Source of the DNA: an uncultured Gammaproteobacteria bacterium | GTDB taxonomy: Bacteria; Patescibacteriota; Microgenomatia; Woykebacterales; RBG-16-39-9b | Direction of reading: 5' to 3' | Assembly: GCA_965231125.1 (NCBI GenBank) | Contig: OZ246414.1 | Span: forward strand, 81,739-145,738 | Length of the DNA stretch: 64,000 bases | In this document: positions 1 through 64,000 of the stretch, one piece after another | How positions within the stretch are numbered: the stretch's first letter is position 1 | How the letters are laid out: each line of letters opens with the position of its first letter | The notes under the pieces: generated by a model | Told to the model about the DNA's origin: nothing | Database searches by the model: none | What the model saw: only the letters and a program-made list of their open reading frames with translations | Translations under genes and position numbers: made by a program

Positions 1-239
1 TTTATCACGACCAAAATCAAAAAGAGGCGGCTGAAAAAATAATCCAGAAAATGAACAAGGATGTTTATGAGGGCAAAATCGTCACTGAGCTTTCCCATTT
101 TGAAAAATTTTACCCGGCGGAAAATTATCACCAAGATTATTATGCGAAGAACTCTTCGGCCCCATATTGTCGTATTATAATCGACCCAAAAATCACAAAA
201 CTTTATAAGGAATTCAAAGAAATAACCAAGGAAAATTGA
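1..239 (+). CDS. msrA: peptide-methionine (S)-S-oxide reductase MsrA, C-terminal fragment (5' end outside window)
   Basis: Frame is open from the window edge (nt 3) to TGA 237-239. Translation YHDQNQKEAAEKIIQKMNKDVYEGKIVTEL..FYPAENYHQDYYAKN..PYC matches the conserved MsrA C-terminus. Confidence 0.8.
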   Translation, partial: YHDQNQKEAAEKIIQKMNKDVYEGKIVTELSHFEKFYPAENYHQDYYAKNSSAPYCRIIIDPKITKLYKEFKEITKEN

Positions 240-862
240 ACATCTTGTCTATCTTTGATTCGTGGATTGATTGGCTTGGGCCTTTTCTAACCCACCACGG
301 CGCTTACGCGCCAATATTACTGCTGGTTCTCGAGGAAGCTGGCCTTCCTCTTCCAGTCCCCAGTGATGTTATCTTAGCTTACACAGGCTATCAGATTTCC
401 CAAGGCGTTCTTTCCTACTCGATCGCGTTCGGAGCACTTCTTGCGTCAGTACTGACAGGCTCATCAATATTGTACTACCTATCTTCAAAGTACGGAAAGA
501 TTCTTGTCCTTAAACTTGGGCATTATCTTCATCTAAACGAGCAGAAGTTGCTGGTTGTTGAGGAGCATTTTAAAAAATACGGGCCTTGGGCGATAATTTT
601 TGGCCGTCATATCCCCGGTTTTCGGATACCCATAACCGTTTTTGCCGGCATATCTGGGGTCAGCTATAAAACTTTCATCATCAGCACTTTTATTTCCGTT
701 GTCTTTTGGATTGCAGCGTACCTCTCCCTCGGTGAGCGGCTCGGGCCAAAAACCGTCAGCTTACTCCACACTAACCCATTATATCTTTTAGTTGCCTTTA
801 TTCCCTTTATCTTTTTCATCTGTTCCATTGCCTTTATCTATTTCAAAAATAGAAATAATTAA
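236..862 (+). CDS. DedA/SNARE-associated family membrane protein
   Basis: 208 aa, multi-TM. VLEEAGLPLPVPSDVILAYTGY and GRHIPGFR strings are typical of DedA. TTG start overlaps the msrA stop. Confidence 0.7.
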   Translation: MNILSIFDSWIDWLGPFLTHHGAYAPILLLVLEEAGLPLPVPSDVILAYTGYQISQGVLSYSIAFGALLASVLTGSSILYYLSSKYGKILVLKLGHYLHLNEQKLLVVEEHFKKYGPWAIIFGRHIPGFRIPITVFAGISGVSYKTFIISTFISVVFWIAAYLSLGERLGPKTVSLLHTNPLYLLVAFIPFIFFICSIAFIYFKNRNN

Positions 863-918
863 ACTAACGTTGGGATTGGACACGTATGTTAATTAATGTA
901 TAATATGGAACCGTACGT

Positions 919-993
919 TCCGGCGTAGCTCAACGGTAGAGCAGGCGACTGTTAATCGTCTGGTTGTAGGTTCGAATCCTACCGCCGGAGCCA
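919..993 (+). tRNA. tRNA-Asn (anticodon GTT)
   Basis: Cloverleaf read by eye: acceptor tccggcg/cgccgga, anticodon loop ct-GTT-aa, T-arm ggttcgaatcc, encoded CCA. Confidence 0.9.
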
Positions 994-1094
994 AACTTTT
1001 TAGCCTCATTTTTTTATTTCCTGAAATACTCTCTTTTATTTAAATAGGAAAAGTGAAATGATTGACGGGTAAAACTGTAAGGGGGTGATTATTT

Positions 1095-1367
1095 ATGCCA
1101 ATAGGAACGTTCTTAGATTCAATGCCATCCGTCTTATTTATCTCAACCCATATAGTACTTCTTTTGATTGGTTTGTGGGCTGTCAAAAAAGCAATGGATA
1201 TGAAACTACCTTATGCCTCAGCTTTTTGGCTTTATCCGGTTGTGCACGTTGGATTCCTTGCCTACTTTGGAGGACTCTTTACGTTTAAGATGGCTGTCTT
1301 GCTCGAGCAAATGCTCATAGTGGTTATGGTACTTTGGATAGTTAGTAAAGCTCAGAAAGCAAGTTAG
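1095..1367 (+). CDS. small 3-TM membrane protein, paralog A (unknown function)
   Basis: 90 aa, GGGGGTGA SD 8 nt upstream. 75/90 residues identical to the ORF at 2038-2310. Confidence 0.6.
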   Translation: MPIGTFLDSMPSVLFISTHIVLLLIGLWAVKKAMDMKLPYASAFWLYPVVHVGFLAYFGGLFTFKMAVLLEQMLIVVMVLWIVSKAQKAS

Positions 1368-1392
1368 GAATAAATTTTAACGATTTTTTTAA

Positions 1393-1426
1393 GAAAAACG
1401 ATTCGTGAGGGTCGTTTTTCTTTTCG
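1393..1426 (+). terminator. rho-independent terminator of paralog A
   Basis: gaaaaacga / tcgtttttc stem followed by a T-run. An almost identical hairpin follows paralog B. Confidence 0.6.
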
Positions 1427-1520
1427 TAAAAATTCCAATCAAATGTTCTAAGTGCGTCAAGTAGCGGGAGCCATGAACCAGTCACTTAGTTCCGGTTCAC
1501 GGCTTTACTAAAAACCCAGG

Positions 1521-1847
1521 TCACATCCCAGGTATTGGCAGCATTTCAAAGACATCAATAGAGGTTCCTGGTCTTTTTAAATGAGGATGCGTTTTCAGAA
1601 GTTCCAAGAGAGCTTCTTTCGATTCGCCTTCAACAATAGAGTATCCAGAAACTGGATTATCACCTTCTGTTATTCCTTCTGCGGTAACTCGTTTCACTAC
1701 CTGGAGTGGTAAGCCAAAATCCACTTTGAAGTTTTTACTAACCTCGTCTCTCCATTTCAGCCATTCATCCATACTGGCCTTTACCTGCTCGGGGCCAGCA
1801 TTAGACATTACTTCGCTTGCTGACTCCTCTGAATTGTAGAAAATCAT
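1521..1847 (-). CDS. hypothetical small cytoplasmic protein (108 aa)
   Basis: ORF with no TM segment. I recognise no family with confidence (an alpha/beta-barrel YCII/Dabb-like guess only). Confidence 0.45.
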   Translation of the reverse strand: MIFYNSEESASEVMSNAGPEQVKASMDEWLKWRDEVSKNFKVDFGLPLQVVKRVTAEGITEGDNPVSGYSIVEGESKEALLELLKTHPHLKRPGTSIDVFEMLPIPGM

Positions 1848-1888
1848 AAATTTCGCCGTAATACACCTCCAGTTAGTTTAACTACTTC

Positions 1889-1913
1889 CATGGTAGTGCT
1901 ACCATGCTAAAAT
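1889..1913 (+). promoter_or_regulatory. perfect palindrome catggtag-tg-ctaccatg abutting an extended -10 (TGcTAAAAT); candidate operator plus promoter for paralog B
   Basis: 8+8 bp palindrome at 1889-1906, TG 1905-1906, TAAAAT 1908-1913. Lies between divergent genes. Confidence 0.4.
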
Positions 1914-2037
1914 CTCAAGCTTAAGTTACAACATAGGGATTTTAGCTTTGGCTTCTACCTTTAAAAATAACCACTACTCTTTTTTAAATATTCATATAAA
2001 ATGTTTGTTAGGCGAATAATAAAGGAGGTGATATTTT

Positions 2038-2310
2038 ATGCCGATAGGAACATTTCTAGATTCAATGCCTACAATCTTATTTATCTCGACCCATGTGGTT
2101 TTTCTATTGATTGGTCTGTGGGCTGTCAAAAAAGCTTTGGATATGAACCTACCATTTGCGAAGGCTTTTTGGCTCTATCCGTTGGTGCACATTGGATTTC
2201 TTTCCTACTTTGGGGGTATCTTTACGTTTAAGATGGCGGTTCTGCTCGAGCAAATACTTATAGTTATTATGGTTGTTTGGATAGTTAGTAAAGCCCAGAA
2301 AGCAAGTTAA
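2038..2310 (+). CDS. small 3-TM membrane protein, paralog B
   Basis: 90 aa, AAGGAGGTGA SD. Paralog of 1095-1367. Confidence 0.6.
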   Translation: MPIGTFLDSMPTILFISTHVVFLLIGLWAVKKALDMNLPFAKAFWLYPLVHIGFLSYFGGIFTFKMAVLLEQILIVIMVVWIVSKAQKAS

Positions 2311-2335
2311 AAATAGATTTTAATGACTTTTTGAA

Positions 2336-2370
2336 GAAAAACGATCCAAGACGGGTCGTTTTTCTTTTGT
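2336..2370 (+). terminator. rho-independent terminator of paralog B
   Basis: Same gaaaaacga / tcgtttttc stem plus T-run as at 1393-1426. Confidence 0.6.
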
Positions 2371-2486
2371 TATGAAAAAGTATAAAAGATTCTAACGTCA
2401 TCTATTAAGCGGCGGCAGTGGTTTTTAACCTCCAATTTTCCCAGATTACTCTTTTATTTCCTTAGACAAAGTGAGATGATTTGTAA

Positions 2487-3368
2487 GTGGATGAAAAAAC
2501 GAATTCACCAAGCGGCTCTAAACGAAACTTAGTCTTGATTGGTTTAGGGGTGGCAATTCTTGCTCTTGCTTCGACTACTTGGGTTGCTTCGCAATATAAA
2601 ACTACAGCTTTAGAAAAAACTCCTACAACTTCAAAACAAACGAGGGCTACCAAATCTCCAAGCAAGGGGACAACCAAAACTACTGTTCCGAGTAAAGCAA
2701 AAACCAAAACTACAGTTATTGGCCCTGGGGAATCAGCCGAGGTCGACTGCGGCGTTGGTACTGGTGGTACCGAACCTCGATTAGATAGCAGTTCTAACCT
2801 CAAATTTACAACAATCGGTGGGGAGAAGAGAACTCTGAATGTCTACTTAGTGGATAAAGATTATAAACGTGCCGCTGGAGCTCGTCTGAAATGGACATTT
2901 GGGGATTGGGGCTTTGAGGGAAGTCTAGAAATTGATGGGTGTAGCGCGACTTTCACGCCACCCACTTCTATAGGTACAGCTTACAATGCTGGTGCCCATT
3001 TTTATATCAAGGCTGTCTTGCCTACCCCGCCTCCTTCTAAACCAGTTAGTCCAGGTGAGGCAGGACCAATTTTTGCTGGATATACACTTGAACAATCTAT
3101 ACTTGTTTATGACAGCAACAATGGCGGTTCGACTGGCTGTTATGATCCGGCCGGAGTTGCTATTTCTATTAATTCAGTCTCCACGTTCAGCAACGTGCAA
3201 ATAGTAGTAAATACTCCAAGGTACACTGGCCGTAGCTACAGCAGTCGAGTTGCAACAGTCCGTGATGGTCCAGGAACGTACGAGATATACTTCTATGTCA
3301 ACGGTTCTTTGTATGACTCTACCACCTCGCAAGTTGGGGAATGCCAGTTAGCAACGGTAAAACGGTGA
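2487..3368 (+). CDS. N-terminally anchored secreted protein with Thr/Lys-rich linker (unknown function)
   Basis: 293 aa, GTG start, one N-terminal TM (LVLIGLGVAILALAS), low-complexity TTSKQTRATKSPSKGTTKTT linker. Confidence 0.5.
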   Translation: MDEKTNSPSGSKRNLVLIGLGVAILALASTTWVASQYKTTALEKTPTTSKQTRATKSPSKGTTKTTVPSKAKTKTTVIGPGESAEVDCGVGTGGTEPRLDSSSNLKFTTIGGEKRTLNVYLVDKDYKRAAGARLKWTFGDWGFEGSLEIDGCSATFTPPTSIGTAYNAGAHFYIKAVLPTPPPSKPVSPGEAGPIFAGYTLEQSILVYDSNNGGSTGCYDPAGVAISINSVSTFSNVQIVVNTPRYTGRSYSSRVATVRDGPGTYEIYFYVNGSLYDSTTSQVGECQLATVKR

Positions 3369-3386
3369 AATTGATAAAGGTTGCCC

Positions 3387-3986
3387 ATGAAGAATAACAC
3401 AGGATTTTCAGTCATCATTCTATTGATCATTTTGGGACTAGTAGCGGGCGCTACGGTGTATGTTGCTAGGGAAAACCCCTCGATATTTAGAACCGTAGAA
3501 CAGAAACTCAAGACAATGATAACCCCAAAGCCACCGATTGGTAATCTAACACCCTCTCGCGACCTTAAGGGAACCTGGACTTCGGCCATTAGAGGCAAGG
3601 GAATCCAATTATACGGCCAATTCGCCACCGGACCTAGTACTACGAAAGTTTACGAAGATGGCGATGTTAAATTAGTAATAAATACGGTGAAGAACAATAT
3701 TGCTTATGGAAATATACGTTACACCAATCTGTGCTCTTCTGGCCAAACGTCTGTTCCCGGCTATGGCTATATTTCTGTACCAAAACAGTGCACCAGCGAT
3801 TCAGGGGCTAGGCCAATTCAAATAAGAGTTAGTGGTAGCCGGCTGGATTTTGGGACAATTGCCACTGGCAGTGCCACTTTTTCTATGCAGGGCAGTTATA
3901 CAACCCACATTATCTCTGGAACAATGACGATGACCACCTCTTATGGTGTTATTAAGGGGGAGTTCCATCTTAATCGTGTGCGATAG
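3387..3986 (+). CDS. N-terminally anchored secreted protein (unknown function)
   Basis: ATG at 3387 (MKNNTGFSVIILLIILGLVAG). The ORF track starts 2 codons earlier at TTG 3381. Confidence 0.5.
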   Translation: MKNNTGFSVIILLIILGLVAGATVYVARENPSIFRTVEQKLKTMITPKPPIGNLTPSRDLKGTWTSAIRGKGIQLYGQFATGPSTTKVYEDGDVKLVINTVKNNIAYGNIRYTNLCSSGQTSVPGYGYISVPKQCTSDSGARPIQIRVSGSRLDFGTIATGSATFSMQGSYTTHIISGTMTMTTSYGVIKGEFHLNRVR

Positions 3987-4083
3987 CTAGATCAATTGTT
4001 GGATAAAAATTTCTAACATCGTTCACGACTCGGAGCCACGATTTTTAGCCTCAAATTTTAATACCTGGGAAGTCTGTTGCCGG

Positions 4084-4812
4084 CTAGCGGATTTGGAAGT
4101 TGACGGTTACGGTATAGGTAACTTCTTGCTCACCAGTTAATAAAACTGGAGGAGTAGAAGTTGAGGAGTCGCTACTAGGTACTGACTTTCCCTCTAGGGT
4201 TATAGGCCCACCAAACTGTGGTTCGGAAACTGAAATGACCTTCCCTACCTTAACTCCCAGCTCTTTCGCAGTTTGATCAGCTTTCGATCTTGCGTCAGAC
4301 AAGGCTTTACCACGAACCTCGCTTTCTAACTGTTTGCGGGTTTCATTGGCGAACGTACTTTGAGGGGAAACGCTATAAAGCGGACCTGTAATTGTTAAAT
4401 AATCAAGAATTTTTTGGGCTAAAACTTTATCGTTGATGGTAACTGTCAATGAGAACTGGGCAGTGATCTCATCAGTTTCTCGACCAGTTAACGGTTCGTA
4501 CCTTTTCTGGGTTGTAACATTAGTCTGAATAGATTTATCAGCAACTCCAAGTTTCTTTAACTTTGCCACCACACTATTACCTAGTTTTGAAACCTCGGAA
4601 ATAGCGGTGGTAGAATCTTTAGCCTTTTTCTCATAAACCGGTGAAAAAATAAATTCGTCTGGAGCTGCTTTGAGCGTTGCTTCCCCTTGGATTGAAATAG
4701 TTCGCTTTTCTGTACTTCCCCAAGGTCGCCAAACAAAAGCCATGGAAACAATAACAACTAGCAGTACCGCGCTTAAAATCCTAAAATCGAGTCGAAGGTT
4801 AATTGAACCCAT
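4084..4812 (-). CDS. SIMPL/DUF541 family periplasmic-type protein
   Basis: 242 aa, N-terminal TM. The overall pattern (ISIQGEATLKAAPDE ... TVNFQI) resembles SIMPL domain proteins. Confidence 0.6.
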   Translation of the reverse strand: MGSINLRLDFRILSAVLLVVIVSMAFVWRPWGSTEKRTISIQGEATLKAAPDEFIFSPVYEKKAKDSTTAISEVSKLGNSVVAKLKKLGVADKSIQTNVTTQKRYEPLTGRETDEITAQFSLTVTINDKVLAQKILDYLTITGPLYSVSPQSTFANETRKQLESEVRGKALSDARSKADQTAKELGVKVGKVISVSEPQFGGPITLEGKSVPSSDSSTSTPPVLLTGEQEVTYTVTVNFQIR

Positions 4813-4915
4813 TTCCTTAATGCTAGCATATTTTTAGGAAAAAGTATAAAAATTTCTAACTTCCTTTACCAAACGGGGCCAATCATAGGCATTACAGACT
4901 TGATATAATTTCAGT

Positions 4916-5416
4916 ATGAAGAGTCAAGAGAAGAGGTACCGAGTAGACTCGTTTGTCGGAATAAAGAAAATACTTGACGAGGCCGGTGCGAAAAAAGGAA
5001 AAGAGATTGTCACGACACACTATTACGCCCAGCAAGATGGTAATGATGTCGTCAAGTTGGTGGATTATGACAATCGAAACGAGATTCATATTCTTAAAGA
5101 ATCAGATGGAAATTTTTCTCTCACTGAAAAAATACCAGTAGAAAGTGTCGATGTGGGTTTAAAATGGCTTGAAGACAAAGGGTACGAAACAGTTGACGTT
5201 GTTAAGATGATTTATACAGACTACGAATACAAAGGTGGTTTGGTCGGTCTGTACATAATTGACGATTTTCTCCATTCTGTAATTCTAGATTTTCCGCCCG
5301 GACAACATAAAGCGATAGGAAAAGGGTTTGGGTTGAGTAACGCCGAAATCATTAGCGTTCCGTATAATAAATATCTTAAAGAAATTGGTCGTCTCCGCTC
5401 AATGAAACTTAGTTAA
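4916..5416 (+). CDS. hypothetical protein, possibly CYTH-like
   Basis: 166 aa. Weak resemblance of the N-terminus (EKRYRV..L...GA......Q.D.YY) to CYTH/class IV cyclase folds. Low confidence. Confidence 0.3.
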   Translation: MKSQEKRYRVDSFVGIKKILDEAGAKKGKEIVTTHYYAQQDGNDVVKLVDYDNRNEIHILKESDGNFSLTEKIPVESVDVGLKWLEDKGYETVDVVKMIYTDYEYKGGLVGLYIIDDFLHSVILDFPPGQHKAIGKGFGLSNAEIISVPYNKYLKEIGRLRSMKLS

Positions 5417-5427
5417 TAGGAGATTTT

Positions 5428-5901
5428 CTAAGTATGGCGGTCGGCAATTTTAGTGGCCCCGAAGGATTCCGGCTTAATTTTAAATTCAAAACCGCTACCT
5501 AAAACCATTCCGGTCACCCAACGAATCATGTCTCGTGTGGCACCATCTTCCCCAACGTCAAGATGAACCTCTGGCTCGTAGCCAGAAAGTCCGTTGTGTT
5601 GAAAAGTATCGCGAAGTTTCCAGGCAAGTTCAATTGAAAGTTGAGTTTCTTTTGCAATTCTTTCTTGAATGGAAAAAGTTTTTTGGGAAGTATTTCTTTG
5701 CCAAAAGTACACTCCACCTTTGCCAAGTCGGTGCACCACTACGGCCGTGGCAAACTCGACGTGAGAATTTCTCGCTTCAGAATCTGTCCCGACAATAATT
5801 TTATATTTAAAATTAGCGTCTTCTTTTATATAACCGGCCACTTTTTTTATCATTTCCTCGTAGCTTAAAGACCCAAGAGTCGGCGAGATAAAATTATCCA
5901 T
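5428..5901 (-). CDS. YkuK/DUF458 family (RNase H-like fold) protein
   Basis: 157 aa. YKIIVGTDSEARNSHVEFATAVVVHRLGKGGVYFW matches the conserved core of the DUF458 family. Confidence 0.6.
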   Translation of the reverse strand: MDNFISPTLGSLSYEEMIKKVAGYIKEDANFKYKIIVGTDSEARNSHVEFATAVVVHRLGKGGVYFWQRNTSQKTFSIQERIAKETQLSIELAWKLRDTFQHNGLSGYEPEVHLDVGEDGATRDMIRWVTGMVLGSGFEFKIKPESFGATKIADRHT

Positions 5902-5945
5902 AAAGGGCTATTTTACAATTTTTTGGCCGCTTTGCCAAGTTTGAC

Positions 5946-6404
5946 TTAAAGAAAACTTTTGAGAATGGTTATACCGCTTCCCCAAACTAACCCCGTCCAA
6001 AGTATCGAATTGGCGTATGTGCCGGCGACAAGCAAAGCTTTGGCTCTGGCTCCTCTAAAATTTAGAAGTCGAAAAGCCAGCGCCAATGGAAAGGGCCCCG
6101 CCGAAAAAACTAGCGGCAAGAGACTTGCTTCTGTACCTACTTTGAGAGATTTTTGATATGAGGGCGGTAATCTTTCAATCCAGTGGTTCACTTTGTCCAA
6201 TGCTCCTTCCGCAAAAAGGCTCTCGTAAAAAAACAAAACCAAAACACTTGCCAGAGTCCCCATAACTATAGTGGCCGGCACCACCCCAAAAAGGGCAATT
6301 AAACTTATGGTAAGAAATTTAAACAGGGTTACCGGTAGTGGTCCGTTAATTGGTCCGGGCCAGATACTTGCGGCGATTGCGAGGCGAAGTGTTCTCGACA
6401 TCAT
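5946..6404 (-). CDS. small multi-TM membrane protein (unknown function)
   Basis: 152 aa with about 4 hydrophobic segments. Confidence 0.5.
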   Translation of the reverse strand: MMSRTLRLAIAASIWPGPINGPLPVTLFKFLTISLIALFGVVPATIVMGTLASVLVLFFYESLFAEGALDKVNHWIERLPPSYQKSLKVGTEASLLPLVFSAGPFPLALAFRLLNFRGARAKALLVAGTYANSILWTGLVWGSGITILKSFL

Positions 6405-6501
6405 AGAAAGTTAGTTACCTACTCAAGATAATCTTTTAGTTTCTTTAGCCCGCGACCTGTCCGCCGGCAGGCGGGAGTGGTCGCAAGAAGCTGACACCTT
6501 T

Positions 6502-7563
6502 TTACTCTAAGTAGTCCTTAAGCTTCTTTGATCTTGTCGGGTGACGCAACTTTCGCAGTGCCTTGGCTTCTATTTGGCGGATTCGCTCCCGAGTTACTCC
6601 AAACTCCCGTCCTACTTCTTCCAAAGTGCGCTGGCGGCCGTCTTCTAAACCAAAGCGCAACTTTAAAACTTTTTTTTCTCGGTCATTAAGAGTGTCTAAA
6701 ACCTCGGAAAGGTGCGATTTAAGTAACTCAACGCTGGCTTGGTCTTCAGGACGGATTTCTTCATCCGGAATAAAATCTCCTAAAGTGGAGTCTTTTTCCT
6801 CACCAACTGGCGCTTCCAAACTTGTTGGCTGCTGGGAAACTTTTATAATTTCTCGAACCTTTTCCGGCTCAATTTCCATTTCCGCTGCAATTTCCTCTGG
6901 AGTCGGCTCGCGGCCCAGTTCTTGCATCAGCATCCGGCTAACCCGGATAAAACGGTTGATTGTCTCAACCATGTGCACCGGAATCCGGATAGTTCTTGCT
7001 TGGTCGGCAATTGCCCGAGTAATCGCTTGACGAATCCACCAAGTGGCGTAAGTCGAAAATTTATACCCTTTACGCCAGTCAAACTTTTCCACCGCCCTCA
7101 TTAAACCGATGTTGCCTTCTTCGATAAGATCCAGCAGTGAGAGCCCCCGACCAACGTATTTCTTGGCAATTGAAACAACAAGTCTTAAGTTAGAATTTAT
7201 CAGGCGCTCTTTGGCTTTCGCATCGCCACGTTCGGATCTTTTTGCTAGATCGGTTTCTTCCAAAGCTGTCAGAAGAGGCACGCGGCCTATCTCTTTCAAG
7301 TACATTCTAACTGGATCGGTAATTTGAACTTTACCAAGAGTCTCAATAACCTCTATCTCTTTTTCCAGTTCTCCCGCCTTTTTTTCCTCCCCAATTTCAA
7401 AAACGTCGACCCCTTCCTCAGCAAGTCTTGTGTAAAGCTCGTCCAGTGCTATTACATCCACCTCTGCCTCTGGGAAAATTTCCAAAATATCATCCTGAGT
7501 AACAAAACCCTGGTCTTTCCCTTTTTTAATTAAATCTTGAACTGTTTTAAGTGCTTTAGCCAT
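6502..7563 (-). CDS. rpoD: RNA polymerase sigma-70 factor RpoD
   Basis: 353 aa with regions 1.2-4.2: [57 protein letters not shown]. Confidence 0.95.
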
Positions 7564-7565
7564 AA

Positions 7566-9350
7566 TTAGCGAGATTCGCTTTTAAGTTGGGTGAGTTGGA
7601 GTGAAAGATCACGAAATTGTTTAGTTAAATTTTGTATCTTAGTTTCTTGTGAAACAGCTTCCGCTTGCTTGATTTCTAGTCCCAGCTTGCGCAGTTTCGT
7701 TCGTAAGTTTAACTCTTTGATTCGGCTCATGCAAGAGGAGATTTCTTTTTCTGAGCTTTCCGGGGAACCCTCTATCTCTTCACCAAGGTCATACAATATC
7801 GACTCGTCGTACAAAGGAAGAAGGCTTTCTGGAACTTGATTAGAAAAAGTTTTTAATTTTAGCCGACCTTCACTTTTAACTTGGTTTTTAATAAGCTTGA
7901 ATAAAGATTTTGTTTCTTCTTTATAGAAAAATTCTTCGGACAATTCTGCAGGTAAAACTCCGGTCTGTAAAACTAGCACCAGCAAATATTTTTCTAAGAT
8001 ATCTATCCTACTGCTTTTGGCGGCAGGGGTCTGTTCCACGACAGCCTGTTCAGTGTAACCGGCCGTGGTAACCGCTGTCCTTGGCAAGTATTTTTTCAAA
8101 TCGGCTCTTACTGCCTCTTCACTAACATCCAAAAGAGCGGCTATTTTTTGAATGTAATGGTCGCGACTAATTTCGTCGGCGATTTTCGCAATAAAAGGCA
8201 GAACTTCTTTTGAGATTTGCCGTTTACCTTCCGCTTCAGTTAGGTTAGATTGTCGAGCGGCCACGCTAATAACGAAATCGTAAACTGGTACAGCCTTTTT
8301 TATTCTCTCCTTCCAGACAGTTGGGTTTTTCCGAATTAAAAGATCTGGGTCTTTATCTTCGCCGAGTTCAATAACTTTGACAGAAAATCCTGCCTCTTCA
8401 GCAAGTTCAATTCCTCTTTTGGCGGCGGAACCGCCGGCAATATCCACGTCAAACCCAAATAACAGTTTATCGGCGGTTCTTCTTAAAATAGTAAGCTGCT
8501 TTTCTGTCAAAGCAGTTCCCAAGGGCGCAACCGTGTTGGTAACTCCAACTTGGTGGGAAGAAATAACGTCCAGGTTTCCTTCAACCAAAATCGCCGTCTT
8601 TTGCCGGCTTATTTCCCCTTTGGCTAGATCGATACCATAAAGGGAATTACTTTTGTTAAACACGATGCTATCGGGGGAATTTAAATATTTTGGCTCGCGC
8701 GAACCAAGAGCTCTACCAGAAAAAGCAACTACCCGTCCTTGGGAATCTTTAATCGGGAACATCACCCGACCTTTAAACCTGTCAAAATTTTTATTGCCGT
8801 CACCGGAAACGCTCACCCCAGCTGCTCCCAGATCTTCTTTCGAAAAACCTTTTTTAAAGAAAAAACGCGTCGCCAAATCTTGCCTTTCCGGGGCAAAACC
8901 GAGTTGAAATTTTTTTATTGAGGGGTCCGAGATTTTTCTCGCGTGCAGGTATCCAAGGGCCGCTTTTCCCACCTCATGCTTTGTTAGAAGGAAATTGTAA
9001 AGCTCGGCCGCGAGTTTGTTTATCGAAAATATCAGTTCTCTTCTCTTCTCAATTCCGCTCGGTTTATACTCCTTCAGTTGCACACCGGCTCGGGCGGCAA
9101 GTTTCCTAATCGCCTCCCCGAACTCTACACCATCTGCTCTTTTTACAAAAGCAAAAACATCTCCGCCCTCCCCGCAACCAAAACATTTAAAAATTTGCCT
9201 GTCGGCCGAAACCATAAAGGAGGGGGTCTTTTCAGCATGAAAAGGGCACAGTGCCTTGTAGTTGCGCCCGGCTTTTTTCAAAGATACATACTCGCCAATT
9301 AAAGCAACAATATCTACCTTACGTTTTATCTCTTCTATCTGATTATCCAT
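7566..9350 (-). CDS. dnaG: DNA primase DnaG
   Basis: Zn-ribbon [16 protein letters not shown] and TOPRIM EGNLDV. Start set at ATG 9350 (MDNQIEEIK) because the longer ORF runs through the tRNA-Ser gene. Confidence 0.9.
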
Positions 9351-9360
9351 CAAATTTGAA

Positions 9361-9450
9361 TGGCGGAGGGGGTGGGATTTGAACCCACGATACCCTTGCG
9401 GGCATGCACGCTTTCCAAGCGTGTGCACTAGGCCACTATGCGACCCCTCC
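9361..9450 (-). tRNA. tRNA-Ser (anticodon GGA)
   Basis: Reverse complement ggaggggtcgcatagtgg...ct-t-GGA-aa...long variable arm...gggttcaaatccc...ccctccgcca. Confidence 0.9.
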
Positions 9451-9484
9451 AAGTTCAGCCATTATACCAGAAAAATAAATTAAC

Positions 9485-9513
9485 TTGACTAGACAAGCAA
9501 GCAGTAGTATTAT
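9485..9513 (+). promoter_or_regulatory. sigma-70-type promoter TTGACT-N17-TATTAT for the GC-rich ORF
   Basis: TTGACT 9485-9490, 17-nt spacer, TATTAT 9508-9513. Confidence 0.45.
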
Positions 9514-9568
9514 TTGTTCCACAAGGACAGAGGTTTGTTTGGTCGGGCAAAAAGGAAGGAAGGTGCAC

Positions 9569-10051
9569 ATGAAACTCCGAGGAATCTTGACGATGCTATT
9601 CGCGATGTTCGCTTTCGCGCTCACCATCGTCGCGGCTCTCGCCGGTACGAGTGCTTCGTACGCGGTGCCGGCAACACAAGGCATCAAGACGACAAGCCAC
9701 CGACGCAGCTTGCTGGCAACGCTGCTGTTACCTGTAGCGTTCCTCGCAGGTCTACTGCTGACAATCACCAACATCAACGTGACGACGTCAACCGACACAC
9801 CGACGGACACACCGACCGCAAAACACCGCAGATGGGGCCTGTTCGCTCTGATCACTGGAGCAATCGGCGCTCTCATGCTGCTGTTACGACTGTCGACAAC
9901 CGGCACCGACGATCGAGTTCCGATCGAACGTCTGCAAACGCACCTTGACCAGAGCAGGTCGGGCGCGGGGACGAAGGGCGACGGCGACGTTCATCACAAA
10001 GAGGTCAACTACACGACTCCTGTTCCGGTAGCGGCTCCCGCCGGCACGTGA
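9569..10051 (+). CDS. GC-rich membrane/secreted protein (160 aa, unknown function)
   Basis: ATG 9569 preceded by ggaaggaagg. Signal-like MKLRGILTMLFAMFAFALTIVAALA, two further TM segments and a TDTPTDTPT repeat. Composition visibly GC-richer than the neighbours. Confidence 0.5.
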   Translation: MKLRGILTMLFAMFAFALTIVAALAGTSASYAVPATQGIKTTSHRRSLLATLLLPVAFLAGLLLTITNINVTTSTDTPTDTPTAKHRRWGLFALITGAIGALMLLLRLSTTGTDDRVPIERLQTHLDQSRSGAGTKGDGDVHHKEVNYTTPVPVAAPAGT

Positions 10052-10215
10052 ACATCGACGATCGGTACGTAAGCGCTCCTTTCCTTCCTTTCCGGTCGGA
10101 ACTGAGGCGCTCTAGCTAACTACTTAACCCGCTGGTTATTAAGTAGTTCAGTAACCAAGAACCAGCAAGTTTTCATCAGGACGTCCTGGCCCGACCACCA
10201 ACCTCGTCCTGTCTC

Positions 10216-10256
10216 AGCCCACCTTGTGTTTTCACCAGGTGGGCTTTACTTTTTTA
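10216..10256 (+). terminator. terminator hairpin closing the GC-rich insert (overlaps the Nudix stop)
   Basis: agcccacct / aggtgggct 9-bp stem followed by ttactttttt. Confidence 0.55.
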
Positions 10257-10716
10257 ATAACTCTCTTGCTTTTCGGAAAATTTCTTTATCACTTTTGAAG
10301 GAGAGGGTTCCTTCAACCTCATCGCTTGGTATCCACTGCGCGTCTTCCATTTCCCAATCGTGATCCGCTGGATCACCGGACAAATATTCCATCAGAAAAT
10401 ACGTAACTTTTTTCTTAACTAGCTGGCCTTCGAGTTTGTAGAAATATTCTATTGGTGAGAATTCTTGGACTATCTTTGCTTCCACTCCGCCTTCTTCTTT
10501 TACTTCGCGGACGGCAGTTGTTTGTCTGTCTTCGCCCGGATCAATAAGACCTTTGGGAAAAACCCAACCGTGGTGTTGGGAATGCTTTGTAAGGAGAATA
10601 TGAATTTGACTGTCCTCTTTTTTTAGTCCGGCTGGACGCAAGCTCCGCTTTAGTCGAGGACGTAAGCTCCGCTTATAGACAATGCCGCCAGCGCTTTTTT
10701 CAAATTTAAGAGCCAT
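10246..10716 (-). CDS. Nudix hydrolase
   Basis: Nudix box GLIDPGEDRQTTAVREVKEEGGVEA. Carries an N-terminal repeat-encoded insert KRSLRPRLKRSLRPAGLKK. Confidence 0.85.
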   Translation of the reverse strand: MALKFEKSAGGIVYKRSLRPRLKRSLRPAGLKKEDSQIHILLTKHSQHHGWVFPKGLIDPGEDRQTTAVREVKEEGGVEAKIVQEFSPIEYFYKLEGQLVKKKVTYFLMEYLSGDPADHDWEMEDAQWIPSDEVEGTLSFKSDKEIFRKARELLKK

Positions 10717-10783
10717 GTTTTTGCCTTTCAGCTTACTCTCTGGTAAAATTATACGCGTTTTTGAGGTAAAAAAGTAAATTCTT

Positions 10784-10859
10784 GCCCCCGTAGCTCAGTG
10801 GATAGAGCGCAACGTTGCGGACGTTGAGGCCGGAGGTTCGAATCCTCTCGGGGGCACCA
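10784..10859 (+). tRNA. tRNA-Arg (anticodon GCG)
   Basis: gcccccg ta gctc agtggata gagc g caacg tt-GCG-ga cgttg ... ggttcgaatcc ... cgggggc a cca. Confidence 0.85.
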
Positions 10860-10860
10860 T

Positions 10861-10950
10861 GGAGGGATGCCGGAGTGGTTTAACGGCCAGGTCTCGAAAA
10901 CCTTGGGTCCCGTAAGGGGCACGGAGGTTCAAATCCTCCTCCCTCCGCCA
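10861..10950 (+). tRNA. tRNA-Ser (anticodon CGA)
   Basis: ggagggatgccggagtgg..., anticodon loop ct-CGA-aa, long variable arm, encoded CCA. Confidence 0.9.
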
Positions 10951-10958
10951 CTAATATT

Positions 10959-11029
10959 GTCCCAGTAGCTCAGTGGAAAGATCGCTACGCGCTCTGCGAC
11001 CACTTCGTAGTCTAAAAGCGCAAAAACAT
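10959..11029 (+). pseudogene. tRNA-like 5' fragment fused to the dispersed repeat (not a functional tRNA)
   Basis: gtcccagtagctcagtggaaagatcgc mimics the acceptor and D-arm of the adjacent tRNA-Arg(CCG) (gtccctgtggctcaatggatagagcac). It continues as acgcgctctgcgacc... with no T-arm. Confidence 0.45.
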
Positions 11030-11105
11030 GTCCCTGTGGCTCAATGGATAGAGCACCAGTTTCCGGAACTGGGGATTGAGAGTTCGAATCTCTCCAGGGA
11101 CACCA
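11030..11105 (+). tRNA. tRNA-Arg (anticodon CCG)
   Basis: gtccctg tg gctc aatggata gagc a ccagt tt-CCG-ga actgg ... gagagttcgaatctctc cagggac a cca. Confidence 0.9.
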
Positions 11106-11123
11106 CTACCTTCTTAATATCAT

Positions 11124-11762
11124 TTAGCTGGCCATTTTGTGGAATAATTTTGAAAGGGTTTCGCCCAGACTGTCCATCCAAGAAGTTTTTGGAACTTCGC
11201 GGTAGGGCAAATATCTAAGCAGCGCGGATTTAACTTTTTCTTTTTCTTTGGGGTCAATAATCATTATTAACCTAGCTGGAAAATTTACTAAAGTGTCTAT
11301 GTTAAGGACGGTTGACCCGTGTTTTTCGGTAAACCAAAAATCATAAAGTTCTTCCCAAAGATAGTTGTGAGTGCCCGTGATAATACCTTGATTGGTAATT
11401 TTATGATTAAGGTTATCTGGTGGAACGGAAGCCAAAACGTAAGCTAAAAAGGCTATCGCCAAAACGGGCGCAATTATGAAAAACTCCCTAACAAAAACCA
11501 GAATTAGAATAATTAAAATTGTCAGCAAGACAACGTACATAAGCCATTTTTTCCCTCGCGGAATAAAAACGTGGGCGGGGGAGGCCCACTCATACAAGGT
11601 TTTTACCTCAAACTCGCCCTCTCCCTCCTGACCTTCAAGTTCAGCTATTTTTGAGTGAAGACTATCAAGTTGTTCTTTTAACCCTGCGATTTGGTTTTCT
11701 TTGCCAGCTTGAGGGTTTGGAGAAGGGTTTCTCTTAAAAAACCGTTTTTGAGCAGACGCCAT
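11124..11762 (-). CDS. membrane protein (2 TM, unknown function)
   Basis: 212 aa. N-terminal coiled segment, a hydrophobic hairpin, then a soluble C-terminal domain. Confidence 0.5.
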   Translation of the reverse strand: MASAQKRFFKRNPSPNPQAGKENQIAGLKEQLDSLHSKIAELEGQEGEGEFEVKTLYEWASPAHVFIPRGKKWLMYVVLLTILIILILVFVREFFIIAPVLAIAFLAYVLASVPPDNLNHKITNQGIITGTHNYLWEELYDFWFTEKHGSTVLNIDTLVNFPARLIMIIDPKEKEKVKSALLRYLPYREVPKTSWMDSLGETLSKLFHKMAS

Positions 11763-11845
11763 ATATTTTTATGATACTACTAAATTTGCGCTTTTCCAAG
11801 AGCCGTTGAATTTAACCAGCCTTTTTGTTAGAATTTGCACACTCT

Positions 11846-11935
11846 GGAGGGGTCGCATAGCTGGTCCATTGCACGGGTTTGCTAAACCCGCGAGCCTTTT
11901 GGCTCACGTGGGTTCGAATCCCACCCCCTCCGCCA
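11846..11935 (+). tRNA. tRNA-Ser (anticodon GCT)
   Basis: ggaggggtcgcatagctgg..., anticodon loop tt-GCT-aa, long variable arm, CCA. Confidence 0.9.
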
Positions 11936-12025
11936 GGAGAGGTGGCCGAGTGGTTTAAGGCGACGGTCTTGAAAACCGTTTCCCGAGTAATCGGGACGGG
12001 GGTTCGAATCCCTCCCTCTCCGCCA
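11936..12025 (+). tRNA. tRNA-Ser (anticodon TGA)
   Basis: ggagaggtggccgagtgg..., anticodon loop ct-TGA-aa, long variable arm, CCA. Directly abuts the previous tRNA. Confidence 0.9.
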
Positions 12026-12035
12026 GCTTTATCCT

Positions 12036-12704
12036 TTATCTAGATCTAGCCAGAGTTAATCCCCAAACTTTTTCGGCGCCGGCCCTCTTCAAAACTGTCG
12101 CGCAGTTTTTTAAAGTGGCCCCAGAAGTCCAAACGTCATCAAAAAGTAAAAAACCTTCTCCCCGAACAGAGTCTTTATCGATGCACTCGAAAGCCTCTTT
12201 CACATTTTCTTTTCTTTTTTCGCGAGACAAATTAACCTGCGCCCTTGTGGCTTTTTCTCTTTTTAAAATTCCTGTTTTTAACTTCAGTTTTAATTTTTCG
12301 GCCAAAAAACTTGCTAGAAGTTCTGACTGATTAAAATCTCGCCATCTTTGTCTTCCTCCATGTAAAGGTATCGGCGTTAGATAAAATTTTTCAAGAAAGC
12401 TTGGCAATTTAGGGTTTACGTACTCAACCAAACTTTCGGCTAAATCTTTAACAAACTTATATTTTAATTTATACAAGGCTTGGGGGATTGGGTCCGAGTA
12501 ATAAACCAAGCAGTAGAGGCCGTTCAAAGCCAGTCTCGTTTGACATTTTGGGTGGGTTGTACCAAGAATTGAGGCTCTTCCGCAAACGGGGCACGTATGG
12601 TTTGTAACGAACTGAATATTTTTCCGACACTGCCGGCAAATATAAAAACCAAGCTTGCCGCAACCCACACATGTTTTCGGAAAAACTAAATCCAATAGCC
12701 CCAT
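12036..12704 (-). CDS. comF: ComF family protein (phosphoribosyltransferase domain)
   Basis: N-terminal Zn-finger CVGCG..C..C...CPVCG and PRTase motif LLFDDVWTSGATL. Start moved to ATG 12704 because the longer ORF overlaps the tmRNA terminator. Confidence 0.75.
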   Translation of the reverse strand: MGLLDLVFPKTCVGCGKLGFYICRQCRKNIQFVTNHTCPVCGRASILGTTHPKCQTRLALNGLYCLVYYSDPIPQALYKLKYKFVKDLAESLVEYVNPKLPSFLEKFYLTPIPLHGGRQRWRDFNQSELLASFLAEKLKLKLKTGILKREKATRAQVNLSREKRKENVKEAFECIDKDSVRGEGFLLFDDVWTSGATLKNCATVLKRAGAEKVWGLTLARSR

Positions 12705-12749
12705 AAATATAGGTACACAAAAACCCACCTTTTAAGTGGGTTTTTGTGG

Positions 12750-13112
12750 TGGTGGAGATGATGGGTATTGCACCCATGTCCGTGAAAGAATGATAACCAG
12801 ATACTACAAGCTTAGCTAACCTTAATCTCCTTTGGCTCCTACCGGTTAGCAGGATCAGTACCAAAGCAGGTTGTTGATAAGTTCTGAGTAGATTTAGGTT
12901 ACCAACCTAAAAATAATCGTCTTGGCTCCTGTTGCACTCTTAGGGCTTCACCAAGATAAAGCTTAAAAGAGCGCTCGATTACGCGAAAGCGAGTCGAGAT
13001 GAAAATGCCTTGTTGGCATTTACGAATTTGCCTGCAGATTTAACGGCTTCTAACAAGCTTATGCCGGCTTGCATCTAACTCACCAGTCTCACCGTCGAAA
13101 TTAGACATCCCC
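12750..13112 (-). ncRNA. ssrA: tmRNA (ssrA)
   Basis: 5' ggggatgtctaatttcgacgg, 3' T-arm plus catctccacca with a G3:U pair. Tag ORF GCC AAC AAG ... TAA (13017-12979) encodes ANKAFSSRLAFA. Adjacent to smpB. Confidence 0.85.
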
Positions 13113-13145
13113 ATGCTAGCCACTAGACTCTAGCGACTAGGATTC

Positions 13146-13610
13146 TTAATTAGATTGTTTTTGTGCTTTTAATTTTGTCTCGCGAAGAATAGACTCGGCT
13201 TCTCTGTCCAAAGCCCTCTTCTTTAGGGCCTCTCGTTTATCTACTTTCTTTTTGGCCCGAGCCAGAGCAACCTCTACCTTCACCAGATTATGCTTAGTAT
13301 ACACCTTTATAGGCACAATTGTCAAGGAGGAGGTGGTTAGCTTGCCAGCTAGGTGATCTATCTCGTCCCGACGCAAAAGGAGCTTGCGCTTCCTTCTCGG
13401 GTCATAAGAAGGGTCAATTGCAAGTTTGTACGGTGATATATAGGCATTAATTAAAAACGCTTCGGCTCCATCAATTCTCACGTAAGAATCTGCAAGAGTC
13501 GCACTACCTTCTTTTAGAGACTTTACTTCGGCTCCAGAAAGCGCCATTCCCGCCTCAAATTTTTCGTAAAGAAGATAGTTGTAACGCGCCTTTTTATTTA
13601 CTACGCTCAT
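13146..13610 (-). CDS. smpB: SsrA-binding protein SmpB
   Basis: 154 aa: NKKARYNYLL..FEAGMALSGAEVKSL...YDPRRKRKLLL. Confidence 0.95.
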   Translation of the reverse strand: MSVVNKKARYNYLLYEKFEAGMALSGAEVKSLKEGSATLADSYVRIDGAEAFLINAYISPYKLAIDPSYDPRRKRKLLLRRDEIDHLAGKLTTSSLTIVPIKVYTKHNLVKVEVALARAKKKVDKREALKKRALDREAESILRETKLKAQKQSN

Positions 13611-15517
13611 TTATAGTTAAAAACTTTTATGTTGCTGCCGATAGCAGCGTAAATCTTTTTATGTGTTTCGTCCACCGTGAAACTAGACGCGTTACCTAGA
13701 TCATCAGATTTATATTGCGAAACGTAATTTCCACTTTTGGCTAAAATTACAATCCGTTTTCCACCTTTATCCAGAACAAAAATATTGTTACTACTTGCGC
13801 TTGTGTATAGACCGGCGATTTCTCCAAAAGGAGTGTCCAACCCGTTTATTTCAAAATTTTGTTTTTTCCCGGTCAAGAAGTTAAGCAGCGCTCCATTTTT
13901 ACTTCCAATCCAAACTGAACCGTCAATCGCTATCGCCGAAGAAGTGCCTAAATCTGGATTTCCCCGAAAATAGTTCTGGGGCGCTGAAAGACTTGTACCA
14001 TTTCCTAGGTATTTCCAAACCTGTTTCTTTTCTTGATCAAGTAAATAAAGGTTACTTTGATAAGTAGCGGCGCCCACAATTTTCCCCCAACCTGAACTGG
14101 CTCCGGCAAGATTGGTTGTGGTTCCAGAACCTAGGTCCAACTTTTCAATACTGAGGGCTGTCTGAAGATAAAGTACGTTTTCGAAAGAAGCGACTGTATT
14201 TAAACCGACTTTCCTACCCACTTCTTTTTCTTCTTTGGTAGAAAGGTCAACTGCAAATAGTCTCGATTGATTTCTGTCCAAGGCCACCAATGTATTTCCC
14301 ACCACAAGCAAGGTAGATAAATTTGTATCTGAACTAAAGGAGTAAAAACTCCCAAGAGTTGTCTGATAAGCTTTGTTGACGGCTTTTTCCAAAGATTCAA
14401 AACGGGCTTGGAGAGAGTTCAACTTGTTGCTTTTAATTTCCGTTTCTTGCGCCTTTCCCAAATCCTCCCGAATTTGGGCGAGTGTCTTTTTTGCCCCCGT
14501 CGGATCTATAGAATTGAGACTCTCGGCATCAGAGATCTCCGCTTCTATAGAAGCGAGTTTTTTATTAAATTCGGCTACTTTCGCCGAGTTTGTCCGGTGA
14601 ACAAGCGCTCCCGCAATACTTAGTACCAAGAGAATAATTAAAACGCCGGCTATTTGAATCGATCTCGCTCTACGCCTTTTTGCTGGGTCTTCAATATGGC
14701 CAAGTTCACGGGCTTTCCAAGGCTCGGCTATTTTGTTCCACACCCAATTTAAAATTTTTAGTGCTTCATTTCGCAAAGACCCAACTGCGGGTTTTAACTG
14801 GCTTGTTATCAAAGATGCCGCTTGTGCCGAGCCGGATCTTAGATTTTCTATTAATGAGCCTATCTCAAATTTACTAGTGTCCCTAGCCTCAATTACCTCA
14901 CTGCTTTTATCTTGGTGTTCTTCAAGGTAAATTTTAAACGCCAAGGCAGCTGCTCCCTCTGCACTACTTACTTGCTCCTCAACTTCGTTAAGATATTCTC
15001 GAAACTCAGTTTTGTCTTGGGAAAACTTTTCGATCTCAACTGATTCTAAAAATTTCTTGTTAGTTAAAAATACTATGTCGCCTTCTTTTACTGACCCTGA
15101 AGCAGTTTTTTCAAATTTAAGAACTTTAAAGGCGTCACCCCTTTGAAAAACTACTTCCGTTCCAGCGGTCTTGACTAAGTACAAAACTTCACCCCACAAA
15201 ACGGCGGCGACAACGTTTATTAGCGAAGGGGCGGATGAATCCTGCTCGACAGACTTTAAGGAGTGCGCGAGAGCCCCCTCAAGCGTCGCTAGATTACTTC
15301 CGACGGAGCTGGCGTAATAAGCTTCCTGAAAGCTTTGGCAAAAGCTCTGGGCGAGTCTCTGTGCCATATCTGCTTGAACAGTAACTAATATGAAAAGGGT
15401 GCCCTTTGTGCTCCTCAACTCTTCCGTCTCAGGAGAAAATTGATGCGTAGTTGAAAAGCCTCCTTTTATTTCCTTACCTTTTATTCCCGCTGCTTGGGTG
15501 GAAAGTATCCTCGTCAT
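13607..15517 (-). CDS. large hypothetical protein with central TM segment and beta-rich C-terminal domain
   Basis: 636 aa. TM at IAGVLIILLVLSIAGALV. The C-terminal half has repetitive beta-strand-like periodicity. No family recognised. Confidence 0.5.
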   Translation of the reverse strand: MTRILSTQAAGIKGKEIKGGFSTTHQFSPETEELRSTKGTLFILVTVQADMAQRLAQSFCQSFQEAYYASSVGSNLATLEGALAHSLKSVEQDSSAPSLINVVAAVLWGEVLYLVKTAGTEVVFQRGDAFKVLKFEKTASGSVKEGDIVFLTNKKFLESVEIEKFSQDKTEFREYLNEVEEQVSSAEGAAALAFKIYLEEHQDKSSEVIEARDTSKFEIGSLIENLRSGSAQAASLITSQLKPAVGSLRNEALKILNWVWNKIAEPWKARELGHIEDPAKRRRARSIQIAGVLIILLVLSIAGALVHRTNSAKVAEFNKKLASIEAEISDAESLNSIDPTGAKKTLAQIREDLGKAQETEIKSNKLNSLQARFESLEKAVNKAYQTTLGSFYSFSSDTNLSTLLVVGNTLVALDRNQSRLFAVDLSTKEEKEVGRKVGLNTVASFENVLYLQTALSIEKLDLGSGTTTNLAGASSGWGKIVGAATYQSNLYLLDQEKKQVWKYLGNGTSLSAPQNYFRGNPDLGTSSAIAIDGSVWIGSKNGALLNFLTGKKQNFEINGLDTPFGEIAGLYTSASSNNIFVLDKGGKRIVILAKSGNYVSQYKSDDLGNASSFTVDETHKKIYAAIGSNIKVFNYK

Positions 15518-15750
15518 ACTTTGAAAATTTTCAATAAAGAGACTACTAAAACTGCAGTCCCGGCCACAAATTGGGCTAAGGCTAGAATTTTAAGAAGGTG
15601 GTTAGCATTGCGATCAACCACCGAGCACATTACGTTTACTTGTTTTATTACCAAAGCGGAGAAAAAAACATACCCAACTAAAAAGACGATCGTAACCAAA
15701 CTAACTATAAGGTCGATCGAGGCCGGAATAGTAAGATTTCCTACTTGCAT
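15514..15750 (-). CDS. small 2-TM membrane protein
   Basis: 78 aa, translationally coupled (4-nt overlap) to the downstream gene. Confidence 0.45.
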   Translation of the reverse strand: MQVGNLTIPASIDLIVSLVTIVFLVGYVFFSALVIKQVNVMCSVVDRNANHLLKILALAQFVAGTAVLVVSLLKIFKV

Positions 15751-15751
15751 A

Positions 15752-16321
15752 TCAGTTTAACCCTCCGCGTTTTCTCTTTTGACTCAGCAAATTTATTATT
15801 GTTTTCTGAACCAAGTTTGGGTTTGGAATAGCCGTAAACTCAAAACTAGGATTTTCACCGGCGGTCTCAATCACCAAATCCCCATAATTAAATAGAAGCT
15901 GGGCTACCCCGCCCCTTTTTTGAGTTACATCTTGAATGTTATCGATCGTTGTAGACGATATTTGCTTATAAAAAAGGTTAAAAAAATCAACGTCGACTAT
16001 TCTTTTATTAGTCACGATATAAACATTAAAAAACCAAACAAGAAACCTTTGGAATGCAAAGGCAAAAACAAATAAATACCAAGATACAATAAGTATAAGT
16101 TGGGTGCTGGCTGTCAAATTGAAACCTTTAAAGGTGTTGTCTCCCGTAAACACCAGTTTTAACGCTGGTGGAATTAAAATAAGGATGGCCGTTAAAACAA
16201 TCCACCAAAAGTTTGTAAAAAAATGCGCCCGGGAAAAAACAACCACCTCTTCATCATCCGCTTGGGTTTCAAAATGAGGCAGTTTCTTGGCTTCTGTATC
16301 TTCGCTGGCGGCCGCGCTCAT
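15752..16321 (-). CDS. membrane protein with bacterial PH (bPH_2/YdbS-like) domain
   Basis: 189 aa. Two TM segments followed by YIVTNKRIVDVDF...GDLVIETAG. Confidence 0.55.
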   Translation of the reverse strand: MSAAASEDTEAKKLPHFETQADDEEVVVFSRAHFFTNFWWIVLTAILILIPPALKLVFTGDNTFKGFNLTASTQLILIVSWYLFVFAFAFQRFLVWFFNVYIVTNKRIVDVDFFNLFYKQISSTTIDNIQDVTQKRGGVAQLLFNYGDLVIETAGENPSFEFTAIPNPNLVQKTIINLLSQKRKRGGLN

Positions 16322-16367
16322 TGCTTTATTCTAGCGATCGGCGCTGAATCGGTCAACAACTACAGTG

Positions 16368-18122
16368 CTATTTTATTACCACGTCAAAAAGGTTAGTTGT
16401 TAAAGAAAGGGTCCCGGGCGATCGCACGTGATAAATGGAACTGAAGAAAGAAGCGCCAAAAGTTTTTCCGGAAGGGTATTTAGAGCTGACAAAGGTCACC
16501 GATGAGGTGTGCCCTCTATTATCATAGCCGATAAATATACCACTATCATCAAGATTCCCAACGTCTTTTACACCCCGTGTATTTAGTTCGCTGATAACTT
16601 TACTACTACCCCAGCCAGCCGGGCCCAAACACCCATCGGTCGGTGAAAGGTGTTGATTGTAGCTACTGGATACTTGGGAAAGTAACGCCGCGTTGAAAAT
16701 ATCGGTAACCTGCGCCTTCGCTAGCCAAGGGAAATAGCTTCCACCGCAGCGGGAATTGCCCCACGCTTTATGAAACCATGGGGAAGATTTGTCATAAGCC
16801 CCCTTTGGCCAGCTACCGGAATAATCCTTAATACCGATAGCATAAGGTACGTTTGACCCCCAAACTTCTTGCGCCGACAACGTGTAGCCGCCAGCGGTTG
16901 AGGCGTACCAAGCCGTTATTGGTGAACCGCCGTAAGTAATAACAACTCCTTTAGTTGCTTTAACTGCACTGCACCAACGTGCGTTATAGGTACCGCTACA
17001 ATTGGCGTTGCTGGCATTATAAACTTGACAAGCCTGCGTTGTGCAAATTGCCGATCCTGGATTATTATTTAGCCAATTTAGGGCGTACGTGCGGGCGGCC
17101 ACTGCTTGGGCTTTTAAAGCCCCGCTCGGCCAGCTTCTTGGCATTTCGGAAATTCCCAGCAAATATTTATCTTCAAAGGAAATGGACCCGTAACCGGCAA
17201 CATTAATTTTAGACGGCACGGAATATTTTCCAACTGAAACTCCGGAATAGTACGCTTTCAAAATGGCTAAGTAGCTTTGTCCAGCAGCCGCGCGACCGTA
17301 AGCGCCGTATTGATTCATCCCAACTCGGTGCGGATAACCGTAGGAGGCAAATGCATAGGCTGGAGAAAACCCTGCGTTCGGCAGCGGTGTAGATGGTGGT
17401 GCTTGGTCCCCAATAGTTTGGTTTTCTTTGGCAGCGGCCAATTTCTTCGCAATTAGCTCTTTTTGTTTTTCTGTTAAGTTTTTCAAGTTGGAATTTATCT
17501 GGGCGAGTTTGCCTTGCAGGGCATTTTGTTGGTTGTTGACATAGTAATATTGAGAGGTAGTAGCGGCTAGTTGACTTGCAATTCTGGCGGCCGCCGTCTC
17601 TAAATCCTTTTTATCCAAGGCAATTTGGGCACGGGTTTCTTCGGCTAGTGCGATTTCTTTGTTCACATCTTTGATCAAATCCTCACTTTCACCTACAACC
17701 TTTTCCTGATAAACGGAAAGGGCAGTAAAATTCTGGAAATCGGCGCTTGCTAAGAAAAGCTCGAGCCCGGCGTTCGGCGGGTTCATGTAAAGGGCTCTTA
17801 TTTGTTCGTCTCTAATTTTAGTAAGGAAAGCTAAAGTCTCCTTTTTCTGGGAAAGATCCTTTTCGATCCTTTCCAAACTTTTCCGCACAGAAGCTACTTT
17901 CTTATTAGCTGCGGCCAACTGCGCTTGGGTTCCATAAATTGTGTTGGAAAGATAGGTTATATCTTTCCTTATTTGAGAGAGATCTGCCTGAGTTTGAGAA
18001 TAATCAGATTTGTTTTTATCAATGCCCTTCTGAACATCAAGCAGATCATCCGCTTTTACACGGGAAATGAAGGCACTGAATATCAGTAAACCGAAGAAAG
18101 AAATTAGGACAGCCTTTTTCAT
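16368..18122 (-). CDS. secreted coiled-coil protein with SpoIID/LytB-like peptidoglycan-remodelling domain
   Basis: 584 aa. Signal peptide, a coiled coil of about 230 aa, then ALKAQAVAARTYAL...WYASTAGGYT typical of SpoIID-like domains. Confidence 0.65.
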   Translation of the reverse strand: MKKAVLISFFGLLIFSAFISRVKADDLLDVQKGIDKNKSDYSQTQADLSQIRKDITYLSNTIYGTQAQLAAANKKVASVRKSLERIEKDLSQKKETLAFLTKIRDEQIRALYMNPPNAGLELFLASADFQNFTALSVYQEKVVGESEDLIKDVNKEIALAEETRAQIALDKKDLETAAARIASQLAATTSQYYYVNNQQNALQGKLAQINSNLKNLTEKQKELIAKKLAAAKENQTIGDQAPPSTPLPNAGFSPAYAFASYGYPHRVGMNQYGAYGRAAAGQSYLAILKAYYSGVSVGKYSVPSKINVAGYGSISFEDKYLLGISEMPRSWPSGALKAQAVAARTYALNWLNNNPGSAICTTQACQVYNASNANCSGTYNARWCSAVKATKGVVITYGGSPITAWYASTAGGYTLSAQEVWGSNVPYAIGIKDYSGSWPKGAYDKSSPWFHKAWGNSRCGGSYFPWLAKAQVTDIFNAALLSQVSSSYNQHLSPTDGCLGPAGWGSSKVISELNTRGVKDVGNLDDSGIFIGYDNRGHTSSVTFVSSKYPSGKTFGASFFSSIYHVRSPGTLSLTTNLFDVVIK

Positions 18123-18223
18123 GGACTAATTATACTTCAACCCAAAGAGAACTCAAAATTTCCAGGGCTAATTTCTATTTCCCAACTTGTCTCTTGTCAC
18201 TTGTTACTTACTGGCTGATAAGT

Positions 18224-18252
18224 TTGACAACCCCTACCAAACCAGCTACGAT
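18224..18252 (+). promoter_or_regulatory. TTGACA-N17-TACGAT promoter, -10 ends 7 nt before the ATG (leaderless-type)
   Basis: TTGACA 18224-18229, TACGAT 18247-18252, ATG 18260, no SD. Confidence 0.5.
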
Positions 18253-18259
18253 TAAGCTA

Positions 18260-19333
18260 ATGTCCTTGCCCAAAACCAAGATACTGTTTTTACCCGTATC
18301 GCTCCTATTAATAGCTTTTTACCTTACTTTTTTCATTTCCCCCGCATACGCTGGGTGCAATATAACCACCCCAGAGGGCGATTATTTCACTCCAGGTACT
18401 GCTATTAACTTTAAAATAACAGGTGTATTACCAAACCACAGTATAAAACTTGATCTTATTCAAGTCCACGGCGGTAATACTATCGATACAAAAACGCTCA
18501 CATCAGATCAAAACGGGGAAGCGAGTTTCACCTATAACGCTCCACCGGCGTTGGGAGATTATGTATGGATAGCTGACAACGATCCGAGAGATTGTACACC
18601 TGGCATCGGCAGTTCCCCTGGATTTACTGTTTCTAATCAAAGCTCTGGGGGTATTAATTTTGTAACTTTCCCGGCGCAAGTCGATAATGGGCGAACAACC
18701 ATAAGTATTAAAGTCACCGGCCTAGACCCAAATAGCTGTTATATAGTAAAAAAGGTTGACGGTTTTACCGGCAATATAGTAACCCAACATAACAGCCCCA
18801 TCGACAACGTCTGTCAGGATTTTACACAACTAGGTATGACGATAATTAAAAGCGACGATCAAGGTGCCCTCCAAATTGAAAATATCTGCGAAAATATGGA
18901 AGGCGCAAGAACCGATTGCACTAATCCTTTTGACGCCAATAAAACTTACTCTTTCCAAGTATATAAGTTCAAGTCTGGTTGTCATGTTATTGATCTACTA
19001 GATTGTTTTACAAAGGTCGGTGATCCCCTAAGTTTTACTGTCTCCAAAAGTATCAAATTTCCTCCAACAGAAGATCGAGGGAAAGAACTGTCAGGAGATA
19101 CTCGCAAATTTGTAAATACACTTGTTAGTTTCGGCATCGGGATTGCTGGAGGAGTCGCGTTTTTACTACTCATATACGGTGGGTTTAAATTTATCTTTAG
19201 CCTAGGCAATCCTGAAGCAGTGCAGCAGGGAAGGGAAATTATAACCGCTGCTCTAATTGGTCTAATTGTGGTTGTTTTTTCAGTTTTTCTTTTACGATTA
19301 GTCGGGATAAGTATTTTAGGTCTACCCTTATGA
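18260..19333 (+). CDS. secreted Ig-like-domain protein with C-terminal VirB2/TrbC-like two-TM pilin module
   Basis: Start MSLPKTKILFL with signal peptide ..SPAYA. The C-terminus GVAFLLLIYGGFKFIFSLGNPEAVQQGREIITAALIGLIVVVFSVFLL matches the module shared by 6 genes here. Confidence 0.6.
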   Translation: MSLPKTKILFLPVSLLLIAFYLTFFISPAYAGCNITTPEGDYFTPGTAINFKITGVLPNHSIKLDLIQVHGGNTIDTKTLTSDQNGEASFTYNAPPALGDYVWIADNDPRDCTPGIGSSPGFTVSNQSSGGINFVTFPAQVDNGRTTISIKVTGLDPNSCYIVKKVDGFTGNIVTQHNSPIDNVCQDFTQLGMTIIKSDDQGALQIENICENMEGARTDCTNPFDANKTYSFQVYKFKSGCHVIDLLDCFTKVGDPLSFTVSKSIKFPPTEDRGKELSGDTRKFVNTLVSFGIGIAGGVAFLLLIYGGFKFIFSLGNPEAVQQGREIITAALIGLIVVVFSVFLLRLVGISILGLPL

Positions 19334-20772
19334 GAACACCAACCTCAAGGAGAATTTTATCTTTTCTAGCCTTAGTCCTTGCCCTGCTTATTTTGAATCT
19401 AAATCAAACGTCTGGTCACAGAGTTTATGCGGCTGATCCTTGTCCCGTAGCGTTTCCCGCTTTTGACGGTACTGAGGGAACTACTACTACCGCCGATGGA
19501 GGGATAATAAAATCTTCCAACCCAATTCCAGAGGGTGCAAGTATTAAGGTTTTTTATAAAGCGTCAAGCGCTGTTCAATCCCAATCCCAACCAAATGATT
19601 GGATAGTAAGGGTAGATAGCGATATTGGTACAAGTGAGGCCCTAAGTGATGTGACCGTAGGGCCTCCTAATCCAGAACATTTGTGGTCCGCTTCGCTTGG
19701 TGCTACTATCCCATCTGGTGATCATTCCGTTTCGCTTATTTACCGCCCTACTGGAACTGTATGCGACACCCAAGGTTTCCACGTTTCGCTAACAGCTGAT
19801 TCTTCGAAGGGAATTTTTTCTGGTATTCTAGATCCTCTTCACGGGCGTTTTTCTAGCTTTGGGGAAATTGCCTCAAAACTTGCACCTTTTATACTGGCTC
19901 TTGGTGGAATGGTTGCTTTTCTCTTCCTTATCTGGGGTGGTATTAAATACATGCTGTCTCAAGGAGACCCAAAAGCAGTAACATCCGCCCGCAGCACAAT
20001 TGTTTCCGCCATAATTGGTTTAATAATACTGGCCTCCGTTTTTGTAATTCTCCAGCTCATAAACCTCATATTCAAAATTCCGGTGTTAGGCGCAACTTCG
20101 AACCAAGTGTTTGCCGCTAACTGTTCTTACCAACTATCAACTAATCAGATCGCCTACAACGGATCATTCAATGTAACAACCACTGTCCAAGGTAGTAATT
20201 ATTACACAATATCTTTCAATCCTGGTAACAATAACAAGATATTTATGGCCAACATTGCTGAAACATCCCACACCGAAACTATAAACATAGGTACCTTTTA
20301 CACCAACCCTCCTACTCAGATTACAGTGACAGTAGGACATGGGATTCCCTCCCAACATCCCGCGCCGTGTGATTTGCAAGGGAGTAATGAAGTAACCATA
20401 ACCCCTGCTCCCAACCCAACCGGGGGAAACAATAACGACGGTAACGACAACAGTACAACTGCGAAAGGTGGAATAAACATCGGAGATGCCTTCAAATTCG
20501 GAACTAAAGGTGTCAAAGACGTGTTTCCAAACTTTGGGGTGTTATTAACTAGTGTGGTTAATTTCGCTATAGCCGCAGCCGGTTTAATTTTCTTCTTCAT
20601 GCTAGTTTGGGGCGGCATGCGCTATATGCTTGCTAGAGGTGACGACAAACTAATCGTGGACGCAAGACAAACAGTCACCAATGCGGTGATAGGTCTCTTG
20701 ATAGTTGTTGCTTCTTTCGCGATAATTAAGTTAATAGCTTTAGCAACCGGGGCTCATATTTCTATTTTTTAA
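19330..20772 (+). CDS. secreted protein carrying two VirB2/TrbC-like two-TM pilin modules
   Basis: 480 aa. Module 1 at about nt 19858-20080 (LIWGGIKYMLSQGDPKAVTSARSTIVSAIIGLIIL). Module 2 at about nt 20521-20772 (LVWGGMRYMLARGDDKLIVDARQTVTNAVIGLLIVV). Confidence 0.6.
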   Translation: MRTPTSRRILSFLALVLALLILNLNQTSGHRVYAADPCPVAFPAFDGTEGTTTTADGGIIKSSNPIPEGASIKVFYKASSAVQSQSQPNDWIVRVDSDIGTSEALSDVTVGPPNPEHLWSASLGATIPSGDHSVSLIYRPTGTVCDTQGFHVSLTADSSKGIFSGILDPLHGRFSSFGEIASKLAPFILALGGMVAFLFLIWGGIKYMLSQGDPKAVTSARSTIVSAIIGLIILASVFVILQLINLIFKIPVLGATSNQVFAANCSYQLSTNQIAYNGSFNVTTTVQGSNYYTISFNPGNNNKIFMANIAETSHTETINIGTFYTNPPTQITVTVGHGIPSQHPAPCDLQGSNEVTITPAPNPTGGNNNDGNDNSTTAKGGINIGDAFKFGTKGVKDVFPNFGVLLTSVVNFAIAAAGLIFFFMLVWGGMRYMLARGDDKLIVDARQTVTNAVIGLLIVVASFAIIKLIALATGAHISIF

Positions 20773-20774
20773 TT

Positions 20775-21104
20775 ATGCCAGCTTCTAGTGCATCTTCAAG
20801 TAGTTCAAGTCTGCCGGTAATCGGTCATATAAAGCCGCCTTCTGGTTTCCCCATCGATCCTAACACTATTATCTCCGGCCTAATAAGCTTGATAATAGGG
20901 TTTGCTGGGTTAGTTTTCTTTGCAATGCTCGTTATTGGTGGGTTTCGGTATTTAACTGCCGGTGGGGACGAAAAAGCCGCCCAGGAAGCCCGTAAAACTC
21001 TAACCAACGCCGGGGTTGGGTTGATTATAATTGTGGCCGCGTTTTTAATCGCCCAACTACTCTTTCAAGTGTTTGGGCTGGAATCTTTAGTTAAGATAGG
21101 CTAA
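20775..21104 (+). CDS. VirB2/TrbC-like pilin-type protein
   Basis: 109 aa. Ser-rich N-terminus, then LVIGGFRYLTAGGDEKAAQEARKTLTNAGVGLIIIVAAF. Confidence 0.6.
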   Translation: MPASSASSSSSSLPVIGHIKPPSGFPIDPNTIISGLISLIIGFAGLVFFAMLVIGGFRYLTAGGDEKAAQEARKTLTNAGVGLIIIVAAFLIAQLLFQVFGLESLVKIG

Positions 21105-21108
21105 GCTG

Positions 21109-21591
21109 ATGTTTAAAAAATTTCTGCTGGGCAACGGATTAAACAAAATATCAACTTTCCTGATGACCGGGGGCATTTTGTTTCCGATAATTAACAGCTT
21201 GGCTGTAAAAACAATTTACGCAGCGCCAACAACTCCTACATCCGCTACCGCCAGCTCTACCGTCAGCGCAAGTTCGTCGGCAACCTTCCATATTCCAAAC
21301 CTAATCCCTTTTAAAAATCTTGGTGATCTTTTCCAAGTCCTTTTGAGTCTGGCTTTTTTTGCAGCGGGGCTCGCTTTTTTTCTCAATTTAATTGTCGGCG
21401 GCTTTCAGTGGATTTCCTCTGGTGGAGACCCCAAAGCCTTGCAAACCGCCAGAGGCCGAATAATGAACGCTTTTGTAGGATTGATTATAGTGGTTGCCGC
21501 CTACGCAATTGCCTTAATAGTCCAAACTGTGTTGGGAATAAGAATAGTCAGTGGTTTTTGTATTCGTTTGCCGGGCGGAACATGTCCTTGA
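21109..21591 (+). CDS. VirB2/TrbC-like pilin-type protein
   Basis: 160 aa. Signal/TM, Ser/Thr/Ala-rich linker, LIVGGFQWISSGGDPKALQTARGRIMNAFVGLIIVVAAY, C-terminal FCIRLPGGTCP. Confidence 0.6.
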   Translation: MFKKFLLGNGLNKISTFLMTGGILFPIINSLAVKTIYAAPTTPTSATASSTVSASSSATFHIPNLIPFKNLGDLFQVLLSLAFFAAGLAFFLNLIVGGFQWISSGGDPKALQTARGRIMNAFVGLIIVVAAYAIALIVQTVLGIRIVSGFCIRLPGGTCP

Positions 21592-21664
21592 CAGATTGGC
21601 ACTTGCCAAAGTATTTTTTATCTGTATATAATTATGTTAGAGGAAAGGTGGGGGTAGACAGTCT

Positions 21665-22063
21665 ATGAAAAAACTCGTCTCTGCCACAATAGTAAGTGTT
21701 GCTACATTCTTTAGTTTTGCGGGAGCTGCATTCGCGGTGGATTCCCCAAATATACGGGGTTTTGATTCAAACAGCATTCCTTTCCCAAACTTAGGTAAGT
21801 TGATAAGTAATATTCTCTCGTTATTATTTTTCTTCGCCGCCCTACTTGCATTTCTTTTTATTATCTTAGGTGGTATCCAATGGATTACTGCCGGTGGTGA
21901 CAAAGTCGCTGCTCAATCGGCCCGAGATAGAATTACAGCGGCGGTCATTGGTTTGGTAATAGTAGTCGCCGCTTTCGCCATAACCGTTATTCTCTCGAAG
22001 GTCTTGGGAATTAATCTCTTCGAATACAACTTCCCCGGCACATCCACTACCGCCGGCGCCTAA
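21665..22063 (+). CDS. VirB2/TrbC-like pilin-type protein
   Basis: 132 aa. Signal peptide ..AGAAFA, then IILGGIQWITAGGDKVAAQSARDRITAAVIGLVIVVAAF. Confidence 0.6.
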   Translation: MKKLVSATIVSVATFFSFAGAAFAVDSPNIRGFDSNSIPFPNLGKLISNILSLLFFFAALLAFLFIILGGIQWITAGGDKVAAQSARDRITAAVIGLVIVVAAFAITVILSKVLGINLFEYNFPGTSTTAGA

Positions 22064-22076
22064 AACTCTAAAAACG

Positions 22077-23255
22077 CTAATTTGAGAATCCGGTAGTTCC
22101 AGTAAGAATAGTAAAGTAGATTTTTGAGACAGGTAGACCAGTAAGTAATGGGTAGTAAAAAGCAAACAGCCCAAAGCACGAAATTATAAACCCCGCAAGT
22201 AAAAACTTTTTCCCCTCAAAATTCTCTTCTATCATTTTACTAAGTAAAATTACCCCAAACGGCAGCGCTGGGAGCAGATAATACTGTAGAGTGTTGTGGT
22301 AAGCGAAAAACCAAGGGAGCCAAAAGCAGGCAAAGGCTCCCAGCAAAAAGAGCTTTTCAGACGTAAAGTCTCTTTTTTTTATCACCAAAATAATTGCCCC
22401 CAGAATTCCCCAAAAAATGGCGGGGTTAAAGAGAAAAATAACGCTGCGGACTGTGTTTCCGACAGTTTGACCCAAATAAGGAAGCGGTGGATCCAAAAAC
22501 CAAAGCCAGGGAGGATAACCCAAGTTGTCTTTGGATTTTAGAAAAAGATGGTAATTAGCCATTTGCCACTGCAGGTGAAAAAGGCTGTCAAGAGTGTGGT
22601 TTTTTAAATAAAAACTATACGAGGCGAAGTAGACTAACAAAACAACTGTTATTAACTGAGCAATTTTCAACAGGGAACGGGGTTTCTTCTTAAGAAGATA
22701 AAATCCCAAAGCAAAAATTAGTAAAAATAGACCGCTCCATTTTGACGATATTGCCAGCCCAAAGAAAAACCCGCTTAATAATAAATCTTTGGAACTTTCG
22801 CTTTTAAGAAATTTCCAAAAGAAATAGCCAGCTGCCAGGCTAAAAGCAGCCACGTAAATTTCGATAGTACCGAGCCGTGAACTTACAAACCAACCAAACT
22901 CGGCTGTTAAAAAGAGGCTTGCCAAAACTGGAATAAACTTTCCGCCAAACATTTTTTCCGCCAGCAGGTAAATAAATACGACCCCCAAACTCCCGACTAA
23001 AACTTCTGGTATTCGCCAACCCCAAACGTTGTCACCAAAAACATGGATACTTGCCGCCATAAAAAGTTTTGCGACTGGCGGGTGTTGGAAATTAGCTAAA
23101 AAATCCCCGTGCAGGTAGGCACGGGCCGCCGGTATGTAAAAAGCGCCCTCGTCAAAATAAGCGCTTTGGGGAGAATTTAGTAGAAAAAGTTTCGTCAGAA
23201 AGTTAAAGAGAAAAATCAGCGTAAGGAATACAAAGTCAAAACGAGCAAATCTCAT
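22077..23255 (-). CDS. polyprenyl-phosphate-dependent glycosyltransferase (GT39/PMT_2, ArnT-like)
   Basis: 392 aa, about 10 TM segments. First-loop YFDEGAFY acidic motif typical of PMT/ArnT-type enzymes. Confidence 0.65.
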   Translation of the reverse strand: MRFARFDFVFLTLIFLFNFLTKLFLLNSPQSAYFDEGAFYIPAARAYLHGDFLANFQHPPVAKLFMAASIHVFGDNVWGWRIPEVLVGSLGVVFIYLLAEKMFGGKFIPVLASLFLTAEFGWFVSSRLGTIEIYVAAFSLAAGYFFWKFLKSESSKDLLLSGFFFGLAISSKWSGLFLLIFALGFYLLKKKPRSLLKIAQLITVVLLVYFASYSFYLKNHTLDSLFHLQWQMANYHLFLKSKDNLGYPPWLWFLDPPLPYLGQTVGNTVRSVIFLFNPAIFWGILGAIILVIKKRDFTSEKLFLLGAFACFWLPWFFAYHNTLQYYLLPALPFGVILLSKMIEENFEGKKFLLAGFIISCFGLFAFYYPLLTGLPVSKIYFTILTGTTGFSN

Positions 23256-23305
23256 TAACCAAATTCTAGCATAATTTAGAGGTTTCTAGACTCAGGTGTC
23301 TTTAA

Positions 23306-23334
23306 TTGACAGACTTCTCATTATTACTTAAAAT
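23306..23334 (+). promoter_or_regulatory. TTGACA-N17-TAAAAT promoter, -10 ends 7 nt before the ATG (leaderless-type)
   Basis: TTGACA 23306-23311, TAAAAT 23329-23334, ATG 23342, no SD. Confidence 0.55.
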
Positions 23335-23341
23335 CTAGTTA

Positions 23342-23746
23342 ATGCCGCCACCAAAGAAATTCGGGCCGTTATTATCTGCGATGCTATTTCTTTCAACCGC
23401 AGCCCCAATCTACGCTCAAGCCAAACTAGTTGACACTTCGCCCGGCTACGCTCCTCTAACAGAGCTGGAAACAATCTTCGGCAACGTTTTAAATGTCGTG
23501 ACGCTTTTAGCTGGATTTGCAGTTCTGCTTATGCTCATTATTGGGGCTTTTCGCTACATGGCGGCTCAAGGCGATCCAAAAGCAATAGGTTCCGCAAGAA
23601 GTCATATTACTTGGGCCTTTATTGGTCTTTTCTTCATTGTCGCGGCTTGGCTTGTATTACTCTTCGTCGCTCAATTTACCGGGGTTAATCTAACGCACTT
23701 TTGCGTTCAGCTTCCTGGTGGGACTACTTGTAAGCTTCAACGTTAG
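23342..23746 (+). CDS. VirB2/TrbC-like pilin-type protein
   Basis: 134 aa. Signal peptide ..PIYAQA, LIIGAFRYMAAQGDPKAIGSARSHITWAFIGLFFIVAAW, C-terminal FCVQLPGGTTC. Confidence 0.6.
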   Translation: MPPPKKFGPLLSAMLFLSTAAPIYAQAKLVDTSPGYAPLTELETIFGNVLNVVTLLAGFAVLLMLIIGAFRYMAAQGDPKAIGSARSHITWAFIGLFFIVAAWLVLLFVAQFTGVNLTHFCVQLPGGTTCKLQR

Positions 23747-24390
23747 TGAAGAAGCGATCCTTGTGGTACGTAGTTTATATTCAACGCGCCAATATCTTTT
23801 ATCCCCTCATCAGTAAACCAAGAAATCGCTTTCTGTTTGTAAAATTCAATCGGAGCTTTGTTAATAAAAACAAAAAACTGATCAGGAGCATCAAAACTTA
23901 TACCAAACCCATTCTTATTAATCGGCAGTTTTTTTCTTATCTTGTTGATTATTTCTGCTAAATTTTCTTGAGAAGTAGTTCCCTTTCCGGTTTTAAAATT
24001 CCAAGCAAAAAGTGGTTGGTTTGCTACCAAAACTTGTAAACTATATTTTGTATTTGGTTTAAGATTTACGCTCGGGCTAAAAGTAGCTGTCTGCCCATCC
24101 TTACTAAGATTCGTGCTAAATTTTACGCTGGGTGTACTTTTTAAATACACTGTGTAGTTTGCTACCGAGTCTGAAAAAGTAACCACCATTTGAGGCGTCG
24201 TGCTGACACCTTTTTGCCCTTGCAAAGGGTTTACACTAACTACTCTTGCGGATATTACTGGCGCGGTTTGGTTGTTATTGTTGTTTTGACTAGTTCGACT
24301 CTTAGGCGTAAACAAAATACCAACAACAATTAAACTAATTGCAAGAGCGGCTCCGCCTCCAAGTAAAATTTTATCTTTTGTAGTGATCAT
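23743..24390 (-). CDS. N-terminally anchored protein with Ig-like (SbsA-type) domain
   Basis: 215 aa. TM, Asn-rich linker, then VVSVNPLQGQKGVSTTPQMVVTFSDSV. Confidence 0.45.
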   Translation of the reverse strand: MITTKDKILLGGGAALAISLIVVGILFTPKSRTSQNNNNNQTAPVISARVVSVNPLQGQKGVSTTPQMVVTFSDSVANYTVYLKSTPSVKFSTNLSKDGQTATFSPSVNLKPNTKYSLQVLVANQPLFAWNFKTGKGTTSQENLAEIINKIRKKLPINKNGFGISFDAPDQFFVFINKAPIEFYKQKAISWFTDEGIKDIGALNINYVPQGSLLH

Positions 24391-24392
24391 AA

Positions 24393-24956
24393 TTAAAAAA
24401 TGTCTGGTTTTTTATCTTGCAAGCGATCAATCTGCGCCAACCTAGACTCAATATTTATTAAAGTATCGGGTGCAAAATACCATTGTTCGCTCACGCTCTG
24501 ACTTATCTCATCAACAACCTGACCCCTACCTTTGTTCGACAAAAGTAAAATTTTAAATCCCACATAATCAGGACTATAAACTAGGTCCGCGCCATCATCA
24601 AGCACTTTAATCCCAGCCGCTAAAGACGGTTTTACTTTTACTAAAATAACTATACTGTCTTTTACGTAAACCTTCGCTTCGTCACTACCAATTTTATATT
24701 TAAATAGTAGCATCCTGGTTTTTGCAAGAGTATAAGTTTGGTTTGGCTTTCCCAGGATCTTATTTAAACTCTCAACCGAAGTTTTTCCCGGCACAACGCC
24801 TCGCCAACCGTAACCAACTCCCCTAAAAAATATTAGATAAGTCAAAATTAGTAGGGCCAGGAGACCCAAAATTATTGGTGCTAAGACTTTTAGATTTTCG
24901 GACAGTTTAGTGAGGGTAAACATAACCAGCAAAAATATTATCTCTAACCCAAGCAT
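24393..24956 (-). CDS. membrane-anchored hypothetical protein
   Basis: 187 aa with two N-terminal TM segments. The start is uncertain because the ORF overlaps the upstream gene by 50 nt. Confidence 0.4.
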   Translation of the reverse strand: MLGLEIIFLLVMFTLTKLSENLKVLAPIILGLLALLILTYLIFFRGVGYGWRGVVPGKTSVESLNKILGKPNQTYTLAKTRMLLFKYKIGSDEAKVYVKDSIVILVKVKPSLAAGIKVLDDGADLVYSPDYVGFKILLLSNKGRGQVVDEISQSVSEQWYFAPDTLINIESRLAQIDRLQDKKPDIF

Positions 24957-26364
24957 ACTGGTGCGGGTACTCGCCCTGCAGATTTACTTGAATGCCAGAA
25001 CCAGAGGTATACGTACCATCCGCAACGTACCAAGCGTCGGATTCCGCTACTGATTCATTGTAACAGGTGATTGGTATATCCCCATCTACAGTGCAATCCG
25101 CTCCTCCTAAAGCCGCAGACGGGTAACTTTTTATTAAACCGCCATCATCTTCGTAAACATGCGCATTTTCAAAGCTCTGAAGAAGGCCACTATTGCGACC
25201 CATAATCACATGGGTAGATTCGTGAGCCAAAACAAAGATCCGTGTAGACTGGGATGTCGCTGCCGATTGTGCCAAGTATATTCCTGGATCAAAGCCGGAT
25301 GGGTTCACTTCGCTGTATCTTGCTGTCCATTTATGCAAAACTACGGCCCCGCCTTGACTACAAAGCAATTGAACAAATTTTGCCGATTGGGTAATGAAGC
25401 CGATTGCCTGCAGCTCCGAAGCCTGATCATCTGACGTCCAACTTCTGTCAAACTGGTAACACGCCTGCCCCCCCGGACCAGGCGAAACTCCCAAATCTTG
25501 TTTCCTTTGGTAAAACTGCCAAACGCTGTCACAATAATGGACATCAGGGTACCTTGGGTCCACACACGCCCCTAAATACGATCCCGCAACTGAATCCACT
25601 AAACTTTTATCCCAAGCGGAACTACTTCCTGAATAATTGTATTTTGTAAAATGTCCCGAGGTGCATTCTTCGACGGCGGCTGCGTCGCTTGAAGAAATAC
25701 TGTCACATTTAATTTTCCAGGCGGCCGCGTAAATAGAGTCCTCAATATTACAAATGTTCGGGGTCCGGCTTTGTCCAGTAGCAATATTCACAGCGTTTTT
25801 ATACCTATCCCATGTACTTGGTAAAAACTGCATCGGTCCTTGGGCGTTATCAACTGATACAGCACACCCTGGCATCACCGCCCCAGGCGCGCTATACTGC
25901 GTTATTTGAGACTCACTTAATATCATTGCTCCTCCCAAATTTTCACTAAGACCAATGCCGTTTAAAACTCCAGCCGGCACCTTCGCCCAACTCGCTGCTT
26001 GAAGAATAATCCCTTCCAATACTATAGAACAATCGTTGCGAGTGCCATCCCCATTTAAATCGTCAGGGCTCAAGTTTGTCTGACAGTAATTTTGGTTAAC
26101 TCCTAATCCGCCTCCCGGCGATGCATGGGCGGCCCCACCACCTGAACCAAGAATCCCAACTCCAACTAAAATTACTACTATTAGAATTACGGTAAATATA
26201 ACAACACCCATCACCGCCAAAAATCCAGGTAGCCATGGGGCCACCGCACCAATAGCGGCTGATATACCCGACCAAGCCGCTTGTCCGAAACGAGCGGCTT
26301 GATAAGCATCGCTAAGTGTACTAAGGGGGCTTTTTTTGTTTTGTTGGTCTTCTTGTTGGGCCAT
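24907..26364 (-). CDS. membrane-anchored cell-wall hydrolase: lytic transglycosylase-like region plus HExxH metallopeptidase-like region (VirB1 analogue)
   Basis: 485 aa. TM, then AQGPMQFLPSTWDRY (SLT-type motif) and C-terminal VLAHESTHVIMG (HExxH). Confidence 0.6.
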   Translation of the reverse strand: MAQQEDQQNKKSPLSTLSDAYQAARFGQAAWSGISAAIGAVAPWLPGFLAVMGVVIFTVILIVVILVGVGILGSGGGAAHASPGGGLGVNQNYCQTNLSPDDLNGDGTRNDCSIVLEGIILQAASWAKVPAGVLNGIGLSENLGGAMILSESQITQYSAPGAVMPGCAVSVDNAQGPMQFLPSTWDRYKNAVNIATGQSRTPNICNIEDSIYAAAWKIKCDSISSSDAAAVEECTSGHFTKYNYSGSSSAWDKSLVDSVAGSYLGACVDPRYPDVHYCDSVWQFYQRKQDLGVSPGPGGQACYQFDRSWTSDDQASELQAIGFITQSAKFVQLLCSQGGAVVLHKWTARYSEVNPSGFDPGIYLAQSAATSQSTRIFVLAHESTHVIMGRNSGLLQSFENAHVYEDDGGLIKSYPSAALGGADCTVDGDIPITCYNESVAESDAWYVADGTYTSGSGIQVNLQGEYPHQYAWVRDNIFAGYVYPH

Positions 26365-26431
26365 GGCAGGTGTATTTAAATTCTATCCTTTGATAGCTTT
26401 AAAAACAATCCTTATCAAGAAGGTGTCCTTA

Positions 26432-26537
26432 GCTAGCCATTAAGATGGCTAGCACAGGATTCGGGAGTACCCGAATCACTTGGATTTGGTTACGGAGAAT
26501 CCTTAGTCCAAAGGACGCGGGACACTTTAAGTGTCCC
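26432..26537. repeat. hairpin cluster containing the left copy of the 33-bp inverted repeat
   Basis: Four consecutive hairpins: 26432-26453 (9-bp perfect stem), 26456-26503 (aggattc/gaatcct outer stem), 26506-26516, 26519-26537 (gggacac/gtgtccc). The 33-mer 26465-26497 is the reverse complement of 33337-33369 (32/33). Confidence 0.6.
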
Positions 26538-26549
26538 ATAGCCAATGTA

Positions 26550-26558
26550 TGCTATAAT
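26550..26558 (+). promoter_or_regulatory. extended -10 promoter TGcTATAAT for the GC-rich lipoprotein gene
   Basis: TG 26550-26551, TATAAT 26553-26558, about 52 nt upstream of ATG 26611. Confidence 0.45.
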
Positions 26559-26610
26559 ATGGTGCAAAACTAGCTCTCAAACAAAACCATACTTCAGAAG
26601 GAGGAGAGAC

Positions 26611-27501
26611 ATGAAAAGGCTGCTGCCACTGGCAGCGATAACGCTTTTGGTTGTTCTGGCTTACGCTTGCGGAGCTAAGGCCAGTACGCTAAAGAGCAAC
26701 ACTAACGCAGCTTCTGGCCTAGAAGCACAAATAACGCCTTGGGAAAAAGCTCAAGACGTGGCGAATGTTTCGCCAGAGATCACCAAAGCAGAGCTTGGTG
26801 ATGGAGCAGAGCTTGCAAACGAAATTTCGTTTGCAACTCTACGTCCGTTTTACCTAGCTCAATTCACGGGACTATCCTACGACTCCAATTACCAGTGGTC
26901 CGATTGGAGTTCCGATCCGCAAGGACAGCAGTTGGCCAGTGAAATCGAGCAAGAAGGGGTGGCGAGTAAACAAGAAACGCTGGACGGTTTGTACGCATCT
27001 AGTTTCATCCGCTACCATACCGGTACACTGAGCTGGGATGGGACTTCGCTTGGTGCTTGCCCACCAGGACCGCAGCATTTGGTGATTATCACCACAATCG
27101 TGTTCGGGCAAGCCGAAGGGGCCGCTTCCTTCTTCAACAATATTGTTCTACCGGAAGACGACGGTCTGAAGGGCCAGGTGGAGGCTCACCCTACTAACGG
27201 TACCACCGGGTTCGCTTGGTTCGACGAGCAAGAGAAGCAAAACACTTGTCTCTTGCCGGTCCAAAACGATGGGATGGTGGAGACTCACTACATAACCTAC
27301 CCAAGAAAGCAGAGTATTGCCTGGGTAGTCACTGGTACTTTTGTGATCAGAGTGGTAGAGACACTCGGCACATCAACAACAGCCAATCTAACTACCAACA
27401 CTGGTGAGTCCTTTAATCCAGACCCGAACCACTCTGCTGGCAATTACGCTAGCGATCAGGAAACGGCACTGAGATCGGCTTTACCGGAATATTTCCAGTA
27501 A
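26611..27501 (+). CDS. GC-rich putative lipoprotein (296 aa, unknown function)
   Basis: ATG 26611 with GAAGGAGGAG SD. MKRLLPLAAITLLVVLAYAC is lipobox-like. The upstream-extended ORF start at 26545 is unlikely. Confidence 0.55.
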   Translation: MKRLLPLAAITLLVVLAYACGAKASTLKSNTNAASGLEAQITPWEKAQDVANVSPEITKAELGDGAELANEISFATLRPFYLAQFTGLSYDSNYQWSDWSSDPQGQQLASEIEQEGVASKQETLDGLYASSFIRYHTGTLSWDGTSLGACPPGPQHLVIITTIVFGQAEGAASFFNNIVLPEDDGLKGQVEAHPTNGTTGFAWFDEQEKQNTCLLPVQNDGMVETHYITYPRKQSIAWVVTGTFVIRVVETLGTSTTANLTTNTGESFNPDPNHSAGNYASDQETALRSALPEYFQ

Positions 27502-27504
27502 CCC

Positions 27505-27537
27505 AAAGCGGTTCGAAATCACATCGAACCGCTTTTT
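27505..27537 (+). terminator. rho-independent terminator of the lipoprotein gene
   Basis: aaagcggttcga / tcgaaccgcttt 12-bp stem plus T-run. Confidence 0.7.
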
Positions 27538-27539
27538 CA

Positions 27540-27568
27540 TTGACAAATAAACTCGGCATCTATAAAAT
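27540..27568 (+). promoter_or_regulatory. TTGACA-N17-TAAAAT promoter, -10 ends 7 nt before the ATG (leaderless-type)
   Basis: TTGACA 27540-27545, TAAAAT 27563-27568, ATG 27576, no SD. Confidence 0.55.
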
Positions 27569-27575
27569 TGAATTA

Positions 27576-29270
27576 ATGTCTCTGCCCAAAAGATTAATTT
27601 TAATCTTTACTGTAATTTTAATTGCGATTTCCTTTTTTAGCTTAATTCCCCTAACGCAAGCCGCCTCTTCGGCTAGCAAACCTCAGAATAATCAACCGGT
27701 AAGTTCTAATAAAATCCAACCGATACCGGCTTCTTCAAACACAAATTTTCAGTACATTCCGACACCAAATGGAAATTACCAAAACCAAGAAGTAGCCCTT
27801 GGACCTGTTGGCGATTGGTTTGCTAATCGATTTCACGACGCAATCACCTTTTTCAGTGACCCTCTAGCTCCAATAGTAAAAGCGGCTCTCTTCTGGACTC
27901 AAGACGCTGCCTACCAACAGGCGGAAGGTTGTCCTTTTGAGGATGCCCAGTGCCATAATGATCAACGCCAACAATACCTTGCCGGAACTGATATTGCCCA
28001 CCTTTCTCACCCTGGAGCGCTGGATTACGCTTCCACCCTTTTGAGTAGTAGTTTAGATCTTCCGGTCCCCCTCGACTCAAGTCAATACTTCGCCTCGATT
28101 AATCCTTTTAGCCAGGCCCATGCATCCGGGGTTGGGGACCTCGCTCAAGACCCCATCCTTCACGTCTGGCAAAGAGTCCGAAATGTTGCCTACGCTGCCA
28201 GTGCGGTGATAATGATAATTTTGGGCTTTATGATAATGCTGCGTTGGAAACTAGACCCCCGAACCTCTGTGACAATTGCAAATTCCCTGCCCCGAATAAT
28301 TGTTGCTTTACTTTTAATTACCTTTAGCCTGGCTATTGCCGGTTTAATGATTGACCTCGCCAGAATAGTCACCAACCTTGCCACTGATTTGATTCCAATT
28401 ACGCTGCGCGGGGCGATGGGGTTAGCAGTTCTCGGTTTTTTTGCAGTGGGATCTTTGGTCCTGCTTTTTACTGCTGGCAGTACTATTGCTGCGGGCCCGG
28501 CTGGCCTCAGTATCGCCTTCATTACAGTTCTTCTGCTGTCGTTGATTTTGGTGATAATAATACTAGTTGTCTTCATTGTCCTTATTTATAAAATCTTAAT
28601 GCGCTATATAACCTTCATCGTTTTGACAATTTTTGCGCCTTTCTTTTTCTTAATTGGGGCCATTCCGGGGCTGGAAGGCGTAACCGCCAGCTGGTTTAAA
28701 CGCCAAATTGCCGCCCTTCTGGCAATACCGGCCATTGCCCTGATGGTTAATCTTTCCTTTTGGATTGGTTTTTCTGGTGCTGGCAATCTACCCAATCCCT
28801 GGCAGACAGGACCGTTACCAGTTGGTATCGTTGGAAATATTTTAAACTGGACAATTCTTTCCCCGATTGTCGGGCTTGGACTTTTCTTCTTCGCCACAAA
28901 AATGCCGGATATTATTGATGAGATGTTGCAAGTTAAACCTCTCGGTGCCAGAGCCGGAATCGGCCCCGGTGCTATACTCGGCGCCCCGATCGCTGCCTTT
29001 GGAACGCTCGGAACTGTTAACAGAGGTTTTCGAACCTTCCAACAAGGAGGTATGCTTTACGGCGCTTTACAAAATGATTCCCTTCTTGGCCGCTTATACC
29101 GACCTGTGGCACGTTTTGGTAGTTCTTTCCGTAAAAACCCAAAACCAGCCTTTCCACCTGCAGCTGGTGACGCGTGGGGTCAGGGTCTAAGAGATTTTGA
29201 ACGAAGCCGACAGGCTCAAGGACAACCTAGACAGGAAGGTGAACCACCCGACAGACCCCCAGGGACATAG
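27576..29270 (+). CDS. polytopic membrane protein, VirB6/TrbL-like (type IV secretion channel component analogue)
   Basis: 564 aa from MSLPKRLILIF. Signal/TM, an extracellular region of about 150 aa, then about 7 TM segments and a Pro/Gly/Arg-rich tail. Assignment rests on architecture and context only. Confidence 0.5.
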   Translation: MSLPKRLILIFTVILIAISFFSLIPLTQAASSASKPQNNQPVSSNKIQPIPASSNTNFQYIPTPNGNYQNQEVALGPVGDWFANRFHDAITFFSDPLAPIVKAALFWTQDAAYQQAEGCPFEDAQCHNDQRQQYLAGTDIAHLSHPGALDYASTLLSSSLDLPVPLDSSQYFASINPFSQAHASGVGDLAQDPILHVWQRVRNVAYAASAVIMIILGFMIMLRWKLDPRTSVTIANSLPRIIVALLLITFSLAIAGLMIDLARIVTNLATDLIPITLRGAMGLAVLGFFAVGSLVLLFTAGSTIAAGPAGLSIAFITVLLLSLILVIIILVVFIVLIYKILMRYITFIVLTIFAPFFFLIGAIPGLEGVTASWFKRQIAALLAIPAIALMVNLSFWIGFSGAGNLPNPWQTGPLPVGIVGNILNWTILSPIVGLGLFFFATKMPDIIDEMLQVKPLGARAGIGPGAILGAPIAAFGTLGTVNRGFRTFQQGGMLYGALQNDSLLGRLYRPVARFGSSFRKNPKPAFPPAAGDAWGQGLRDFERSRQAQGQPRQEGEPPDRPPGT

Positions 29271-29353
29271 CTTCGCCAGCAATACCACTAGTTGCACCAT
29301 CCTGATATAATTCAAGTCACGGGAAATACTGACCTGACGCTAAAGGAGAGGTT

Positions 29354-29542
29354 ATGGTAAAAATAATATCCTTCCTATTAGGTCTCCAACGAGGTGGTTT
29401 ACTTTGGTCCCTGCTGGCTCAGCCTGATGGAGTTCTTCGCAGGTTAGCCAAATCGCTTCTGCGAATTGGTAGTTTTCGAAGAAAACGACAGATACCAGCA
29501 ATACCGCCAGACCCTTCACAGACACGCAGGATCCGAAACTAG
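29354..29542 (+). CDS. possible small basic protein (62 aa)
   Basis: AAAGGAGAGG SD 2-3 nt from the ATG and an extended -10 TGaTATAAT at 29312-29320. No homology recognised, so it could be non-coding. Confidence 0.3.
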   Translation: MVKIISFLLGLQRGGLLWSLLAQPDGVLRRLAKSLLRIGSFRRKRQIPAIPPDPSQTRRIRN

Positions 29543-29603
29543 GCAAAAGAAAAGGGCCGGTTCGTACATTAAGCATTTCTGCTTATTGCACTTACCGGCC
29601 CTT
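29543..29603 (-). terminator. terminator of the 1111-aa gene
   Basis: On the minus strand, aagggccggt / accggccctt 10-bp stem (32-nt loop with inner agca/tgct stem) followed by ttcttttg. Confidence 0.5.
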
Positions 29604-29609
29604 CGCAAC

Positions 29610-32600
29610 CTAAGCGGCTACAATCACAAATCCGCTATTGGGTTCTGGCACTGCGCTCGTAACTAGGTTGTTGTGGCCCATATAGACCATCTTGATGTAC
29701 CTGATGTAACGCTGCTTCTCCTCCTCTCCTATGTTCCTAATCGCTTCCCGTAGAACGTTATTGATTTGGTCCCAGCGATATTTGTCGACGATCATTTCCG
29801 CAAGCTTCATAGAGTATCGGGAGTCAATTTTTGCCCAGCGGGCAATAGTGACAGTCAGGCGATCAACGTCCATCTCCCTCATCGCCTTGCCTCTCTGGAC
29901 TCCATCTTGCTCTTTGAACCTAGAGAGCCACCAACTATTACCCTTTAGGCTCTTGGCGCTTTCCTTAACGAACTCGAGTTCGTCTGTCTCACTCCAGTGA
30001 CCAAGCTCCCGCGCCCTGGCTTTACCGAGACTGTTGTCGAACACTCGGTTCCACCAAACCCATTCCCCATCTCGAACAAATTTGGACTCTGACTCAGCAT
30101 CGTCCCCGATTCGGAAGGGGTAACCCTCGCTGATCCAGGAACCGTAGGTGCCTCCGGAGAAAGCGTGGGCCCGACCCAAAAGGGTGAGCTCCATCTCCCT
30201 CTCTTCCTGGTAAGCGATCGCTGGTCTGCGCAGATCCCAAATCATTCGCTCCATACCGATCCGGCGACCACCAGGAAGCCCGAGATCGAATCTGCCCTTC
30301 GGAATTACGATGGTGGGTAGGCCTTCGGTGTTCCGCCGGACTACGGGGACCACCTGCTGCACCCGGTTAGTCATCGCTTCTTGCAAAGCGTACTGAACCC
30401 TAGCCCGCTTTGGCTCCTCGGGCTGGTGAGCCCACATTGCGTACATGAAGTTACGCGCTGCAGTGGCGTTGTCGTAGTTCACCCGAATGAAGCTATCATA
30501 GCCGTACGTATTTGGGTTGGACAAGCGCACGTTAAGCACCGCCAACGCATTCATCTGACCTAGAATCGCCTCGTTCTGCAGCCAAACGGTGATAGGGTCT
30601 CGGACGGCAAACTCGATGGTACGGGTCCAATCGTCCTCGTCTCGGTAGTTGCGTACCCTGCTGGTGAACTCCTTAACTAGCGTGTCAAAGTCGGGCATCG
30701 CCCCATCACCAGCCGCCGAGTTTAGCCCTCGCTCGCGCTTGAGCTGATCCAAGGCGACTGCCATTGCCTCGGCGTACAAAGTTGCCTGAGCACCGTCGTG
30801 AGGCATCTTCTGCCAGGGTTCCTTGAAGAACCAGGCCCAGTCAAGTAGCGAGCGACGAAGCTCAACCCTTTCCTGGGACACCTCCACGAAACGCTCAAAT
30901 ATCTCGTTTCCGAGAACGTACGCTTCCCTTTCGTCCCGAGTCGGTTCTTTGATCTCCGAGAAGACAGCCTGCCATTCCTCATGAACAAGCTTGTCCGGTA
31001 TCTCTTCTGGACTAGGGATCGGCGCAAAAGCCTCCCCCCGATGCAGTTTGCCCAGAAGGTGGGCCTGGAACCGAGCGCACCGATGCAGAATCATGTACCG
31101 CCGGTCGCAGGTATAATCGATGCTCTCCCACTCACCACCGAAGTTGTTCTGGACATACCGAGCTACGTCCGCATCTTCCATATTCCAACCCTCACGTTTG
31201 GTCCGCATAGAGCGGGCCATCTGCCAGAATTGAATACGGTGCAGACGCTTTCTGCGTCGCTCGATATTTTCCGCCCTGTAGCGGAAGGTGGAGTGATCCA
31301 CCACTGGTTCCCAGCTACCGTAGGAAGGCTGGTAAACTAGCTTCCCTGTCTCCTTATCAACCTTGGATTTACCAGGACGGTATACCCAAGTCACGGTGGA
31401 TGGTTGCTCCACGTACACCGCGAGCTGCACGAGCTCCTTGAGAGCCTGTGCCTGGCTGACTGGATCCGAGGTTTGCGCCCCAAAAATATCCGCCAGAAGC
31501 CAAGGCTCGTTCATCTGCTCGCTTGGATACGAACGGTCCATGTTTTGGTCCACGAAGCTATCCTGATCGCGGAGCCAACGTGCCCACCATTTCTTTAGGG
31601 CTTTGCGACCCTTTGTCTTTTCGAGCTCTATCATCTCTTCTTCGGTGGGTATGCGGAATCCGCTAACTACCTCACCAGTTTTAGGATCGCGTTTCTGCTT
31701 CCGACGGACCGTTTCTTCGAAGTATTTCCACGTCGCCCCGTAACCGAAGTACTCGGTTCCATCCTCATCCGTATAGTAGAGGATTTTCTCCGAACACACT
31801 TTGTGAGCGAGCATGGTGCGGCCTTTTATGTTCAGGTCGCCCACGTCGATTTCGTACTTCTCAGTGTGCGGATTGTAGTGCAGGCCTTCGGGAAATTCCT
31901 GAAAGACCCCTTCACGAACGTTTGCACCATTGCGGTAATACTCCGCTTCCACGCGGCTGCGGAGTGCCTCTTTTTCAGCTTCAGACAGCTCTTCGAGCTC
32001 CCCGGTTTCGGGGTTCTCCACGAAGTAATACCACTGATCTGGTTCCTTCGGGCGAAGCTTCAGCCGAAGCGCGCGGCGGTAGACGTTGTCTTTCTCCCGC
32101 CATTCATCCATTGGTGCGTTGGGTTTGTGCGGTGGAGGGACTTTATTCAACCCTTCGTTGTTCACTGGAAGGTCTCCAGCTCCAACAGCAGGGTAGAACA
32201 CTCGATAGCGAGTAAAGTCCTCTCTCTTCGCGATATCCTCCGCGTGCAACTTGCGCATAACTTCCAGCCGGGAAGAGCCAGGGTTCTTTTTGAGAGCCCG
32301 ACGCATCCGGTGGTAGCTACGCGACACACGCCGAATTTCCCGGTGGTACATCCAGTTAGGATAGCGTCCACCGGGACCAATGTCTTGACGAACTCTAGCG
32401 TGGTTCAGCTCGGGCGAAAGAACGAACATGTTCGTGTCGATACGAACCTGCCCAAGAGAAACCTCAGAGTTCTCTATTTCTTGTTGAAGTTTCTGTACTT
32501 CTTCCCACATGTGCTTTTGTTTTACGGTGTCCGAGATTCCAAACGAGAGAGTGCTGATGAGAAACGGGTTTTTTCCCTTACGCTCAATAGCGTAGCATAG

Positions 32601-32945
32601 AATCGGTTCCCGCTCTCCCATTGGGAATTCGGGCTTTCCGTCTCTGCCAACCCGCCATACCCCGTCCCTTGGTACAACGACTCGCTCCTTAGGCTTGGCT
32701 GTAACCACTTCCATGAAGAAGCGGCGGCCACCCCTCTGCCCGTTGATCTGGAAACCTTGTTCCGAATACTGCGTCTCAGCCAGAGCTTTGAGCTCCTGCT
32801 CTAGCGATGGGAGACCAGCGTATGCCCCCGATCCATATTCGGCTGGGGTTATTACCAGATCCGGTATTCTACCGAACCTAGTTCCGGGAAGAGCTTCCTC
32901 GAACTCTTCGCCATAACCGTCACCGTCCCCATTACCATTTGTCAT
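29610..32945 (-). CDS. large GC-rich orphan protein (1111 aa, no recognisable domains)
   Basis: Uninterrupted ORF. Best start is ATG 32945 (MTNGNGDGDGYGEEF) with GAGGAGGA 8 nt upstream. No signal peptide or TM. Arg/Glu/Trp-rich. Confidence 0.7.
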   Translation of the reverse strand: MTNGNGDGDGYGEEFEEALPGTRFGRIPDLVITPAEYGSGAYAGLPSLEQELKALAETQYSEQGFQINGQRGGRRFFMEVVTAKPKERVVVPRDGVWRVGRDGKPEFPMGEREPILCYAIERKGKNPFLISTLSFGISDTVKQKHMWEEVQKLQQEIENSEVSLGQVRIDTNMFVLSPELNHARVRQDIGPGGRYPNWMYHREIRRVSRSYHRMRRALKKNPGSSRLEVMRKLHAEDIAKREDFTRYRVFYPAVGAGDLPVNNEGLNKVPPPHKPNAPMDEWREKDNVYRRALRLKLRPKEPDQWYYFVENPETGELEELSEAEKEALRSRVEAEYYRNGANVREGVFQEFPEGLHYNPHTEKYEIDVGDLNIKGRTMLAHKVCSEKILYYTDEDGTEYFGYGATWKYFEETVRRKQKRDPKTGEVVSGFRIPTEEEMIELEKTKGRKALKKWWARWLRDQDSFVDQNMDRSYPSEQMNEPWLLADIFGAQTSDPVSQAQALKELVQLAVYVEQPSTVTWVYRPGKSKVDKETGKLVYQPSYGSWEPVVDHSTFRYRAENIERRRKRLHRIQFWQMARSMRTKREGWNMEDADVARYVQNNFGGEWESIDYTCDRRYMILHRCARFQAHLLGKLHRGEAFAPIPSPEEIPDKLVHEEWQAVFSEIKEPTRDEREAYVLGNEIFERFVEVSQERVELRRSLLDWAWFFKEPWQKMPHDGAQATLYAEAMAVALDQLKRERGLNSAAGDGAMPDFDTLVKEFTSRVRNYRDEDDWTRTIEFAVRDPITVWLQNEAILGQMNALAVLNVRLSNPNTYGYDSFIRVNYDNATAARNFMYAMWAHQPEEPKRARVQYALQEAMTNRVQQVVPVVRRNTEGLPTIVIPKGRFDLGLPGGRRIGMERMIWDLRRPAIAYQEEREMELTLLGRAHAFSGGTYGSWISEGYPFRIGDDAESESKFVRDGEWVWWNRVFDNSLGKARARELGHWSETDELEFVKESAKSLKGNSWWLSRFKEQDGVQRGKAMREMDVDRLTVTIARWAKIDSRYSMKLAEMIVDKYRWDQINNVLREAIRNIGEEEKQRYIRYIKMVYMGHNNLVTSAVPEPNSGFVIVAA

Positions 32946-33086
32946 TTGTGTTTCCTCCTCGCTGTTGAACCACCTCGACTTAGTCGAGGGTGCTGACCGG
33001 CAAACTTTCTTTGTGAGAACTGTTTCCCACTTTGGTGTTTGCTGGATCAGCAGCAACACCAAGGGGCGGCCGAAGGCCAGTTTTAA

Positions 33087-33113
33087 ATTATAAGACGCGG
33101 GACATATGTCCAA
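33087..33113 (-). promoter_or_regulatory. candidate promoter (TTGGAC-N15-TATAAT) overlapping palindrome ggacatatgtcc
   Basis: Minus-strand TATAAT is the reverse complement of 33087-33092. TTGGAC is the reverse complement of 33108-33113. The spacer is short (15 nt). Confidence 0.3.
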
Positions 33114-33204
33114 AACACTAGAATCTTACATCCTAAATCTGACATCCATCCGTCCCTCGGTGTTACCTATACTAAGGAGGGGTCCTGGTTTTCACCGGGA
33201 CTTC

Positions 33205-33233
33205 GACTTGTCTAACGACAAGTCTTGTTTTTT
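33205..33233 (+). terminator. plus-strand terminator-like hairpin with no obvious upstream plus-strand gene
   Basis: gacttgtc-taac-gacaagtc perfect 8-bp stem followed by ttgtttttt. A second hairpin plus T-rich tract lies at 33260-33290. Confidence 0.45.
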
Positions 33234-33336
33234 GCTTGTTACCTCAATTTTTCGGCGTACTACAGGTTTAATCCTGTAGTTCTTTTGATCTTTATTCGTT
33301 TTTTAAGGTGCACATTAGCTTTTCGAAAATAGATCG

Positions 33337-33399
33337 CTCCGTAACCAAATCCAAGTGATTTGGGTACTCTCGCGTTCTGTGCTTTAAAAAAGCTAAGGG
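33337..33399. repeat. right copy of the inverted repeat (33-mer plus extended imperfect arm)
   Basis: ctccgtaaccaaatccaagtgatttgggtactc (33337-33369) is the reverse complement of 26465-26497 with 1 mismatch. The arm continues ...gttctgtgct..agctaaggg, matching 26427-26457. Confidence 0.65.
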
Positions 33400-33817
33400 C
33401 TCTGGGTGACAAATTTCTTATCAACCAGAGCCCACCTTCGGGGTCCTATGAAGGGACACCTCAACTCGGAGGTGGCTCTGGATTATTTAGTTTAATTTTA
33501 AGTTCGCCCTTACTCATTTTTTCTAGCCTCTACTGACTGGCCGAATTTTAGCATAACTTAGCTTAAATGTCAACTATAAGTCATTTTGTAACTTCGAAAC
33601 CTGCGAGCTCTTGGTTTCTCAGGTACTCTCACGTCTCGCGCTAGGCGTCTTAACGCCTAGCTAAGAGCGCATCGGTTTTTATTCGCGCAGTACGATACAG
33701 TTTGACTCGGTTGCTTTTAGCCTCCCCATGAGCCATAATAATCCCTACAATAGTCGTAAAAAGCTATTTTTCGGCGAAGGATCAGCGAAGCGAGCCGAAG
33801 TATTGTAACCAAAAGTT

Positions 33818-34342
33818 ATGCAACAGCATCCTGTCCCACAGAACATAACAAGTTTTGAATTTAAGCTAGTTGGGTTTCTGACGATTAAGCAATTCGGCTA
33901 TCTTGCCGCTGCCGGAATTTTTTCCTTTGTCTTTTTCATTTCTCCAATACCGACCCTTTTAAAAACTATCGTTATTACTCCTTTTGCCGCAGCCGGACTT
34001 GCCTTTGCTTTTGCTAACATAAACGGTCTCTCGTTTGACAAGTGGATCGTTGCCTTTATTCACTCGGTCTATTCCCCGTCAAGAAGGGTTTGGCACAAAG
34101 TGCCGAAGGAGATAAGTTTTCTCGCGCCAAATTTTTCCTACTATCTCAAGCGGCCGCCTACCCAACAAAAAATTGCCAGTGGCGATCGGACTCGTTTAGA
34201 AAAATATCTTGCGCAGTTGCGAAACCAGCGTTTTAATTCTAATCTCGATGTTTTTGAGGAAATGCGCCTTTCAAAAATTGACTTTAGGGCGACTGTTCCT
34301 CACTTTACAACCGTAGACTCCCAAAGGGATGAAGGCGACTGA
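33818..34342 (+). CDS. PrgI-like (VirB3 analogue) membrane protein
   Basis: 174 aa. The N-terminus HPVPQNITSFEFKLVGFLTIKQFGYLAAAG followed by two TM segments is the pattern I associate with PrgI family proteins of Gram-positive-type T4SS. Confidence 0.55.
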   Translation: MQQHPVPQNITSFEFKLVGFLTIKQFGYLAAAGIFSFVFFISPIPTLLKTIVITPFAAAGLAFAFANINGLSFDKWIVAFIHSVYSPSRRVWHKVPKEISFLAPNFSYYLKRPPTQQKIASGDRTRLEKYLAQLRNQRFNSNLDVFEEMRLSKIDFRATVPHFTTVDSQRDEGD

Positions 34343-35825
34343 GATGGCAGAACCCAACCAAGAAAAGACAGCGGCATATTTTCCTGAGATACCGACAGAT
34401 TTGCCGGAGAACGTCCCGTCTTATCCTGGCAAAAATCTACCCCGCGCCTATAAACCGGCGGCACCCTCCCGCGACGTTACTCACGGGCTGTTGGAGGGGA
34501 CGCGGAGTTTTGCCTCGGAAGTAAATTTTGATCCAGTTACAACTTTAAACCTGCCGGATAAAAACGTCTACGTGCGGCCGGTTAAAAACCTAAAATCCCG
34601 GGATATCACTCCATTACCTCTCAACGGCCCATTAAGTTTGCCTTCCAAAGGGGAGAAGATTTTTGATCTCTCGGCCGACTTTCAACGTCAGATTGAAGCG
34701 CGACTTTCTTATATTATGAATCAGTATGAAACCAAATCTAACCCTAACTTACCTGATTTAGCTCCACCACCTAACCTTAGTCCGGAGACTCCCAGTCCGG
34801 CGGAAACTGCTCCTGCCGCTGCCCAACCTGGGCAAGCTGTCCAGCGCCCGGTTATCAGCCCAGAAATTAGCGCGGCGGCCCAAGTCCCTCAAAGAGCACT
34901 GGAGACGCCACCTGCTCAACCCCAGAGTCCGGTTCCATATCAATCAGCCAATCGGTTACCTTCTGACCAAGAAGCTCTGCTTGATATTCTAACTAGACTA
35001 GAGAGGCAAATCCGAGAGTTGGAGATTCAAAAAAACGCCGCCCAAGCAAGGGTTGTTGAGCTAACCAACAAATATCAATCGCAAATTTTGGCGCTGGCAA
35101 AAAACCAAGAAGGTTTTAGCTCTGTTATTGAGCAGCTGAAAAATCAACTTGTCGAGGAGCAAAAAAAGAAACTGGCCGGGGACGCCATGGTCAACACTAT
35201 TAAAACAGAATCCCAAGTCGAAATTCAAAGACTAAAGATTGAAAGAGACTCTCTTCTTTCCCAGCTAAAAGAGGCCCAGACCAAAATTTCTGATCTACAA
35301 CAGACCGCGTCTAAATTCCCAGTTTCAGAAATACAAGTATCCGAACTTAAGGCCCGCCTGGCCCAGGTGGAGAGGGAAAGATCTGATTCCGAGGAAAAGA
35401 TAATGAAGTTGCAAAGTTTGGTGGACGATTTAAGGACGGGTTCCCGTGTGGCTGAGGAAGAAAGACACGTTATCACTGCTCAGGCGGTACCAGTAGAGTC
35501 TCTGACCACGGCAAAAATCGTGTCCCCGGCCCCAGCGTTTGGAAAAATGGCGCCTCCACTTACCACCATTCCTAACGTTGTTAACGGTATCATCAAAGAT
35601 CGCGCTGGCCTGCTCTTAACTGATGTCATAATTGTCGTAAAAGATGAGGCGAGTAACCCTGTAAGGGCCTTAAAATCGAATAAAATTGGTCAATTTGCTA
35701 TCTCAACACCACTACCAACCGGCACTTACACTATGGAACTTGAAAAAGAGGGTCAAGAATTTGATCTTGTCCAAATAAAATTGGAAGGAAAAGTAATGCC
35801 ACCCGTGGAAATAAAATCTCGGTAA
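34329..35825 (+). CDS. Pro-rich / coiled-coil protein with C-terminal carboxypeptidase-regulatory-like beta-sandwich
   Basis: 498 aa. Pro-rich spacer, coiled coil of about 150 aa, C-terminal VNGIIKDRAGLLLTDVIIVVKD..GQFAISTPLPTGTYTMELEKEG. Alternative start at ATG 34344. Confidence 0.5.
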   Translation: MKATEMAEPNQEKTAAYFPEIPTDLPENVPSYPGKNLPRAYKPAAPSRDVTHGLLEGTRSFASEVNFDPVTTLNLPDKNVYVRPVKNLKSRDITPLPLNGPLSLPSKGEKIFDLSADFQRQIEARLSYIMNQYETKSNPNLPDLAPPPNLSPETPSPAETAPAAAQPGQAVQRPVISPEISAAAQVPQRALETPPAQPQSPVPYQSANRLPSDQEALLDILTRLERQIRELEIQKNAAQARVVELTNKYQSQILALAKNQEGFSSVIEQLKNQLVEEQKKKLAGDAMVNTIKTESQVEIQRLKIERDSLLSQLKEAQTKISDLQQTASKFPVSEIQVSELKARLAQVERERSDSEEKIMKLQSLVDDLRTGSRVAEEERHVITAQAVPVESLTTAKIVSPAPAFGKMAPPLTTIPNVVNGIIKDRAGLLLTDVIIVVKDEASNPVRALKSNKIGQFAISTPLPTGTYTMELEKEGQEFDLVQIKLEGKVMPPVEIKSR

Positions 35826-35847
35826 GGGCAGCTGGTTTCAAAACCTT

Positions 35848-36564
35848 ATGGCCAACAAAAAAATTTACACAACTCAAGAACATTTAGATATCGATGACGT
35901 TAGAGACAATTTGGCCGTTCTAAAAAACGGGGAGGCGGTCGCGATTATTCAGACAAACGCGATCAACTTTGACCTTTTAAGTGAAAGGGAGCAGGACGCA
36001 ATGATCTTTGCCTACGCTGGCTTGCTAAACTCCCTCACGTTTCCGATACAAGTTTTGGTGAGATCAAAACGTTTAGATCTTTCCAATTATTTACAGTATC
36101 TTGCTCTTTACCGGCGGCAAGCCAAAAACCCACTTTTGGTTGCCCAAATGGATAAGTACGCCTCTTTTATTAAGGATTTAGTTGCAAGGAATGAGGTTTT
36201 GGATAAGAGATTTTATATAGTTGTGCCTTATCTAGCTATTAGCCTTACTCAATTAAAAAGTCTAGGCGGCGGCCTTTTAGGTAAAAAACCGCGAGGCACA
36301 AATCGCTGGAGCACCATTGAGAAAGCTAAAGTTAATCTTGAGCCAAAAATCGAACACATCGTTAAACAGCTTGCTCGGATTGGAATTAAAGCCAAACAGC
36401 TTACCACTGAAGAATTAGTCGAGCTTTTTTACGACTACTACAACCCCGAGGTAGCCAGGGAACAGAAAGCAGCTCTTTCCACCTCGGAGTACACAACTCC
36501 AATTGTGGAACCGGCGGTAAGCCCAATTTTAGAGCAGTCACAAGGAGACACGAATGCAACTTAA
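35848..36564 (+). CDS. hypothetical T4SS-associated protein (238 aa)
   Basis: The ORF overlaps the VirB4-like gene start by 11 nt. No family recognised with confidence. Confidence 0.45.
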   Translation: MANKKIYTTQEHLDIDDVRDNLAVLKNGEAVAIIQTNAINFDLLSEREQDAMIFAYAGLLNSLTFPIQVLVRSKRLDLSNYLQYLALYRRQAKNPLLVAQMDKYASFIKDLVARNEVLDKRFYIVVPYLAISLTQLKSLGGGLLGKKPRGTNRWSTIEKAKVNLEPKIEHIVKQLARIGIKAKQLTTEELVELFYDYYNPEVAREQKAALSTSEYTTPIVEPAVSPILEQSQGDTNAT

Positions 36565-38428
36565 TCCTTTTAAAAAAAGGGAAAAGGTTGACCCGGTAGA
36601 AGCAGAACTGGCTCAAACCCGAGCAAAAGTGGCCAATGTTCTCGGTAGGGGAATGACAGATGTAAAGGACGTGATTGCTCCACCGGCCATTGAAATCGAC
36701 TTTGATTACTTAAGAATTGGTGAGTTGTACTTCCGCACATTATTTATCACTGGCTACCCTCGCTTTGTCGGTGCTAATTGGCTGGCTCAAATTATAAATT
36801 TTGACCATACCCTTGATATTTCCTTCTACTACTACCCCGTTGAATCGAAGGGAATACTTGACGATCTGCGGCGAAAAATCGCCGAGATGGAGGCTACGAT
36901 TGAAAGCGACCTAGAGGCAGGTAGAGTCTTAGATCCTGGGGTCCGAATTGCTTTAGAGGATGCTCAAGCCCTCCAGGAACAGCTAACCGCTGGTATCGAA
37001 CGCTTCTTCCAGTTTTCTTTCTACATAACCATACCCGCTTACTCCTTAGAAGAACTCAACTCTGTTACCAAACAAGTAGAAGCGGCCCTTGGGTCTCTTT
37101 TGGTCGTCTCCAAGCACGCGACGCTACAACAAGAACAGGCTTTTCAATCTGTCTTACCTACCTTCACCGATAAACTTTTGGTGACTCGGAACATGGACAC
37201 GACTTCTTTGGCTACAACTTTTCCTTTTGTTTCTAGCGAGCTAACTGCTAATGAAGGGGTTATGTACGGCATTAACGAACACAATGGATCTTTGGTCATT
37301 TTTGACCGCTTTAGCCTGGAAAATGCAAACTGCGTCGTCTTTGCAAAATCCGGAGCCGGAAAAAGCTACTTAGTTAAACTGGAGACTTTGCGTCAATTAA
37401 TGTTTGGCACTGAAGTTTTAGTTATCGATCCAGAAAACGAGTATCAAGCCTTAGCCGAGGCGATTGGAGGAGAATATATGGAATTTAAGGCCGAGTCCGG
37501 AATAAAAATAAACCCCTTCGATCTTTCCGGTATCTACCAGCAAGGAGAAAACGAACTAGGTTTAAAAATTTTGGCTCTTCACTCCCTTTTCCGAATTATG
37601 ATGGGTCAGCTAACGCCAATGGAAGATGCTGTTTTAGACAGAGCCTTGGTTGCTACCTATAAATTAAAGGGTATAACTCCAGACCCGGCCACCCAAACAA
37701 GACAGCCGCCGATTATGGAGGACCTTTACAATATCTTACTTAACATGGCGGAGCCGGAAGCTAAGGGAATGGCAACTCGTCTGGAAAAATTCATTCGGGG
37801 TTCTTTATCCGGTGTATTTAATGAGCAAAGCAATATTAACCTTAGAAATACCTTTACTGTTTTTTCTATCCGTGATATGGAGGACGAACTGCGCCCAATT
37901 GCAATGTTCATCGTCTTAGACTTTATCTGGACGAGGATCAAAAGAAATCTTAAAAAGCGGGTTCTTGTGGTAGACGAGGCTTGGTATTTAATGAAGTACC
38001 CTGACTCAGCTGCTTTCATGTACTCCATCGCAAAAAGAGCCCGTAAATACTTTTTAGGGGTGACAACAATAACTCAAGACGTCGAAGACTTTCTTTCTGG
38101 AGATTACGGTAAGGCAATTGTTACTAACTCATCTATGCAATTTCTATTAAAGCAGTCACCGGCGGCGATAGATGCAGTTACTGATATTTTTTATTTGTCC
38201 GAGGGGGAGAGAAATTTACTGCTTTCTGCCGAGATCGGCGAGGGCCTTTTCTTTGCTGGCCCTAACCACGTGGCTATTAGGGTTCAGGCTGCACCACACG
38301 AACACGGGTTAATTACTTCAAACCCAGCTGAGCTTGTTGAGAGTAACCAGCCCTCAAATATTTCCGCGCCAAACAGCCCCCCGACAGAAGAAACTACTTA
38401 TCCGGGGTCTACCCCAAACCAACTCTAA
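36554..38428 (+). CDS. VirB4/TraC/PrgJ-like type IV secretion ATPase
   Basis: 624 aa. Walker A FAKSGAGKSY, Walker B RVLVVDEAW, and a VirB4-like N-terminal domain (FRTLFITGYPRFVGANWL). Confidence 0.85.
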   Translation: MQLNPFKKREKVDPVEAELAQTRAKVANVLGRGMTDVKDVIAPPAIEIDFDYLRIGELYFRTLFITGYPRFVGANWLAQIINFDHTLDISFYYYPVESKGILDDLRRKIAEMEATIESDLEAGRVLDPGVRIALEDAQALQEQLTAGIERFFQFSFYITIPAYSLEELNSVTKQVEAALGSLLVVSKHATLQQEQAFQSVLPTFTDKLLVTRNMDTTSLATTFPFVSSELTANEGVMYGINEHNGSLVIFDRFSLENANCVVFAKSGAGKSYLVKLETLRQLMFGTEVLVIDPENEYQALAEAIGGEYMEFKAESGIKINPFDLSGIYQQGENELGLKILALHSLFRIMMGQLTPMEDAVLDRALVATYKLKGITPDPATQTRQPPIMEDLYNILLNMAEPEAKGMATRLEKFIRGSLSGVFNEQSNINLRNTFTVFSIRDMEDELRPIAMFIVLDFIWTRIKRNLKKRVLVVDEAWYLMKYPDSAAFMYSIAKRARKYFLGVTTITQDVEDFLSGDYGKAIVTNSSMQFLLKQSPAAIDAVTDIFYLSEGERNLLLSAEIGEGLFFAGPNHVAIRVQAAPHEHGLITSNPAELVESNQPSNISAPNSPPTEETTYPGSTPNQL

Positions 38429-39528
38429 ACTTTAACTTCGACAGTTCCTTCATTAACTTTAAAAATTTTACTCTCCTTTAAAATCCACTCAGGGAAGATA
38501 GTCTCCGAAGTGGCGGTGATAATACTTTGCTGCTTTGGCAAAGCCTTAAGTATATGTTCTTGGTTAATTTTATCAAACTCACTTAAAACATCGTCCAAAA
38601 GAAGGGTAGGGTCGGTGCCGAAACTCTCTTTAATAAAGGCTAGCTCGACCAATTTTAAGGCTAAGGTGGCAAGTCTTTTCTCACCCCGAGATCCAAAGAT
38701 ATTAATATCTTTTTCCAGAAGCACGTCCGACTTTAAAGTTTCAAACACTATTTTGAAATCGTCTCGGTGGGGACCAAAAGACGTTACCATTTTTTCGATA
38801 TCGGTTTCTTTGTTTTTTACTAGTTGCAGGCTAATTAGCCTTTTTATTTCACTGGCGTCTTTAACTTTTTCTTTGAACGGCGCGTAATCTATGCGTATAG
38901 TCGCGTTTGCAATTTTTTCACTGGTTTTTTTCAGAAGCTTGTTTATCTCTCCAACAAACGCGAGCCGCCTCTCCCAAATGAAGCTTCCTAGGCTGGCAAT
39001 CTGTTTGTCCCAAGGCAAAAGGTCTTGGGGTTTACCTGCCTTTATAAGCCAGAGGAGTTTATTGCGGTTTTTCATGGCTCTAAAGTACCGGCTCAAAGAG
39101 TAGAGATAGTTTTTATCCGTCACCGAAAGGGTCTGGTCTAAAAACCGTCGTCTTTTTTCCGGACCGCCGGAAACAATATCCAAGCTTTCTGGTGAGAACA
39201 GGACTACCGGAAAGACTCCAATTACGGAGGCTCTGTTTTTGGGTTGATTGTTAACAGAAACTTTTTTCATCGTTTTGTTGATAAGAATTTTAATTTCGTT
39301 ATGCGCGGCGTTACCCCTAACTTGGGCTTCTTCCGCAGCCCAATTAATTAGATCCGCGTCGATATTCGTCCGAAACGATTTCGTGGTGGCTAAAAGATAA
39401 ATGGCTTCAATTATATTTGTCTTACCTTGAGCGTTATTACCGACAAGCAGATTAATTTTCTGAGAAAGAGGTAGTTTCAAATTTGAAATGTTTCTAAAAT
39501 TTTTTAAATAGAGGTTTTCTAACCACAT
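38425..39528 (-). CDS. recF: DNA replication/repair protein RecF
   Basis: 367 aa: LKNFRN...GNNAQGKTNIIEAIYLL and signature LLLDDVLSEFD. Confidence 0.9.
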   Translation of the reverse strand: MWLENLYLKNFRNISNLKLPLSQKINLLVGNNAQGKTNIIEAIYLLATTKSFRTNIDADLINWAAEEAQVRGNAAHNEIKILINKTMKKVSVNNQPKNRASVIGVFPVVLFSPESLDIVSGGPEKRRRFLDQTLSVTDKNYLYSLSRYFRAMKNRNKLLWLIKAGKPQDLLPWDKQIASLGSFIWERRLAFVGEINKLLKKTSEKIANATIRIDYAPFKEKVKDASEIKRLISLQLVKNKETDIEKMVTSFGPHRDDFKIVFETLKSDVLLEKDINIFGSRGEKRLATLALKLVELAFIKESFGTDPTLLLDDVLSEFDKINQEHILKALPKQQSIITATSETIFPEWILKESKIFKVNEGTVEVKV

Positions 39529-40631
39529 TAGTTCTGGGTTCGAACCGGCATAACAAGATACATAAATGAGGGGTCTTCGGCAGACTTTATCAGTGCTGGT
39601 TTATCGGGGCCGGCGAATTGAACCTCAAACTTTTCGCCGGTTAGTACTCCTACGCCCTCGGCGAGAAAACGACTGTTAAAAGATATTTTGATATCCTGTC
39701 CCTTAACTTTAGCCTGTAGACTTACCCTTCCTTCCCCAATTTGCGCTGAAGAAGCGCTTATAGATTGCTCTTTCTCGCTAAAGAGTAGGTGAACAACATT
39801 TCCGATATCTTTTGCAAAGGTGGTCGCCGTTTTTAGATTACTAAGAAAATCCTCTTTTTCTAAGAGAGCACTCGCGATAAATTGATCTGGAATTATTTGT
39901 TCAAACTTAGGGAATTCTCCCGCAAGTAGTTTTGTAAATACTTCTGTATGGGCTACTTCAAAGTAGGCTTGATTATCGCCCCGCGATATACCTATATTTA
40001 TAAACTCATCTTCTGATTCATCAAGAATTTTGCTTGACTCCATAAGTACACGCGCCGGAACAATTACTTCTTCCTCGTCCAGAAGGACTCCCATATCTTT
40101 TTTGGCGAGCCGATAACCGTCGGTTGCAACTAGCTGAGTGTTTTCTTTATTGGTCCTAAACAAGACTCCTGTTAGGATTGGTCGCCCTTCGTCTAAACTT
40201 GCAGCTACCCCTACTTGTTTTACCGAAGACAAGAGAGATTTTTTTTTAATTTTTTTGCTTTTTGATTTCTCTGCTTCCGGTGGGGTGGGGAACTCGCTGG
40301 CGGAAATTGTCGGCACGCTCGCGTGCGTTTTGGCGGTGTTGATCACTAAGCTTTCTTTTTCTAATTCTAATGATATCTTCTCGTCCGCTACACTAGCCAA
40401 AAACTCAATTAAAGTTCTTGCTGGAGCGGTTACTGCCCCTTCATTTAAAATCTTCGCTGGGACCCAGGTTTTGATTGTTGTTTCTAAATCCGTACCAATT
40501 AATCTCAACCCCCCAGATTCTGTTTCCATGAGGATATTACCTAAGACCGGAGTTGTCGGTTTAACCGTCACTGCTTTACCAACAAAACTGACCGCTTTGT
40601 AAATATCATCTTTGTTGATCTGTAATTTCAT
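39528..40631 (-). CDS. dnaN: DNA polymerase III beta sliding clamp
   Basis: Start at ATG 40631 (MKLQINKDDIYKAV). Three-domain clamp length. PILGNILMET, TDGYRLA. Confidence 0.9.
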   Translation of the reverse strand: MKLQINKDDIYKAVSFVGKAVTVKPTTPVLGNILMETESGGLRLIGTDLETTIKTWVPAKILNEGAVTAPARTLIEFLASVADEKISLELEKESLVINTAKTHASVPTISASEFPTPPEAEKSKSKKIKKKSLLSSVKQVGVAASLDEGRPILTGVLFRTNKENTQLVATDGYRLAKKDMGVLLDEEEVIVPARVLMESSKILDESEDEFINIGISRGDNQAYFEVAHTEVFTKLLAGEFPKFEQIIPDQFIASALLEKEDFLSNLKTATTFAKDIGNVVHLLFSEKEQSISASSAQIGEGRVSLQAKVKGQDIKISFNSRFLAEGVGVLTGEKFEVQFAGPDKPALIKSAEDPSFMYLVMPVRTQN

Positions 40632-40765
40632 ATATAGTATATATAATATAATAGTAGTATTAGGCGGTGTCAAAATGTCAGTAACTAGATGCAGGTTACA
40701 ATGACGTTAGAGGGCAGCAAAGGACACACTTCTCTGTGCAAAACATGTGAGCAGAAGGTGAGTAA
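40632..40765. other. dnaA-dnaN intergenic region with AT-rich tract (candidate origin/DUE)
   Basis: tatatagtatatataatataatagtagtatta at 40631-40662. I could not find clear consensus DnaA boxes. Confidence 0.25.
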
Positions 40766-42160
40766 CTACACCCCGTTTATGGAGTTTGTGAAAACACGCG
40801 CCCTTATCTGAGTGATTAATCCACGAGTTTTTGACGAGCCGTCAAGCAGGCGTTTGATTTTTTCCACAGAGTAAATCACACTGGTGTGGTCGGACTTGTT
40901 TAACAAGGAGGCGATTTTTTGCAGCGGTAGAGTTAGATCCATTCTCAGAATGTACATAGCTATCTGGCGAGGGAACACAATGTCAGACCGGCGGCTCGCG
41001 CTTTTCAAATCCTTTATCGAAAGCGAGAAGTATTTAGCCACCTGTAAAATAACAAAATCTGAGTTTGTCTGCGCGGTCTTCTCAAGACGGGTCAACTGAA
41101 GAACTTGCTGGACTAAATCTTCTGAGACAGGCTGGTTAGAAAATTTAGAATAAGTTAGCAGTCTAATGAAACCACCTTCAAGATCACGGATATTATTAAC
41201 GTAGACCTGCGCCAAAAGGCGGATTATTTTAGTCGGAAGCTGGACGCTTCGATCTTTACATTTTTGATAAAGTACAGCTTCGCGAAGTTCGAACTCTGGA
41301 GCGGCGATGTCGGCTATCATCCCGGCCTCAAAACGACTTTTTAATCTTTCGGCAAGACGGCCAATTAAAGCCGGCTGTCGATCGGCGGCCAAAACTACCT
41401 GTTTTCTCGCCGCGAATAGAGCATTGAAAGTGTGGAAGACCTCCTCTTGGGTAGATTCCCGTCCTGATAAAAACTGGACATCGTCGATCACGAGTAGATC
41501 AGCACTGCGGTATTTAGCTCTAAAATTAGTAGTCGTCTTGGTTTGAATGGCAGCAACTAAATCATTAGTAAATTCTTCACAGGTAGAATAGAAGACTTTA
41601 AGTTTGGGATTTTTCGCTAAAGCCTCCTGGGCAATAGCCTGGATGAGATGAGTCTTACCAACCCCAACCCCGCCGTAAATGAAAAGGGGGTTGTAAGGCT
41701 TGTCACCAAGTTCGGAGACCGCTTTAGCGGCAGCATAAGCGAGTTGGTTACTTTTGCCGGAGACGAAAGCGTTGAAGGAAAAGGCCGGGTTAAGCCGTGC
41801 CTTTGTTAAAGCTTCCTGTAATTCATCAACGTCGGTATTAGTGAAAAGCGCTGGCAATGAGTAAGCTTCCCGTACCCTTCTGAGTTTAGATTTGTTGGTA
41901 ACCTCTTTTTCCAAAGGGCGAACGCTAAAAACGATGCTAATATTTTTGGCAGTAGCTTTGTCTAAAATAGATTTAATTTGGCCATGGTAGCGAGATTCCA
42001 GCCAGTTTTTTACGTAGGAAGAGCTGCAGCCAATTTCTACCAAATTTTCGTCCAAAGAAACTAAGGTGGTCTTTCCTTTAAACCAAGTCTGAAAATTTGC
42101 AGCCGATAAATCCATCTGCAATTGAGCTAAGGTTGATTCCCAAAGATTATTTTTATCCAT
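40766..42160 (-). CDS. dnaA: chromosomal replication initiator DnaA
   Basis: Start at ATG 42160 (MDKNNLWESTLAQLQ). AAA+ GGVGVGKTHL, LLVIDDVQFL, C-terminal DNA-binding KSASRRSDIVFPRQIAMY. Confidence 0.95.
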   Translation of the reverse strand: MDKNNLWESTLAQLQMDLSAANFQTWFKGKTTLVSLDENLVEIGCSSSYVKNWLESRYHGQIKSILDKATAKNISIVFSVRPLEKEVTNKSKLRRVREAYSLPALFTNTDVDELQEALTKARLNPAFSFNAFVSGKSNQLAYAAAKAVSELGDKPYNPLFIYGGVGVGKTHLIQAIAQEALAKNPKLKVFYSTCEEFTNDLVAAIQTKTTTNFRAKYRSADLLVIDDVQFLSGRESTQEEVFHTFNALFAARKQVVLAADRQPALIGRLAERLKSRFEAGMIADIAAPEFELREAVLYQKCKDRSVQLPTKIIRLLAQVYVNNIRDLEGGFIRLLTYSKFSNQPVSEDLVQQVLQLTRLEKTAQTNSDFVILQVAKYFSLSIKDLKSASRRSDIVFPRQIAMYILRMDLTLPLQKIASLLNKSDHTSVIYSVEKIKRLLDGSSKTRGLITQIRARVFTNSINGV

Positions 42161-42392
42161 AAGATGGCAATTAATGACGTCCTCCCCGAGCCAAGTCGGG
42201 GTTGCCGACGTTTTCTCGCCCCGATAAATCGGGCCTCGAAAATAAATCACGCGAGCGTGATGGGCCGAGTTAAGGACTCGGTAGGCAGGGGGTAGATCTT
42301 TCAAAAGAGGTAAAACTATATTAGGTAAAAGTACCGAGACGGTCAAGAAGGACATACTACTACCTTTCTGTATCAGTAGATTCTGGGCGCAT

Positions 42393-42421
42393 TTGACATT
42401 GGTAGAGTCCTTATCTATACT
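42393..42421 (+). promoter_or_regulatory. TTGACA-N17-TATACT promoter 6 nt upstream of the rpmH start
   Basis: TTGACA 42393-42398, TATACT 42416-42421, GTG 42428. Confidence 0.5.
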
Positions 42422-42427
42422 ACTCTC

Positions 42428-42565
42428 GTGCCAAAAAGAACGTACCAACCAAAAAAATTAAAAAGAGCCAAAAAACACGGCTTTCGGGCTAGGGCCAAAA
42501 CAAAAGGCGGACAACAAGTCCTTAAAAGAAGAATATTAAAGGGAAGAAAACGACTTTCGGTTTAA
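42428..42565 (+). CDS. rpmH: 50S ribosomal protein L34 (absent from the ORF track because it is under 60 aa)
   Basis: GTG start. Translation (M)[44 protein letters not shown]. Stop TAA 42563-42565 overlaps the rnpA ATG. Confidence 0.9.
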
Positions 42566-42909
42566 TGCTCCCGAAAAGAAATAGATTAAATTTAAAAAAA
42601 GACAGGTTTTTAAAAGGGAGTACTCAATTTGCGAGCCCCTTTTTTAAGTTGCTTTTAAAGAAAAGCGCAGGAGACGGACCAAAGATCGGGTTTATTGTCA
42701 GTGGTAAAGTAGGCAAGGCGGCTTCTCGAAACCGGGTTAAAAGACTACTGTCCGAGGCAGCGGCAAGTAAATTAGAAATGATTTCCGAAGACGCTCTCCT
42801 CATTTTTATCGCTTTTCCTGCTTCTGGCAAAGCCGGTCTGGAGGAAATAAAAACTAGTGTTGATGATACCCTCTCTAAAGCAAAAATACTCAAAGGAGGA
42901 AGTCTATAA
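42565..42909 (+). CDS. rnpA: ribonuclease P protein component
   Basis: 114 aa, LPKRNRL...FIVSGKVGKAASRNRVKR. Canonical rpmH-rnpA-yidC order. Confidence 0.85.
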   Translation: MLPKRNRLNLKKDRFLKGSTQFASPFFKLLLKKSAGDGPKIGFIVSGKVGKAASRNRVKRLLSEAAASKLEMISEDALLIFIAFPASGKAGLEEIKTSVDDTLSKAKILKGGSL

Positions 42910-43632
42910 ATGGTAAATTTTTTTGTAGACCTCTTGATTAAACTTAATAACATAACGGGAAACTTAGGCGTAACGCTAATTGTTGTTGGAATTGTCAGCA
43001 GAGCAATCTTCTACCCGTTCTTAAAATCAGCCTACAAACAAAGTCAGCTCCAAAGAGAATTAAAGTCGAAAATGGATGAGCTCAAGAAAAAGCACAAAGA
43101 TAAATCCAGGCTTGCTAAAGAGCAAATGAGGCTTTATCGCGAAATGGGGATTAACCCTGTCGCTGGTTGCCTTTCTCTACCAATTCAGCTCGTCGTGCTC
43201 TACCTGATATTTGCTGGGTTGCGGCGGATTCTGGGCTCTGGGGTGGAAACCCATTTTTTAATTTGGGATTTAGCAAAGCCAGATACATATAAATTTGCGA
43301 GTATACCGTTTGCTATACCGGGCATTCTTATCGTTCTTACGGCGGTAGCGACTTTTTTCCAGACGAAAATGGCGACCCCGACTGCCCCAACACCGCCTCC
43401 CAAAAACCAGAAAGATGGTAGTGGGAATGTAGATTTTACCGAAGCATTAGCCGCCTCGCAAGGCCAAATGGTATTCTTATTACCAATTGTAATCTTATTC
43501 AGCGGTATTAGCTTTCCCGCTGGACTCGCGCTCTATTGGTTTGCGGGAAGTTTCTTTGGTATAATCCAACAATATTATATCGCTGGCTGGGGAGGTTTAA
43601 CTCCATGGGTAAAGATGTTGAAAAAAGCCTAG
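42910..43632 (+). CDS. yidC: membrane protein insertase YidC (short form)
   Basis: 240 aa: LQRELKSKMDELKKKHKDK..QMRLYREMGINP..GC. Confidence 0.85.
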   Translation: MVNFFVDLLIKLNNITGNLGVTLIVVGIVSRAIFYPFLKSAYKQSQLQRELKSKMDELKKKHKDKSRLAKEQMRLYREMGINPVAGCLSLPIQLVVLYLIFAGLRRILGSGVETHFLIWDLAKPDTYKFASIPFAIPGILIVLTAVATFFQTKMATPTAPTPPPKNQKDGSGNVDFTEALAASQGQMVFLLPIVILFSGISFPAGLALYWFAGSFFGIIQQYYIAGWGGLTPWVKMLKKA

Positions 43633-44078
43633 CTGTCGCCGAGGAGCTAACTAAAAAGTTGCTTAAGGACCTAGGGTTTTCCACCAAGGTAGAGGCTCGT
43701 CAGGAAAAAGATTTTGTCCAGGTCAATGTAAGTGGAGCGGATTTAGGCCTTTTGATAGGGTATCACGGCGAAAATCTAGGAGCGCTCCAGCTTATCCTAG
43801 GGCTGATGATAAATAAAAAATTAGAAGCCGAGGATTGGACACCAATTAATCTTGATGTTGGTGGTTGGCGCGATGAAAGATTAGACGCTTTAAAAAGTTT
43901 GGTAGAGAAAGCGGCCACCGAAGTAGGAGCCTCCAAGAAAGAGATTGCGTTGCCACCGATGCCGGCTTCACAAAGACGCAGTGTTCACATGATTCTGGCG
44001 GAAGAATTTCCGCACTTAACTTCGGAATCCGAAGGTGAAGAACCAAACCGCCGGATTGTAATCAAAAAAGCTTCGTAA
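43605..44078 (+). CDS. jag: Jag/KhpB-like RNA-binding protein (KH + R3H)
   Basis: Start ATG 43605 with GGAGG 9 nt upstream. LIGYHGENLGALQLIL (KH) and SQRRSVHMIL (R3H). Confidence 0.7.
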   Translation: MGKDVEKSLAVAEELTKKLLKDLGFSTKVEARQEKDFVQVNVSGADLGLLIGYHGENLGALQLILGLMINKKLEAEDWTPINLDVGGWRDERLDALKSLVEKAATEVGASKKEIALPPMPASQRRSVHMILAEEFPHLTSESEGEEPNRRIVIKKAS

Positions 44079-44080
44079 GA

Positions 44081-44548
44081 GTGGTCGAGAGGAACGAACT
44101 TTTGGAAATTTCTAAAAATAGTAAACCCCAACATTTAACTATCTATACTGATGGTGGAGCGAGAGGCAACCCAGGGCCAGGAGCGTGCGCCTGCGTAATT
44201 GAGGATTCTGCGGGAAAATTGCGGTTATTAAGCGGGAAATACTTGGGAATAACTACGAATAACGCTGCTGAATATCAAGGTGTGATTTTGGCCTTTGAGG
44301 AGCTGGTGAAAATTAAAGAAAACTTGGCGTCTGACATAAAATTAGAGTTTAGACTAGATTCGTCTTTGGTGGTGAACCAACTCAACGGAATCTATAAAGT
44401 TAAGGATAAGAACATAAGAGCGCAAGTGCTCCGGATTCGGCAGTTGGAAGCTGTCTTCCCGAACTTGTCTTATCGTTACATACCTCGAGAGCAGAATAAA
44501 ACTGCGGATGCTTTGGTAAACGAGACTCTCGATAAGGCAGTGGAGTAG
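44081..44548 (+). CDS. rnhA: ribonuclease H (type 1)
   Basis: 155 aa: IYTDGGARGNPGPGA, NNAAEYQGVI, DSSLVVNQL, EQNKTADALVN. Confidence 0.8.
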   Translation: MVERNELLEISKNSKPQHLTIYTDGGARGNPGPGACACVIEDSAGKLRLLSGKYLGITTNNAAEYQGVILAFEELVKIKENLASDIKLEFRLDSSLVVNQLNGIYKVKDKNIRAQVLRIRQLEAVFPNLSYRYIPREQNKTADALVNETLDKAVE

Positions 44549-44604
44549 CGGCAGGTATTTATTCTCTTGTAAATTCTTTCAACATTACTTAAAATCGAGG
44601 ATCT

Positions 44605-46263
44605 ATGAGTGAGTCTGCCAAAGAAAAAATTTTCCCCTTCGCCTTAAAAAACAAAGAAACTGCTTTGGTTGTGGGCGGTGCTGGTTTTATTGGAGCCTCC
44701 GTCTGCGAAAAACTACTTTCGGAAGGGCTCTCAGTAATTTGTATTGATAACCTAACTTCTGGGGTCAAGGAGAATGTTGAGCATCTTTTAAACGCACCAA
44801 ACTTTTCGTTTATAAACGCTGATATAAATACTCCCGGGTTTAGATTACCGGCAGCTGTAAAAGTCGATTTAATTTTTCACATCGCCGGAGTCGAGGAATT
44901 TCCTGCCAACACGAACCTTTCACTAGAAACACTTTTAGTAAATTCTTTAGGAACAAGAGTTTTACTGGAGATTGCGAAAGATCAGGCAGCGAAATTCATT
45001 CTTGTTTCGTCCGCGACTTTTTATCCAGAAGTTTTTTCTGCAAGTTCGCTTAAATATTATTTTGGCAAAGATCCTAAGGATGAATCTGTATTTACTTATG
45101 GAGAGGCCAAGCGGTTCGCCGAAGCGCTTGTTGTTGAGTACTTTAAAAACTACGGACTTTTCGCTGTCGTTACCCGAGTTAAAGATGTTTACGGTCCAAG
45201 AATGAATTTAGAGGCCCAGGGGGATTTGAATAGACTAGTCTCCGAGACATTAATTGGTAAAAAACTGACGGTTGCGGGGGACGGCCTGAAAATACTTAAC
45301 CCGACGTTTATTACGGATGTTAGTGAGGGGATTGTTAAGGCGGCCGTGGCGGGGCGCAAAGGCGAAATTTACAATTTGATTAACCCCGAAAAAATTACAG
45401 TGGCCTCCCTGGTCCAAACTATTAGACAGGTAGTTGGCAGCGTTGAAATAGTGCGTAAAAACGTTGATGAAGACCTCGAGCCTGCCTTTCACCAACCAGA
45501 TTTAACGACAAGTTTTGAGACTCTTTCCTGGCGCCCTAAAGTGGCTTTGGCGGACGGAGTCTCGGAGACGGTGGCGTATTTCCGAAAAAAAGGGGGTGGA
45601 AGAGCTCCCCAACCGACGTACCTTTTGCTGGAAAACAAAAACCAACCAGTAATCAAAACTAAAGAAAACAAGAAGAAACCGCATTTTAACTACCTAAGGC
45701 TGGTTATTTTCTTAGCTTCCCTGCTACTGATACTAATTACGGTTGTCTATCCGGCAGTTGCGCTAGTTTTTAATACTTATCAGGCCAATAGAAGTTTTAA
45801 GGCTGCCGCCGACAATTTACAAGGAGACAGAACGAGAGAGACGGAGAAGTCTGCGCAAAGCGCCCAAGACCATTACCAAAAGGCTTCTCAAGATCTACAA
45901 AACCTTTCTTGGCTATTGAGTATTTTTGTCAAGAGAGAAAAACTCTCCGCTCTTGACGATTTTTATTTCAGTGGCGAAAATGTGGCGCAGGCAACCTACT
46001 CAACCGCAAACGGGCTAGATATTCTTATCCAAGATACAACTGGCACCAAACTTAGCGCTGCCCAGTCTCAACAAGCACTAGAGGCAATTAAAAACGATGC
46101 TGCGGAGTCAAAGGGAAAATTGGATTTGGTTTCGCCAACTTTGGAGTCACTTGATGATAGGAGCATCCCCCAATCTTTAAGAGACGATTTAAACCGGATT
46201 AAGCAAACGCAGAGTGTTTTAGACGAAATTAATGCGCAGCTTCTGGGCTCGACAGGTACTTGA
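44605..46263 (+). CDS. NAD-dependent sugar epimerase/dehydratase fused to a TM segment and C-terminal extracytoplasmic-type domain
   Basis: 552 aa. VVGGAGFIGAS Rossmann motif, YGEAKRFAE (YxxxK), then TM LRLVIFLASLLLILITVVYPAV and a helical tail of about 190 aa. Confidence 0.65.
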   Translation: MSESAKEKIFPFALKNKETALVVGGAGFIGASVCEKLLSEGLSVICIDNLTSGVKENVEHLLNAPNFSFINADINTPGFRLPAAVKVDLIFHIAGVEEFPANTNLSLETLLVNSLGTRVLLEIAKDQAAKFILVSSATFYPEVFSASSLKYYFGKDPKDESVFTYGEAKRFAEALVVEYFKNYGLFAVVTRVKDVYGPRMNLEAQGDLNRLVSETLIGKKLTVAGDGLKILNPTFITDVSEGIVKAAVAGRKGEIYNLINPEKITVASLVQTIRQVVGSVEIVRKNVDEDLEPAFHQPDLTTSFETLSWRPKVALADGVSETVAYFRKKGGGRAPQPTYLLLENKNQPVIKTKENKKKPHFNYLRLVIFLASLLLILITVVYPAVALVFNTYQANRSFKAAADNLQGDRTRETEKSAQSAQDHYQKASQDLQNLSWLLSIFVKREKLSALDDFYFSGENVAQATYSTANGLDILIQDTTGTKLSAAQSQQALEAIKNDAAESKGKLDLVSPTLESLDDRSIPQSLRDDLNRIKQTQSVLDEINAQLLGSTGT

Positions 46264-46286
46264 GTCGCGTGCTATACTTAAGTTGA

Positions 46287-46661
46287 ATGTTAGGTAAGGG
46301 TGTGAATCGAGAGTTTCAAGAACAGTTTGGGAGGCAGTGGCGGTGCACGTGTAAAGCGCAGTTTAGACCGGAGAGTTTAGAGATTTTGTCAGAATCGGAG
46401 AATTCCCTGCTCGCCCATTATCAATGCCCTAAATGTGGGAGGGAACAGATGTTAGCAGCAGCAATTTCTGAAGAAGAAACAAACGAACAAACCTCAGAAA
46501 AATTGATCAAGTTACCGAAAACTACAGTTACAACTGACGATGTGCTGGATATAAAAGCTATGGTTTCGAAAATGAAATTAGCCTCTATAAAAGCACTTGG
46601 CCGAGAGCGCCAAAAACGTTCCAGCATCACTATCTCCCGGATAACTTCTCCGAAAAGCTAA
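46287..46661 (+). CDS. zinc-ribbon-containing small protein
   Basis: 124 aa. CTC...CPKCG. TGcTATACT extended -10 lies 8 nt upstream of the ATG. Confidence 0.4.
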   Translation: MLGKGVNREFQEQFGRQWRCTCKAQFRPESLEILSESENSLLAHYQCPKCGREQMLAAAISEEETNEQTSEKLIKLPKTTVTTDDVLDIKAMVSKMKLASIKALGRERQKRSSITISRITSPKS

Positions 46662-46705
46662 TCTGACAGCTGTCGGATTGACAGCCCCAATATAATAGAG
46701 GACGT

Positions 46706-47425
46706 ATGGAAAAAATTGCACTGAACGCCTCGGCGCGAAAGATTTTAGGGAAAAAAGTTAAAAACCTGCGCAAAGAAGGGTCTATCCCCGCGAATCTTTT
46801 TGGAAAAGATATAAAATCGCAAGCTTTGCAAGTGGATGACAAAGATTTTCGTAAAGTGTTTAGGCAGGCCGGTGAAACCGGAATAGTGGAAATAAAAGAA
46901 GATAAAGAGACTCATCCAGTGTTAATTCATAATGTGCAGCTGGACCCAAAGACAGACCTAATTCTTCACGTTGATTTTCATAAAGTAAACTTAAAAGAAA
47001 AGATTACTACCCACGTGCCCGTTGTTTTGGAAGGCGAGTCTCCAGCCGCGAAAAGCGGTGTAGGATTAGTTTTGCAAACTCTGAACGAACTTGAAGTAGA
47101 ATCTTTGCCGGCAGATATTCCCCACGAAATAAAAGTGGACGCTTCTAAGTTGACAGAAGTAGGGCAGTCGATCCACGTTAAAGATTTAAAAATCGATAGA
47201 GAAAAAGTGGAAGTTAAGAATGATCCAGAAGCAACGGTTGTAAATGTGCAAACCGCGGAAATGAAAGAAGAAGTTGAAGAGACGCCAGTTTCGCCAGAAG
47301 AGGTCGAAGCCATTGCCGAAAAGGGTGAAAAAGAAGAGGCCGCAGAAGGCGAAGAGGGTAAAGAAGCTCCAACAGACGAGGGGGCTAAGGAAGAGCCTCA
47401 AACTAGCGAAGAAATCCCAGCATAA
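46706..47425 (+). CDS. rplY: 50S ribosomal protein L25/general stress protein Ctc with acidic C-terminal tail
   Basis: 239 aa: LNASARKILGKKVKNLRKEGSIPANLFGK, HPVLIHNVQLDP. Confidence 0.85.
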   Translation: MEKIALNASARKILGKKVKNLRKEGSIPANLFGKDIKSQALQVDDKDFRKVFRQAGETGIVEIKEDKETHPVLIHNVQLDPKTDLILHVDFHKVNLKEKITTHVPVVLEGESPAAKSGVGLVLQTLNELEVESLPADIPHEIKVDASKLTEVGQSIHVKDLKIDREKVEVKNDPEATVVNVQTAEMKEEVEETPVSPEEVEAIAEKGEKEEAAEGEEGKEAPTDEGAKEEPQTSEEIPA

Positions 47426-47492
47426 TAACCTAGAGTTGGTTAGTGAAAAAGTCCCTAGTTCGAGAAAATAGTTGTAAACTATTCTCGAACGC

Positions 47493-47543
47493 AGGATTCA
47501 CAGTAGCTGGCTCGCCAAGCGAGGTATAAGCTACGAGAATCCT
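47493..47543. repeat. hairpin with the same outer stem (aggattc...gagaatcct) as 26456-26503 but a different interior
   Basis: Outer stem 47493-47499 / 47537-47543. Inner stems gtagc/gctac and ctcgc/gcgag. Lies 5 nt upstream of the -35. Confidence 0.5.
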
Positions 47544-47547
47544 ATAG

Positions 47548-47576
47548 TTGACAAATCCTTTAAGTTGTGTTAAAAT
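47548..47576 (+). promoter_or_regulatory. TTGACA-N17-TAAAAT promoter of the 47.6-48.5 kb GC-rich unit
   Basis: TTGACA 47548-47553, TAAAAT 47571-47576. Confidence 0.5.
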
Positions 47577-47582
47577 ACACCC

Positions 47583-47825
47583 ATTAACAATTGAAAATAG
47601 ATCGCTAACGCGCTCTGCGTCGCTAGCGCTCCTAATGGTTACAAGGTAAAAACTTTTAAAGGCACTTTGTAACTGGAGTTGAAGTTATAGCTAACTGTCA
47701 TTACGGAAACGTCCTGAAGTCTAGAACAATTCGAGTCCAGTTACCAGGTGCCTTTGTGTATCTAGGCGGTACGTCTTGCTGACCCGGCAAGCTATCGTTA
47801 AACAAATTATGGGTATGGAGGAACG
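47583..47825 (+). promoter_or_regulatory. long (~245 nt) structured 5' leader containing a copy of the dispersed repeat
   Basis: Repeat copy 47594-47638. Long-range stem aaaggcac..taactgga (47658-47677) / tccagtta..gtgccttt (47735-47754). SD atGGAGGa 47816-47822. Confidence 0.4.
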
Positions 47826-48152
47826 ATGTCAGTCAGACACCCCCTGTCAGACGTCGAAAGTTTCGAAAAGAAAGGTGTTAGGTATGTTCGGGTTTGCCAC
47901 GTAGGAAAGGGATCATTCCACTTCGAAGTCTACAGACGAATCAAACGAAGTGGGAGGCTCCATATGATTATCAGACCAGAGGCATACTCTCCTATCAGTG
48001 GGGAACTTCGCCCTTCTTCATCAGCGGTGTTCGTGGCTGAAGCGCAAGAGGATCTGTTCTGGCGTATGGTGCTCCCTTTCACAGACGCTGTAAACAGGTT
48101 GCCCGACGACGTGTCAATACAATTCATAGGCTGGACAAAGTATGGTGTGTAG
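47826..48152 (+). CDS. GC-rich hypothetical protein (108 aa)
   Basis: ATG with GGAGGA SD. No family recognised. Confidence 0.45.
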   Translation: MSVRHPLSDVESFEKKGVRYVRVCHVGKGSFHFEVYRRIKRSGRLHMIIRPEAYSPISGELRPSSSAVFVAEAQEDLFWRMVLPFTDAVNRLPDDVSIQFIGWTKYGV

Positions 48153-48264
48153 TGGTAATAATCCACAATCAAGCTTTGCTTGATCCCCAAATCCTAAGCA
48201 AATCTCACATACGGTGTCGTCGCTGTCGTTAGCGGCTGACAAAATAGTCAGCTAGAAAGGACGA

Positions 48265-48480
48265 ATGGTGATGGATCAGTTCACGCGGTTAGTTCTCGGG
48301 TGTATTGGCACGGTGATAGTTGCCATTGCTACACTTTGGCTGATCGATGGCATCTTCTGGACGCAAGTCTCGCCAAGGGCACTCATAATCGCGCCGGCGG
48401 TGATCGTTCTAGCGGTTGGAGGAGTCATGGTTCTAACCGCTGTGCTAACAGGAGACAGGGCACCGAGGGTACGACTGTAG
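48265..48480 (+). CDS. GC-rich small 2-TM membrane protein (71 aa)
   Basis: Two hydrophobic helices. AAAGGA SD. Alternative start at ATG 48271. Confidence 0.4.
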   Translation: MVMDQFTRLVLGCIGTVIVAIATLWLIDGIFWTQVSPRALIIAPAVIVLAVGGVMVLTAVLTGDRAPRVRL

Positions 48481-48503
48481 AAGGAGTAAAATCGGTGCCA
48501 CAG

Positions 48504-48546
48504 AAAGACCACAAAGCGAGTAATCGCAGCGTGGTCTTTTTATTTT
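48504..48546 (+). terminator. terminator of the GC-rich unit, overlapping the valS stop codon
   Basis: aaagaccac / gtggtcttt stem followed by ttatttt. Confidence 0.6.
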
Positions 48547-50753
48547 GGCCACGCGGAAACCATGATGGAATCATCCTTTTTTAGTCCGTTAGGACGCAGA
48601 GCGCGAAGCGATCTATTTGGTAACTTCTGCCAAAGATCTTCGGTTATGTACGGCATGAAGGGGTGGAGTAGTCGCAAAGATTCTTCAAGGACTTTTTCCA
48701 AAACCGGCTGAGCTTCGTCTCGTCGGGATTTTGAACTTTCAATATATTTATCGGCAAAGCGGTGCCAGACGAAATCGTAAAGCTCTCCGACCGCCTGACC
48801 AAAACGATAATTCTCGATTGCTTTGGTTACAATTTCTCTTGTTTTCTCCAATTCCTCCAAAATCCATTTGTCATCCAGGTGAGTGGGTGTAGGGTGTAGG
48901 GTATAGGGTTTAGGGTTTTTTGATTCGGGTTCATTCGAGTTATTATTCGCGTCCATTAGAATATACCGGCCGATGTTCCAGAGTTTATTAGTGAAATTGC
49001 GCATTCCTTTTATTTTATGTTCGCCAAGGTTAGCATCATTGCCTGGACCAGTTCCGAAGACGAGGGCCATCCGGACTGCGTCCGCACCGTATTTTTCCGC
49101 AACATCCAGCGGATCAATGACATTATTTTTACTCTTGCTCATTTTTTGACCCTTTTCGTCGCGAACCAGGCCATGTAAGTAAACCGTTTCAAAAGGGACT
49201 TTACCGGTCACATAAAGACCAAGCATGATCATGCGCGCGACCCAGAAGAAAAGGATATCGTAGCCAGTTTCCATTACAGAGGTTGGGTAAAATTTCTTAA
49301 AATCGGCTTCATCTTTTTGTCCGTAACCCAAAGTGGTAAACGGCCATTGCCCCGAGGAAAACCAAGTATCGAGGGTGTCCGGATCCTGTTCAAACTTGGT
49401 TGAGTCGCAATTTGCGCACCTAGTCGGGGGTTCAACTGAGACAAACTCCCCATTTTTCATTTTGCATTCTTCATTCTTCATTTCCTGACAGTAATAAACT
49501 GGCAGGCGGTGGCTCCACCACAGTTGCCGGGATATACACCAATCGTGAATATTCTCCATCCAATTAAAATAAATTTTTTCGAAACGGGGTGGAATGATTT
49601 TGATTTTGTTACTCTTAACCGCTGCCAGGGCGTCTTTAGCCAAATTCTTGCCGCTCTTACCGGTTTTGTTGACAGCAACAAACCATTGTTTGGAAACTAG
49701 AGGCTCGACGACAGTATCAGAGCGTTCGCAGACACCGACACTAGTCTTGTGATGCTGCGTTTTTTCCAACAGGTCCAGTTTTTCCAGATCGGTAACGATT
49801 TGTTTGCGGGCGGCGTATTTATCCAAACCAGAGTACTTACCTGCCTCTTTGGTCATTTTGTCGTCAAAACCGATGACTTGAATTTGGGCTAGTGAGTGAC
49901 GCTGTCCGACTTCATAATCGTTCGGATCGTGTGCTGGTGTTATCTTCACCGCTCCACTACCGAACTTTGGGTCAACGTAGGAATCTTTAATAATAGGAAT
50001 CTCCCGGTTCATCAACGGTAGGATGGCTGCCTTTCCAACTAAAGTCTTGTAACGTTTATCGCCCGGGTTAACCGCGACCGCTGTGTCGCCCAGCATTGTT
50101 TCCGGTCGGCTCGTGGCTACAGTTACAGTTTCTTTAGAATTCTTAACTGGATAACGGATAAACCAAAGGTTCGATTCTTTTTCTTTGTGAAGCACTTCGA
50201 GATCGGAAAGTACAGTCGCGCAGCGCGGACACCAATTAACCATTCGGCTGCCGCGGTAAATTAACCCGTCGTCATAAAGGTCTTTGAAGGTTTGGTAAAC
50301 TACTTTGGAGATTTCTGGATCAAGAGTAAATTTTTCGCGAGACCAATCTAAGCTAAATCCCATTGCCCGTAGTTGGTCGTACATTTGCTTTTTATTTTCT
50401 TGGGTGAATGCGTAAGTTTGCTTGAAGAATTCTTCCCGGCCAAGGTGGTGGCGAGTCTTACCTTGCCTTTCCAAAACCTCCCGTTCGTAAACGACTTGGG
50501 TTTGGATGCCGGCGTGATCTGCTCCTGGCAGCCACAAAGTCGAATCCCCAAGCATCCGGTGGTAGCGGATTAAAATATCCTCGATGACGTACATGGCGTG
50601 GCCGATGTGGAGCCGACCGTTGGCGTTTGGCGGAGGTAAAATAATTGAATAAGGTTTGCCTTTAGGATTGGTCTCTGGCTTGAAAAACTCCCCCTTTTCC
50701 CAAAGGGAATACCATTTGCTTTCAACTTGTTTATGCTCGTAAACTTTTTCCAT
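48540..50753 (-). CDS. valS: valine--tRNA ligase (short form without C-terminal coiled coil)
   Basis: 737 aa. PPPNANGRLHIGHA (HIGH), KMSKSKNN (KMSKS). Carries the repeat-encoded insert NRSLRALRPNGLKK near the C-terminus. Confidence 0.95.
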   Translation of the reverse strand: MEKVYEHKQVESKWYSLWEKGEFFKPETNPKGKPYSIILPPPNANGRLHIGHAMYVIEDILIRYHRMLGDSTLWLPGADHAGIQTQVVYEREVLERQGKTRHHLGREEFFKQTYAFTQENKKQMYDQLRAMGFSLDWSREKFTLDPEISKVVYQTFKDLYDDGLIYRGSRMVNWCPRCATVLSDLEVLHKEKESNLWFIRYPVKNSKETVTVATSRPETMLGDTAVAVNPGDKRYKTLVGKAAILPLMNREIPIIKDSYVDPKFGSGAVKITPAHDPNDYEVGQRHSLAQIQVIGFDDKMTKEAGKYSGLDKYAARKQIVTDLEKLDLLEKTQHHKTSVGVCERSDTVVEPLVSKQWFVAVNKTGKSGKNLAKDALAAVKSNKIKIIPPRFEKIYFNWMENIHDWCISRQLWWSHRLPVYYCQEMKNEECKMKNGEFVSVEPPTRCANCDSTKFEQDPDTLDTWFSSGQWPFTTLGYGQKDEADFKKFYPTSVMETGYDILFFWVARMIMLGLYVTGKVPFETVYLHGLVRDEKGQKMSKSKNNVIDPLDVAEKYGADAVRMALVFGTGPGNDANLGEHKIKGMRNFTNKLWNIGRYILMDANNNSNEPESKNPKPYTLHPTPTHLDDKWILEELEKTREIVTKAIENYRFGQAVGELYDFVWHRFADKYIESSKSRRDEAQPVLEKVLEESLRLLHPFMPYITEDLWQKLPNRSLRALRPNGLKKDDSIMVSAWPK

Positions 50754-50794
50754 GCCGGCTGATTATAACAAAAACCTGCTAAAATGAGTGTAAC

Positions 50795-52000
50795 ATGGAT
50801 TTTACGGATTTTTCCTTAGGAATAAATTACTGGCCCCAAAAAGAGGCCTTCTCCCTTTGGAAAAAATTTGATGCAGGAATCTTGAAAAGAGACTTTGAAC
50901 TGATCAAAAGTTTTGGTATGGACTGTGTAAGGATCTTTTTAGTCTGGGAAGATTTTCAGCCTTCCCCAAACAAAGTTTCCGCAGAGAAACTTAACTATCT
51001 TGTAACGAGCGCAAATATTGCTGCCGAAGCCGGTCTTCAAATTATCCCGACATTTTTCTGTGGGCATATGTCGGGAGCAAATTTTTTACCTTCTTGGATT
51101 TTGGGTAAAAGGGTCGGAGGCGGTAGATTTCCCATAGTCTCCCACGGTCATGTCGGTCTCTATGAAATTAAGAATTTTTATGAAGATAAAGAGTTGCAGC
51201 AGAGCCAAAAACTGCTTTTAAAAGAAGTAGCGGCAGTCTTAAAAAACCACCCGGCGATAAAAGCTTGGGATTTGGGCAATGAGCCTTCAGTGTATATCAC
51301 TCCGAGGACCGGCGAAGGCGCGGAACGTTGGCTGGCGGAAATGACCGGAACTTTGCGAGGGGTTGATGCGGATGTTCCAATTACAATTGGTACCCACATG
51401 GAGGATTTAATAAAGGACAACAAAATAGCGTTTGAAGCGATCGGTAAGTATTGCGACTTCTTAGTAATGCACGGTTACACTGTCTATAGCCCCGTCGCAA
51501 TTGATATTTACGACAGACGGTTCATATTGTTTTTGGTTGAATTAACAAAATGGTTAGGCGGCAAGAGAGTGCTACTAGAAGAGTTTGGTTTCCCGACGAG
51601 TGTCGACAGTGCCCAAATAAAACTTGCCAAAGAAAAGGGCCTAGTACTACTTTCCGACAGTGAGGGAGAAAAAACTGTCCAGTTTACCCAAGATTTGTTC
51701 GAGGATCTTTATGAAGAGGGTTGCCTAGGGGCCTATTGGTGGTGCTTTGCCGATTATGATAAATCGGCTTGGTCAAAGCCACCCTTGGACCAAAGAATCC
51801 ACGAGAGGTTCTTTGGCATTAAAAGAGTCGATGGAACCATAAAGCCAGTAGCCAGTGTTTTTAAAAAATTTGGGAAAAGACTATATAAGGATCGGCAACT
51901 AGAAAGTTTCTGGCGCACGCAAGACCGCGAAGACTACTTTAGTAATCCTGAAAAAAGTTTCAAAGACCTTTGGGAGAAATTTAAAAATCGGAAAGATTAG
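50795..52000 (+). CDS. clan GH-A glycoside hydrolase (GH5-like TIM barrel)
   Basis: 401 aa, no signal peptide. WDLGNEP (acid/base-type NEP) and LLEEFGFP (nucleophile-type EFG) motifs. Confidence 0.55.
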   Translation: MDFTDFSLGINYWPQKEAFSLWKKFDAGILKRDFELIKSFGMDCVRIFLVWEDFQPSPNKVSAEKLNYLVTSANIAAEAGLQIIPTFFCGHMSGANFLPSWILGKRVGGGRFPIVSHGHVGLYEIKNFYEDKELQQSQKLLLKEVAAVLKNHPAIKAWDLGNEPSVYITPRTGEGAERWLAEMTGTLRGVDADVPITIGTHMEDLIKDNKIAFEAIGKYCDFLVMHGYTVYSPVAIDIYDRRFILFLVELTKWLGGKRVLLEEFGFPTSVDSAQIKLAKEKGLVLLSDSEGEKTVQFTQDLFEDLYEEGCLGAYWWCFADYDKSAWSKPPLDQRIHERFFGIKRVDGTIKPVASVFKKFGKRLYKDRQLESFWRTQDREDYFSNPEKSFKDLWEKFKNRKD

Positions 52001-53028
52001 AAAAGTAATCCAGGGTCAGTTTTCACCTTTTCCCAAGGTATGGGTATGAAGTTGAAAAAGGCGGCGGAAGCAACCATCGCCCCATTATCCACAGAAAGTT
52101 TTGGGTTCGAAGAAATTACTCGACCAGAAAAAGATTGAGTCATCTTTTCTCTTAGCCTTTGGTTGGCGGCTACTCCACCAGCCAAAAGAATTTCTTTAAC
52201 ACCAGTAATTTCAGCAGCTTTAAGAGTTTTATTTACAAGAGAGTCCACAATAGCTTCTTGAATACTTGCGGCTAGATCGGCAGTCTGTTTTTGGGTTAGT
52301 TCCTGATCAGAATTTTTCCCTTTAACAGTGTTAACCAAATTAACAACGGCGGTTTTCAAACCAGAAAAAGAAAAATCTAGATCGCTAGAATCTGCAAGAG
52401 GTCTCGGCAAACGGAAAGCGTTTGGATCGCCGTTCCCACCCGCTTCCTGAATAGCCGGACCGCCGGGATAGGAAAGACCGAGCGTTCGGGCGGTTTTATC
52501 AAACGCTTCGCCAGCGGCATCGTCTCGGGTGCCTCCCAACCATTTAAATTTACCGTGACCTTTCATTAAAACTAATTCAGTGTGCCCGCCGCTGACAATT
52601 AAGGAAAGGTTTGGAAAAGTCGGGGGCTTGGGATTATCTAACCAGTTTGCATAAATATGCCCGATAAGGTGGTTAACCGGAACCAGCGGCTTATTCCAAG
52701 AATACGCGAGACTTTTAGCAGTTTCCACCCCTACTAGTAAGGAGCCAACTAGGCCAGGACCATAAGTGACGGCAACTGCGTCCACACTGGATTTATAGTT
52801 ATCAATACCTTTTTTATCTGTCCCAATCTTTAAATATTCAAAAACGGCATCCAAAACCGCTGTCATCGATTTGACCTGTTCTCGGGCGGCAACTTCGGGA
52901 ATAATACCACCAGTTTTAGCATGAATGGGTAAGGAAGAATAGGCAATATTGGATAGTATTTTTACTCCGTCTTCAACAACAGCGGCGGCCGTCTCATCGC
53001 AGCTAGTTTCGATTCCTAAAATCTTCAT
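51997..53028 (-). CDS. tsaD: tRNA N6-adenosine threonylcarbamoyltransferase TsaD
   Basis: 343 aa: ILGIETSCDETAAAV, GPGLVGSLLVG, VSGGHTEL, GGVAAN. Confidence 0.9.
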   Translation of the reverse strand: MKILGIETSCDETAAAVVEDGVKILSNIAYSSLPIHAKTGGIIPEVAAREQVKSMTAVLDAVFEYLKIGTDKKGIDNYKSSVDAVAVTYGPGLVGSLLVGVETAKSLAYSWNKPLVPVNHLIGHIYANWLDNPKPPTFPNLSLIVSGGHTELVLMKGHGKFKWLGGTRDDAAGEAFDKTARTLGLSYPGGPAIQEAGGNGDPNAFRLPRPLADSSDLDFSFSGLKTAVVNLVNTVKGKNSDQELTQKQTADLAASIQEAIVDSLVNKTLKAAEITGVKEILLAGGVAANQRLREKMTQSFSGRVISSNPKLSVDNGAMVASAAFFNFIPIPWEKVKTDPGLLF

Positions 53029-53155
53029 AAATCCTACTGAGCATTATACAAAATTAATAGAAATCTAAAAAGGTCAAGAAAATTGCTCGCGTGGGTTATA
53101 ATAGCTAAAACCGCATCGTAAGACTGAGAGATCAGAGAAAGGAGAGCGTAGGTAC

Positions 53156-53746
53156 GTGGGATATTCGCAGAGAGTGGCGGTATGGGTTTTGGTCTCGGTT
53201 TTTCTGACGGCGTGTTTTTCAGGGACGCAAGTAAGATCCAGCCAGCTGGGCGGGACACTCCAACCCACACTATTGCCAGAACAAACTCCTAAACAAGAGT
53301 TGGGTGTGGCAGTGTCGGTTCCACCTCAAAGCTCTTCACTCACAATTCCACCCGAGACCAAAGTAGTGAGAGGAAGTTGTAGCTCGGATGGAGAATGTCA
53401 TTGGTACAATTTTTACTGGGCGCCAACCCACGAAGCAGTGGTTCAGGAGGGAGAATCGCAAATCAAGGTGGAGCACGAGCTTTGCCATGCCCACCAGCAT
53501 TGGTCGATAAACGGTGGCGCACTGCTACCGCCAGACGACTACGACTTGCATACCTGGTACGACACGGCCGAAGGCAAGAGTTTTTTCGGGGCCGCCTCCG
53601 GTCTTTCTTGGCTCTGGAGTCACAGTGCGGTCAATGATCTCGAAGATTTTGCCTGGACGTGTGCTTACTGGTACCTAGGTCCAGTGTATCTGAACAAGAT
53701 TAGTCCGCAGCGTTACGATTGGGCAGCAGCCAATCTAACTAAGTAA
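53156..53746 (+). CDS. GC-rich putative lipoprotein with HExxH motif
   Basis: GTG start with AAAGGAGAG SD. Lipobox-like VFLTAC. KVEHELCHAHQH contains HExxH. Trp/Tyr-rich. Confidence 0.5.
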   Translation: MGYSQRVAVWVLVSVFLTACFSGTQVRSSQLGGTLQPTLLPEQTPKQELGVAVSVPPQSSSLTIPPETKVVRGSCSSDGECHWYNFYWAPTHEAVVQEGESQIKVEHELCHAHQHWSINGGALLPPDDYDLHTWYDTAEGKSFFGAASGLSWLWSHSAVNDLEDFAWTCAYWYLGPVYLNKISPQRYDWAAANLTK

Positions 53747-53750
53747 ATCC

Positions 53751-53787
53751 AACCGCCCTCTCAATTTTGAAAGGGCGGTTACTTTTT
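53751..53787 (+). terminator. rho-independent terminator
   Basis: aaccgccct / agggcggtt stem followed by actttttt. Confidence 0.7.
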
Positions 53788-53807
53788 TAATTCGCTAGAC
53801 CTTTCTT

Positions 53808-54371
53808 TTAGAGTTGCTCTGGTCCAAAATGCAGCGGTTTTTTTGTAGAAGCCTTTTCTCTACCAGGAAGTAGAAATTTATCGTAAACTTCATCCATATC
53901 GACAAACTCATCCACCTCACCGATTAGCTTAGCAGAAGTACTTTTTCCGAAAGCGACTACCTCTACCCGATGACCTTGGTTTCTTAAATATTCAACTAAG
54001 GGAACGTAGTCGCCGTCTCCAGAGACAAGAATTAAAACATCAAGCCGGGGAGCAAGCCGAATCATATCAAGAGCAATTCCAACATCCCAGTCCCCCTTTT
54101 TTACCCCGCCAGGAAAAACTTGTATTTCTTTAGATTTTACTTCAAAACCAGCTTTTTCTAAGGCATCAAAAAAAGATTGTTCCTCGGGCATGGATGCTTT
54201 GACAACGTAAGCAATTGCCCGTATTAGTTGTCGGTTTGATGTAGCAACTTCTAAAATACTACTAAAATTTACGCGTTTACCGTACAAATTTTTGGCAGAA
54301 TAATACATATTTTGGACGTCAACAAAAACGCCAACTCTTTGGTTTGGATTCTTTTTTAGCATAAAATTCAC
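53808..54371 (-). CDS. NYN/LabA-like (DUF88) domain protein
   Basis: 187 aa: RVGVFVDVQNMYYSAKN ... LILVSGDGDYVPLV. Confidence 0.75.
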   Translation of the reverse strand: MNFMLKKNPNQRVGVFVDVQNMYYSAKNLYGKRVNFSSILEVATSNRQLIRAIAYVVKASMPEEQSFFDALEKAGFEVKSKEIQVFPGGVKKGDWDVGIALDMIRLAPRLDVLILVSGDGDYVPLVEYLRNQGHRVEVVAFGKSTSAKLIGEVDEFVDMDEVYDKFLLPGREKASTKKPLHFGPEQL

Positions 54372-54484
54372 CTCCTTCGTTTTCTCACCCCGATGAATCC
54401 GGGGATCGGTCGAGCAGCTTTACTCGATTACGTTCCTATGATAACATTAATTCACAAATTTAGCTGAAAAAGTCAAGAGAAATA

Positions 54485-55369
54485 ATGAAAAAAATCACCA
54501 AAGCAGTTATCCCGGCAGCTGGTTACGGAACGCGATTTTTACCAGTTACTAAAGCCATGCCTAAAGAGATGCTGCCGATACTGGCCAAGCCTATTATTCA
54601 GTATGTAGTTGAAGAAGCAGTTTCATCCGGAATTGAAGATATAATCTTGGTTACAGGTGGGAACAAAAGAGCGATCGAAGATCATTTTGACCGCTCCCCG
54701 GAACTTGAAGATTGGTTAAAAGAGTCCGGCAAAGAAGGGCAGCTCGCAGAAATCATCCGCGTCGCCCACCTAGCGAACTTTATTTATATTAGGCAAAAAG
54801 GCCCCTATGGCAATGCTACTCCGGTGCTATCCGCTAAAAAGCTTGTTGAAAACGATCCCTTTGCTGTGCTTTGGGGAGACGAGATAATCTATGCAGAACC
54901 ACCCCGCCTTAAGCAACTTATAGATACCTTTGAAAAATACCAAGCGAGTATTATTAGTGGAGTTAAAATCGAAAAAAAGGAAGATTTAGCAAAGTACGGA
55001 ATTGCTGAAGTTGAACATGTAGAAGGCCCGGTCTATAAAATAAAAAAAATTGTTGAAAAGCCGGTACCAGGAGAGGCACCTTCTGATATCGCTACTCACG
55101 GGGCGTACGTTTTCACACCGACTATTTTTGAACATCTAGAAGCGCTTAAACCAGGTAAAGGTGGAGAACTTTGGCTACCAGAGGCGATTGATTCTCTGAT
55201 AAAAAAAGAGCCAGTCTACACAGTGATTGTTGAAAATGGAAGCTATTACGATCTCGGCAATAAATTGGGCTTTATCAGGGCTAACATTGAATTTGCTCTG
55301 AAAGATGAAGATCTGAGGAAAGAACTTATACCTTACCTGACAAAACTTGCCGAAAAGCCCCCATCCTAA
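54485..55369 (+). CDS. galU: UTP--glucose-1-phosphate uridylyltransferase
   Basis: 294 aa: KAVIPAAGYGTRFLPVTKAMPKEMLPI, VLWGDE. Confidence 0.9.
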   Translation: MKKITKAVIPAAGYGTRFLPVTKAMPKEMLPILAKPIIQYVVEEAVSSGIEDIILVTGGNKRAIEDHFDRSPELEDWLKESGKEGQLAEIIRVAHLANFIYIRQKGPYGNATPVLSAKKLVENDPFAVLWGDEIIYAEPPRLKQLIDTFEKYQASIISGVKIEKKEDLAKYGIAEVEHVEGPVYKIKKIVEKPVPGEAPSDIATHGAYVFTPTIFEHLEALKPGKGGELWLPEAIDSLIKKEPVYTVIVENGSYYDLGNKLGFIRANIEFALKDEDLRKELIPYLTKLAEKPPS

Positions 55370-55387
55370 TACAATTGATTTACTGCC

Positions 55388-56758
55388 ATGACTTCCACAA
55401 ACAAGAAATTAATCTGGATTGCTCTTGCCCTTCTCTCTCTTGAGGCAGTTGTGGGTTTAGTAATTGTCAGCGTAAAAAAAGAATTTTTTAAGAAAAAGGA
55501 AAAGCCCGTTTTTATTAGTTACGTTGGGCTTTGGGACTCATCAATAATTAACCCATTGAAAGTAGAATTTCAAAGAGAAAATCCAAATGTTACTATCGAA
55601 TACGAACAAAAGGACCAGACCTTGTATTTTAAAACCCTAAAAAATTTAATTTCGGCGGAAAAAGCTCCCGATATATTTTGGTGGCACTCCGGTTGGGGAC
55701 CAATGCTGCAAAACGATTTAGCACCGCTAGCTAGCCAGGTTTTGTCCGATTCCACTTACAAAAAAACCTATTATCCTATCACTACGCAAGACGCTAAGAT
55801 TGCAGGAACGTATAGAGGAATACCGCTTGAGTTTGACGGTCTTGCACTAATTTACAATAAGGCCCGTTTGCAAAGTAAGCACCTAAAACGACCACCCAAA
55901 ACTTGGAGTGAGCTACAACGAAGTTATGTCCCCTCCCTAACACGCAGAGACTCTTCCAATAACATAATTACGTCAGCAGTTGCCTTAGGCACGAGCAATA
56001 ATATTTCTAATTTTTCTGAAATTCTCGGTCTACTCTTCTTCCAGAATGGGGTTAACTTTGTTAAAAATGGACAAGTGACAGCGGCGAATAGTACTGCTGA
56101 AAACGGCGATAATTTGGGAGAACAAACGCTCGAGTTTTACACAAGCTTTGCTAAAAACCCAAAAGTTTGGGACACGAATATGCCCAACTCGATTCGGGCC
56201 TTTGCCCAAGGAAAAGTGGCGATGATAATTTTACCGGTCTATAAAATACCGGTTCTTGTAGGTCAAATAAAAGCTTTTGGCGATCGTGTGAAGTTTGGTG
56301 TTGCGCCGGTGCCCCAGCCCCCAGATAGTCCGAACGTAACGTGGGGAAGTTATTGGCTTTCCGGGGTCTCGGCAAAAAGTAAAAATCAAAACGAGGCTTG
56401 GAGTTTTATTAATTTTCTCTCGCAACCTGAAAATTTAAGAAAAATTTTCACCGCCGAGGCAAAAATTAGAGGTATTGGTCGGGTGTATCCAAGACTTGAT
56501 ATGGGAAGCGGATTAAGAAAAGACTCAGTACTATCCCCCTATGTTGCTCAAGCTCCCTACGCCACTAGCTGGTATTTAGATTCGGATACCCACGACGGAG
56601 CCTTAAACGACAAGATGATTGACAGTTTAGACGAACTTGTAACAAACGAAGTTTTGGAAAAGGGATCCACCACATCTAATTTAAAAACTTTTGCGCAGGA
56701 AGCCACCGGAATTTTGTCCTCCTACGGGGTGTTGAGCCCTGCGATAATAGAACGCTAG
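55388..56758 (+). CDS. ABC transporter substrate-binding protein (family 1, sugar-type), TM-anchored
   Basis: 456 aa. N-terminal TM anchor, PDIFWWH and GKVAMIILPVY strings typical of SBP_bac_1. No permease or ATPase genes adjacent. Confidence 0.6.
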   Translation: MTSTNKKLIWIALALLSLEAVVGLVIVSVKKEFFKKKEKPVFISYVGLWDSSIINPLKVEFQRENPNVTIEYEQKDQTLYFKTLKNLISAEKAPDIFWWHSGWGPMLQNDLAPLASQVLSDSTYKKTYYPITTQDAKIAGTYRGIPLEFDGLALIYNKARLQSKHLKRPPKTWSELQRSYVPSLTRRDSSNNIITSAVALGTSNNISNFSEILGLLFFQNGVNFVKNGQVTAANSTAENGDNLGEQTLEFYTSFAKNPKVWDTNMPNSIRAFAQGKVAMIILPVYKIPVLVGQIKAFGDRVKFGVAPVPQPPDSPNVTWGSYWLSGVSAKSKNQNEAWSFINFLSQPENLRKIFTAEAKIRGIGRVYPRLDMGSGLRKDSVLSPYVAQAPYATSWYLDSDTHDGALNDKMIDSLDELVTNEVLEKGSTTSNLKTFAQEATGILSSYGVLSPAIIER

Positions 56759-56782
56759 GAGAGTGGTTGCCTAAGCGATCAC

Positions 56783-56810
56783 TTGACAAACTCTAGGACT
56801 TTTGTATAAT
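56783..56810 (+). promoter_or_regulatory. TTGACA-N16-TATAAT promoter of groES-groEL
   Basis: TTGACA 56783-56788, TATAAT 56805-56810. Confidence 0.5.
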
Positions 56811-56893
56811 TAGCGGATTAAGCTCATGAGTGCGAATTTTGCGCTCTCCCCGACAATTTCTGCCTAGAAGAAAAATTATTTTTTGGAGGTAAA

Positions 56894-58838
<1,945 letters not shown>

Positions 58839-58867
58839 GTTAGTTAATTAGCCGACGGGCCACTTTT

Positions 58868-58896
58868 TTGACAAATCCTCTCCGCAAAATTACAAT
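58868..58896 (+). promoter_or_regulatory. TTGACA-N17-TACAAT promoter, -10 ends 6 nt before the ATG (leaderless-type)
   Basis: TTGACA 58868-58873, TACAAT 58891-58896, ATG 58903. Confidence 0.5.
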
Positions 58897-58902
58897 CGAC
58901 GC

Positions 58903-59535
58903 ATGATAAAGGCAGTTATTTTTGATTTGGACGGAGTCTTAGTCGATACCGAGCCTTTGTGGTACGAAACGTTTGCCAAAGTTAGTAGAGAATTTGGGTT
59001 TGAATACTCAGACGAACTTCATAGTTTGACTACGGGGCGTTACGACGGCGCTAAACAAATAGCAAAGGCTTTGGGCTTTGCTGAAAAACATTTAGAGTTT
59101 AGGGACAAGAGCCGGGAAATTTACAAGGATCTTTTTAAAAAAAGAGCAAAGCTTATCCCGGGTGTGGTAAATGTTCTAAACAATTTAAAAGGGAAATATA
59201 AGTTGGCCATAGCTACTTCAGCTTACAAACCCAGACTCGAATACAATTTAGATAAGTTTCCAGAGCTTAAAGAATTTTTTGATATAACTACCCATGGTGA
59301 GGAAGTCGAAAAAAGTAAGCCAGCGCCGGATATTTTTCTTTTTACAGCGAAAAAGTTGAAAGTTAAGCCAAAGGAATGTGTTGTTGTAGAAGATGCAAAA
59401 TACGGGATAGAAGCGGCTAAAGCTGCTGGTATGAAAGCAATTGGGTTAAAACTACCCCACGTTTTTCCCCAAGATTTGTCGCAGGCAGATAAAGTGGTAA
59501 CCTCCTTTTCAGAAATTGATCTAACCTCCCTATAA
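58903..59535 (+). CDS. HAD-superfamily hydrolase (beta-phosphoglucomutase-like)
   Basis: 210 aa: IKAVIFDLDGVLVDTEP, ATSA, KPAPDIF, VVEDAKYG. Confidence 0.8.
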   Translation: MIKAVIFDLDGVLVDTEPLWYETFAKVSREFGFEYSDELHSLTTGRYDGAKQIAKALGFAEKHLEFRDKSREIYKDLFKKRAKLIPGVVNVLNNLKGKYKLAIATSAYKPRLEYNLDKFPELKEFFDITTHGEEVEKSKPAPDIFLFTAKKLKVKPKECVVVEDAKYGIEAAKAAGMKAIGLKLPHVFPQDLSQADKVVTSFSEIDLTSL

Positions 59536-59619
59536 ACCCCAAATTTGACTATAAGATTTATAATTTAGCTAGTTCCTAAGCGAATTGCTGACGCCCAATA
59601 AACCAAGGAGGTTGAGAGA

Positions 59620-59886
59620 ATGGTAGGAGGAAGGGTTCGTCGGCCCAGCGTAATTGTTAAGGCCGATTGGGATAAACTTAGTGAAAAGCAGCAGCGGATC
59701 GTAGCTTTCATGGCTAAACACATACTTGAGCGTTTTTCGACCCGTTCTATCGCAGAAGGCGCGGGTCTAAAATCGGTGGAGGGTGTGGATCTGACTAAAT
59801 TGAACATTAAGTTTCAGAAGTTGGGAGTGGTAGTCAGAGTATCTTGGGAAGACGTTGGACAACAGACCTTTTGGTTTATGAGTTAA
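59620..59886 (+). CDS. hypothetical protein (88 aa)
   Basis: AAGGAGG SD 8 nt upstream. Hairpin 59909-59947 downstream. No family recognised. Confidence 0.45.
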   Translation: MVGGRVRRPSVIVKADWDKLSEKQQRIVAFMAKHILERFSTRSIAEGAGLKSVEGVDLTKLNIKFQKLGVVVRVSWEDVGQQTFWFMS

Positions 59887-59908
59887 TTGAGTCGTAACAC
59901 TAATCTTT

Positions 59909-59947
59909 GGCGGATCTTCAAGCCAAAAGAAGATCCGCCGTTACTTT
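59909..59947 (+). terminator. terminator-like hairpin
   Basis: ggcggatcttc / gaagatccgcc 11-bp stem with a weak T-tract. Explains why the ORF-track start at 59907 is spurious. Confidence 0.5.
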
Positions 59948-59974
59948 GACAAATACACCGACAAGCCGTAAACT
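59946..59974 (+). promoter_or_regulatory. TTGACA-N17-TAAACT promoter, 10 nt before the ATG
   Basis: TTGACA 59946-59951, TAAACT 59969-59974, ATG 59985. Confidence 0.45.
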
Positions 59975-59984
59975 TTTTTCAAAT

Positions 59985-60590
59985 ATGGTTAAAAAATCTG
60001 TAAAAGTATCCAAAGGAAAATCTAAAAAAGAAGAGAGGAAAAGGTTAATTGTGGTTCATGGGTGGGAAGGGTCCCCGGAACATGGTTGGTTCCCCTGGTT
60101 AAAAAGTGAAATGGAAAAAAGGGGCTGGCAAGTTCAAATCCCCGCAATGCCCAGTGCCGCGGCCCCAAAAGTTTACGAATGGGTCCCTTACCTCTTAGAA
60201 GTTGCCGGAAGAGTTGATGAAAACACTTTTATGATTGGCCATTCTCTTGGCTGTGTTACAATTTTGAAATTTTTAGAGAGCCTGCCAAAAGGAAAAATGC
60301 TTGGTGGAGCAATTCTTGTGGCTGGGTTTGATAATTCGTTGACTTTCAAAGAGCTGGAAAATTTTTTTGATACGCCGATTGATTGGGAAAAAGCTAAGAA
60401 GAAGTGCAAGAAATTTGTTTCTATTCATTCCGAAAATGATCCTTCGGTACCCGTGGAAAATAGTATAAAATTCGAAAAAGGTTTGGGCGCCAAGAAAATT
60501 ATTGTCGATGGTTACAAACATTTTAGTGGTGATGATGGCTTCACTTCATTGCCACTTATTCTTGAAGAACTACTTGAGATTTCACAATAA
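59985..60590 (+). CDS. alpha/beta hydrolase, RBBP9/YdeN family
   Basis: Start MVKKSVKV. LIVVHGWEGSPEHGWFPWL and nucleophile elbow GHSLG. Confidence 0.7.
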   Translation: MVKKSVKVSKGKSKKEERKRLIVVHGWEGSPEHGWFPWLKSEMEKRGWQVQIPAMPSAAAPKVYEWVPYLLEVAGRVDENTFMIGHSLGCVTILKFLESLPKGKMLGGAILVAGFDNSLTFKELENFFDTPIDWEKAKKKCKKFVSIHSENDPSVPVENSIKFEKGLGAKKIIVDGYKHFSGDDGFTSLPLILEELLEISQ

Positions 60591-60626
60591 TGTCTCGTCT
60601 ACTGATCAGTCGAGCCCTGACACAAA

Positions 60627-61133
60627 TTAGTAATATCTTTTTTCGCCAGCTGTCACTGCGACATTCAAAGTGTTTTCGTCTGGTGTTATCGGACAACGGA
60701 AATGGTTATTGTAGGCACAATAAGGGTTGTAGGCGTAGTTAAAATCTAAGTCCACTTTACCTTGATCTTCCTCCACCTCAATGTAACGGCCATCGTGATA
60801 AGTCTCGCTGGAATTAGTTTTATCTCGGAAAGATAAAAATAAGTGACTTCTATCCAGACTTTGGAAAACGGCCAGGTTATAATTGTTCCCATCTATTTGG
60901 AATTTAATCTCTCCGTACCGTTTGTAGGTCTCCGTGTCGCCAGCGCTGGTTTTAATGTCGACAATTTCTTGGCTTTCACTTTTTTCTAAGAAAGCTTTAA
61001 CATGAAATTTAGGGTTTTCGGGATAATACTGCAGGCCTTTAAATTTTTCTCTTTGCTCAGAAGTTATCGGTGGATCTTCACTTGAGCCGAAAAACTCGTC
61101 TTTTTCTTTGCGAAATTTTACGAGCTGGTCCAC
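60627..61133 (-). CDS. DUF1684 domain protein
   Basis: 168 aa: FRKEKDEFF, FKGLQYYPENPKF, DFNYAYNPYCAYN..RCP..P..N.L...V.AGEK. Confidence 0.7.
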   Translation of the reverse strand: MDQLVKFRKEKDEFFGSSEDPPITSEQREKFKGLQYYPENPKFHVKAFLEKSESQEIVDIKTSAGDTETYKRYGEIKFQIDGNNYNLAVFQSLDRSHLFLSFRDKTNSSETYHDGRYIEVEEDQGKVDLDFNYAYNPYCAYNNHFRCPITPDENTLNVAVTAGEKRYY

Positions 61134-61219
61134 AGACTAATTTTAACAAAAGGTAAAAACCCCAGTCCAGAAGTTTTGTTTTGACAAAATCTTGTAAAAG
61201 CGCTAAGCTGTATTTAATA

Positions 61220-62896
61220 ATGGATCCGCAGCCTGCTCAGACTAACACGTCTAATATTGAAGCTTTAAGTAAGGAATCAAAATCCAAAACTCCGGTAGCT
61301 GCCTTGTTAATAATTTTAATTATATTGGCTTTGGGCGTCGGTTGGTTTTTATATACTAAGAACCAGACATCTAAATCTCCCGAAGAAAAAATAGTCACCG
61401 GGTTGCCGCGGGACTCGATTACCATCGGCCAAACAGTTGCTCCTTCGGGAGTTTTCCCAAATTCTGTTGCCGAGGATGCCGATGTAGCCTTCAACGCCAA
61501 TATTTTTGACGGGTTAGGAAAGATAACGGATGGTAAGGTTGAACCTGCTCTAGCAGTCAGTTGGAGTAATCCAGATAAAAACACTTGGAGATTCAATCTG
61601 CGTAAGGGGGTTACATTTCAAAACGGAGATCCGTTCACCGCTGCCGATGTAAAGTTTAGCATCGAGGAAGCGCTGAATAGTATAAAGGATGATGTTAATG
61701 GGGTTGATGTTTTAAAGAACGATTGGCCGGACGTAGCCAACTTAGGATCTGTAAAAGCGGTGAAAGTTACCGACGACTATACGGTGGATGTCGAGACAGT
61801 CTCACCGGATCCAGTCCTTTTTAACCGGCTTGTTTTTGTACCGATTGTTTCCAAAAAACAATTCGGCGAAAATACCGGTAAATTTACTGCGGTGGGTACA
61901 GGAGCATATAAGTTGGTTAGTATAACTGGGACTAGCGCGGTGTTGGAAGCGAATGCGGATTATTATTTAGGAGCGCCGCGAGTTAAAAAGGTAGTTTATA
62001 AATTTTTCCCTGAAAATACCCCGGATTCGAAGCTGATTGCTGCTCTTAACAAAGGAGAAACCGATTTACTAAGAGTTAGCGACGAGAAGTTACTCGCCAA
62101 GCTCGACAGCGGTTTTCAAGTAAAGACTTTAGTAGACCCATCCATCGCCTTTATCTGGATGGATACGGCTCGTGATAAAAGTCCTTTTGTGAATAAAACT
62201 CCCAACCCCCTTAAGAACAAGCTTGTTAGACGAGCTATTTACGATGCAATCGATATAAATAAAGCCACTAAGGAAGCGAGTATCTCCGCCGAGCCTGCAT
62301 CTCAACTTGTTCCAAATTCCATCTTTGGATTTAACCCAGAGATAAAAAGACCGCAGCCTAATATAGAAGAAGCAAAAAATTTATTAATGCAGGCGGGAGA
62401 TAAAAGCTTTAGCCTAACTTTAGATGTCCCGGCTTTACAGACAGACGTAGCTAAAAAAATTGCAGTACAGCTTGACCGAATTGGTATTAAGATTAAAGTA
62501 AACCCATTAGTAAAGCAGGGTGGTCTCAACAAGTTGTTTACAGGCGATACCTCTGCGTTCATACTTAATTATAGTGCCGGGACTTATGATGCCGGAGAAA
62601 TTTTTACCGATGTGTTACACACTAGAACGGGCTCGTTTGGGGGTAGTAATATAACCAATTTTAGTGACCCAGAAATTGATAAGATCACCGATGAAATCGC
62701 CGTCACGTTTGACCCTAAATCTAGAGCTGAAAAACTGCAAGAGGCAATGACAAAAGCAATGGACTCTCTTCCGTTGGTACCTCTTTACAGCTATAAATTT
62801 TCCTACATTATCCGCAATAATTTTGATTGGACACCAACTGCATTTGGTGTGGTGTACCCCGACGAAATTTCTGGGCGCGATGTTATTGGGCAGTAA
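61220..62896 (+). CDS. ABC transporter substrate-binding protein (family 5, peptide/nickel-type), TM-anchored
   Basis: Start ATG 61220 (MDPQPAQ). The TTG at 61181 is the -35 TTGACA of its promoter. Strings such as WRFNLRKGVTFQNGDPFTAADVKFS. Confidence 0.7.
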   Translation: MDPQPAQTNTSNIEALSKESKSKTPVAALLIILIILALGVGWFLYTKNQTSKSPEEKIVTGLPRDSITIGQTVAPSGVFPNSVAEDADVAFNANIFDGLGKITDGKVEPALAVSWSNPDKNTWRFNLRKGVTFQNGDPFTAADVKFSIEEALNSIKDDVNGVDVLKNDWPDVANLGSVKAVKVTDDYTVDVETVSPDPVLFNRLVFVPIVSKKQFGENTGKFTAVGTGAYKLVSITGTSAVLEANADYYLGAPRVKKVVYKFFPENTPDSKLIAALNKGETDLLRVSDEKLLAKLDSGFQVKTLVDPSIAFIWMDTARDKSPFVNKTPNPLKNKLVRRAIYDAIDINKATKEASISAEPASQLVPNSIFGFNPEIKRPQPNIEEAKNLLMQAGDKSFSLTLDVPALQTDVAKKIAVQLDRIGIKIKVNPLVKQGGLNKLFTGDTSAFILNYSAGTYDAGEIFTDVLHTRTGSFGGSNITNFSDPEIDKITDEIAVTFDPKSRAEKLQEAMTKAMDSLPLVPLYSYKFSYIIRNNFDWTPTAFGVVYPDEISGRDVIGQ

Positions 62897-62940
62897 TCTT
62901 TTAAACCCCCTTGTGCTAAACTGAAGATGTTTGGAGATAA

Positions 62941-64000
62941 ATGCTGCTACCCGGAATAATTCGCAAATCCATAAGAGTTAAGTTTAGCTTGTTAATATTT
63001 GCGTTACTTTTGTTGGTCTTTTCCATCTCTTCTGGAATTCTAATTTACCAAAATATAGGTACACAGAGAAAAAATCTTATCAATCAAGCCCGTGCCTTTG
63101 CGAAACTATCAGCTAGGCCAATTGGCGATACTTATTCATTGTATTACGACTCCGGATATTTGAAATTTCAGGAACTCACCGGTGATGTTTTATCCTTAAA
63201 CTCTGATATCGAAAAAGTACAGATAATCTCAGTAAACGGCGACATTTTATTCGATTCAGACAGCCTGAACAACCCTAAACCCAGCACGACCCTTGCTATT
63301 GCAGACAAGGACACTCTTTCTAAGATTAACTCTAACTCAGAGACTGAAATCCCGGCAAAGGCCGGCAACTCACGTCCGGAACAGATAATCGAGCCTTATG
63401 TAGAAGATTTTGGGGCTCATCCTTTTTCCATCCGCTATTTTATTTCTTACGATGCTATTTCAAAAAATCTTCTGTACACGGTACTGACGACATTGGTCTT
63501 AAGTTCAATCTTTTTTCTGGGCTCCATCGCATTGATAGTTGTGGTGATTAACAGGACGATTCTTTCTCCAATCGAGGCAGTTATTCAAGGAACCAAAAAA
63601 ATTAGCGGCGGAAACTTATCGCACATAATTGAAGTTAAAACAAACGATGAAGTAGCTGATTTGGCCGCCGCCGTAAACCAAATGGCGCAGACTCTTAGAA
63701 AAAATATTGAAGATCTTAAAGAGCTGGACAAGCTTAAAGACGAATTTATTTTCCTCGCTTCTCATAATTTGCGCACGCCTCTGACAGTTATTAAAGGGTA
63801 TTTGGGCCTTCTTGAGGTGGACAAATCGTTGAGTACCCAAGTGCGAGGTAGCATCAGAAAAATTGTCGAGAGCACTAGCGATCTTGAAGAAATAACCGAA
63901 AATCTTCTCAGCCTAGTTTCATTGGAAAAAGGTAAAGAGAAGGCCATAACAAAGCGGGTGGACTTAGTAGAATTGCTAGAAAAAGTAACAAGTAAGCTTT
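62941..64000 (+). CDS. sensor histidine kinase, N-terminal part (runs off the window; absent from the ORF track)
   Basis: Own translation: MLLPGIIRKS.., two TM segments, HAMP (INRTILSPIEAVIQGTKKISGGNL..VADLAAAVNQMAQTL), H-box FIFLASHNLRTPLT. Confidence 0.8.
   Translation, partial: MLLPGIIRKSIRVKFSLLIFALLLLVFSISSGILIYQNIGTQRKNLINQARAFAKLSARPIGDTYSLYYDSGYLKFQELTGDVLSLNSDIEKVQIISVNGDILFDSDSLNNPKPSTTLAIADKDTLSKINSNSETEIPAKAGNSRPEQIIEPYVEDFGAHPFSIRYFISYDAISKNLLYTVLTTLVLSSIFFLGSIALIVVVINRTILSPIEAVIQGTKKISGGNLSHIIEVKTNDEVADLAAAVNQMAQTLRKNIEDLKELDKLKDEFIFLASHNLRTPLTVIKGYLGLLEVDKSLSTQVRGSIRKIVESTSDLEEITENLLSLVSLEKGKEKAITKRVDLVELLEKVTSKL

Follow-up and report, generated by a model that had tools for sequence, protein, structure and literature searches.

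What does a 22-kb locus that carries seven pilin-like modules next to dnaA do for its owner: does it move DNA by conjugation or does it serve another purpose, and why would it need so many pilins? The locus occupies positions 16368-38428 of the 64-kb stretch that was analysed (the window), which is part of a contig of ~915 kb, and its open reading frames (ORFs) were found where the original prediction had placed them. The best relatives of its VirB4 (85% identity) belong to Woykebacteria, a lineage within the Microgenomates group, and judging by sequence the source is an uncultured, ultra-small Candidatus Woykebacteria-like member of this group (Patescibacteria/CPR). We propose, with a probability of roughly 0.7, that the locus encodes a resident, origin-proximal type IV secretion system (T4SS) of the Patescibacteria kind, which derives from Gram-positive MPF_FATA conjugation machinery and uses specialised pilins for host contact or exchange.

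The predicted VirB4-like ATPase (36554..38428, plus strand) proved to be of the Gram-positive CD1110/MPF_FATA type: it scores 390.5 bits with NCBIfam conju_CD1110 (cut-off 325) and also matches P-loop_TraG (E 1.3e-27) and PDB 4AG5 (E 1.3e-53). Next to it, an ORF absent from the original gene list (35848..36564, plus strand) encodes a TrsD-like protein (NCBIfam TrsD E 2.4e-9; VirB4_plasma at positions 99-233; TraC-like by the precomputed PF26593 assignment), which occurs in 73 of 80 loci and, from its profile matches, is the putative equivalent of a detached VirB4 N-terminal domain. The expected PrgI/VirB3-like membrane protein (33818..34342, plus strand) matches Pfam PrgI at E 5.8e-12. The ORF that overlaps it (34329..35825, plus strand) encodes a Pro-rich linker, a coiled coil and a C-terminal CarboxypepD_reg-like beta-sandwich; the coiled coil predicted for this protein has SMC-like matches, but the predicted beta-sandwich is sub-threshold here (E 1.9e-4), though clear in 33 of 41 homologues. 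PrgI and CarboxypepD_reg form a single ORF in 32 of 41 relatives, and the overlapping protein is, by all appearances, the C-terminal portion of a long PrgI protein that has become detached. No component resembling VirB8 was recognised. With its VirB4 above the CD1110 cut-off, its TrsD-like and PrgI-like partners and no outer-membrane core, the locus resembles Gram-positive MPF_FATA systems (pCF10 Prg, pGO1 Trs, the CTn2 CD1110 family). Those encode a relaxase as well as a coupling protein and rely on surface adhesins, VirB2-type pilins being absent (PMC12102498, PMC12857230); the present locus, by contrast, lacks all of the DNA-processing genes and has seven pilin modules.

Blastn shows that patches of the 872-bp divergent intergenic region in front of prgI (32946..33817) are conserved in the related loci L001-L003. 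The minus strand of this region carries a promoter-like TTGACA-17-TAAAAT (33573-33545), its plus strand has three terminator-like hairpins, and no Rfam family matches it. Beyond it lies another ORF missed by the original prediction (29610..32945, minus strand), whose soluble, highly charged, Trp-rich product of 1,111 aa has no detectable fold relative; its GC content is 0.56 against ~0.44 around it, and it is raised in the closest relatives (Woykebacteria-like loci) too. The polytopic membrane protein of 576 aa (27540..29270, plus strand; called from its TM profile) has an N-terminal ectodomain of ~200 aa followed by 6-7 TM segments and is syntenic in 32 relatives' loci. It had been described as VirB6-like. 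It is indeed polytopic and stands at the VirB6 position, but no VirB6/TrbL profile matches it, and Pfam and PDB searches yield nothing either, even when 12 homologues are included (NCBIfam CD3337_EF1877 E 0.044; hhalign against MPF_T VirB6, P 0.009), so we call it VirB6-like by position, synteny and topology only.

Several envelope proteins accompany this machinery. The SpoIID-like cell-wall hydrolase (16368..18122, minus strand; Pfam SpoIID E 1.6e-19, as predicted) has a signal anchor and an N-terminal coiled coil, its gene is divergent from the pilin array and holds the same position in L081 and L083, and it is a candidate wall-opening enzyme. Inside the array, on the opposite strand, the predicted GT39 glycosyltransferase is found as a PMT-type GT-C enzyme (GT39/GT83-like; 22077..23255, minus strand; PMT_2 E 3.8e-23, PMT E 1.4e-12), in the same place as in L081, L082 and L083. 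The membrane-bound SLT+HExxH hydrolase of the prediction (24907..26364, minus strand) has one TM segment (residues 54-72), an SLT-like N-terminal part and a C-terminal part with an HESTH motif, but its SLT match is sub-threshold (E 0.045); the L001/L081 protein shares 54% identity with residues 78-331 but has Peptidase_M23 as its C-terminal part. We regard the protein of this locus as a putative peptidoglycan hydrolase and a candidate VirB1 analogue. Also missing from the original list were a membrane-anchored Ig-like Big_5 protein (23743..24390, minus strand; Big_5 E 4.9e-10, N-terminal TM segment), whose gene is syntenic in L081, and two small hypothetical proteins: a membrane-anchored one (24393..24956, minus strand; TM segment at residues 24-42) and a secreted one with a signal peptide (26545..27501, plus strand). 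Neither has a Pfam or NCBIfam match, and for the secreted one there is no tblastn match in 83 relatives' loci.

The pilin array consists, as predicted, of six genes with seven two-TM modules. Six proteins exceed the 26.6-bit cut-off of PF18895 (T4SS_pilin; E 4e-7 to 6.4e-15), and a search of the 64 kb with an HMM made from the modules recovers exactly these seven, in six ORFs, and no others. Every module comprises a pair of hydrophobic helices and a short loop that bears K/R. Pairwise identity among the seven is 27-53% (mean 35%); G33, G42, R51, A57, G60 and L61 are invariant, and the motif proposed originally is about right, module 1 and the last module deviating at some positions. The fusion of pilins to large N-terminal domains is seen in two of the six proteins. 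The long pilin m1 (357 aa; 18260..19333 of ORF 18194-19333, plus strand, start taken from P0149; PF18895 E 3.7e-8) has a signal peptide, a Cys-rich N-terminal ectodomain of ~250 aa and a C-terminal module. The pilin m2 + m3 (480 aa; 19330..20772, plus strand), with two PF18895 stretches, runs from a signal peptide through an ectodomain, a module and a second ectodomain to a second module; the fusion recurs with a shorter linker in L081, is split into two genes in L083, and has the tandem form also seen in fragments P0003-P0005. The remaining genes, all on the plus strand, encode short pilins: m4 (109 aa; 20775..21104; E 2.5e-12), with a Ser-rich N-terminal tail and no signal peptide; m5 (160 aa; 21109..21591; 27.2 bits against the cut-off of 26.6, module HMM E 7.8e-34), with a signal peptide followed by a Ser/Thr-rich tail; m6 (132 aa; 21665..22063; E 4e-7) and m7 (134 aa; 23342..23746; E 9.2e-12), both with signal peptides. 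The Ser/Thr-rich tails are confined to m4 and m5 of this genome and absent from their orthologues.

The label 'VirB2/TrbC-like' derives from the Pfam family name, the topology and the context; direct similarity to VirB2 profiles is weak. Profile-profile comparison with real VirB2 gave a score of 26.9, which none of 60 column shuffles and none of 60 block shuffles surpassed, and the similarity runs from the leader over helix 1 into the beginning of the loop. PF04956 has no match at E <= 0.1 among the module proteins, and no solved VirB2 in the PDB matches the modules in sequence. The AlphaFold2 model of m4 is a helical hairpin (H29-61 and H66-100, pLDDT 73), a generic fold with no specific match to conjugative pilins, which does not discriminate. 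Together these similarities hint at homology with VirB2/TrbC. The modules resemble the VirB2/TrbC pilins of Gram-negative T4SSs (Agrobacterium T-pilus) in small size, leader, two hydrophobic helices, short basic loop and VirB3/VirB4 neighbours. We know of no VirB2 with a large N-terminal domain and of no tandem pilin. It is conceivable, though unlikely, that PF18895 modules are not fibre subunits but two-helix membrane anchors or translocon parts, the long forms of which hold secreted domains at the surface. Two of the six proteins have the large ectodomains expected of an anchor, the generic fold and the lack of a match to solved VirB2 fit as well, and no pilus of PF18895 proteins is reported in the Patescibacteria T4SS literature cited here (PMC10633639, PMC12857230). 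However, the other four genes code for little but the module, which would be strange if it served only as an anchor, the weak profile signal leads to VirB2, the modules co-locate with VirB3/VirB4 phylum-wide (PMC12102498), and they form a fixed set of seven, more conserved than the neighbouring enzymes.

This conservation is seen in two relatives, L081 and L083, in which all seven modules have one-to-one positional orthologues (on-diagonal identity 56-86% and 46-75%, respectively; off-diagonal 18-56%; m6 is 86% identical to its L081 orthologue). The neighbours are less conserved (SpoIID 70% and 37%, PMT 53% and 36%, the polytopic protein 43% and 33%), and copy number, which the original prediction proposed to compare, is seven in each of the three genomes. 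Seven orthologous and well-conserved modules point to purifying selection on seven distinct roles rather than to turnover by duplication and loss, and conservation above that of the neighbouring enzymes, in a fixed set, suggests tight protein-protein packing; we infer that the modules are specialised, non-interchangeable subunits. Among 40 homologues of m1, identity is 44-84% in the module and 13-32% in the N-terminal domain, so that m1, at the level of sequence, couples a conserved module to a hypervariable N-terminal part. Interchangeable variants serving antigenic or host-range variation, which PMC12102498 suggests for Patescibacteria by analogy with the several divergent tandem VirB2-like genes of the non-conjugative host-interaction T4SS of Bartonella and Anaplasma, themselves interpreted in this way, would explain this hypervariability between genomes and the divergence of the paralogues, which average 25% identity in the published survey (PMC12102498). 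This explanation is improbable, since the paralogues here are fixed and orthologous, and variation is concentrated in the head of one subunit and not array-wide.

The chromosomal setting bears on the question of conjugation. Directly to the right of the locus, as predicted, are recF, dnaN and dnaA (38425..42448, minus strand; Pfam families of the called genes), which provide the origin context and lie outside the machine; the cumulative GC-skew minimum is at 38-40 kb of the window. The gene order SpoIID, pilins, PMT, pilin, Big_5, hydrolase, polytopic protein, large ORF, PrgI, coiled-coil protein, TrsD, VirB4, recF, dnaN, dnaA is kept among relatives, and dozens of Microgenomates genomes of varied relatedness have the locus at the same site beside dnaA. 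The original prediction had seen no VirD4 or relaxase, and indeed the 64-kb window yielded neither a relaxase nor a coupling protein, an integrase or a repeat-bounded island, although a coupling protein or relaxase may be encoded elsewhere in the ~915-kb genome. The scan covered, on either side of the locus, every ORF that reaches 200 aa apart from 3381-3986 and 11124-11762, two ORFs without a Pfam match, and all the others are housekeeping genes. The shared dnaA-side position and the absence of these genes from the window fit a machine that is resident rather than a conjugative element. That it is an ordinary ICE or integrated plasmid with relaxase and coupling protein just beyond the window is very improbable: its VirB4 family is typical of Gram-positive conjugative elements and 64 kb of the contig were covered, but the flanks are housekeeping genes (smpB, tmRNA, recF, dnaN, dnaA), GC is even except in the 1,111-aa ORF, and in the survey a relaxase gene lies close to virB4 in no more than 15 cases (PMC12102498).

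The system itself is not new: Patescibacteria T4SS have been described (Quinonero-Coronel et al. 2025, PMC12102498; Wang et al. 2023, PMC10633639), their architecture and essentiality are documented (PMC10633639, PMC12102498, PMC12857230), and the locus is a typical example of this pilin-rich, relaxase-less type. Published loci have arrays of 2-11 VirB2-like genes, commonest in Microgenomatia, in tandem or broken by a non-pilin gene (PMC12102498), as well as split TrsD and VirB4, PrgI, no relaxase nearby and an adjacent dnaA (PMC12102498, PMC10633639); coupling-protein homologues of the phylum are usually encoded far from virB4 (PMC12102498). The present locus shares the MPF_FATA-related VirB4, the separate TrsD-like protein, PrgI/VirB3, the PF18895 array, the lack of a nearby relaxase and the place beside dnaA/dnaN. 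Multiple pilins, no relaxase or VirD4 nearby and dnaN-dnaA adjacency, called unusual originally, are the published norm, and of the unusual features only the pilin-domain fusions are not. VirB6 is scarce in Microgenomatia according to the survey, whereas a conserved polytopic protein takes its position here. The main text of the survey (PMC12102498) is silent on pilin-domain fusions, two-module pilins and paralogue orthology between genomes, as well as on PMT and SpoIID genes as members of the locus and on the large ORF that precedes prgI. The only relative tested experimentally, the T4SS of Southlakia epibionticum ML1 (SEML1_0006-0019), is essential for epibiotic growth (PMC10633639, PMC12857230); ML1 belongs to Saccharimonadia and not to the Microgenomates group, and its hydrolases are downstream of virB4 (PMC12102498), whereas here they are upstream, beyond the pilin array.

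What the locus adds to the cited Patescibacteria T4SS literature is the one-to-one orthology of modules and their conservation above neighbours, m1 with its conserved module and hypervariable head, the two-module fusion gene, PrgI and the coiled-coil protein as a single ORF in most relatives, and the 1,111-aa soluble protein with its GC-rich gene, all of them unmentioned there. If the locus is the resident T4SS that we propose, the pilin modules would, like VirB2, insert in the membrane so that their two termini face outwards and their basic loop lies inside, and a VirB3/VirB4/VirB6-like platform would extract and polymerise them into a fibre or a wall-spanning conduit, for the passage of which the SpoIID-like and SLT-like enzymes would open the peptidoglycan. 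The seven modules would act as specialised, non-interchangeable subunits, and m1, with its outward-facing head, is probably the host-binding one. The homologous locus is indispensable, along with its pilin array, to the epibiotic growth of Saccharibacteria, which belong to another class (PMC10633639, PMC12857230), and by analogy the system of this Woykebacteria-like organism may serve contact or exchange with a host cell rather than conjugation.

[quoted passage not shown] The closest relatives of its VirB4 (up to 85% identity) are encoded by MAGs of Candidatus Woykebacteria, which lie within the Microgenomates group of Patescibacteria, and the window is matched almost exactly by a JGI metagenome contig and by Logan contigs. 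Southlakia epibionticum cannot grow as an epibiont without its Gram-positive-like T4SS, whose cluster has pilin genes in series and contains no recognisable relaxase or coupling protein (Wang et al. 2023, PMC10633639). In a survey of the phylum, the VirB4 proteins were described as a clade of their own, with MPF_FATA as its relative, TrsD as the commonest partner, VirB3 of the PrgI type and PF18895/VirB2-like pilins in 1,948 assemblies; relaxases were rare, and virB4 often adjoined dnaA and dnaN (Quinonero-Coronel et al. 2025, PMC12102498). A 2025 review repeats this picture (PMC12857230). The window locus has in common with these systems an MPF_FATA-related VirB4, a separate TrsD-like protein, PrgI, PF18895 pilins near virB4, and a chromosomal, dnaA-adjacent cluster free of relaxase and coupling protein within 64 kb. 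Relaxase and VirD4/TcpA coupling protein are both absent from the scanned ORFs of the 64-kb window, as had been predicted, and recF, dnaN and dnaA do adjoin the locus on the right. The two features had been called unusual, which they are not: since both are the norm in Patescibacteria, the locus is a further member of an already described system and not a new kind. A link to the newly reported CPR 'Pam' pilus was rejected, as the Pam pilins have an Ig fold, the system uses donor-strand exchange, and its genes lie in another genomic setting.

The locus includes an array of pilin genes (18194-23746), for which the prediction of seven two-transmembrane modules in six genes proved exact. Six proteins match Pfam family PF18895 (T4SS_pilin) at 27.2-55.4 bits against a gathering cut-off of 26.6, with two matched stretches in the 480-aa protein, and an HMM of the modules detects just seven of them, spread over six ORFs, with no further copy in the 64-kb window. 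The modules, 27-53% identical in pairwise comparisons, are built of two hydrophobic helices and a short loop bearing conserved G, D/N, K and R; hydropathy, alignment and a structural model (helices 29-61 and 66-100) give a leader, two hydrophobic helices and a short basic loop, the leader being missing from some short pilins. The predicted kinship with VirB2 is supported by Pfam family, topology and gene context. The main rival to the mechanism proposed below is that the modules are membrane anchors and not fibre subunits; we consider this rival rather unlikely. Direct comparisons with VirB2 gave weak results: no pilin protein matches PF04956 (VirB2/TrbC) at E <= 0.1, and a seven-module profile compared with PDB sequences finds no VirB2 or conjugative pilin. 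When eight annotated plasmid VirB2/TrbC proteins were compared with 84 CPR pilins by hhalign, the leader, helix 1 and the start of the loop were aligned with a probability of 26% (P 7e-4, score 26.9). Among the controls, shuffled columns scored 11.1 +/- 2.2 and shuffled blocks 18.6 +/- 2.8 (maximum 24); with 60 shuffles of each type, no control came up to 26.9. This weak profile signal is compatible with remote homology, and shared architecture could yield it as well.

The comparison of pilin copy number that had been proposed as a check gave seven modules in the window and in two related loci, L081 (8081-12980) and L083 (7698-12098). The same six genes are present in L081, whereas L083 has seven genes, with modules 2 and 3, fused in the window and in L081, on separate genes. 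The modules are one-to-one orthologues by position: identity between positional counterparts is 56-86% for L081 and 46-75% for L083, against 18-56% for all other pairings, and in the same relatives the modules are better conserved than SpoIID, the PMT-type glycosyltransferase, Big_5 and the polytopic protein. Because of this one-to-one orthology, together with a conservation that exceeds that of the neighbours, the sequences argue for seven distinct pilin roles under purifying selection, and they argue against antigenic variation within the array. The first pilin (18260-19333, plus strand) has 40 homologues of 211-441 aa with one C-terminal module each; this module is 44-84% identical across them, while the N-terminal ectodomain is only 13-32% identical and essentially unalignable. 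A conserved anchor with a hypervariable head is the pattern expected of a host-binding subunit, which makes the head of the first pilin a candidate for host specificity. Given a cleaved leader and a VirB2-like topology, an extracellular position is predicted for this head and for the two ectodomains of the two-module protein.

Inside the array, at a position conserved in relatives, lies the predicted glycosyltransferase gene (22077-23255; Pfam PMT_2/PMT, E 3.8e-23). We rejected Ser/Thr-rich pilin tails as its conserved targets, as orthologues do not keep these tails. At a T6/T5 tract (window 22600), a 1-nt difference in length splits the gene in L092, a JGI assembly of the same population as the window; neither the window nor a Logan contig shows this break, which may reflect misassembly or phase variation.

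The prgI-to-virB4 operon contains the predicted VirB4-like ATPase (624 aa; PDB 4AG5, E 1.3e-53), whose relation to the MPF_FATA class follows from a profile match (NCBIfam conju_CD1110, 390.5 bits against a cut-off of 325). It is adjoined by a TrsD-like ORF (35848-36564) that the original prediction had missed and that is found in 73 of 80 relatives; its TrsD match (E 2.4e-9) lies under NCBIfam's own cut-off, and PF26593 (TraC-like) is on record for it. This ORF aligns with VirB4 positions 99-233 and the 624-aa VirB4 with CD1110 positions 179-734, and by these alignments the TrsD-like ORF corresponds to the N-terminal domain absent from the 624-aa protein. The predicted PrgI-like protein is well supported (Pfam PrgI, E 5.8e-12, 46.4 bits against a cut-off of 27). 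Its gene overlaps by 14 nt the ORF of the 498-aa coiled-coil/CarboxypepD_reg protein (33818-35825, plus strand), in which the beta-sandwich that had been proposed is sub-threshold in the window copy but clear in 33 of 41 homologues. In 32 of 41 Microgenomates relatives one ORF encodes both proteins; the split into overlapping ORFs is confined to the window and the relatives nearest to it. Because of this shared ORF, the 498-aa protein belongs to the VirB3 module. The 576-aa protein described as VirB6-like is indeed polytopic and conserved in location, but it matches no VirB6/TrbL model: together with 11 homologues, both as a profile of 12 and in scans of each member, it has no match in Pfam, NCBIfam or the PDB, and its comparison with five MPF_T VirB6 proteins by hhalign was weak (probability 4.5%, P 0.009, 41 columns). 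With these searches negative or weak, its assignment to VirB6 is positional, in agreement with the survey, in which VirB6 was hard to find in Microgenomatia (PMC12102498).

Two enzymes acting on the cell wall had been predicted. The SpoIID-like hydrolase matches Pfam SpoIID (E 1.6e-19). The 485-aa SLT/HExxH hydrolase (24907-26364, minus strand) does have a transmembrane anchor and an HESTH motif, but its SLT match is sub-threshold (E 0.045). Its N-terminal, SLT-like part is common to relatives; the C-terminal domain is Peptidase_M23 in L081 (14615-15958) and L083 (13222-14679), in place of which the window protein has an HESTH-bearing domain with no family assigned. Three genes between those of the last pilin and the polytopic protein had been missed: one encodes a Big_5 protein, the others small proteins that are membrane-bound or secreted. 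A secreted protein of 296-318 aa with no family assigned (26545-27501, plus strand) is encoded directly upstream of the VirB6-like gene, and no counterpart was detected in the loci of 83 fetched relatives.

Also missed was a gene for a 1,111-aa protein on the opposite strand (29610-32945), whose start was set by two related protein records (P0001/P0002). A foreign origin of this high-GC ORF was rejected for Woykebacteria-like relatives, where the counterparts are also raised in GC, and not for all loci; the GC bias accompanies a composition rich in Arg, Glu, Gly and Trp. The divergent intergenic region next to it (32946-33817) is, at 872 bp, unusually long for a small genome, and patches of it are kept in three related loci (L001-L003). 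At consensus level only, its minus strand has a promoter-like site close to the consensus (33573-33545), some 600 nt before the large ORF, and its plus strand has three hairpins that resemble terminators. An RNA element in the region was rejected, with no Rfam match.

The locus is a resident chromosomal machine and not an island. The minimum of the cumulative GC skew lies at 38-40 kb, and the locus thus abuts the replication origin. No integrase was found in the window, and relatives show synteny of both locus and flanks: in the fetched loci the order is VirB6-like, large ORF, PrgI, coiled-coil, TrsD, VirB4, recF, dnaN, dnaA, and in two Woykebacteria-related genomes the left half has the order smpB, ~640-aa protein, DUF5657, bPH, SpoIID, pilins with PMT, Big_5, hydrolase. 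Integration of an island at the tmRNA gene was rejected, as the ssrA 3' end points away from the locus and the synteny from smpB to SpoIID is conserved. The other window ORFs of at least 200 aa are housekeeping genes (DnaG, sigma-70, LeuRS, GroEL, TsaD, YidC, L25, solute-binding proteins, ComFC-like), except for ORFs 3381-3986 and 11124-11762, which have no Pfam match. Just left of the locus (9361-13610) lie six tRNA genes (four Ser, two Arg), a ComFC-like gene (12036-12728; DZR_2 and Pribosyltran), the tmRNA (12750-13112) and smpB; the conserved ~636-640-aa, DUF5657-like and bPH proteins, encoded from smpB to SpoIID, are possible parts of the system. On the plus strand to the left of the origin (skew minimum taken here at 38-42 kb) lie the pilin array, the VirB6-like gene and the prgI-to-virB4 operon, all read towards the origin and thus against the direction of replication; recF, dnaN and dnaA run with it.

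From the observed parts list, its conservation and the patterns of orthology and conservation, a mechanism may be proposed. The pilins would insert in the membrane with the loop inside, and the VirB3/TrsD/VirB4 platform, together with the polytopic protein, would extract and polymerise them, while the SpoIID-like and SLT-like enzymes would open the cell wall. The variable head would be displayed at the surface, the PMT enzyme might glycosylate pilins or other surface parts, and the role would be host interaction, not conjugation. We tentatively suggest, with a probability of roughly 0.3, that the T4SS of Woykebacteria assembles seven specialised paralogues, a fixed set, into a heteromeric VirB2-type structure, one of them with a hypervariable host-recognition head and two covalently paired, and that the soluble ~1,100-aa protein, which is positionally conserved, fast-evolving, without a known fold and encoded between the VirB6-like gene and prgI, serves as a dedicated substrate or takes the place of the missing coupling and DNA-processing functions. 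To our knowledge, no T4SS pilus of such complexity has been described.

Few machines have been shown to be essential to Patescibacteria living as epibionts, and the T4SS, whose role there has yet to be explained, is one of them (PMC11665869). That all seven paralogues are non-redundant and well conserved speaks for a structured, heteromeric assembly, and the pilin with a conserved module and a variable head is a candidate determinant of host specificity. The fusion of PrgI to its tail and the large orphan protein hint at uncharacterised core parts or cargo in the Microgenomates machine, and the comparison with relatives thus yields testable leads for those who study the T4SS of Patescibacteria.

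Follow-up and report, generated by a model that had tools for sequence, protein, structure and literature searches.

A small self-folding intergenic repeat, probably spread by insertion, accounts for the inverted arms of a 6.9-kb block in a Woykebacteria-like CPR genome

The inverted repeat and the question it raises

A 6.9-kb block of a T4SS-like locus, carrying a lipoprotein gene, a VirB6-like gene and a large gene for a 1111-aa protein, lies between the two arms of an inverted repeat in the window (the whole 64-kb stretch of DNA analyzed here), and the arrangement raises the question of whether the arms delimit the block or simply happen to flank it. The repeat described in an earlier note on this DNA was recovered: 26465-26497 (+) and 33337-33369 (-) are identical at 32 of 33 bases, and a repeat search extended the inverted pair to 47 nt at 89% (26451-26497 / 33337-33383). 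In 100 dinucleotide shuffles no match appeared, even with 3 mismatches allowed, in agreement with the claim that the similarity is beyond chance. Both arms are indeed intergenic and located between divergent genes, and each is directed at the gene that lies within the block. The weaker homology reported on the outer side (CCTTAGC..AGCACAG) is also real and corresponds to hairpin P1 plus the linker of a repeat unit, while the reported self-folding core, CCRAATC/GATTTGG, is hairpin P3 of the same unit.

The point that was missed is that the arm pair is not unique, with further copies elsewhere in the 64-kb window. The arms are two of at least 7 window copies of a small repeat, probably inserted, that folds on itself and occupies intergenic DNA in Woykebacteria-like CPR bacteria. 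They resemble a 33-nt inverted repeat because the two copies, A and B, have the same P3 sequence type and by chance lie in opposite orientation, 6.8 kb apart; the P1 and P2 stems differ between them, and their longest exact identity is 24 nt. Each arm is thus probably one complete copy of a short, modular intergenic repeat belonging to a non-autonomous family of the REP/IS200 type, with the 6.9-kb block between them incidental.

Anatomy and extent of the repeat family

The unit reads 5'-TAG-(P1 hairpin)-GCAG-(P2 5' strand)-GRGA-GUA-C-(P3 stem-loop, variable)-U-UAC-GGA-(P2 3' strand ending CT)-3', and folds into hairpin P1 followed by a closing helix, P2, around a purine-rich internal loop and hairpin P3. 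The length is 65-95 nt for full copies (65-75 nt for the arms) and about 35-45 nt for mini copies. A strict pattern search found 2 loci in one Woykebacteria genome and 91 metagenome stretches, and yielded 81 distinct matching copies, while a covariance model gave 116 matches in 620 kb of related contigs. Four strict-pattern matches in unrelated phyla (L005, L007, L009, L010) were taken as chance, the model giving them no confirmation, and the strict pattern had 0 matches in viral contigs. No Rfam family was recognized: the whole window at gathering thresholds and both spacers at E<=10 returned only tRNAs, tmRNA and noise. Copy density varies, with 0-1 copies in the 12.6-22 kb available from each of four relatives (L102-L105).

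The stems covary. Of the alignment cells, 84.6% are paired, versus 32-41% when the partners are slid, and pairing reaches 94.5% in P2 and 94.9% in P3, with many double changes. The invariance of GRGAGUACC/GUUACGGAG in 76 aligned copies is a product of the search pattern, and copies found independently of that pattern carry compensatory changes even at the base of P3, where GUA/UAC becomes ACA/UGU, AUA/UAU or GUAG/CUAC. Identical P3 types recur with other P1 and P2 stems and other flanks, for example CCCCGACCUUGGUCGGGG in 5 loci and the exact type of copy B in L057.

The ends of the copies are sharp, with information content of about 0 beyond (yt)TAG...CT|AT. The 5' start is (y)(t)TAG followed by P1 (T 88%, A 96%, G 92%; the preceding base is T in 59% and G in 24%), and on the 3' side come A (85%), T (79%) and then W; apart from stop-codon contexts, the 5' side shows no specificity. 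Terminal symmetry is confined to TAG/CTA, with no terminal inverted repeats longer than 3 nt. Units occur singly or in head-to-tail tandem, and inverted pairs lie kilobases apart around ordinary genes, as in L043, where such a pair flanks rpsF-ssb. The family is dispersed, with covarying stems and sharp ends, nests within itself, and is present or absent at orthologous sites (see below).

Copies in the window

The copies and the signals near them are as follows.

10974..11018, minus strand: mini copy, P1 and P2 closed by a short loop, no P3 (model match 22.6 bits, E=8e-4)
26430..26503, plus strand: copy A, full unit TAG...CT (fold; covariance-model match 26426-26508, 57.1 bits, E=2.4e-13)
26504..26541, plus strand: degenerate short unit in tandem with A (tentative; by eye, no model score)
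26550..26558, plus strand: extended -10-like TGcTATAAT upstream of the lipoprotein gene (consensus match only)
33324..33440, minus strand: host leader hairpin CGAAGGU-GGGCUCUGG...CAGAGCCC-(B)-AUUUUCG, its 3' strand split by B between 33397 and 33330
33331..33396, minus strand: copy B, full unit (fold; model match 33326-33399, 64.8 bits, E=1.8e-15)
33545..33573, minus strand: promoter-like TTGACA-17-TAAAAT, 11/12 matches, TG before the -10, site conserved in L001 and L102
33578..33663, minus strand: copy C, diverged full unit (model match 33573-33667, 31.4 bits, E=3e-6)
47456..47543, plus strand: copy D, diverged subfamily CACAGUAGCU...UAAGCUACGAG (model match 47452-47548, 18.6 bits, E=0.011)
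47594..47638, minus strand: mini copy (weak model match, 14.1 bits, E=0.19; clear by eye)
48582..48614, plus strand: mini copy UAGUCC-GUUA-GGAC-GCAG-AGCGC-GAA-GCGAUCU (model match 48578-48619, 19.9 bits, E=0.0045)

In copy A, P1 is GCUAGCCAU-UAAG-AUGGCUAGC, P2 is AGGAUUC/GAAUCCU with GGGA/GGA as the internal loop, and P3 is GUA-C-CCGAAUC-ACUUG-GAUUUGG-U-UAC. The tentative unit next to it consists of UUAG-UCC-AAA-GGA-CGC and the hairpin GGGACAC/GUGUCCC, followed by AUAG. The lipoprotein gene lies downstream of copy A, with the SD sequence GGAGGAG at 26600 and ATG at 26611, and copy A is located about 50 nt upstream of its extended -10. Copy B has the P1 GCUUU-UUU-AAAGC, the P2 AGAACGC/GCGAUCU with an A.A mismatch, and a P3 module that matches that of A; it is located within a conserved long hairpin in the leader of the 1111-aa gene. 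The promoter-like sequence at 33545-33573, recognized by its consensus, would transcribe a leader of about 590 nt that contains B. Copy C has two compensatory changes in P1 relative to A, its end directly abuts TATAG-TTGACA, and a copy is found at the equivalent position in L102 (15257-15346, E=5e-8). Copy D is followed directly by TTGACA-17-TAAAAT, and its subfamily also occurs in L033, L011 and L064. The mini copy at 10974-11018 abuts a tRNA-like 5' fragment. Further weak model matches in the window (29548-29627, 27505-27553 and others) were taken as chance; the first consists of the end of the large gene and an ordinary terminator.

Evidence for insertion

One case for insertion comes from L102, in which the empty site CAGAGCCC|ATTTTCG is found at the exact position where the window and L001 carry copy B. 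The same leader hairpin is continuous in L102, with about 23 bp, and the minimum-energy fold of the window leader retains the outer helix with B as a branch. In L055 and L043, full copies have mini copies nested in their P3, and L011:5143-5292 likewise has nested copy-like insertions. In-silico removal brought back an in-frame stop codon for 13 of 14 copies that supply a TAG, versus 29 of 86 others (p=3.5e-5). It also rebuilt TTGACA-17-GATAAT in L089 and TTGACA-18-GATAAT in L099; in the search for -35 sequences after in-silico excision, a perfect TTGACA was found at 2 of 21 sites, many of the others being tandem or complex. Together, the empty site, the restored stop codons and promoters, and the nesting point to insertion.

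The informative filled sites, namely B (compared to L102), the nested copies in L055 and L043, and L089/L099, are few, and all of them fit insertion of TAG...CT with nothing duplicated. A TA-duplication model would need an extra T before insertion at B and at the nested site in L055, and this T is absent from the empty or host sequences. On these few sites a TA duplication is improbable, and a DDE-type MITE (Correia or IS630-derived) was rejected on this failed prediction and on the lack of terminal inverted repeats of at least about 10-15 bp.

Genomic context and alternative readings

The neighbors of the copies include def, fmt, rpsF, ssb, lysS, a ligase, sufB and pilins. Using gene calls that are simple longest-ORF approximations, copies between co-directional genes were 21 sense and 28 antisense, with 24 in divergent and 9 in convergent spacers. 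An exact TATAAT follows the copy in 16 of 81 cases, and in 11 of these 16 an ORF of at least 110 codons opens with an ATG 6-9 nt beyond it; the P2 3' strand mostly ends in TGC, commonly giving TGnTATAAT. The imbalance of G.U over A.C tracks the direction of transcription, being 16:1 in sense copies and 15:11 in antisense copies (p=0.014), and this orientation bias in wobble pairs suggests that selection also acts on the RNA. A replication-orientation bias fits 5 of 7 window copies, which is not significant.

These features bear on the possibility that the family is host "punctuation", i.e. an RNA-stabilizing or processing hairpin, a terminator or insulator, and a carrier of an extended -10, spread by duplication or gene conversion and kept by selection without being transposable. 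The appended -10 boxes and the orientation-dependent wobble bias are in its favor, as are copies that occupy orthologous positions in diverged genomes with compensatory changes (B and its counterpart B', C and the L102 copy, and the same gene ends in L011/L024 and L059/L076); such copies fit long retention or host function as well as they fit mobility. This reading nevertheless seems unlikely as a full account, because nesting, the precise empty site and excision-restored stops and promoters mark insertion, the copies have no fixed orientation to transcription, and most have no promoter or U tract after them. It is compatible with the insertion-repeat explanation, since an inserted family could have been domesticated. 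A role as an intrinsic terminator was rejected on the finding that a T-rich sequence follows only some copies; where examined, this T-rich 3' flank corresponds, in reverse complement, to the stop and the final codons, mostly Lys, of a gene on the opposite strand.

It is considerably more doubtful that the arms are a dedicated cis-regulatory RNA, such as a riboswitch or a regulator's leader site, through which the lipoprotein/VirB6-like operon and the large gene would be controlled together. Copies A and B are both sense and upstream of genes, B is in a leader downstream of a strong predicted promoter, the structure covaries, and the wobble imbalance is strongest in sense-upstream copies. Against these points, antisense copies are as frequent as sense copies, the neighbors are unrelated housekeeping genes, B is missing from the orthologous L102 leader, no copy was scored in the B-equivalent spacer of L103 and L104, and Rfam gave no match even at E<=10. 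Furthermore, A lies upstream of the extended -10-like sequence of the lipoprotein gene, and so may not belong to that mRNA. The alternative raised in the earlier note, a structured module between divergent promoters, was thus correct with respect to anatomy and incorrect with respect to a locus-specific regulatory role, given the two orientations and the housekeeping neighbors. A riboswitch or other gene-specific RNA was likewise rejected, there being no constant sense orientation, no coherent gene set and no Rfam family.

Least credible is the interpretation originally favored, in which the arms are the ends of a non-autonomous mobile segment, or of one invertible by a recombinase or RecA, that carries the lipoprotein, VirB6-like and large genes: the inverted arms with their nearly identical core, the higher GC within the block and the absence of the lipoprotein gene from relatives all speak for it, but the arms are members of a dispersed family, located at many unrelated intergenic sites like a generic REP-type element, which the earlier note had itself named as an outcome that would count against the idea. 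The order and orientation of the hydrolase (-), VirB6-like (+), large (-) and PrgI (+) genes are kept in the four relatives, which lack copy A, and lack B where the leader is readable; in L001, too, the VirB6-like and large genes keep their position and orientation. Only one other assembly, the JGI contig L002, crosses both arms; its arrangement is identical, and two Logan contigs span A and stop inside B. The rise in GC exists but is unevenly spread, with 0.51 in the lipoprotein gene, 0.47 in the VirB6-like gene and 0.54 in the large gene against 0.44 for the window, and the GC-rich composition is a property of the large gene itself, found in relatives with or without repeats. The arms share at most the 24-nt exact match, and no recombinase domains were found in the scanned proteins in and around the block. 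A hin/fim-type invertible segment or a composite transposon was rejected on similar grounds, the repeats not being segment-specific and L001, L102-L105 and L002 all having one orientation. The 1111-aa protein gave nothing in Pfam, NCBIfam and PDB sequence searches, its only homologues were itself and one 46% relative, and its BLASTP comparison with the positional analogue in L102 was not significant.

Other identities were also discarded. Integron attC sites have a RYYYAAC...GTTRRRY core, which the outer helix P2, varying between AGGAUUC, AGAACGC, AGCAUUC and other sequences, does not follow, and no cassette arrays were seen; attC and ssDNA-promoter readings were dropped because the outer helix is unconserved and the stems do not include the -10. 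The conserved loop was also compared by eye with hammerhead, K-turn, sarcin-ricin and CsrA-site motifs, which were either out of register with the covarying P2 or only partial resemblances.

Comparison with known repeat systems

Pneumococcal BOX, RUP and SPRITE repeats are modular, transcribed, highly structured and near promoters, with a variable number of subunits, BOX being built from boxA, boxB and boxC modules. The present family is similarly modular, structured and promoter-proximal, but has no relationship to BOX in sequence or architecture, consisting instead of nested hairpins. The Correia elements (CREE) of Neisseria have terminal inverted repeats of about 26 bp and a TA duplication, and like other promoter-creating MITEs they are small and non-autonomous, form structure in RNA, enter AT-rich sequence between genes, and leave junctions at which -10 boxes and stop codons are made or rebuilt. 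The family shares these traits; it differs in that its terminal symmetry is only TAG/CTA and that a model with no duplication fits the four informative sites better than TA duplication.

ORF-less derivatives of IS200/IS605 elements are called PATEs. With the ends of IS200/IS605 elements (PMC3201880, PMC5027513), the family shares subterminal imperfect hairpins without terminal inverted repeats, the lack of a visible target duplication, a putative one-sided short target (here A-T-W on the 3' side) and strand-specific tolerance of G.T. It is unlike them in that the target is only 2-3 nt, against a fixed tetra- or pentanucleotide paired to a guide at the hairpin foot, the hairpins extend to the very ends of the element, and neither TnpA nor TnpB was detected.

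REP and REPIN elements are mobilized by RAYT (Y1 HUH) transposases (PMC3116915, PMC3337134, PMC3686654), and several traits resemble theirs: short extragenic hairpin repeats that number from tens to hundreds and whose stems change in a compensatory way, a (G/T/C)TAG before the first hairpin that may correspond to the GT[AG]G-type tetranucleotide of REPs, although G precedes TAG in only 24% of copies, no long terminal inverted repeats, common abutment on stop codons, mostly vertical inheritance and lineage-specific expansion. Unlike a REPIN, which has two inverted REPs, the unit here has two unequal hairpins in direct order (P1, then P2 around P3) and is often in head-to-tail tandem. A genome with the REP-RAYT system has a single-copy RAYT gene flanked by REPs; here no RAYT gene was found in 808 kb searched with a narrow IS608-like profile, and the host has a CPR genome of about 0.9 Mb. 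No paper linking CPR bacteria or Woykebacteria to REP or MITE elements was found in the literature searched.

A model for the origin and persistence of the copies

The copies would arise by insertion directly 5' of A-T-W, without terminal inverted repeats or visible target duplication. This geometry would be that of single-strand elements whose hairpins are recognized by an enzyme of the HUH/Y1 class, of either the IS200/IS605 or the REP-RAYT type, although the enzyme itself is only hypothesized. A tblastn search with IS608 TnpA and the narrow IS608-like Y1 profile detected no Y1/HUH transposase in the 808 kb, with nothing below E=0.4, and no mobilizing enzyme was among the most frequent families in scans of neighboring genes, a survey that a single-occurrence transposase could escape.

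Copies would persist where they are harmless or where the split feature is rebuilt. At stop codons, a T joined to the AG of the element would generate a new TAG; at -10 boxes, the ...TGCT end joined to ATAAT would give TGCTATAAT; and in the stems of structured leaders, the self-folded copy may simply become a side branch. Copy B would be such a branch in the transcribed leader hairpin of the large gene, and the genes between A and B would not form a unit.

A more ambitious proposal is that the family is moved by a new structure-specific CPR enzyme and has been domesticated as genome punctuation, providing TAG stops, TGnTATAAT for leaderless genes and self-folding RNA. The cassette would be tolerated in stop codons, -10 boxes and RNA stems because TAG is regenerated, a promoter is supplied and the RNA folds aside. 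We regard this proposal as improbable; if true, it would represent a new partnership between mobile element and host in ultra-small genomes.

Implications

For the T4SS-like locus, these results remove a false lead: it is neither a mobile nor a phase-variable cassette, and the repeat is unfit to delimit an island. CPR genomes of about 0.9 Mb are regarded as highly streamlined, and a density of about 1 copy per 8-9 kb, extrapolated from 7-8 copies in 64 kb, would amount to about 1% of such a genome. Such a repeat interrupts assemblies, contributes stop codons and extended -10 boxes, and lies within leader RNAs, and the covariance model provides a ready lineage marker. The family thereby bears on annotation, on the prediction of promoters and leaderless mRNAs, and on the question of which mobile elements persist in small genomes.

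Architecture and copies of the repeat

The two 33-mers reported in the earlier note, at 26465-26497 on the forward strand (arm A) and at 33337-33369 on the reverse strand (arm B), differ at one base, and a repeat search of the window lengthens the paired stretch to 47 nt (89% identity). The match is beyond chance, as had been claimed: no dinucleotide shuffle of the window matched, even allowing three mismatches. The sequence also shows the described homology on the outer side of the arms (CCTTAGC...AGCACAG) and the internal palindrome. Each arm has the same strand as the gene that it faces. Sequence comparison revealed one architecture common to A, B and a third copy, C, which matches single-sequence folds: the unit starts with TAG, continues through hairpin P1, a GCAG-like linker and a 7-bp helix P2 that encloses the internal loop GRGA/GGA and hairpin P3 (base GUA-C...U-UAC), and ends with CT. 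The sequence of P1 is wholly different among copies, and A and C, which have a common P1 frame, differ by two compensatory pairs. Further copies, including mini copies that lack P3, were scored with a covariance model (R1) built from aligned copies.

Copies in the window, with E-values from R1 (filters off; values rough)
26430-26503, +: A, upstream of the lipoprotein gene (ATG 26611), E = 2.4e-13
33331-33396, -: B, upstream of the 1111-aa gene (ATG 32945), E = 1.8e-15
33663-33578, -: C, third copy, 200 nt upstream of B, E = 3e-6
47456-47543: D, fourth copy, more diverged, E = 0.011
10974-11018: mini copy, E = 8e-4
47594-47638: mini copy, E = 0.19
48578-48619: mini copy, E = 0.0045

Between intact tRNA genes, a stretch at 10957-11018 similar to the 5' half of a tRNA-Arg gene (85% to 10782-10814) abuts an opposite-strand mini copy; it may be what is left of a tRNA gene that was disrupted or duplicated. 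The window also contains a 300-nt direct repeat unrelated to the inverted repeat (1056-1355 and 1999-2298, 81% identity, 943 nt apart); more short repeats (D9, D15, D19) come after it.

Family size and covariation

Among 185,579 species representatives, a strict pattern based on the conserved loop matched two loci in a Candidatus Woykebacteria genome; four matches in unrelated phyla were rejected, having later failed the covariance model. With a slightly looser pattern, 91 stretches were recovered from metagenome contigs, long contigs having several each; they hold 86 distinct matches, 81 of which pair at five or more of the seven P2 positions. In a 76-sequence alignment, 84.6% of the cells at the proposed pairs are standard pairs; shifting the 3' partners by 1-3 columns lowers this figure to 32-41%. 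Pairing reaches about 95% in P2 and the lower part of P3, where most variable positions show three or four types of pair. That GRGAGUACC and GUUACGGAG do not vary in this alignment is imposed by the search pattern; in model-found copies that depart from the pattern both vary too, and the base of P3 changes compensatorily. The model gave 116 matches in 620 kb of collected loci, which had been ascertained via the sequence pattern, and copy density differs sharply among relatives.

Evidence for insertion

The best-supported reading is that the repeat is a non-autonomous, hairpin-structured insertion repeat. Its ends are sharp, with information near zero outside (yt)TAG...CT^AT(w), and TAG/CTA is its only terminal symmetry. 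The leader of the 1111-aa gene can be aligned across the window, L001 (a relative, with 46% identity between the proteins) and L102 (a Woykebacteria relative). In the window and L001, B separates CAGAGCCC from ATTTTCG, its P1 and P3 stems being unrelated in the two, and L102 is an empty site in which CAGAGCCC is followed directly by ATTTTCG. The window and L102 also carry copy C, of which L001 has a decayed form. Among the collected loci, mini copies are nested inside the P3 of full copies (L055:4683-4805, L043:4135-4248), nested copy-like insertions also occur at L011:5143-5292, and removal of the L055 insert leaves the usual host sequence, AAATC^ATTAAGCG. Identical P3 types reappear in copies whose P1, P2 and flanks differ.

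In 14 of 100 unique copies, the terminal CTA, read on the other strand, is the TAG stop of an ORF 80 or more codons long. When TAG...CT is excised in silico, the reading frame regains a stop (T^AA, T^GA or T^AG) in 13 of these 14, versus 29 of the 86 others (Fisher p=3.5e-5), and elsewhere perfect promoters are recovered (TTGACA-17-GATAAT in L089, TTGACA-18-GATAAT in L099). At every informative site, of which there are few, the insertion point is just 5' of A(T/A) and nothing is duplicated; copies would arise by insertion at such points.

At L006 ~330-700, and also in L050, L079 and L084, a copy lies just after an opposite-strand small Xis/MerR-like helix-turn-helix gene, and beyond the copy about 55 nt from the 3' end of that gene recur as a diverged duplicate. 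This duplication is not explained by a simple insertion model.

Neighboring genes and junctions

Copies adjoin a varied set of ordinary genes (def, fmt, rpsF, ssb, lysS, DNA ligase, sufB, RNase Y, pilins, glycosyltransferases). By gene calls that are longest-ORF approximations, copies between co-directional genes are sense in 21 cases and antisense in 28, and others occupy divergent (24) or convergent (9) spacers. Because both orientations and varied spacers are found, the element is not a gene-specific regulatory RNA, and the same counts and neighbors make a dedicated riboregulator unlikely.

An exact TATAAT directly follows 16 of 81 copies, and the junction, TGCTATAAT, is an extended -10 because P2 usually ends in ...TGC. 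In 11 of the 16, an ORF of 110 or more codons begins with an ATG placed 6-9 nt after the box and lacks a Shine-Dalgarno sequence. Many housekeeping genes have an ATG 6-9 nt after TATAAT and no Shine-Dalgarno sequence (L013, L016, L020, L021, L023, L056, L068, L085, L089, L099 and others), which suggests that leaderless mRNAs are common in the lineage. Four copy-adjoining genes matched N_methyl (PF07963, prepilin-type N-terminal methylation motif); the opposite-strand gene right after the copy at L093 ~1381 encodes a type IV pilin-like N-terminus (MKISNFKDKGFTLIELL).

The 6.9-kb block

The earlier note had proposed that A and B may bound a mobile or invertible block. Four relatives, one named Candidatus Woykebacteria, were recovered via VirB6-like homologues (34-44% identity), and all have the order hydrolase(-), ~100-nt spacer, VirB6-like(+), large gene(-), long spacer, PrgI(+)...VirB4, recF, dnaN; L001 agrees to the limit of its contig. 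The order hydrolase/VirB6-like/large gene/PrgI is thus common to relatives without A, and both A and the lipoprotein gene are absent from the locus in all four. The JGI contig L002 spans both arms in the same arrangement as the window. Contigs from two independent Logan assemblies, L003 and L004, include A and run out exactly within the loop of P3 in B (position 1 = window ~33357), where a repeat or hairpin typically interrupts assembly; such features break short-read assemblies. An inverted pair elsewhere brackets rpsF-ssb (L043). A mobile or invertible block is therefore unlikely, and the bracketing by A and B is incidental.

Genes of the block
26611-27501, +: GC-rich lipoprotein gene with A in front; in relatives the hydrolase gene is directly followed by the VirB6-like gene
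29610-32945, -: large gene, 1111 aa (881-1111 aa across loci)
L102 11889-14657, L103 2685-5408, L104 12038-14683, L105 12133-15057: large gene in relatives

The lipoprotein gene is a lineage-specific gain. The large gene is GC-rich in all of the loci (0.49-0.58 versus 0.43-0.45 for the loci themselves), with or without flanking copies. The large gene always lies between the VirB6-like and PrgI genes in these T4SS-like loci. Its product matched nothing in Pfam, NCBIfam or PDB, the window and L102 proteins have no BLASTP similarity, and a search of 5.8 billion proteins with the window protein returned itself and one 46%-identical relative only. Either extremely fast evolution or replacement of the gene accounts for the lack of similarity between the window and L102.

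A and B in their upstream regions

B lies ~145 nt past the start predicted from a conserved TTGACA-17-TAAAAT promoter and is therefore part of a ~590-nt leader. In L102, the surroundings of the empty site form one ~23-bp hairpin (CGAAGGUGGGCUCUGG...CAGAGCCCAUUUUCG); in the window's minimum-energy fold the outer helix CGAAGGU:AUUUUCG is kept and B forms two side branches. We infer that its self-folding is what makes B tolerated in the leader. A and a degenerate unit in tandem with it are placed between two sites that are putative promoters by sequence, a weak TTGATA-17-TATCAA (26390-26418) and TGcTATAAT upstream of the lipoprotein gene. The ratio of G.U to A.C wobbles is 16:1 in sense-upstream copies versus 15:11 in antisense copies (p=0.014), a hint of RNA-level selection.

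The large-gene leader itself (32945-33537, -) has conserved structure, containing the hairpin CGAAGGUGGGCUCUGG...CAGAGCCCAUUUUCG, an upstream competing segment, CCAGAGCC, and further covarying hairpins adjoining the Shine-Dalgarno sequence; it resembles an attenuator or antiterminator switch. Just upstream of its promoter is a 28-aa ORF (33736-33650, -; MAHGEAKSNRVKLYRTARIKTDALLARR) that terminates within copy C, with counterparts at L001 ~9255-9323 and L102 ~15406-15347 (-) (MAEVEVKINRLKMYRNHPNEIP; MVDSRFEINRLILYRKVHE). The three have the motif INR[LV]x[LM]YR in common, and no family matched the ORF.

Relation to known repeats

The insertion repeat resembles IS200/IS605 and REP-RAYT elements (PMC3201880, PMC5027513, PMC3116915) in its geometry: it lacks terminal inverted repeats and target duplication, its apparent target is short and one-sided, and its hairpins are subterminal. 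A search of 808 kb with an IS608 TnpA query and a narrow Y1 profile found no Y1 transposase, a weak negative. Neither Rfam 15 nor a viral collection contained a match to the repeat, and the searchable literature yielded no paper tying CPR or Woykebacteria to REP or MITE elements. The repeat may also serve the host as a "punctuation" element, which is compatible with the insertion account as domestication. We rate the element, which has no Rfam entry, as a new representative of an already known class of repeats.

What the first reader, a model, noticed from the sequence alone, without database searches (positions are those of the whole stretch)
26456..26503. Hairpin with conserved outer stem and swapped interior just upstream of two island promoters
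26456-26503 and 47493-47543 share the outer stem and flanks, c(ac)AGGATTC ... tacG(G)AGAATCCT(t)a(t)ag. Their interiors differ but are both self-complementary: gtacccgaatc/gatttggttac in one, gtagc..ctcgc-caa-gcgag..gctac in the other. Both lie directly upstream of a promoter driving a GC-rich ORF (TGcTATAAT at 26550, TTGACA at 47548). Conservation of the pairing with replacement of the interior is what one expects for a structured recombination site or a structured RNA, not for random similarity.
Basis: seen in the sequence. Interest (0 to 1): 0.6.

Follow-up and report, generated by a model that had tools for sequence, protein, structure and literature searches.

The report
Dispersed covarying hairpin–promoter module in Woykebacteria
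The two look-alike hairpins are real and belong to a previously undescribed family of small palindromic units that sit between genes in Candidatus Woykebacteria, often directly upstream of a strong promoter; their base pairing is kept by compensatory mutations, but their function is not known.

Summary
Both hairpins exist as described: 26456-26503 and 47493-47543, + strand. Sharing a 7-bp outer stem proves little, because 96% of shuffled windows contain such a pair. The evidence comes from relatives.

The window is from a Candidatus Woykebacteria (CPR) genome. It holds two more copies on the minus strand, 33331-33378 and 33578-33637. Related Woykebacteria contigs add seven to eight members, some at orthologous sites and some at new ones.

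The family consensus is:
- a C, then a 7-bp closing helix of free sequence;
- a purine-rich asymmetric internal loop;
- an inner helix that starts GUA and ends UAC, with a replaceable apex.

A small upstream hairpin usually precedes it. (A)TAG plus a near-consensus TTGACA-17-TGnTAnAAT promoter often follows.

Across 10 members, 88% of cells pair, against 28-49% in slid controls, and 8 of 12 pairs show changes on both sides. The sense strand folds better in 8 of 9 members. Units are present at some sites in some relatives and absent in others.

There is no Rfam, phage or plasmid match, and no recombinase gene in the window.

Best reading: a REP/BIME- or Correia-like dispersed palindromic punctuation element acting as a folded single strand. 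Whether that strand is RNA or ssDNA is unresolved.

The parts
26456..26503 (+). s1 hairpin B, the finding: P1 AGGATTC/GAATCCT, J1 GGGA, P2 GTACCCGAATC-ACTT-GGATTTGGTTAC, J2 GGA
   Evidence: R1 44.2 bits
26432..26453 (+). s1 hairpin A: GCTAGCCAT-TAAG-ATGGCTAGC, preceded by TAG. It is homologous to s4 hairpin A, with two compensatory pair changes
26516..26542 (+). s1 hairpin C, a minimal unit with the same flanks: cgc-GGGACAC-TTTAA-GTGTCCC-atag
   Evidence: R1 18.7 bits
26550..26558 (+). Extended -10 promoter TGcTATAAT for the 296-aa ORFan gene (26611-27501). The -10 region aligns with those of the other modules
47458..47490 (+). s2 hairpin A: (G)TTCGAGAA..ATAGTT-GTA-AACTAT..TTCTCGAA(C), preceded by TAG
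47493..47543 (+). s2 hairpin B, the second site in the finding: P1 AGGATTC/GAATCCT, J1 ACA, P2 GTAGC..GCTAC, J2 GA
   Evidence: R1 30.4 bits
47548..47576 (+). Near-consensus promoter TTGACA-17-TAAAAT with TG, 4 nt after the hairpin and separated from it by ATAG
33331..33378 (-). s3 hairpin B: its 34-nt interior (J1-P2-J2) differs from that of s1 at two positions, but the outer stem is swapped to AGAACGC/GCGATCT (6 of 7 pairs). It lies in the long leader of the 1111-aa gene; the orthologue in L296 keeps P1 and the junction but has a different apex
33578..33637 (-). s4 hairpin B: P1 GAGACGT/ATGACTT (6 of 7 pairs, two of them G.U), J1 GAGA, P2 GTACC..GTTAC, J2 AAA, followed by ATAG
   Evidence: R1 39.8 bits
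33640..33661 (-). s4 hairpin A: GCTAGGCGT-TAAG-ACGCCTAGC, preceded by TAG
33545..33573 (-). Near-consensus promoter TTGACA-17-TAAAAT with TG, 4 nt after s4 hairpin B
47594..47619 (-). Weak partial copy: ..GCGTTAGCGATCT-ATTTTC, matching the 3' end of s3 and L296. Uncertain
   Evidence: R1 17.8 bits, R2 21.4 bits

Best explanation
What it is (shown). The finding is one member of a family of small extragenic palindromic units found so far only in Candidatus Woykebacteria.

Each unit is roughly TAG, a small hairpin A, C(G/A)C, then hairpin B. Hairpin B has:
- a 7-bp closing helix P1 of free, covarying sequence;
- an asymmetric purine-rich internal loop, with a 5' side of 3-4 nt ending in A and a 3' side of (G)GA;
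- an inner helix that begins GUA and ends UAC, with an apex that can be replaced wholesale.

Units can be stacked in tandem. In six of the eleven members (s1, s2, s4, L218, L239, L210) (A)TAG and a promoter follow; in four of those the promoter is a near-consensus sigma-70 type and starts 4-8 nt after the hairpin. Copy number is low, about 1 per 15-50 kb sampled. Units sit in intergenic DNA and are gained or lost at different sites in different lineages.

How it most likely works (inferred). The sense strand folds as a single strand, most likely as RNA wherever transcription enters it: in 3' UTRs, in leaders and inside one candidate ncRNA. There it would act as a punctuation hairpin. It would stop, process or protect the 3' end of the incoming transcript, and so insulate the strong promoter that travels with it. 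A protein would read the constant geometry, namely the flanks, 7 bp of helix and the conserved internal loop, rather than the stem sequence.

The module spreads by duplication or insertion together with its promoter. Its copies exchange parts, giving mosaic combinations of P1 and P2.
For: Family membership. Further members were found by sequence similarity, not by pairing: window s3 and s4; L218/L219 and L210-213; L239 and L214; L226, L234 and L241; L296; L293 and a second L210 copy.

Covariation. Over 10 distinct members, 88.3% of cells pair, against 28-49% when partners are slid. 8 of 12 pairs change on both sides (6 of 7 in P1), and 0 of 500 shuffles reach the observed score.

Orthologous sites keep the structure while changing sequence:
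- L218 and L239 are about 77% identical in flanking tsaD DNA, yet 4 of 7 P1 pairs and 2 P2 pairs are compensated while the loop, junction and flanks stay the same.
- s3 and L296 flank proteins that are only 46% identical. P1 and the junction are kept and the apex is replaced.

Single-strand form:
- Conserved nucleotides cluster at the helix base and at the junction, while the apex varies in length from 27 to 41 nt. The conserved parts are brought together only when the strand is folded.
- The sense strand is more stable than the antisense in 8 of 9 members. There are 5 G.T pairs against 1 A.C.
- Orientation matches local transcription in 7 of 8 unambiguous contexts.

Mobility, shown by presence or absence at the same site:
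- A 65-nt two-hairpin unit sits in the apex of the L210 candidate ncRNA and is absent from three orthologues.
- A unit fills the jag-rnhA spacer only in L293.
- The rplY-leuS spacer carries a unit in some relatives and not in others.

Promoter link. Only 7 near-consensus extended -10 promoters occur in about 0.5 Mb, and 4 of them sit directly behind a unit.

Not a general property of the genome. Perfect hairpins of 8 bp or more in the non-coding part of the window occur only at 26.4 kb and at 33.2-33.7 kb.
Against: - Four or five members (s1, s4, L218/L239, L234) lie between divergent genes, upstream of the -35 of the only recognisable promoter. No annotated transcript would contain them, so an RNA role there needs unseen promoters or read-through.
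- There is no U tract after s1, s2 or s4, so they are not classical intrinsic terminators.
- G.T asymmetry between strands is also typical of folded ssDNA sites such as attC (PMC5027507). It therefore does not separate RNA from ssDNA.
- The sample is biased towards the origin-proximal rplY neighbourhood.
- The covariation alignment was hand-registered, with the variable apex masked by N.
- No expression data were available.
Confidence: 0.45

Rival explanations
1. Folded single-stranded DNA site for recombination or transposition. It would resemble an integron attC site, or the hairpin ends used by HUH (IS200/IS605, REP-RAYT) enzymes. A structure-specific enzyme encoded elsewhere in the genome would cut next to the hairpin, for example at the (A)TAG or TCCT|TAG borders, and so move units or the promoter-bearing cassettes beside them.
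For: - The layout mirrors attC: a 7-bp outer box, an unpaired spacer, an inner box with a conserved mismatch, a variable terminal structure and a one-strand G.T bias (attC features from PMC5027507).
- Units lie at the borders of indel hot spots and of a GC-rich ORFan block that is flanked by inverted copies s1(+) and s4(-).
- The insertion in the L210 candidate ncRNA has no target duplication and no terminal inverted repeats. This fits HUH-type elements.
- Left flanks are pyrimidine-rich (TCCT, TCCC, CCCT) just before TAG, and the 3' arm often ends in TCCT, so tandem units look like serial insertions.
- P1 and P2 types occur in mosaic combinations.
- Copies between divergent genes need no transcript under this model.
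Against: - No integrase, transposase, relaxase or Rep gene is present in the 64-kb window.
- The attC-defining RYYYAAC/GTTRRRY box is absent, and the spacers are shorter than in attC.
- Two sites have been kept at orthologous positions across deep divergence, with purifying selection on the loop and junction. That is unusual for a pure transposition substrate.
- Both orientations occur on the left replichore of the window, so there is no strict lagging-strand rule.
Confidence: 0.25
2. A dedicated cis-regulatory RNA motif. A specific RNA-binding protein (a regulator, antiterminator or RNase) would bind the conserved internal loop to control the downstream gene, as in leader elements.
For: - s3 and L296 sit inside a conserved hairpin-rich leader of about 430-600 nt upstream of a large orphan gene, and are followed by AUUUUCG.
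- The junction nucleotides (AGUA ... UAC-(G)GA) are conserved while the helices are free to vary.
- The sense strand is the more stable one.
Against: - There is no consistent gene association. Downstream genes include orphan genes, leuS and candidate ncRNAs; other copies follow rplY or leuS.
- Most copies lie upstream of the promoter, not in the leader.
- Rfam gives no match, even at E <= 10.
Confidence: 0.15
3. A double-stranded DNA element of the promoter. It would be an upstream operator, or an inverted repeat prone to cruciform extrusion, centred near -65, that tunes the strong promoter or responds to supercoiling between divergent genes.
For: - The hairpin ends 4-8 bp before the -35 in s2, s4, L218 and L239.
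- Several copies lie between divergent genes, where negative supercoiling accumulates. This last point is general knowledge and was not tested here.
Against: - The half-site sequences (P1) are not conserved but covary, and the distance between the conserved blocks varies by 14 bp. A duplex-binding protein would not tolerate either.
- G.T pairs on one strand mean C.A mismatches on the other, which weakens a cruciform.
- Some copies have no promoter behind them: s3, L226, L296, the L210 ncRNA copy and L293.
Confidence: 0.1
4. Chance resemblance between two unrelated intergenic hairpins.
For: Two inverted-repeat loci sharing a 7-mer stem occur in 96% of shuffled windows, and 7.5% also share the three extra bases.
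Against: - At least eleven homologous members share the junction, helix length and flanks, with covariation.
- nhmmer links s1 to s3 at E = 2.7e-07 and L218 to L210 at E = 1e-12.
Confidence: 0.02

Closest known systems
REP / BIME and REPIN elements of proteobacteria (PMC3116915, PMC3337134)
   Same: - Short imperfect palindromes confined to extragenic space.
- Often clustered or stacked as mosaics of several hairpins.
- Sited at operon borders and 3' UTRs.
- Thought to act as folded single strands.
- Dispersed by insertion.
   Different: - REPs are high-copy and nearly identical within a genome, with a conserved head tetranucleotide and a cognate RAYT gene.
- Here the copy number is low and every copy has a different stem sequence.
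- What is conserved here is the junction and the 7-bp helix length.
- A consensus promoter is attached.
- No RAYT was found in the sequence available.
Correia repeat-enclosed elements (CREE) of Neisseria (PMC2649163; review PMC2229807)
   Same: Small palindromic intergenic elements that form hairpins when transcribed, supply promoter sequences at their ends and so rewire neighbouring genes. They show presence/absence polymorphism between strains.
   Different: - CREE are 100-155-bp MITEs with 26-bp terminal inverted repeats, a TA target duplication and an IHF site, present in hundreds of near-identical copies.
- The Woykebacteria units have no long terminal repeats.
- They show no target duplication at the one clean insertion.
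- They are built of consecutive hairpins.
Integron attC sites (PMC5027507)
   Same: - Recognised by structure, not sequence.
- A 7-bp outer box, an unpaired spacer, an inner box with unpaired or mismatched bases, and a variable terminal structure.
- One strand is favoured by G.T pairs.
- Located at gene-cassette borders.
   Different: - There is no RYYYAAC/GTTRRRY box and no AAC triplet.
- The spacers are shorter.
- The units are 45-65 nt, against 57-141 bp for attC.
- They are followed by promoters rather than closing promoterless cassettes.
- There is no array and no IntI gene in the window.
BOX elements of Streptococcus pneumoniae (from my own knowledge; not checked in a paper here)
   Same: Modular intergenic repeats built from different hairpin-forming boxes in variable number, placed near promoters, with effects on neighbouring gene expression.
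   Different: BOX modules are conserved in sequence and abundant. There is no sequence similarity to these units, and the architecture of a covarying closing helix with a conserved junction has not been described for BOX.

Membership tests
Integron attC site | R box with consensus RYYYAAC / GTTRRRY and the conserved AAC triplet at the crossover point | tested here: not met
   The P1 arms are AGGATTC, AGGATCC, AAGTCAC, AGAACGC, AGAGCGC, GAGACGT, AGCACGC and AGGAGCC. None shows a GTT...AAC pattern. The definition is taken from PMC5027507.
Integron attC site | Unpaired central spacer of 5-6 nt on each arm, and extrahelical bases near the L box | tested here: not met
   The internal loop is 3-4 nt on the 5' side and 2-3 nt on the 3' side. 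Subfamily 1 has a conserved C.T mismatch at P2 pair 4, and the L218 type has a 2-nt bulge, but the attC spacing is absent.
Integron attC site | Variable terminal structure, and one strand favoured by G.T pairs | tested here: met
   The apex is replaced between s1 and s2, and between s3 and L296. The sense strand is more stable in 8 of 9 members.
Integron attC site | Array of promoterless cassettes next to an integron integrase gene | tested here: not met
   No integrase family hit on any protein scanned or on record for the called genes. The units are followed by promoters.
REP / REPIN-RAYT | Short imperfect palindromes restricted to extragenic space | tested here: met
   All members are intergenic.
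REP / REPIN-RAYT | Many near-identical copies per genome | tested here: not met
   The 64-kb window has 4 copies of hairpin B, all different apart from the shared P1 of s1 and s2. About 0.8 Mb of relatives adds 7-8.
REP / REPIN-RAYT | A cognate RAYT (Y1 HUH transposase) gene in the genome | tested here: inconclusive
   None in the window by Pfam. The rest of the 915-kb genome could not be read.
MITE (Correia/CREE type) | Long terminal inverted repeats and a target-site duplication | tested here: not met
   The 65-nt insertion in the L210 candidate ncRNA has no duplication and no terminal repeats beyond the hairpin stems.
MITE (Correia/CREE type) | Promoter elements at the element's end that drive neighbouring genes | tested here: met
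   TTGACA-17-TGnTAnAAT lies 4-8 nt after the hairpin in s2, s4 and L218; the contig carrying L239 ends after its -35. These are consensus matches only, not measured activity.
IS200/IS605-type ends (PATE) | Strand-specific subterminal hairpins, no terminal inverted repeats, no target duplication, insertion next to a fixed short motif | tested here: inconclusive
   Strand asymmetry and the lack of duplication fit. The left flanks are pyrimidine-rich before TAG but are not one fixed motif. No TnpA was found.
Intrinsic (Rho-independent) terminator | G+C-rich hairpin followed directly by a U tract | tested here: not met
   s2 and s4 are not called by the scan, and at s1 only an alternative inner hairpin is. 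The sequence after the stem is TAGTCC or ATAGTT. Only s3 and L296 have AUUUUCG.
TIGR stem-loop arrays (PMC12045711) | Tandem stem-loop units with two unpaired 8-12-nt spacers flanked by box C/D motifs, next to a Nop-domain Tas gene | tested here: not met
   The interior is base-paired, there is no array, and no Nop-domain protein is present in the window.
Any Rfam family | Match to a curated covariance model | tested here: not met
   The gathering-threshold scan of the window finds only tRNAs and tmRNA. Scans of both sites and of L218 and L234 at E <= 10 give only noise.

The most novel reading that the evidence does not exclude
The hairpin is a folded single-strand recombination site that delimits promoter-bearing gene cassettes. 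That would be an integron-like, structure-specific cassette exchange system in CPR bacteria, run by a recombinase not yet identified. It would explain the ORFan, GC-rich block between s1 and s4 and the indel hot spots next to rplY, leuS and tsaD.
Probability: 0.12. Interest if true: 0.85.

Novelty: new variant of a known kind. Interest (0 to 1): 0.55.

Why it matters
CPR bacteria have tiny, tightly packed genomes with few repeats and almost no characterised regulatory elements. A dispersed, structure-conserved unit that carries one of the few consensus promoters in these genomes suggests how accessory genes and candidate small RNAs are plugged into the chromosome and kept transcriptionally separate from their neighbours.

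It also gives a concrete motif, with a covariance model, for three uses:
- mapping transcription-unit and island borders in uncultured Woykebacteria;
- looking for the protein that reads the conserved junction;
- testing whether a structure-specific recombination system exists outside integrons.

Tried and rejected
In Woykebacteria loci it found only the same species. It fails because P1 is variable.
- **leuS-based scan of reference genomes.** The nearest relative is only 58% identical, so it gave no usable synteny.
- **Kink-turn.** The tandem G.A register does not fit either orientation across members (reasoned from the sequences).
- **T-box.** The apex of L234 contains UGGGUGGUUACC just upstream of leuS, but there is no T-box or other Rfam hit, and the other apices differ.
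- **tRNA-like or tmRNA.** ARAGORN and Rfam find nothing at these sites.
- **Retron msr (UUAGC context) and the sarcin-ricin or loop-E resemblance of AGUA / GA.** These were resemblances from memory only. There is no RT gene and no consistent register.
- **MOB-P type oriT nick sequence.** ATCCTG|C appears on the antisense of the 5' arm. This is from memory; P1 varies across the family and no relaxase gene is present.
- **TIGR-Tas stem-loop arrays.** Rejected.
- **Phage or plasmid origin.** No match in the phage or plasmid collections, and none in viral contigs with a 21-base module pattern.
- **Function of the island proteins.** Pfam, PHROGs and NCBIfam give nothing for any of them.
- **ATAG as a general promoter feature.** Among strong promoters it appears only behind modules.

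Full report
**1. The observation**

AGGATTC-N25-50-GAATCCT matches exactly twice in the window, both times on the + strand, and allowing one mismatch adds no further hairpin.

Both sites fold into a 7-bp outer helix, an asymmetric internal loop and an inner helix. Their MFEs are -19.4 and -23.6 kcal/mol. The 122 chance matches of the same pattern in viral contigs average -12.7 (sd 4.3).

Similarity between the two sites is confined to the hairpin.
- TTGACA-17-TAAAAT with TG at 47548-47576;
- TGcTATAAT at 26550-26558, which lacks a -35.

The downstream ORFs have a GC content of 0.47-0.55, against 0.44 for the window.

A fair chance test is sobering. In 200 Markov shuffles, 96% of windows contain two inverted-repeat loci that share a 7-mer stem, and 7.5% also share the three extra bases. 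The pair alone proves little.

**2. Where the window comes from**

The L25 protein at 46706-47425 occurs identically on a 915-kb NCBI contig, and its best named relatives are Candidatus Woykebacteria, a CPR/Patescibacteria lineage. The nearest reference-genome leuS is only 58% identical.

The window covers the origin region: rpoD, dnaG, tRNAs, tmRNA/smpB, a T4SS-like gene cluster, dnaA-dnaN-recF, rnpA-yidC-jag, rnhA, rplY, leuS, tsaD and groES/EL. No integrase, transposase, relaxase or Nop-domain protein was found.

**3. More copies in the window**

Reading the minus strand of the 700-nt spacer at 33.1-33.8 kb showed two further members.

- **s3 (33331-33378).** Its interior is almost identical to that of s1: GAGAGTACCCAAATCACTTGGATTTGGTTACGGAG. 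Its outer helix is different but still pairs: AGAACGC/GCGATCT.
- **s4 (33578-33637).** It has P1 GAGACGT/ATGACTT, preceded by the hairpin GCTAGGCGT-TAAG-ACGCCTAGC. That hairpin is a compensated homologue of the one upstream of s1, GCTAGCCAT-TAAG-ATGGCTAGC. s4 is followed by ATAG and TTGACA-17-TAAAAT.

nhmmer links s1 to s3 at E = 2.7e-07 and s1 to s4 at E = 0.006.

s1(+) and s4(-) therefore flank the block 26.6-33.1 kb, and their promoters face inward. The genes in that block match no family. The 296-aa protein has no relative among 5.8 billion sequences.

Perfect hairpins of 8 bp or more in the non-coding part of the window occur only in these two spacers.

**4. Copies in relatives**

I collected about 0.86 Mb around rplY from related metagenome contigs and found these members.

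| Member | Position and strand | P1, 5' arm / 3' arm | Context |
|---|---|---|---|
| L218/L219 | 12150-12200 (+) | AGGATCC / GGATCCT | tsaD-nyn spacer; ATAG and TTGACA-17-TAGAAT follow |
| L239 | 8362-8412 (+) | AAGTCAC / GTGGCTT | same site as L218 |
| L210-213 | 8344-8394 (+) | AGGAGCC / GCGTCCT | after rplY |
| L226 | 11297-11346 (-) | AGAGCGC / GCGATCT | 3' UTR of leuS |
| L234 | 13233-13294 (-) | AGCACGC / GCTGGCT | just upstream of the leuS promoter |
| L296 | 9563-9618 (+) | AGAGCGC / GCGATCT | orthologue of s3, in the leader of the only homologue (46% identity) of the 1111-aa protein |
| L210, second copy | 8582-8627 (+) | AGAGCGC / GCGATCT | inside a candidate ncRNA |
| L214, L241, L293 | see calls | degenerate | remnant copies |

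More distant CPR loci gave nothing convincing. Neither did Rfam, viral contigs, or the phage and plasmid collections.

**5. Anatomy and covariation**

The consensus runs as follows:
1. a C;
2. P1, 7 bp of free sequence;
3. J1, 3-4 nt ending in A;
4. GUA;
5. a variable apex, 27-41 nt counted from GUA to UAC;
6. UAC;
7. J2, (G)GA;
8. P1', the 3' arm of P1.

The hairpin is usually preceded by TAG, a small hairpin A and C(G/A)C. It is often followed by (A)TAG and then the -35. A minimal version, CGC-stem-ATAG, follows s1 (26516-26542) and the first L210 copy.

I built a hand-registered alignment of 10 distinct members, masking the apex with N. The counts on it are:
- 88.3% of cells pair, against 28-49% when partners are slid by 1-3 columns.
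- 8 of 12 pairs change on both sides, including 6 of 7 in P1.
- 0 of 500 shuffles reach the observed covariation score.

The strongest cases are at orthologous sites.
- L218 and L239 are about 77% identical in the flanking tsaD DNA. Four P1 pairs and two P2 pairs are compensated, while the loop, junction, flanks and -35 are unchanged.
- s3 and L296 keep P1, the junction and the 3' flank but carry different apices.

The junction is the constant part.

**6. Single strand or duplex?**

The conserved nucleotides lie at the foot of P1 and at the P1/P2 junction. The distance between the left and right blocks varies by 14 nt. Only the folded form brings them into a fixed geometry.

The sense strand is more stable than the antisense in 8 of 9 members. 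I count five G.T pairs against one A.C. Where orientation is unambiguous, 7 of 8 copies are in the sense of local transcription: the rplY and leuS 3' UTRs, the leader of the large gene and the interior of the candidate ncRNA.

This argues for a folded single strand and against a duplex operator. It does not separate RNA from ssDNA, because attC sites show the same G.T bias (PMC5027507).

Against RNA, s1, s4, L218/L239 and L234 lie between divergent genes, upstream of the only recognisable promoter.

**7. Mobility and the promoter link**

Units are present or absent at the same site in different lineages.
- A 65-nt two-hairpin unit sits in the apex of the L210 candidate ncRNA. It is missing from three orthologues and has no target duplication.
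- A unit fills the jag-rnhA spacer only in L293.
- The rplY-leuS spacer ranges from 18 nt with no unit to more than 1 kb with one.

P1 and P2 types occur in mosaic combinations. s1 and s3 share P2. s3, L226 and L296 share P1. s4 and L226 share P2.

Between s1 and s3, P1 differs at three pairs while the 34-nt interior differs at two positions. That looks more like exchange of parts than gradual drift.

Near-consensus extended -10 promoters are rare, 7 in about 0.5 Mb, and four of them lie directly behind a unit.

**8. Interpretation**

The best-supported reading, with confidence about 0.45, is a REP/BIME- or Correia-like dispersed palindromic module. It would act as a folded sense strand, most simply as RNA wherever it is transcribed, and punctuate transcription units while insulating the strong promoter that travels with it. 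A protein would read the 7-bp helix together with the conserved purine loop.

The main rival, at 0.25, is a folded-ssDNA recombination or transposition site of the attC or HUH type. It explains the copies between divergent genes, the border positions and the duplication-free insertion. It lacks an enzyme, and it fails the attC sequence criteria.

A gene-specific regulatory RNA (0.15) and a duplex promoter element (0.10) fit less of the data. Chance is excluded.

**9. Limits**

- Sampling is biased towards the rplY/origin neighbourhood.
- The full genome could not be scanned.
- The covariation alignment was registered by hand.
- Promoters are consensus matches only.
- No expression data were available.

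Noticed in passing
window 47655-47760 (+); homologues at L218 7990-8111, L210 8518-8690, L262 538-648: A conserved rod-like structured RNA candidate lies just downstream of the s2 promoter, with stems AAAGGCAC..AACUGGAG ... CCAGUUACCAGGUGCCUUU. Five pairs show compensatory changes, and there is no Rfam hit at E <= 10. In L210 its apex carries a 65-nt hairpin-unit insertion.
   Followed up: partly
window 26611-33113: A block of three genes (296, 576 and 1111 aa) with GC 0.47-0.54 against 0.44 for the window. None has a Pfam, PHROGs or NCBIfam hit. The 296-aa protein has no relative among 5.8 billion proteins. The 1111-aa protein has a single homologue, 46% identical, in the same synteny next to PrgI/TraC/VirB4-like genes (L296).
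   Followed up: partly
window 33114-33545 (-); L296 9390-10000: A hairpin-rich leader of about 430 nt precedes the 1111-aa gene. A large hairpin (33424-33480) and s3 are conserved in L296. Inside it, two hairpins with T tracts read as terminators on the opposite (+) strand (33205-33224, 33259-33280).
   Followed up: partly
L218 12238-12510: About 270 nt of non-coding sequence driven by the module promoter and closed by a strong terminator (GCCCGCCCCGC...GCGGGGCGGGC followed by a T tract). It has no Rfam hit and no homologue in the other loci.
   Followed up: partly
rplY-leuS and nyn-tsaD spacers (window 47426-48539 and 53029-53807; L206-L212, L218, L293-L295): These two spacers are indel hot spots among Woykebacteria. 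They range from 4-18 nt to about 2.8 kb, and their contents include an ABC transporter, a MazE/PIN pair, small ORFs and candidate ncRNAs.
   Followed up: partly
window 29555-29603: A GGGCCGGT...ACCGGCCC hairpin lies between the convergent 576-aa and 1111-aa genes and looks like a bidirectional terminator. A canonical terminator also sits at 48506-48545, at the leuS 3' end. Classical terminators therefore exist in this genome and differ from the hairpin family.
   Followed up: no
window 9361-12025 and 12750-13610: A cluster of six tRNA genes (four Ser, two Arg) lies next to tmRNA (12750-13112, minus strand) and smpB (13146-13610).
   Followed up: no
window 26423-26429 and 26531-26537: GTGTCCT just left of the s1 module and GTGTCCC at the 3' arm of hairpin C form a 7-nt near-direct repeat that brackets the whole three-hairpin module. 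GGGACAC (26519-26525) could pair with either copy.
   Followed up: no
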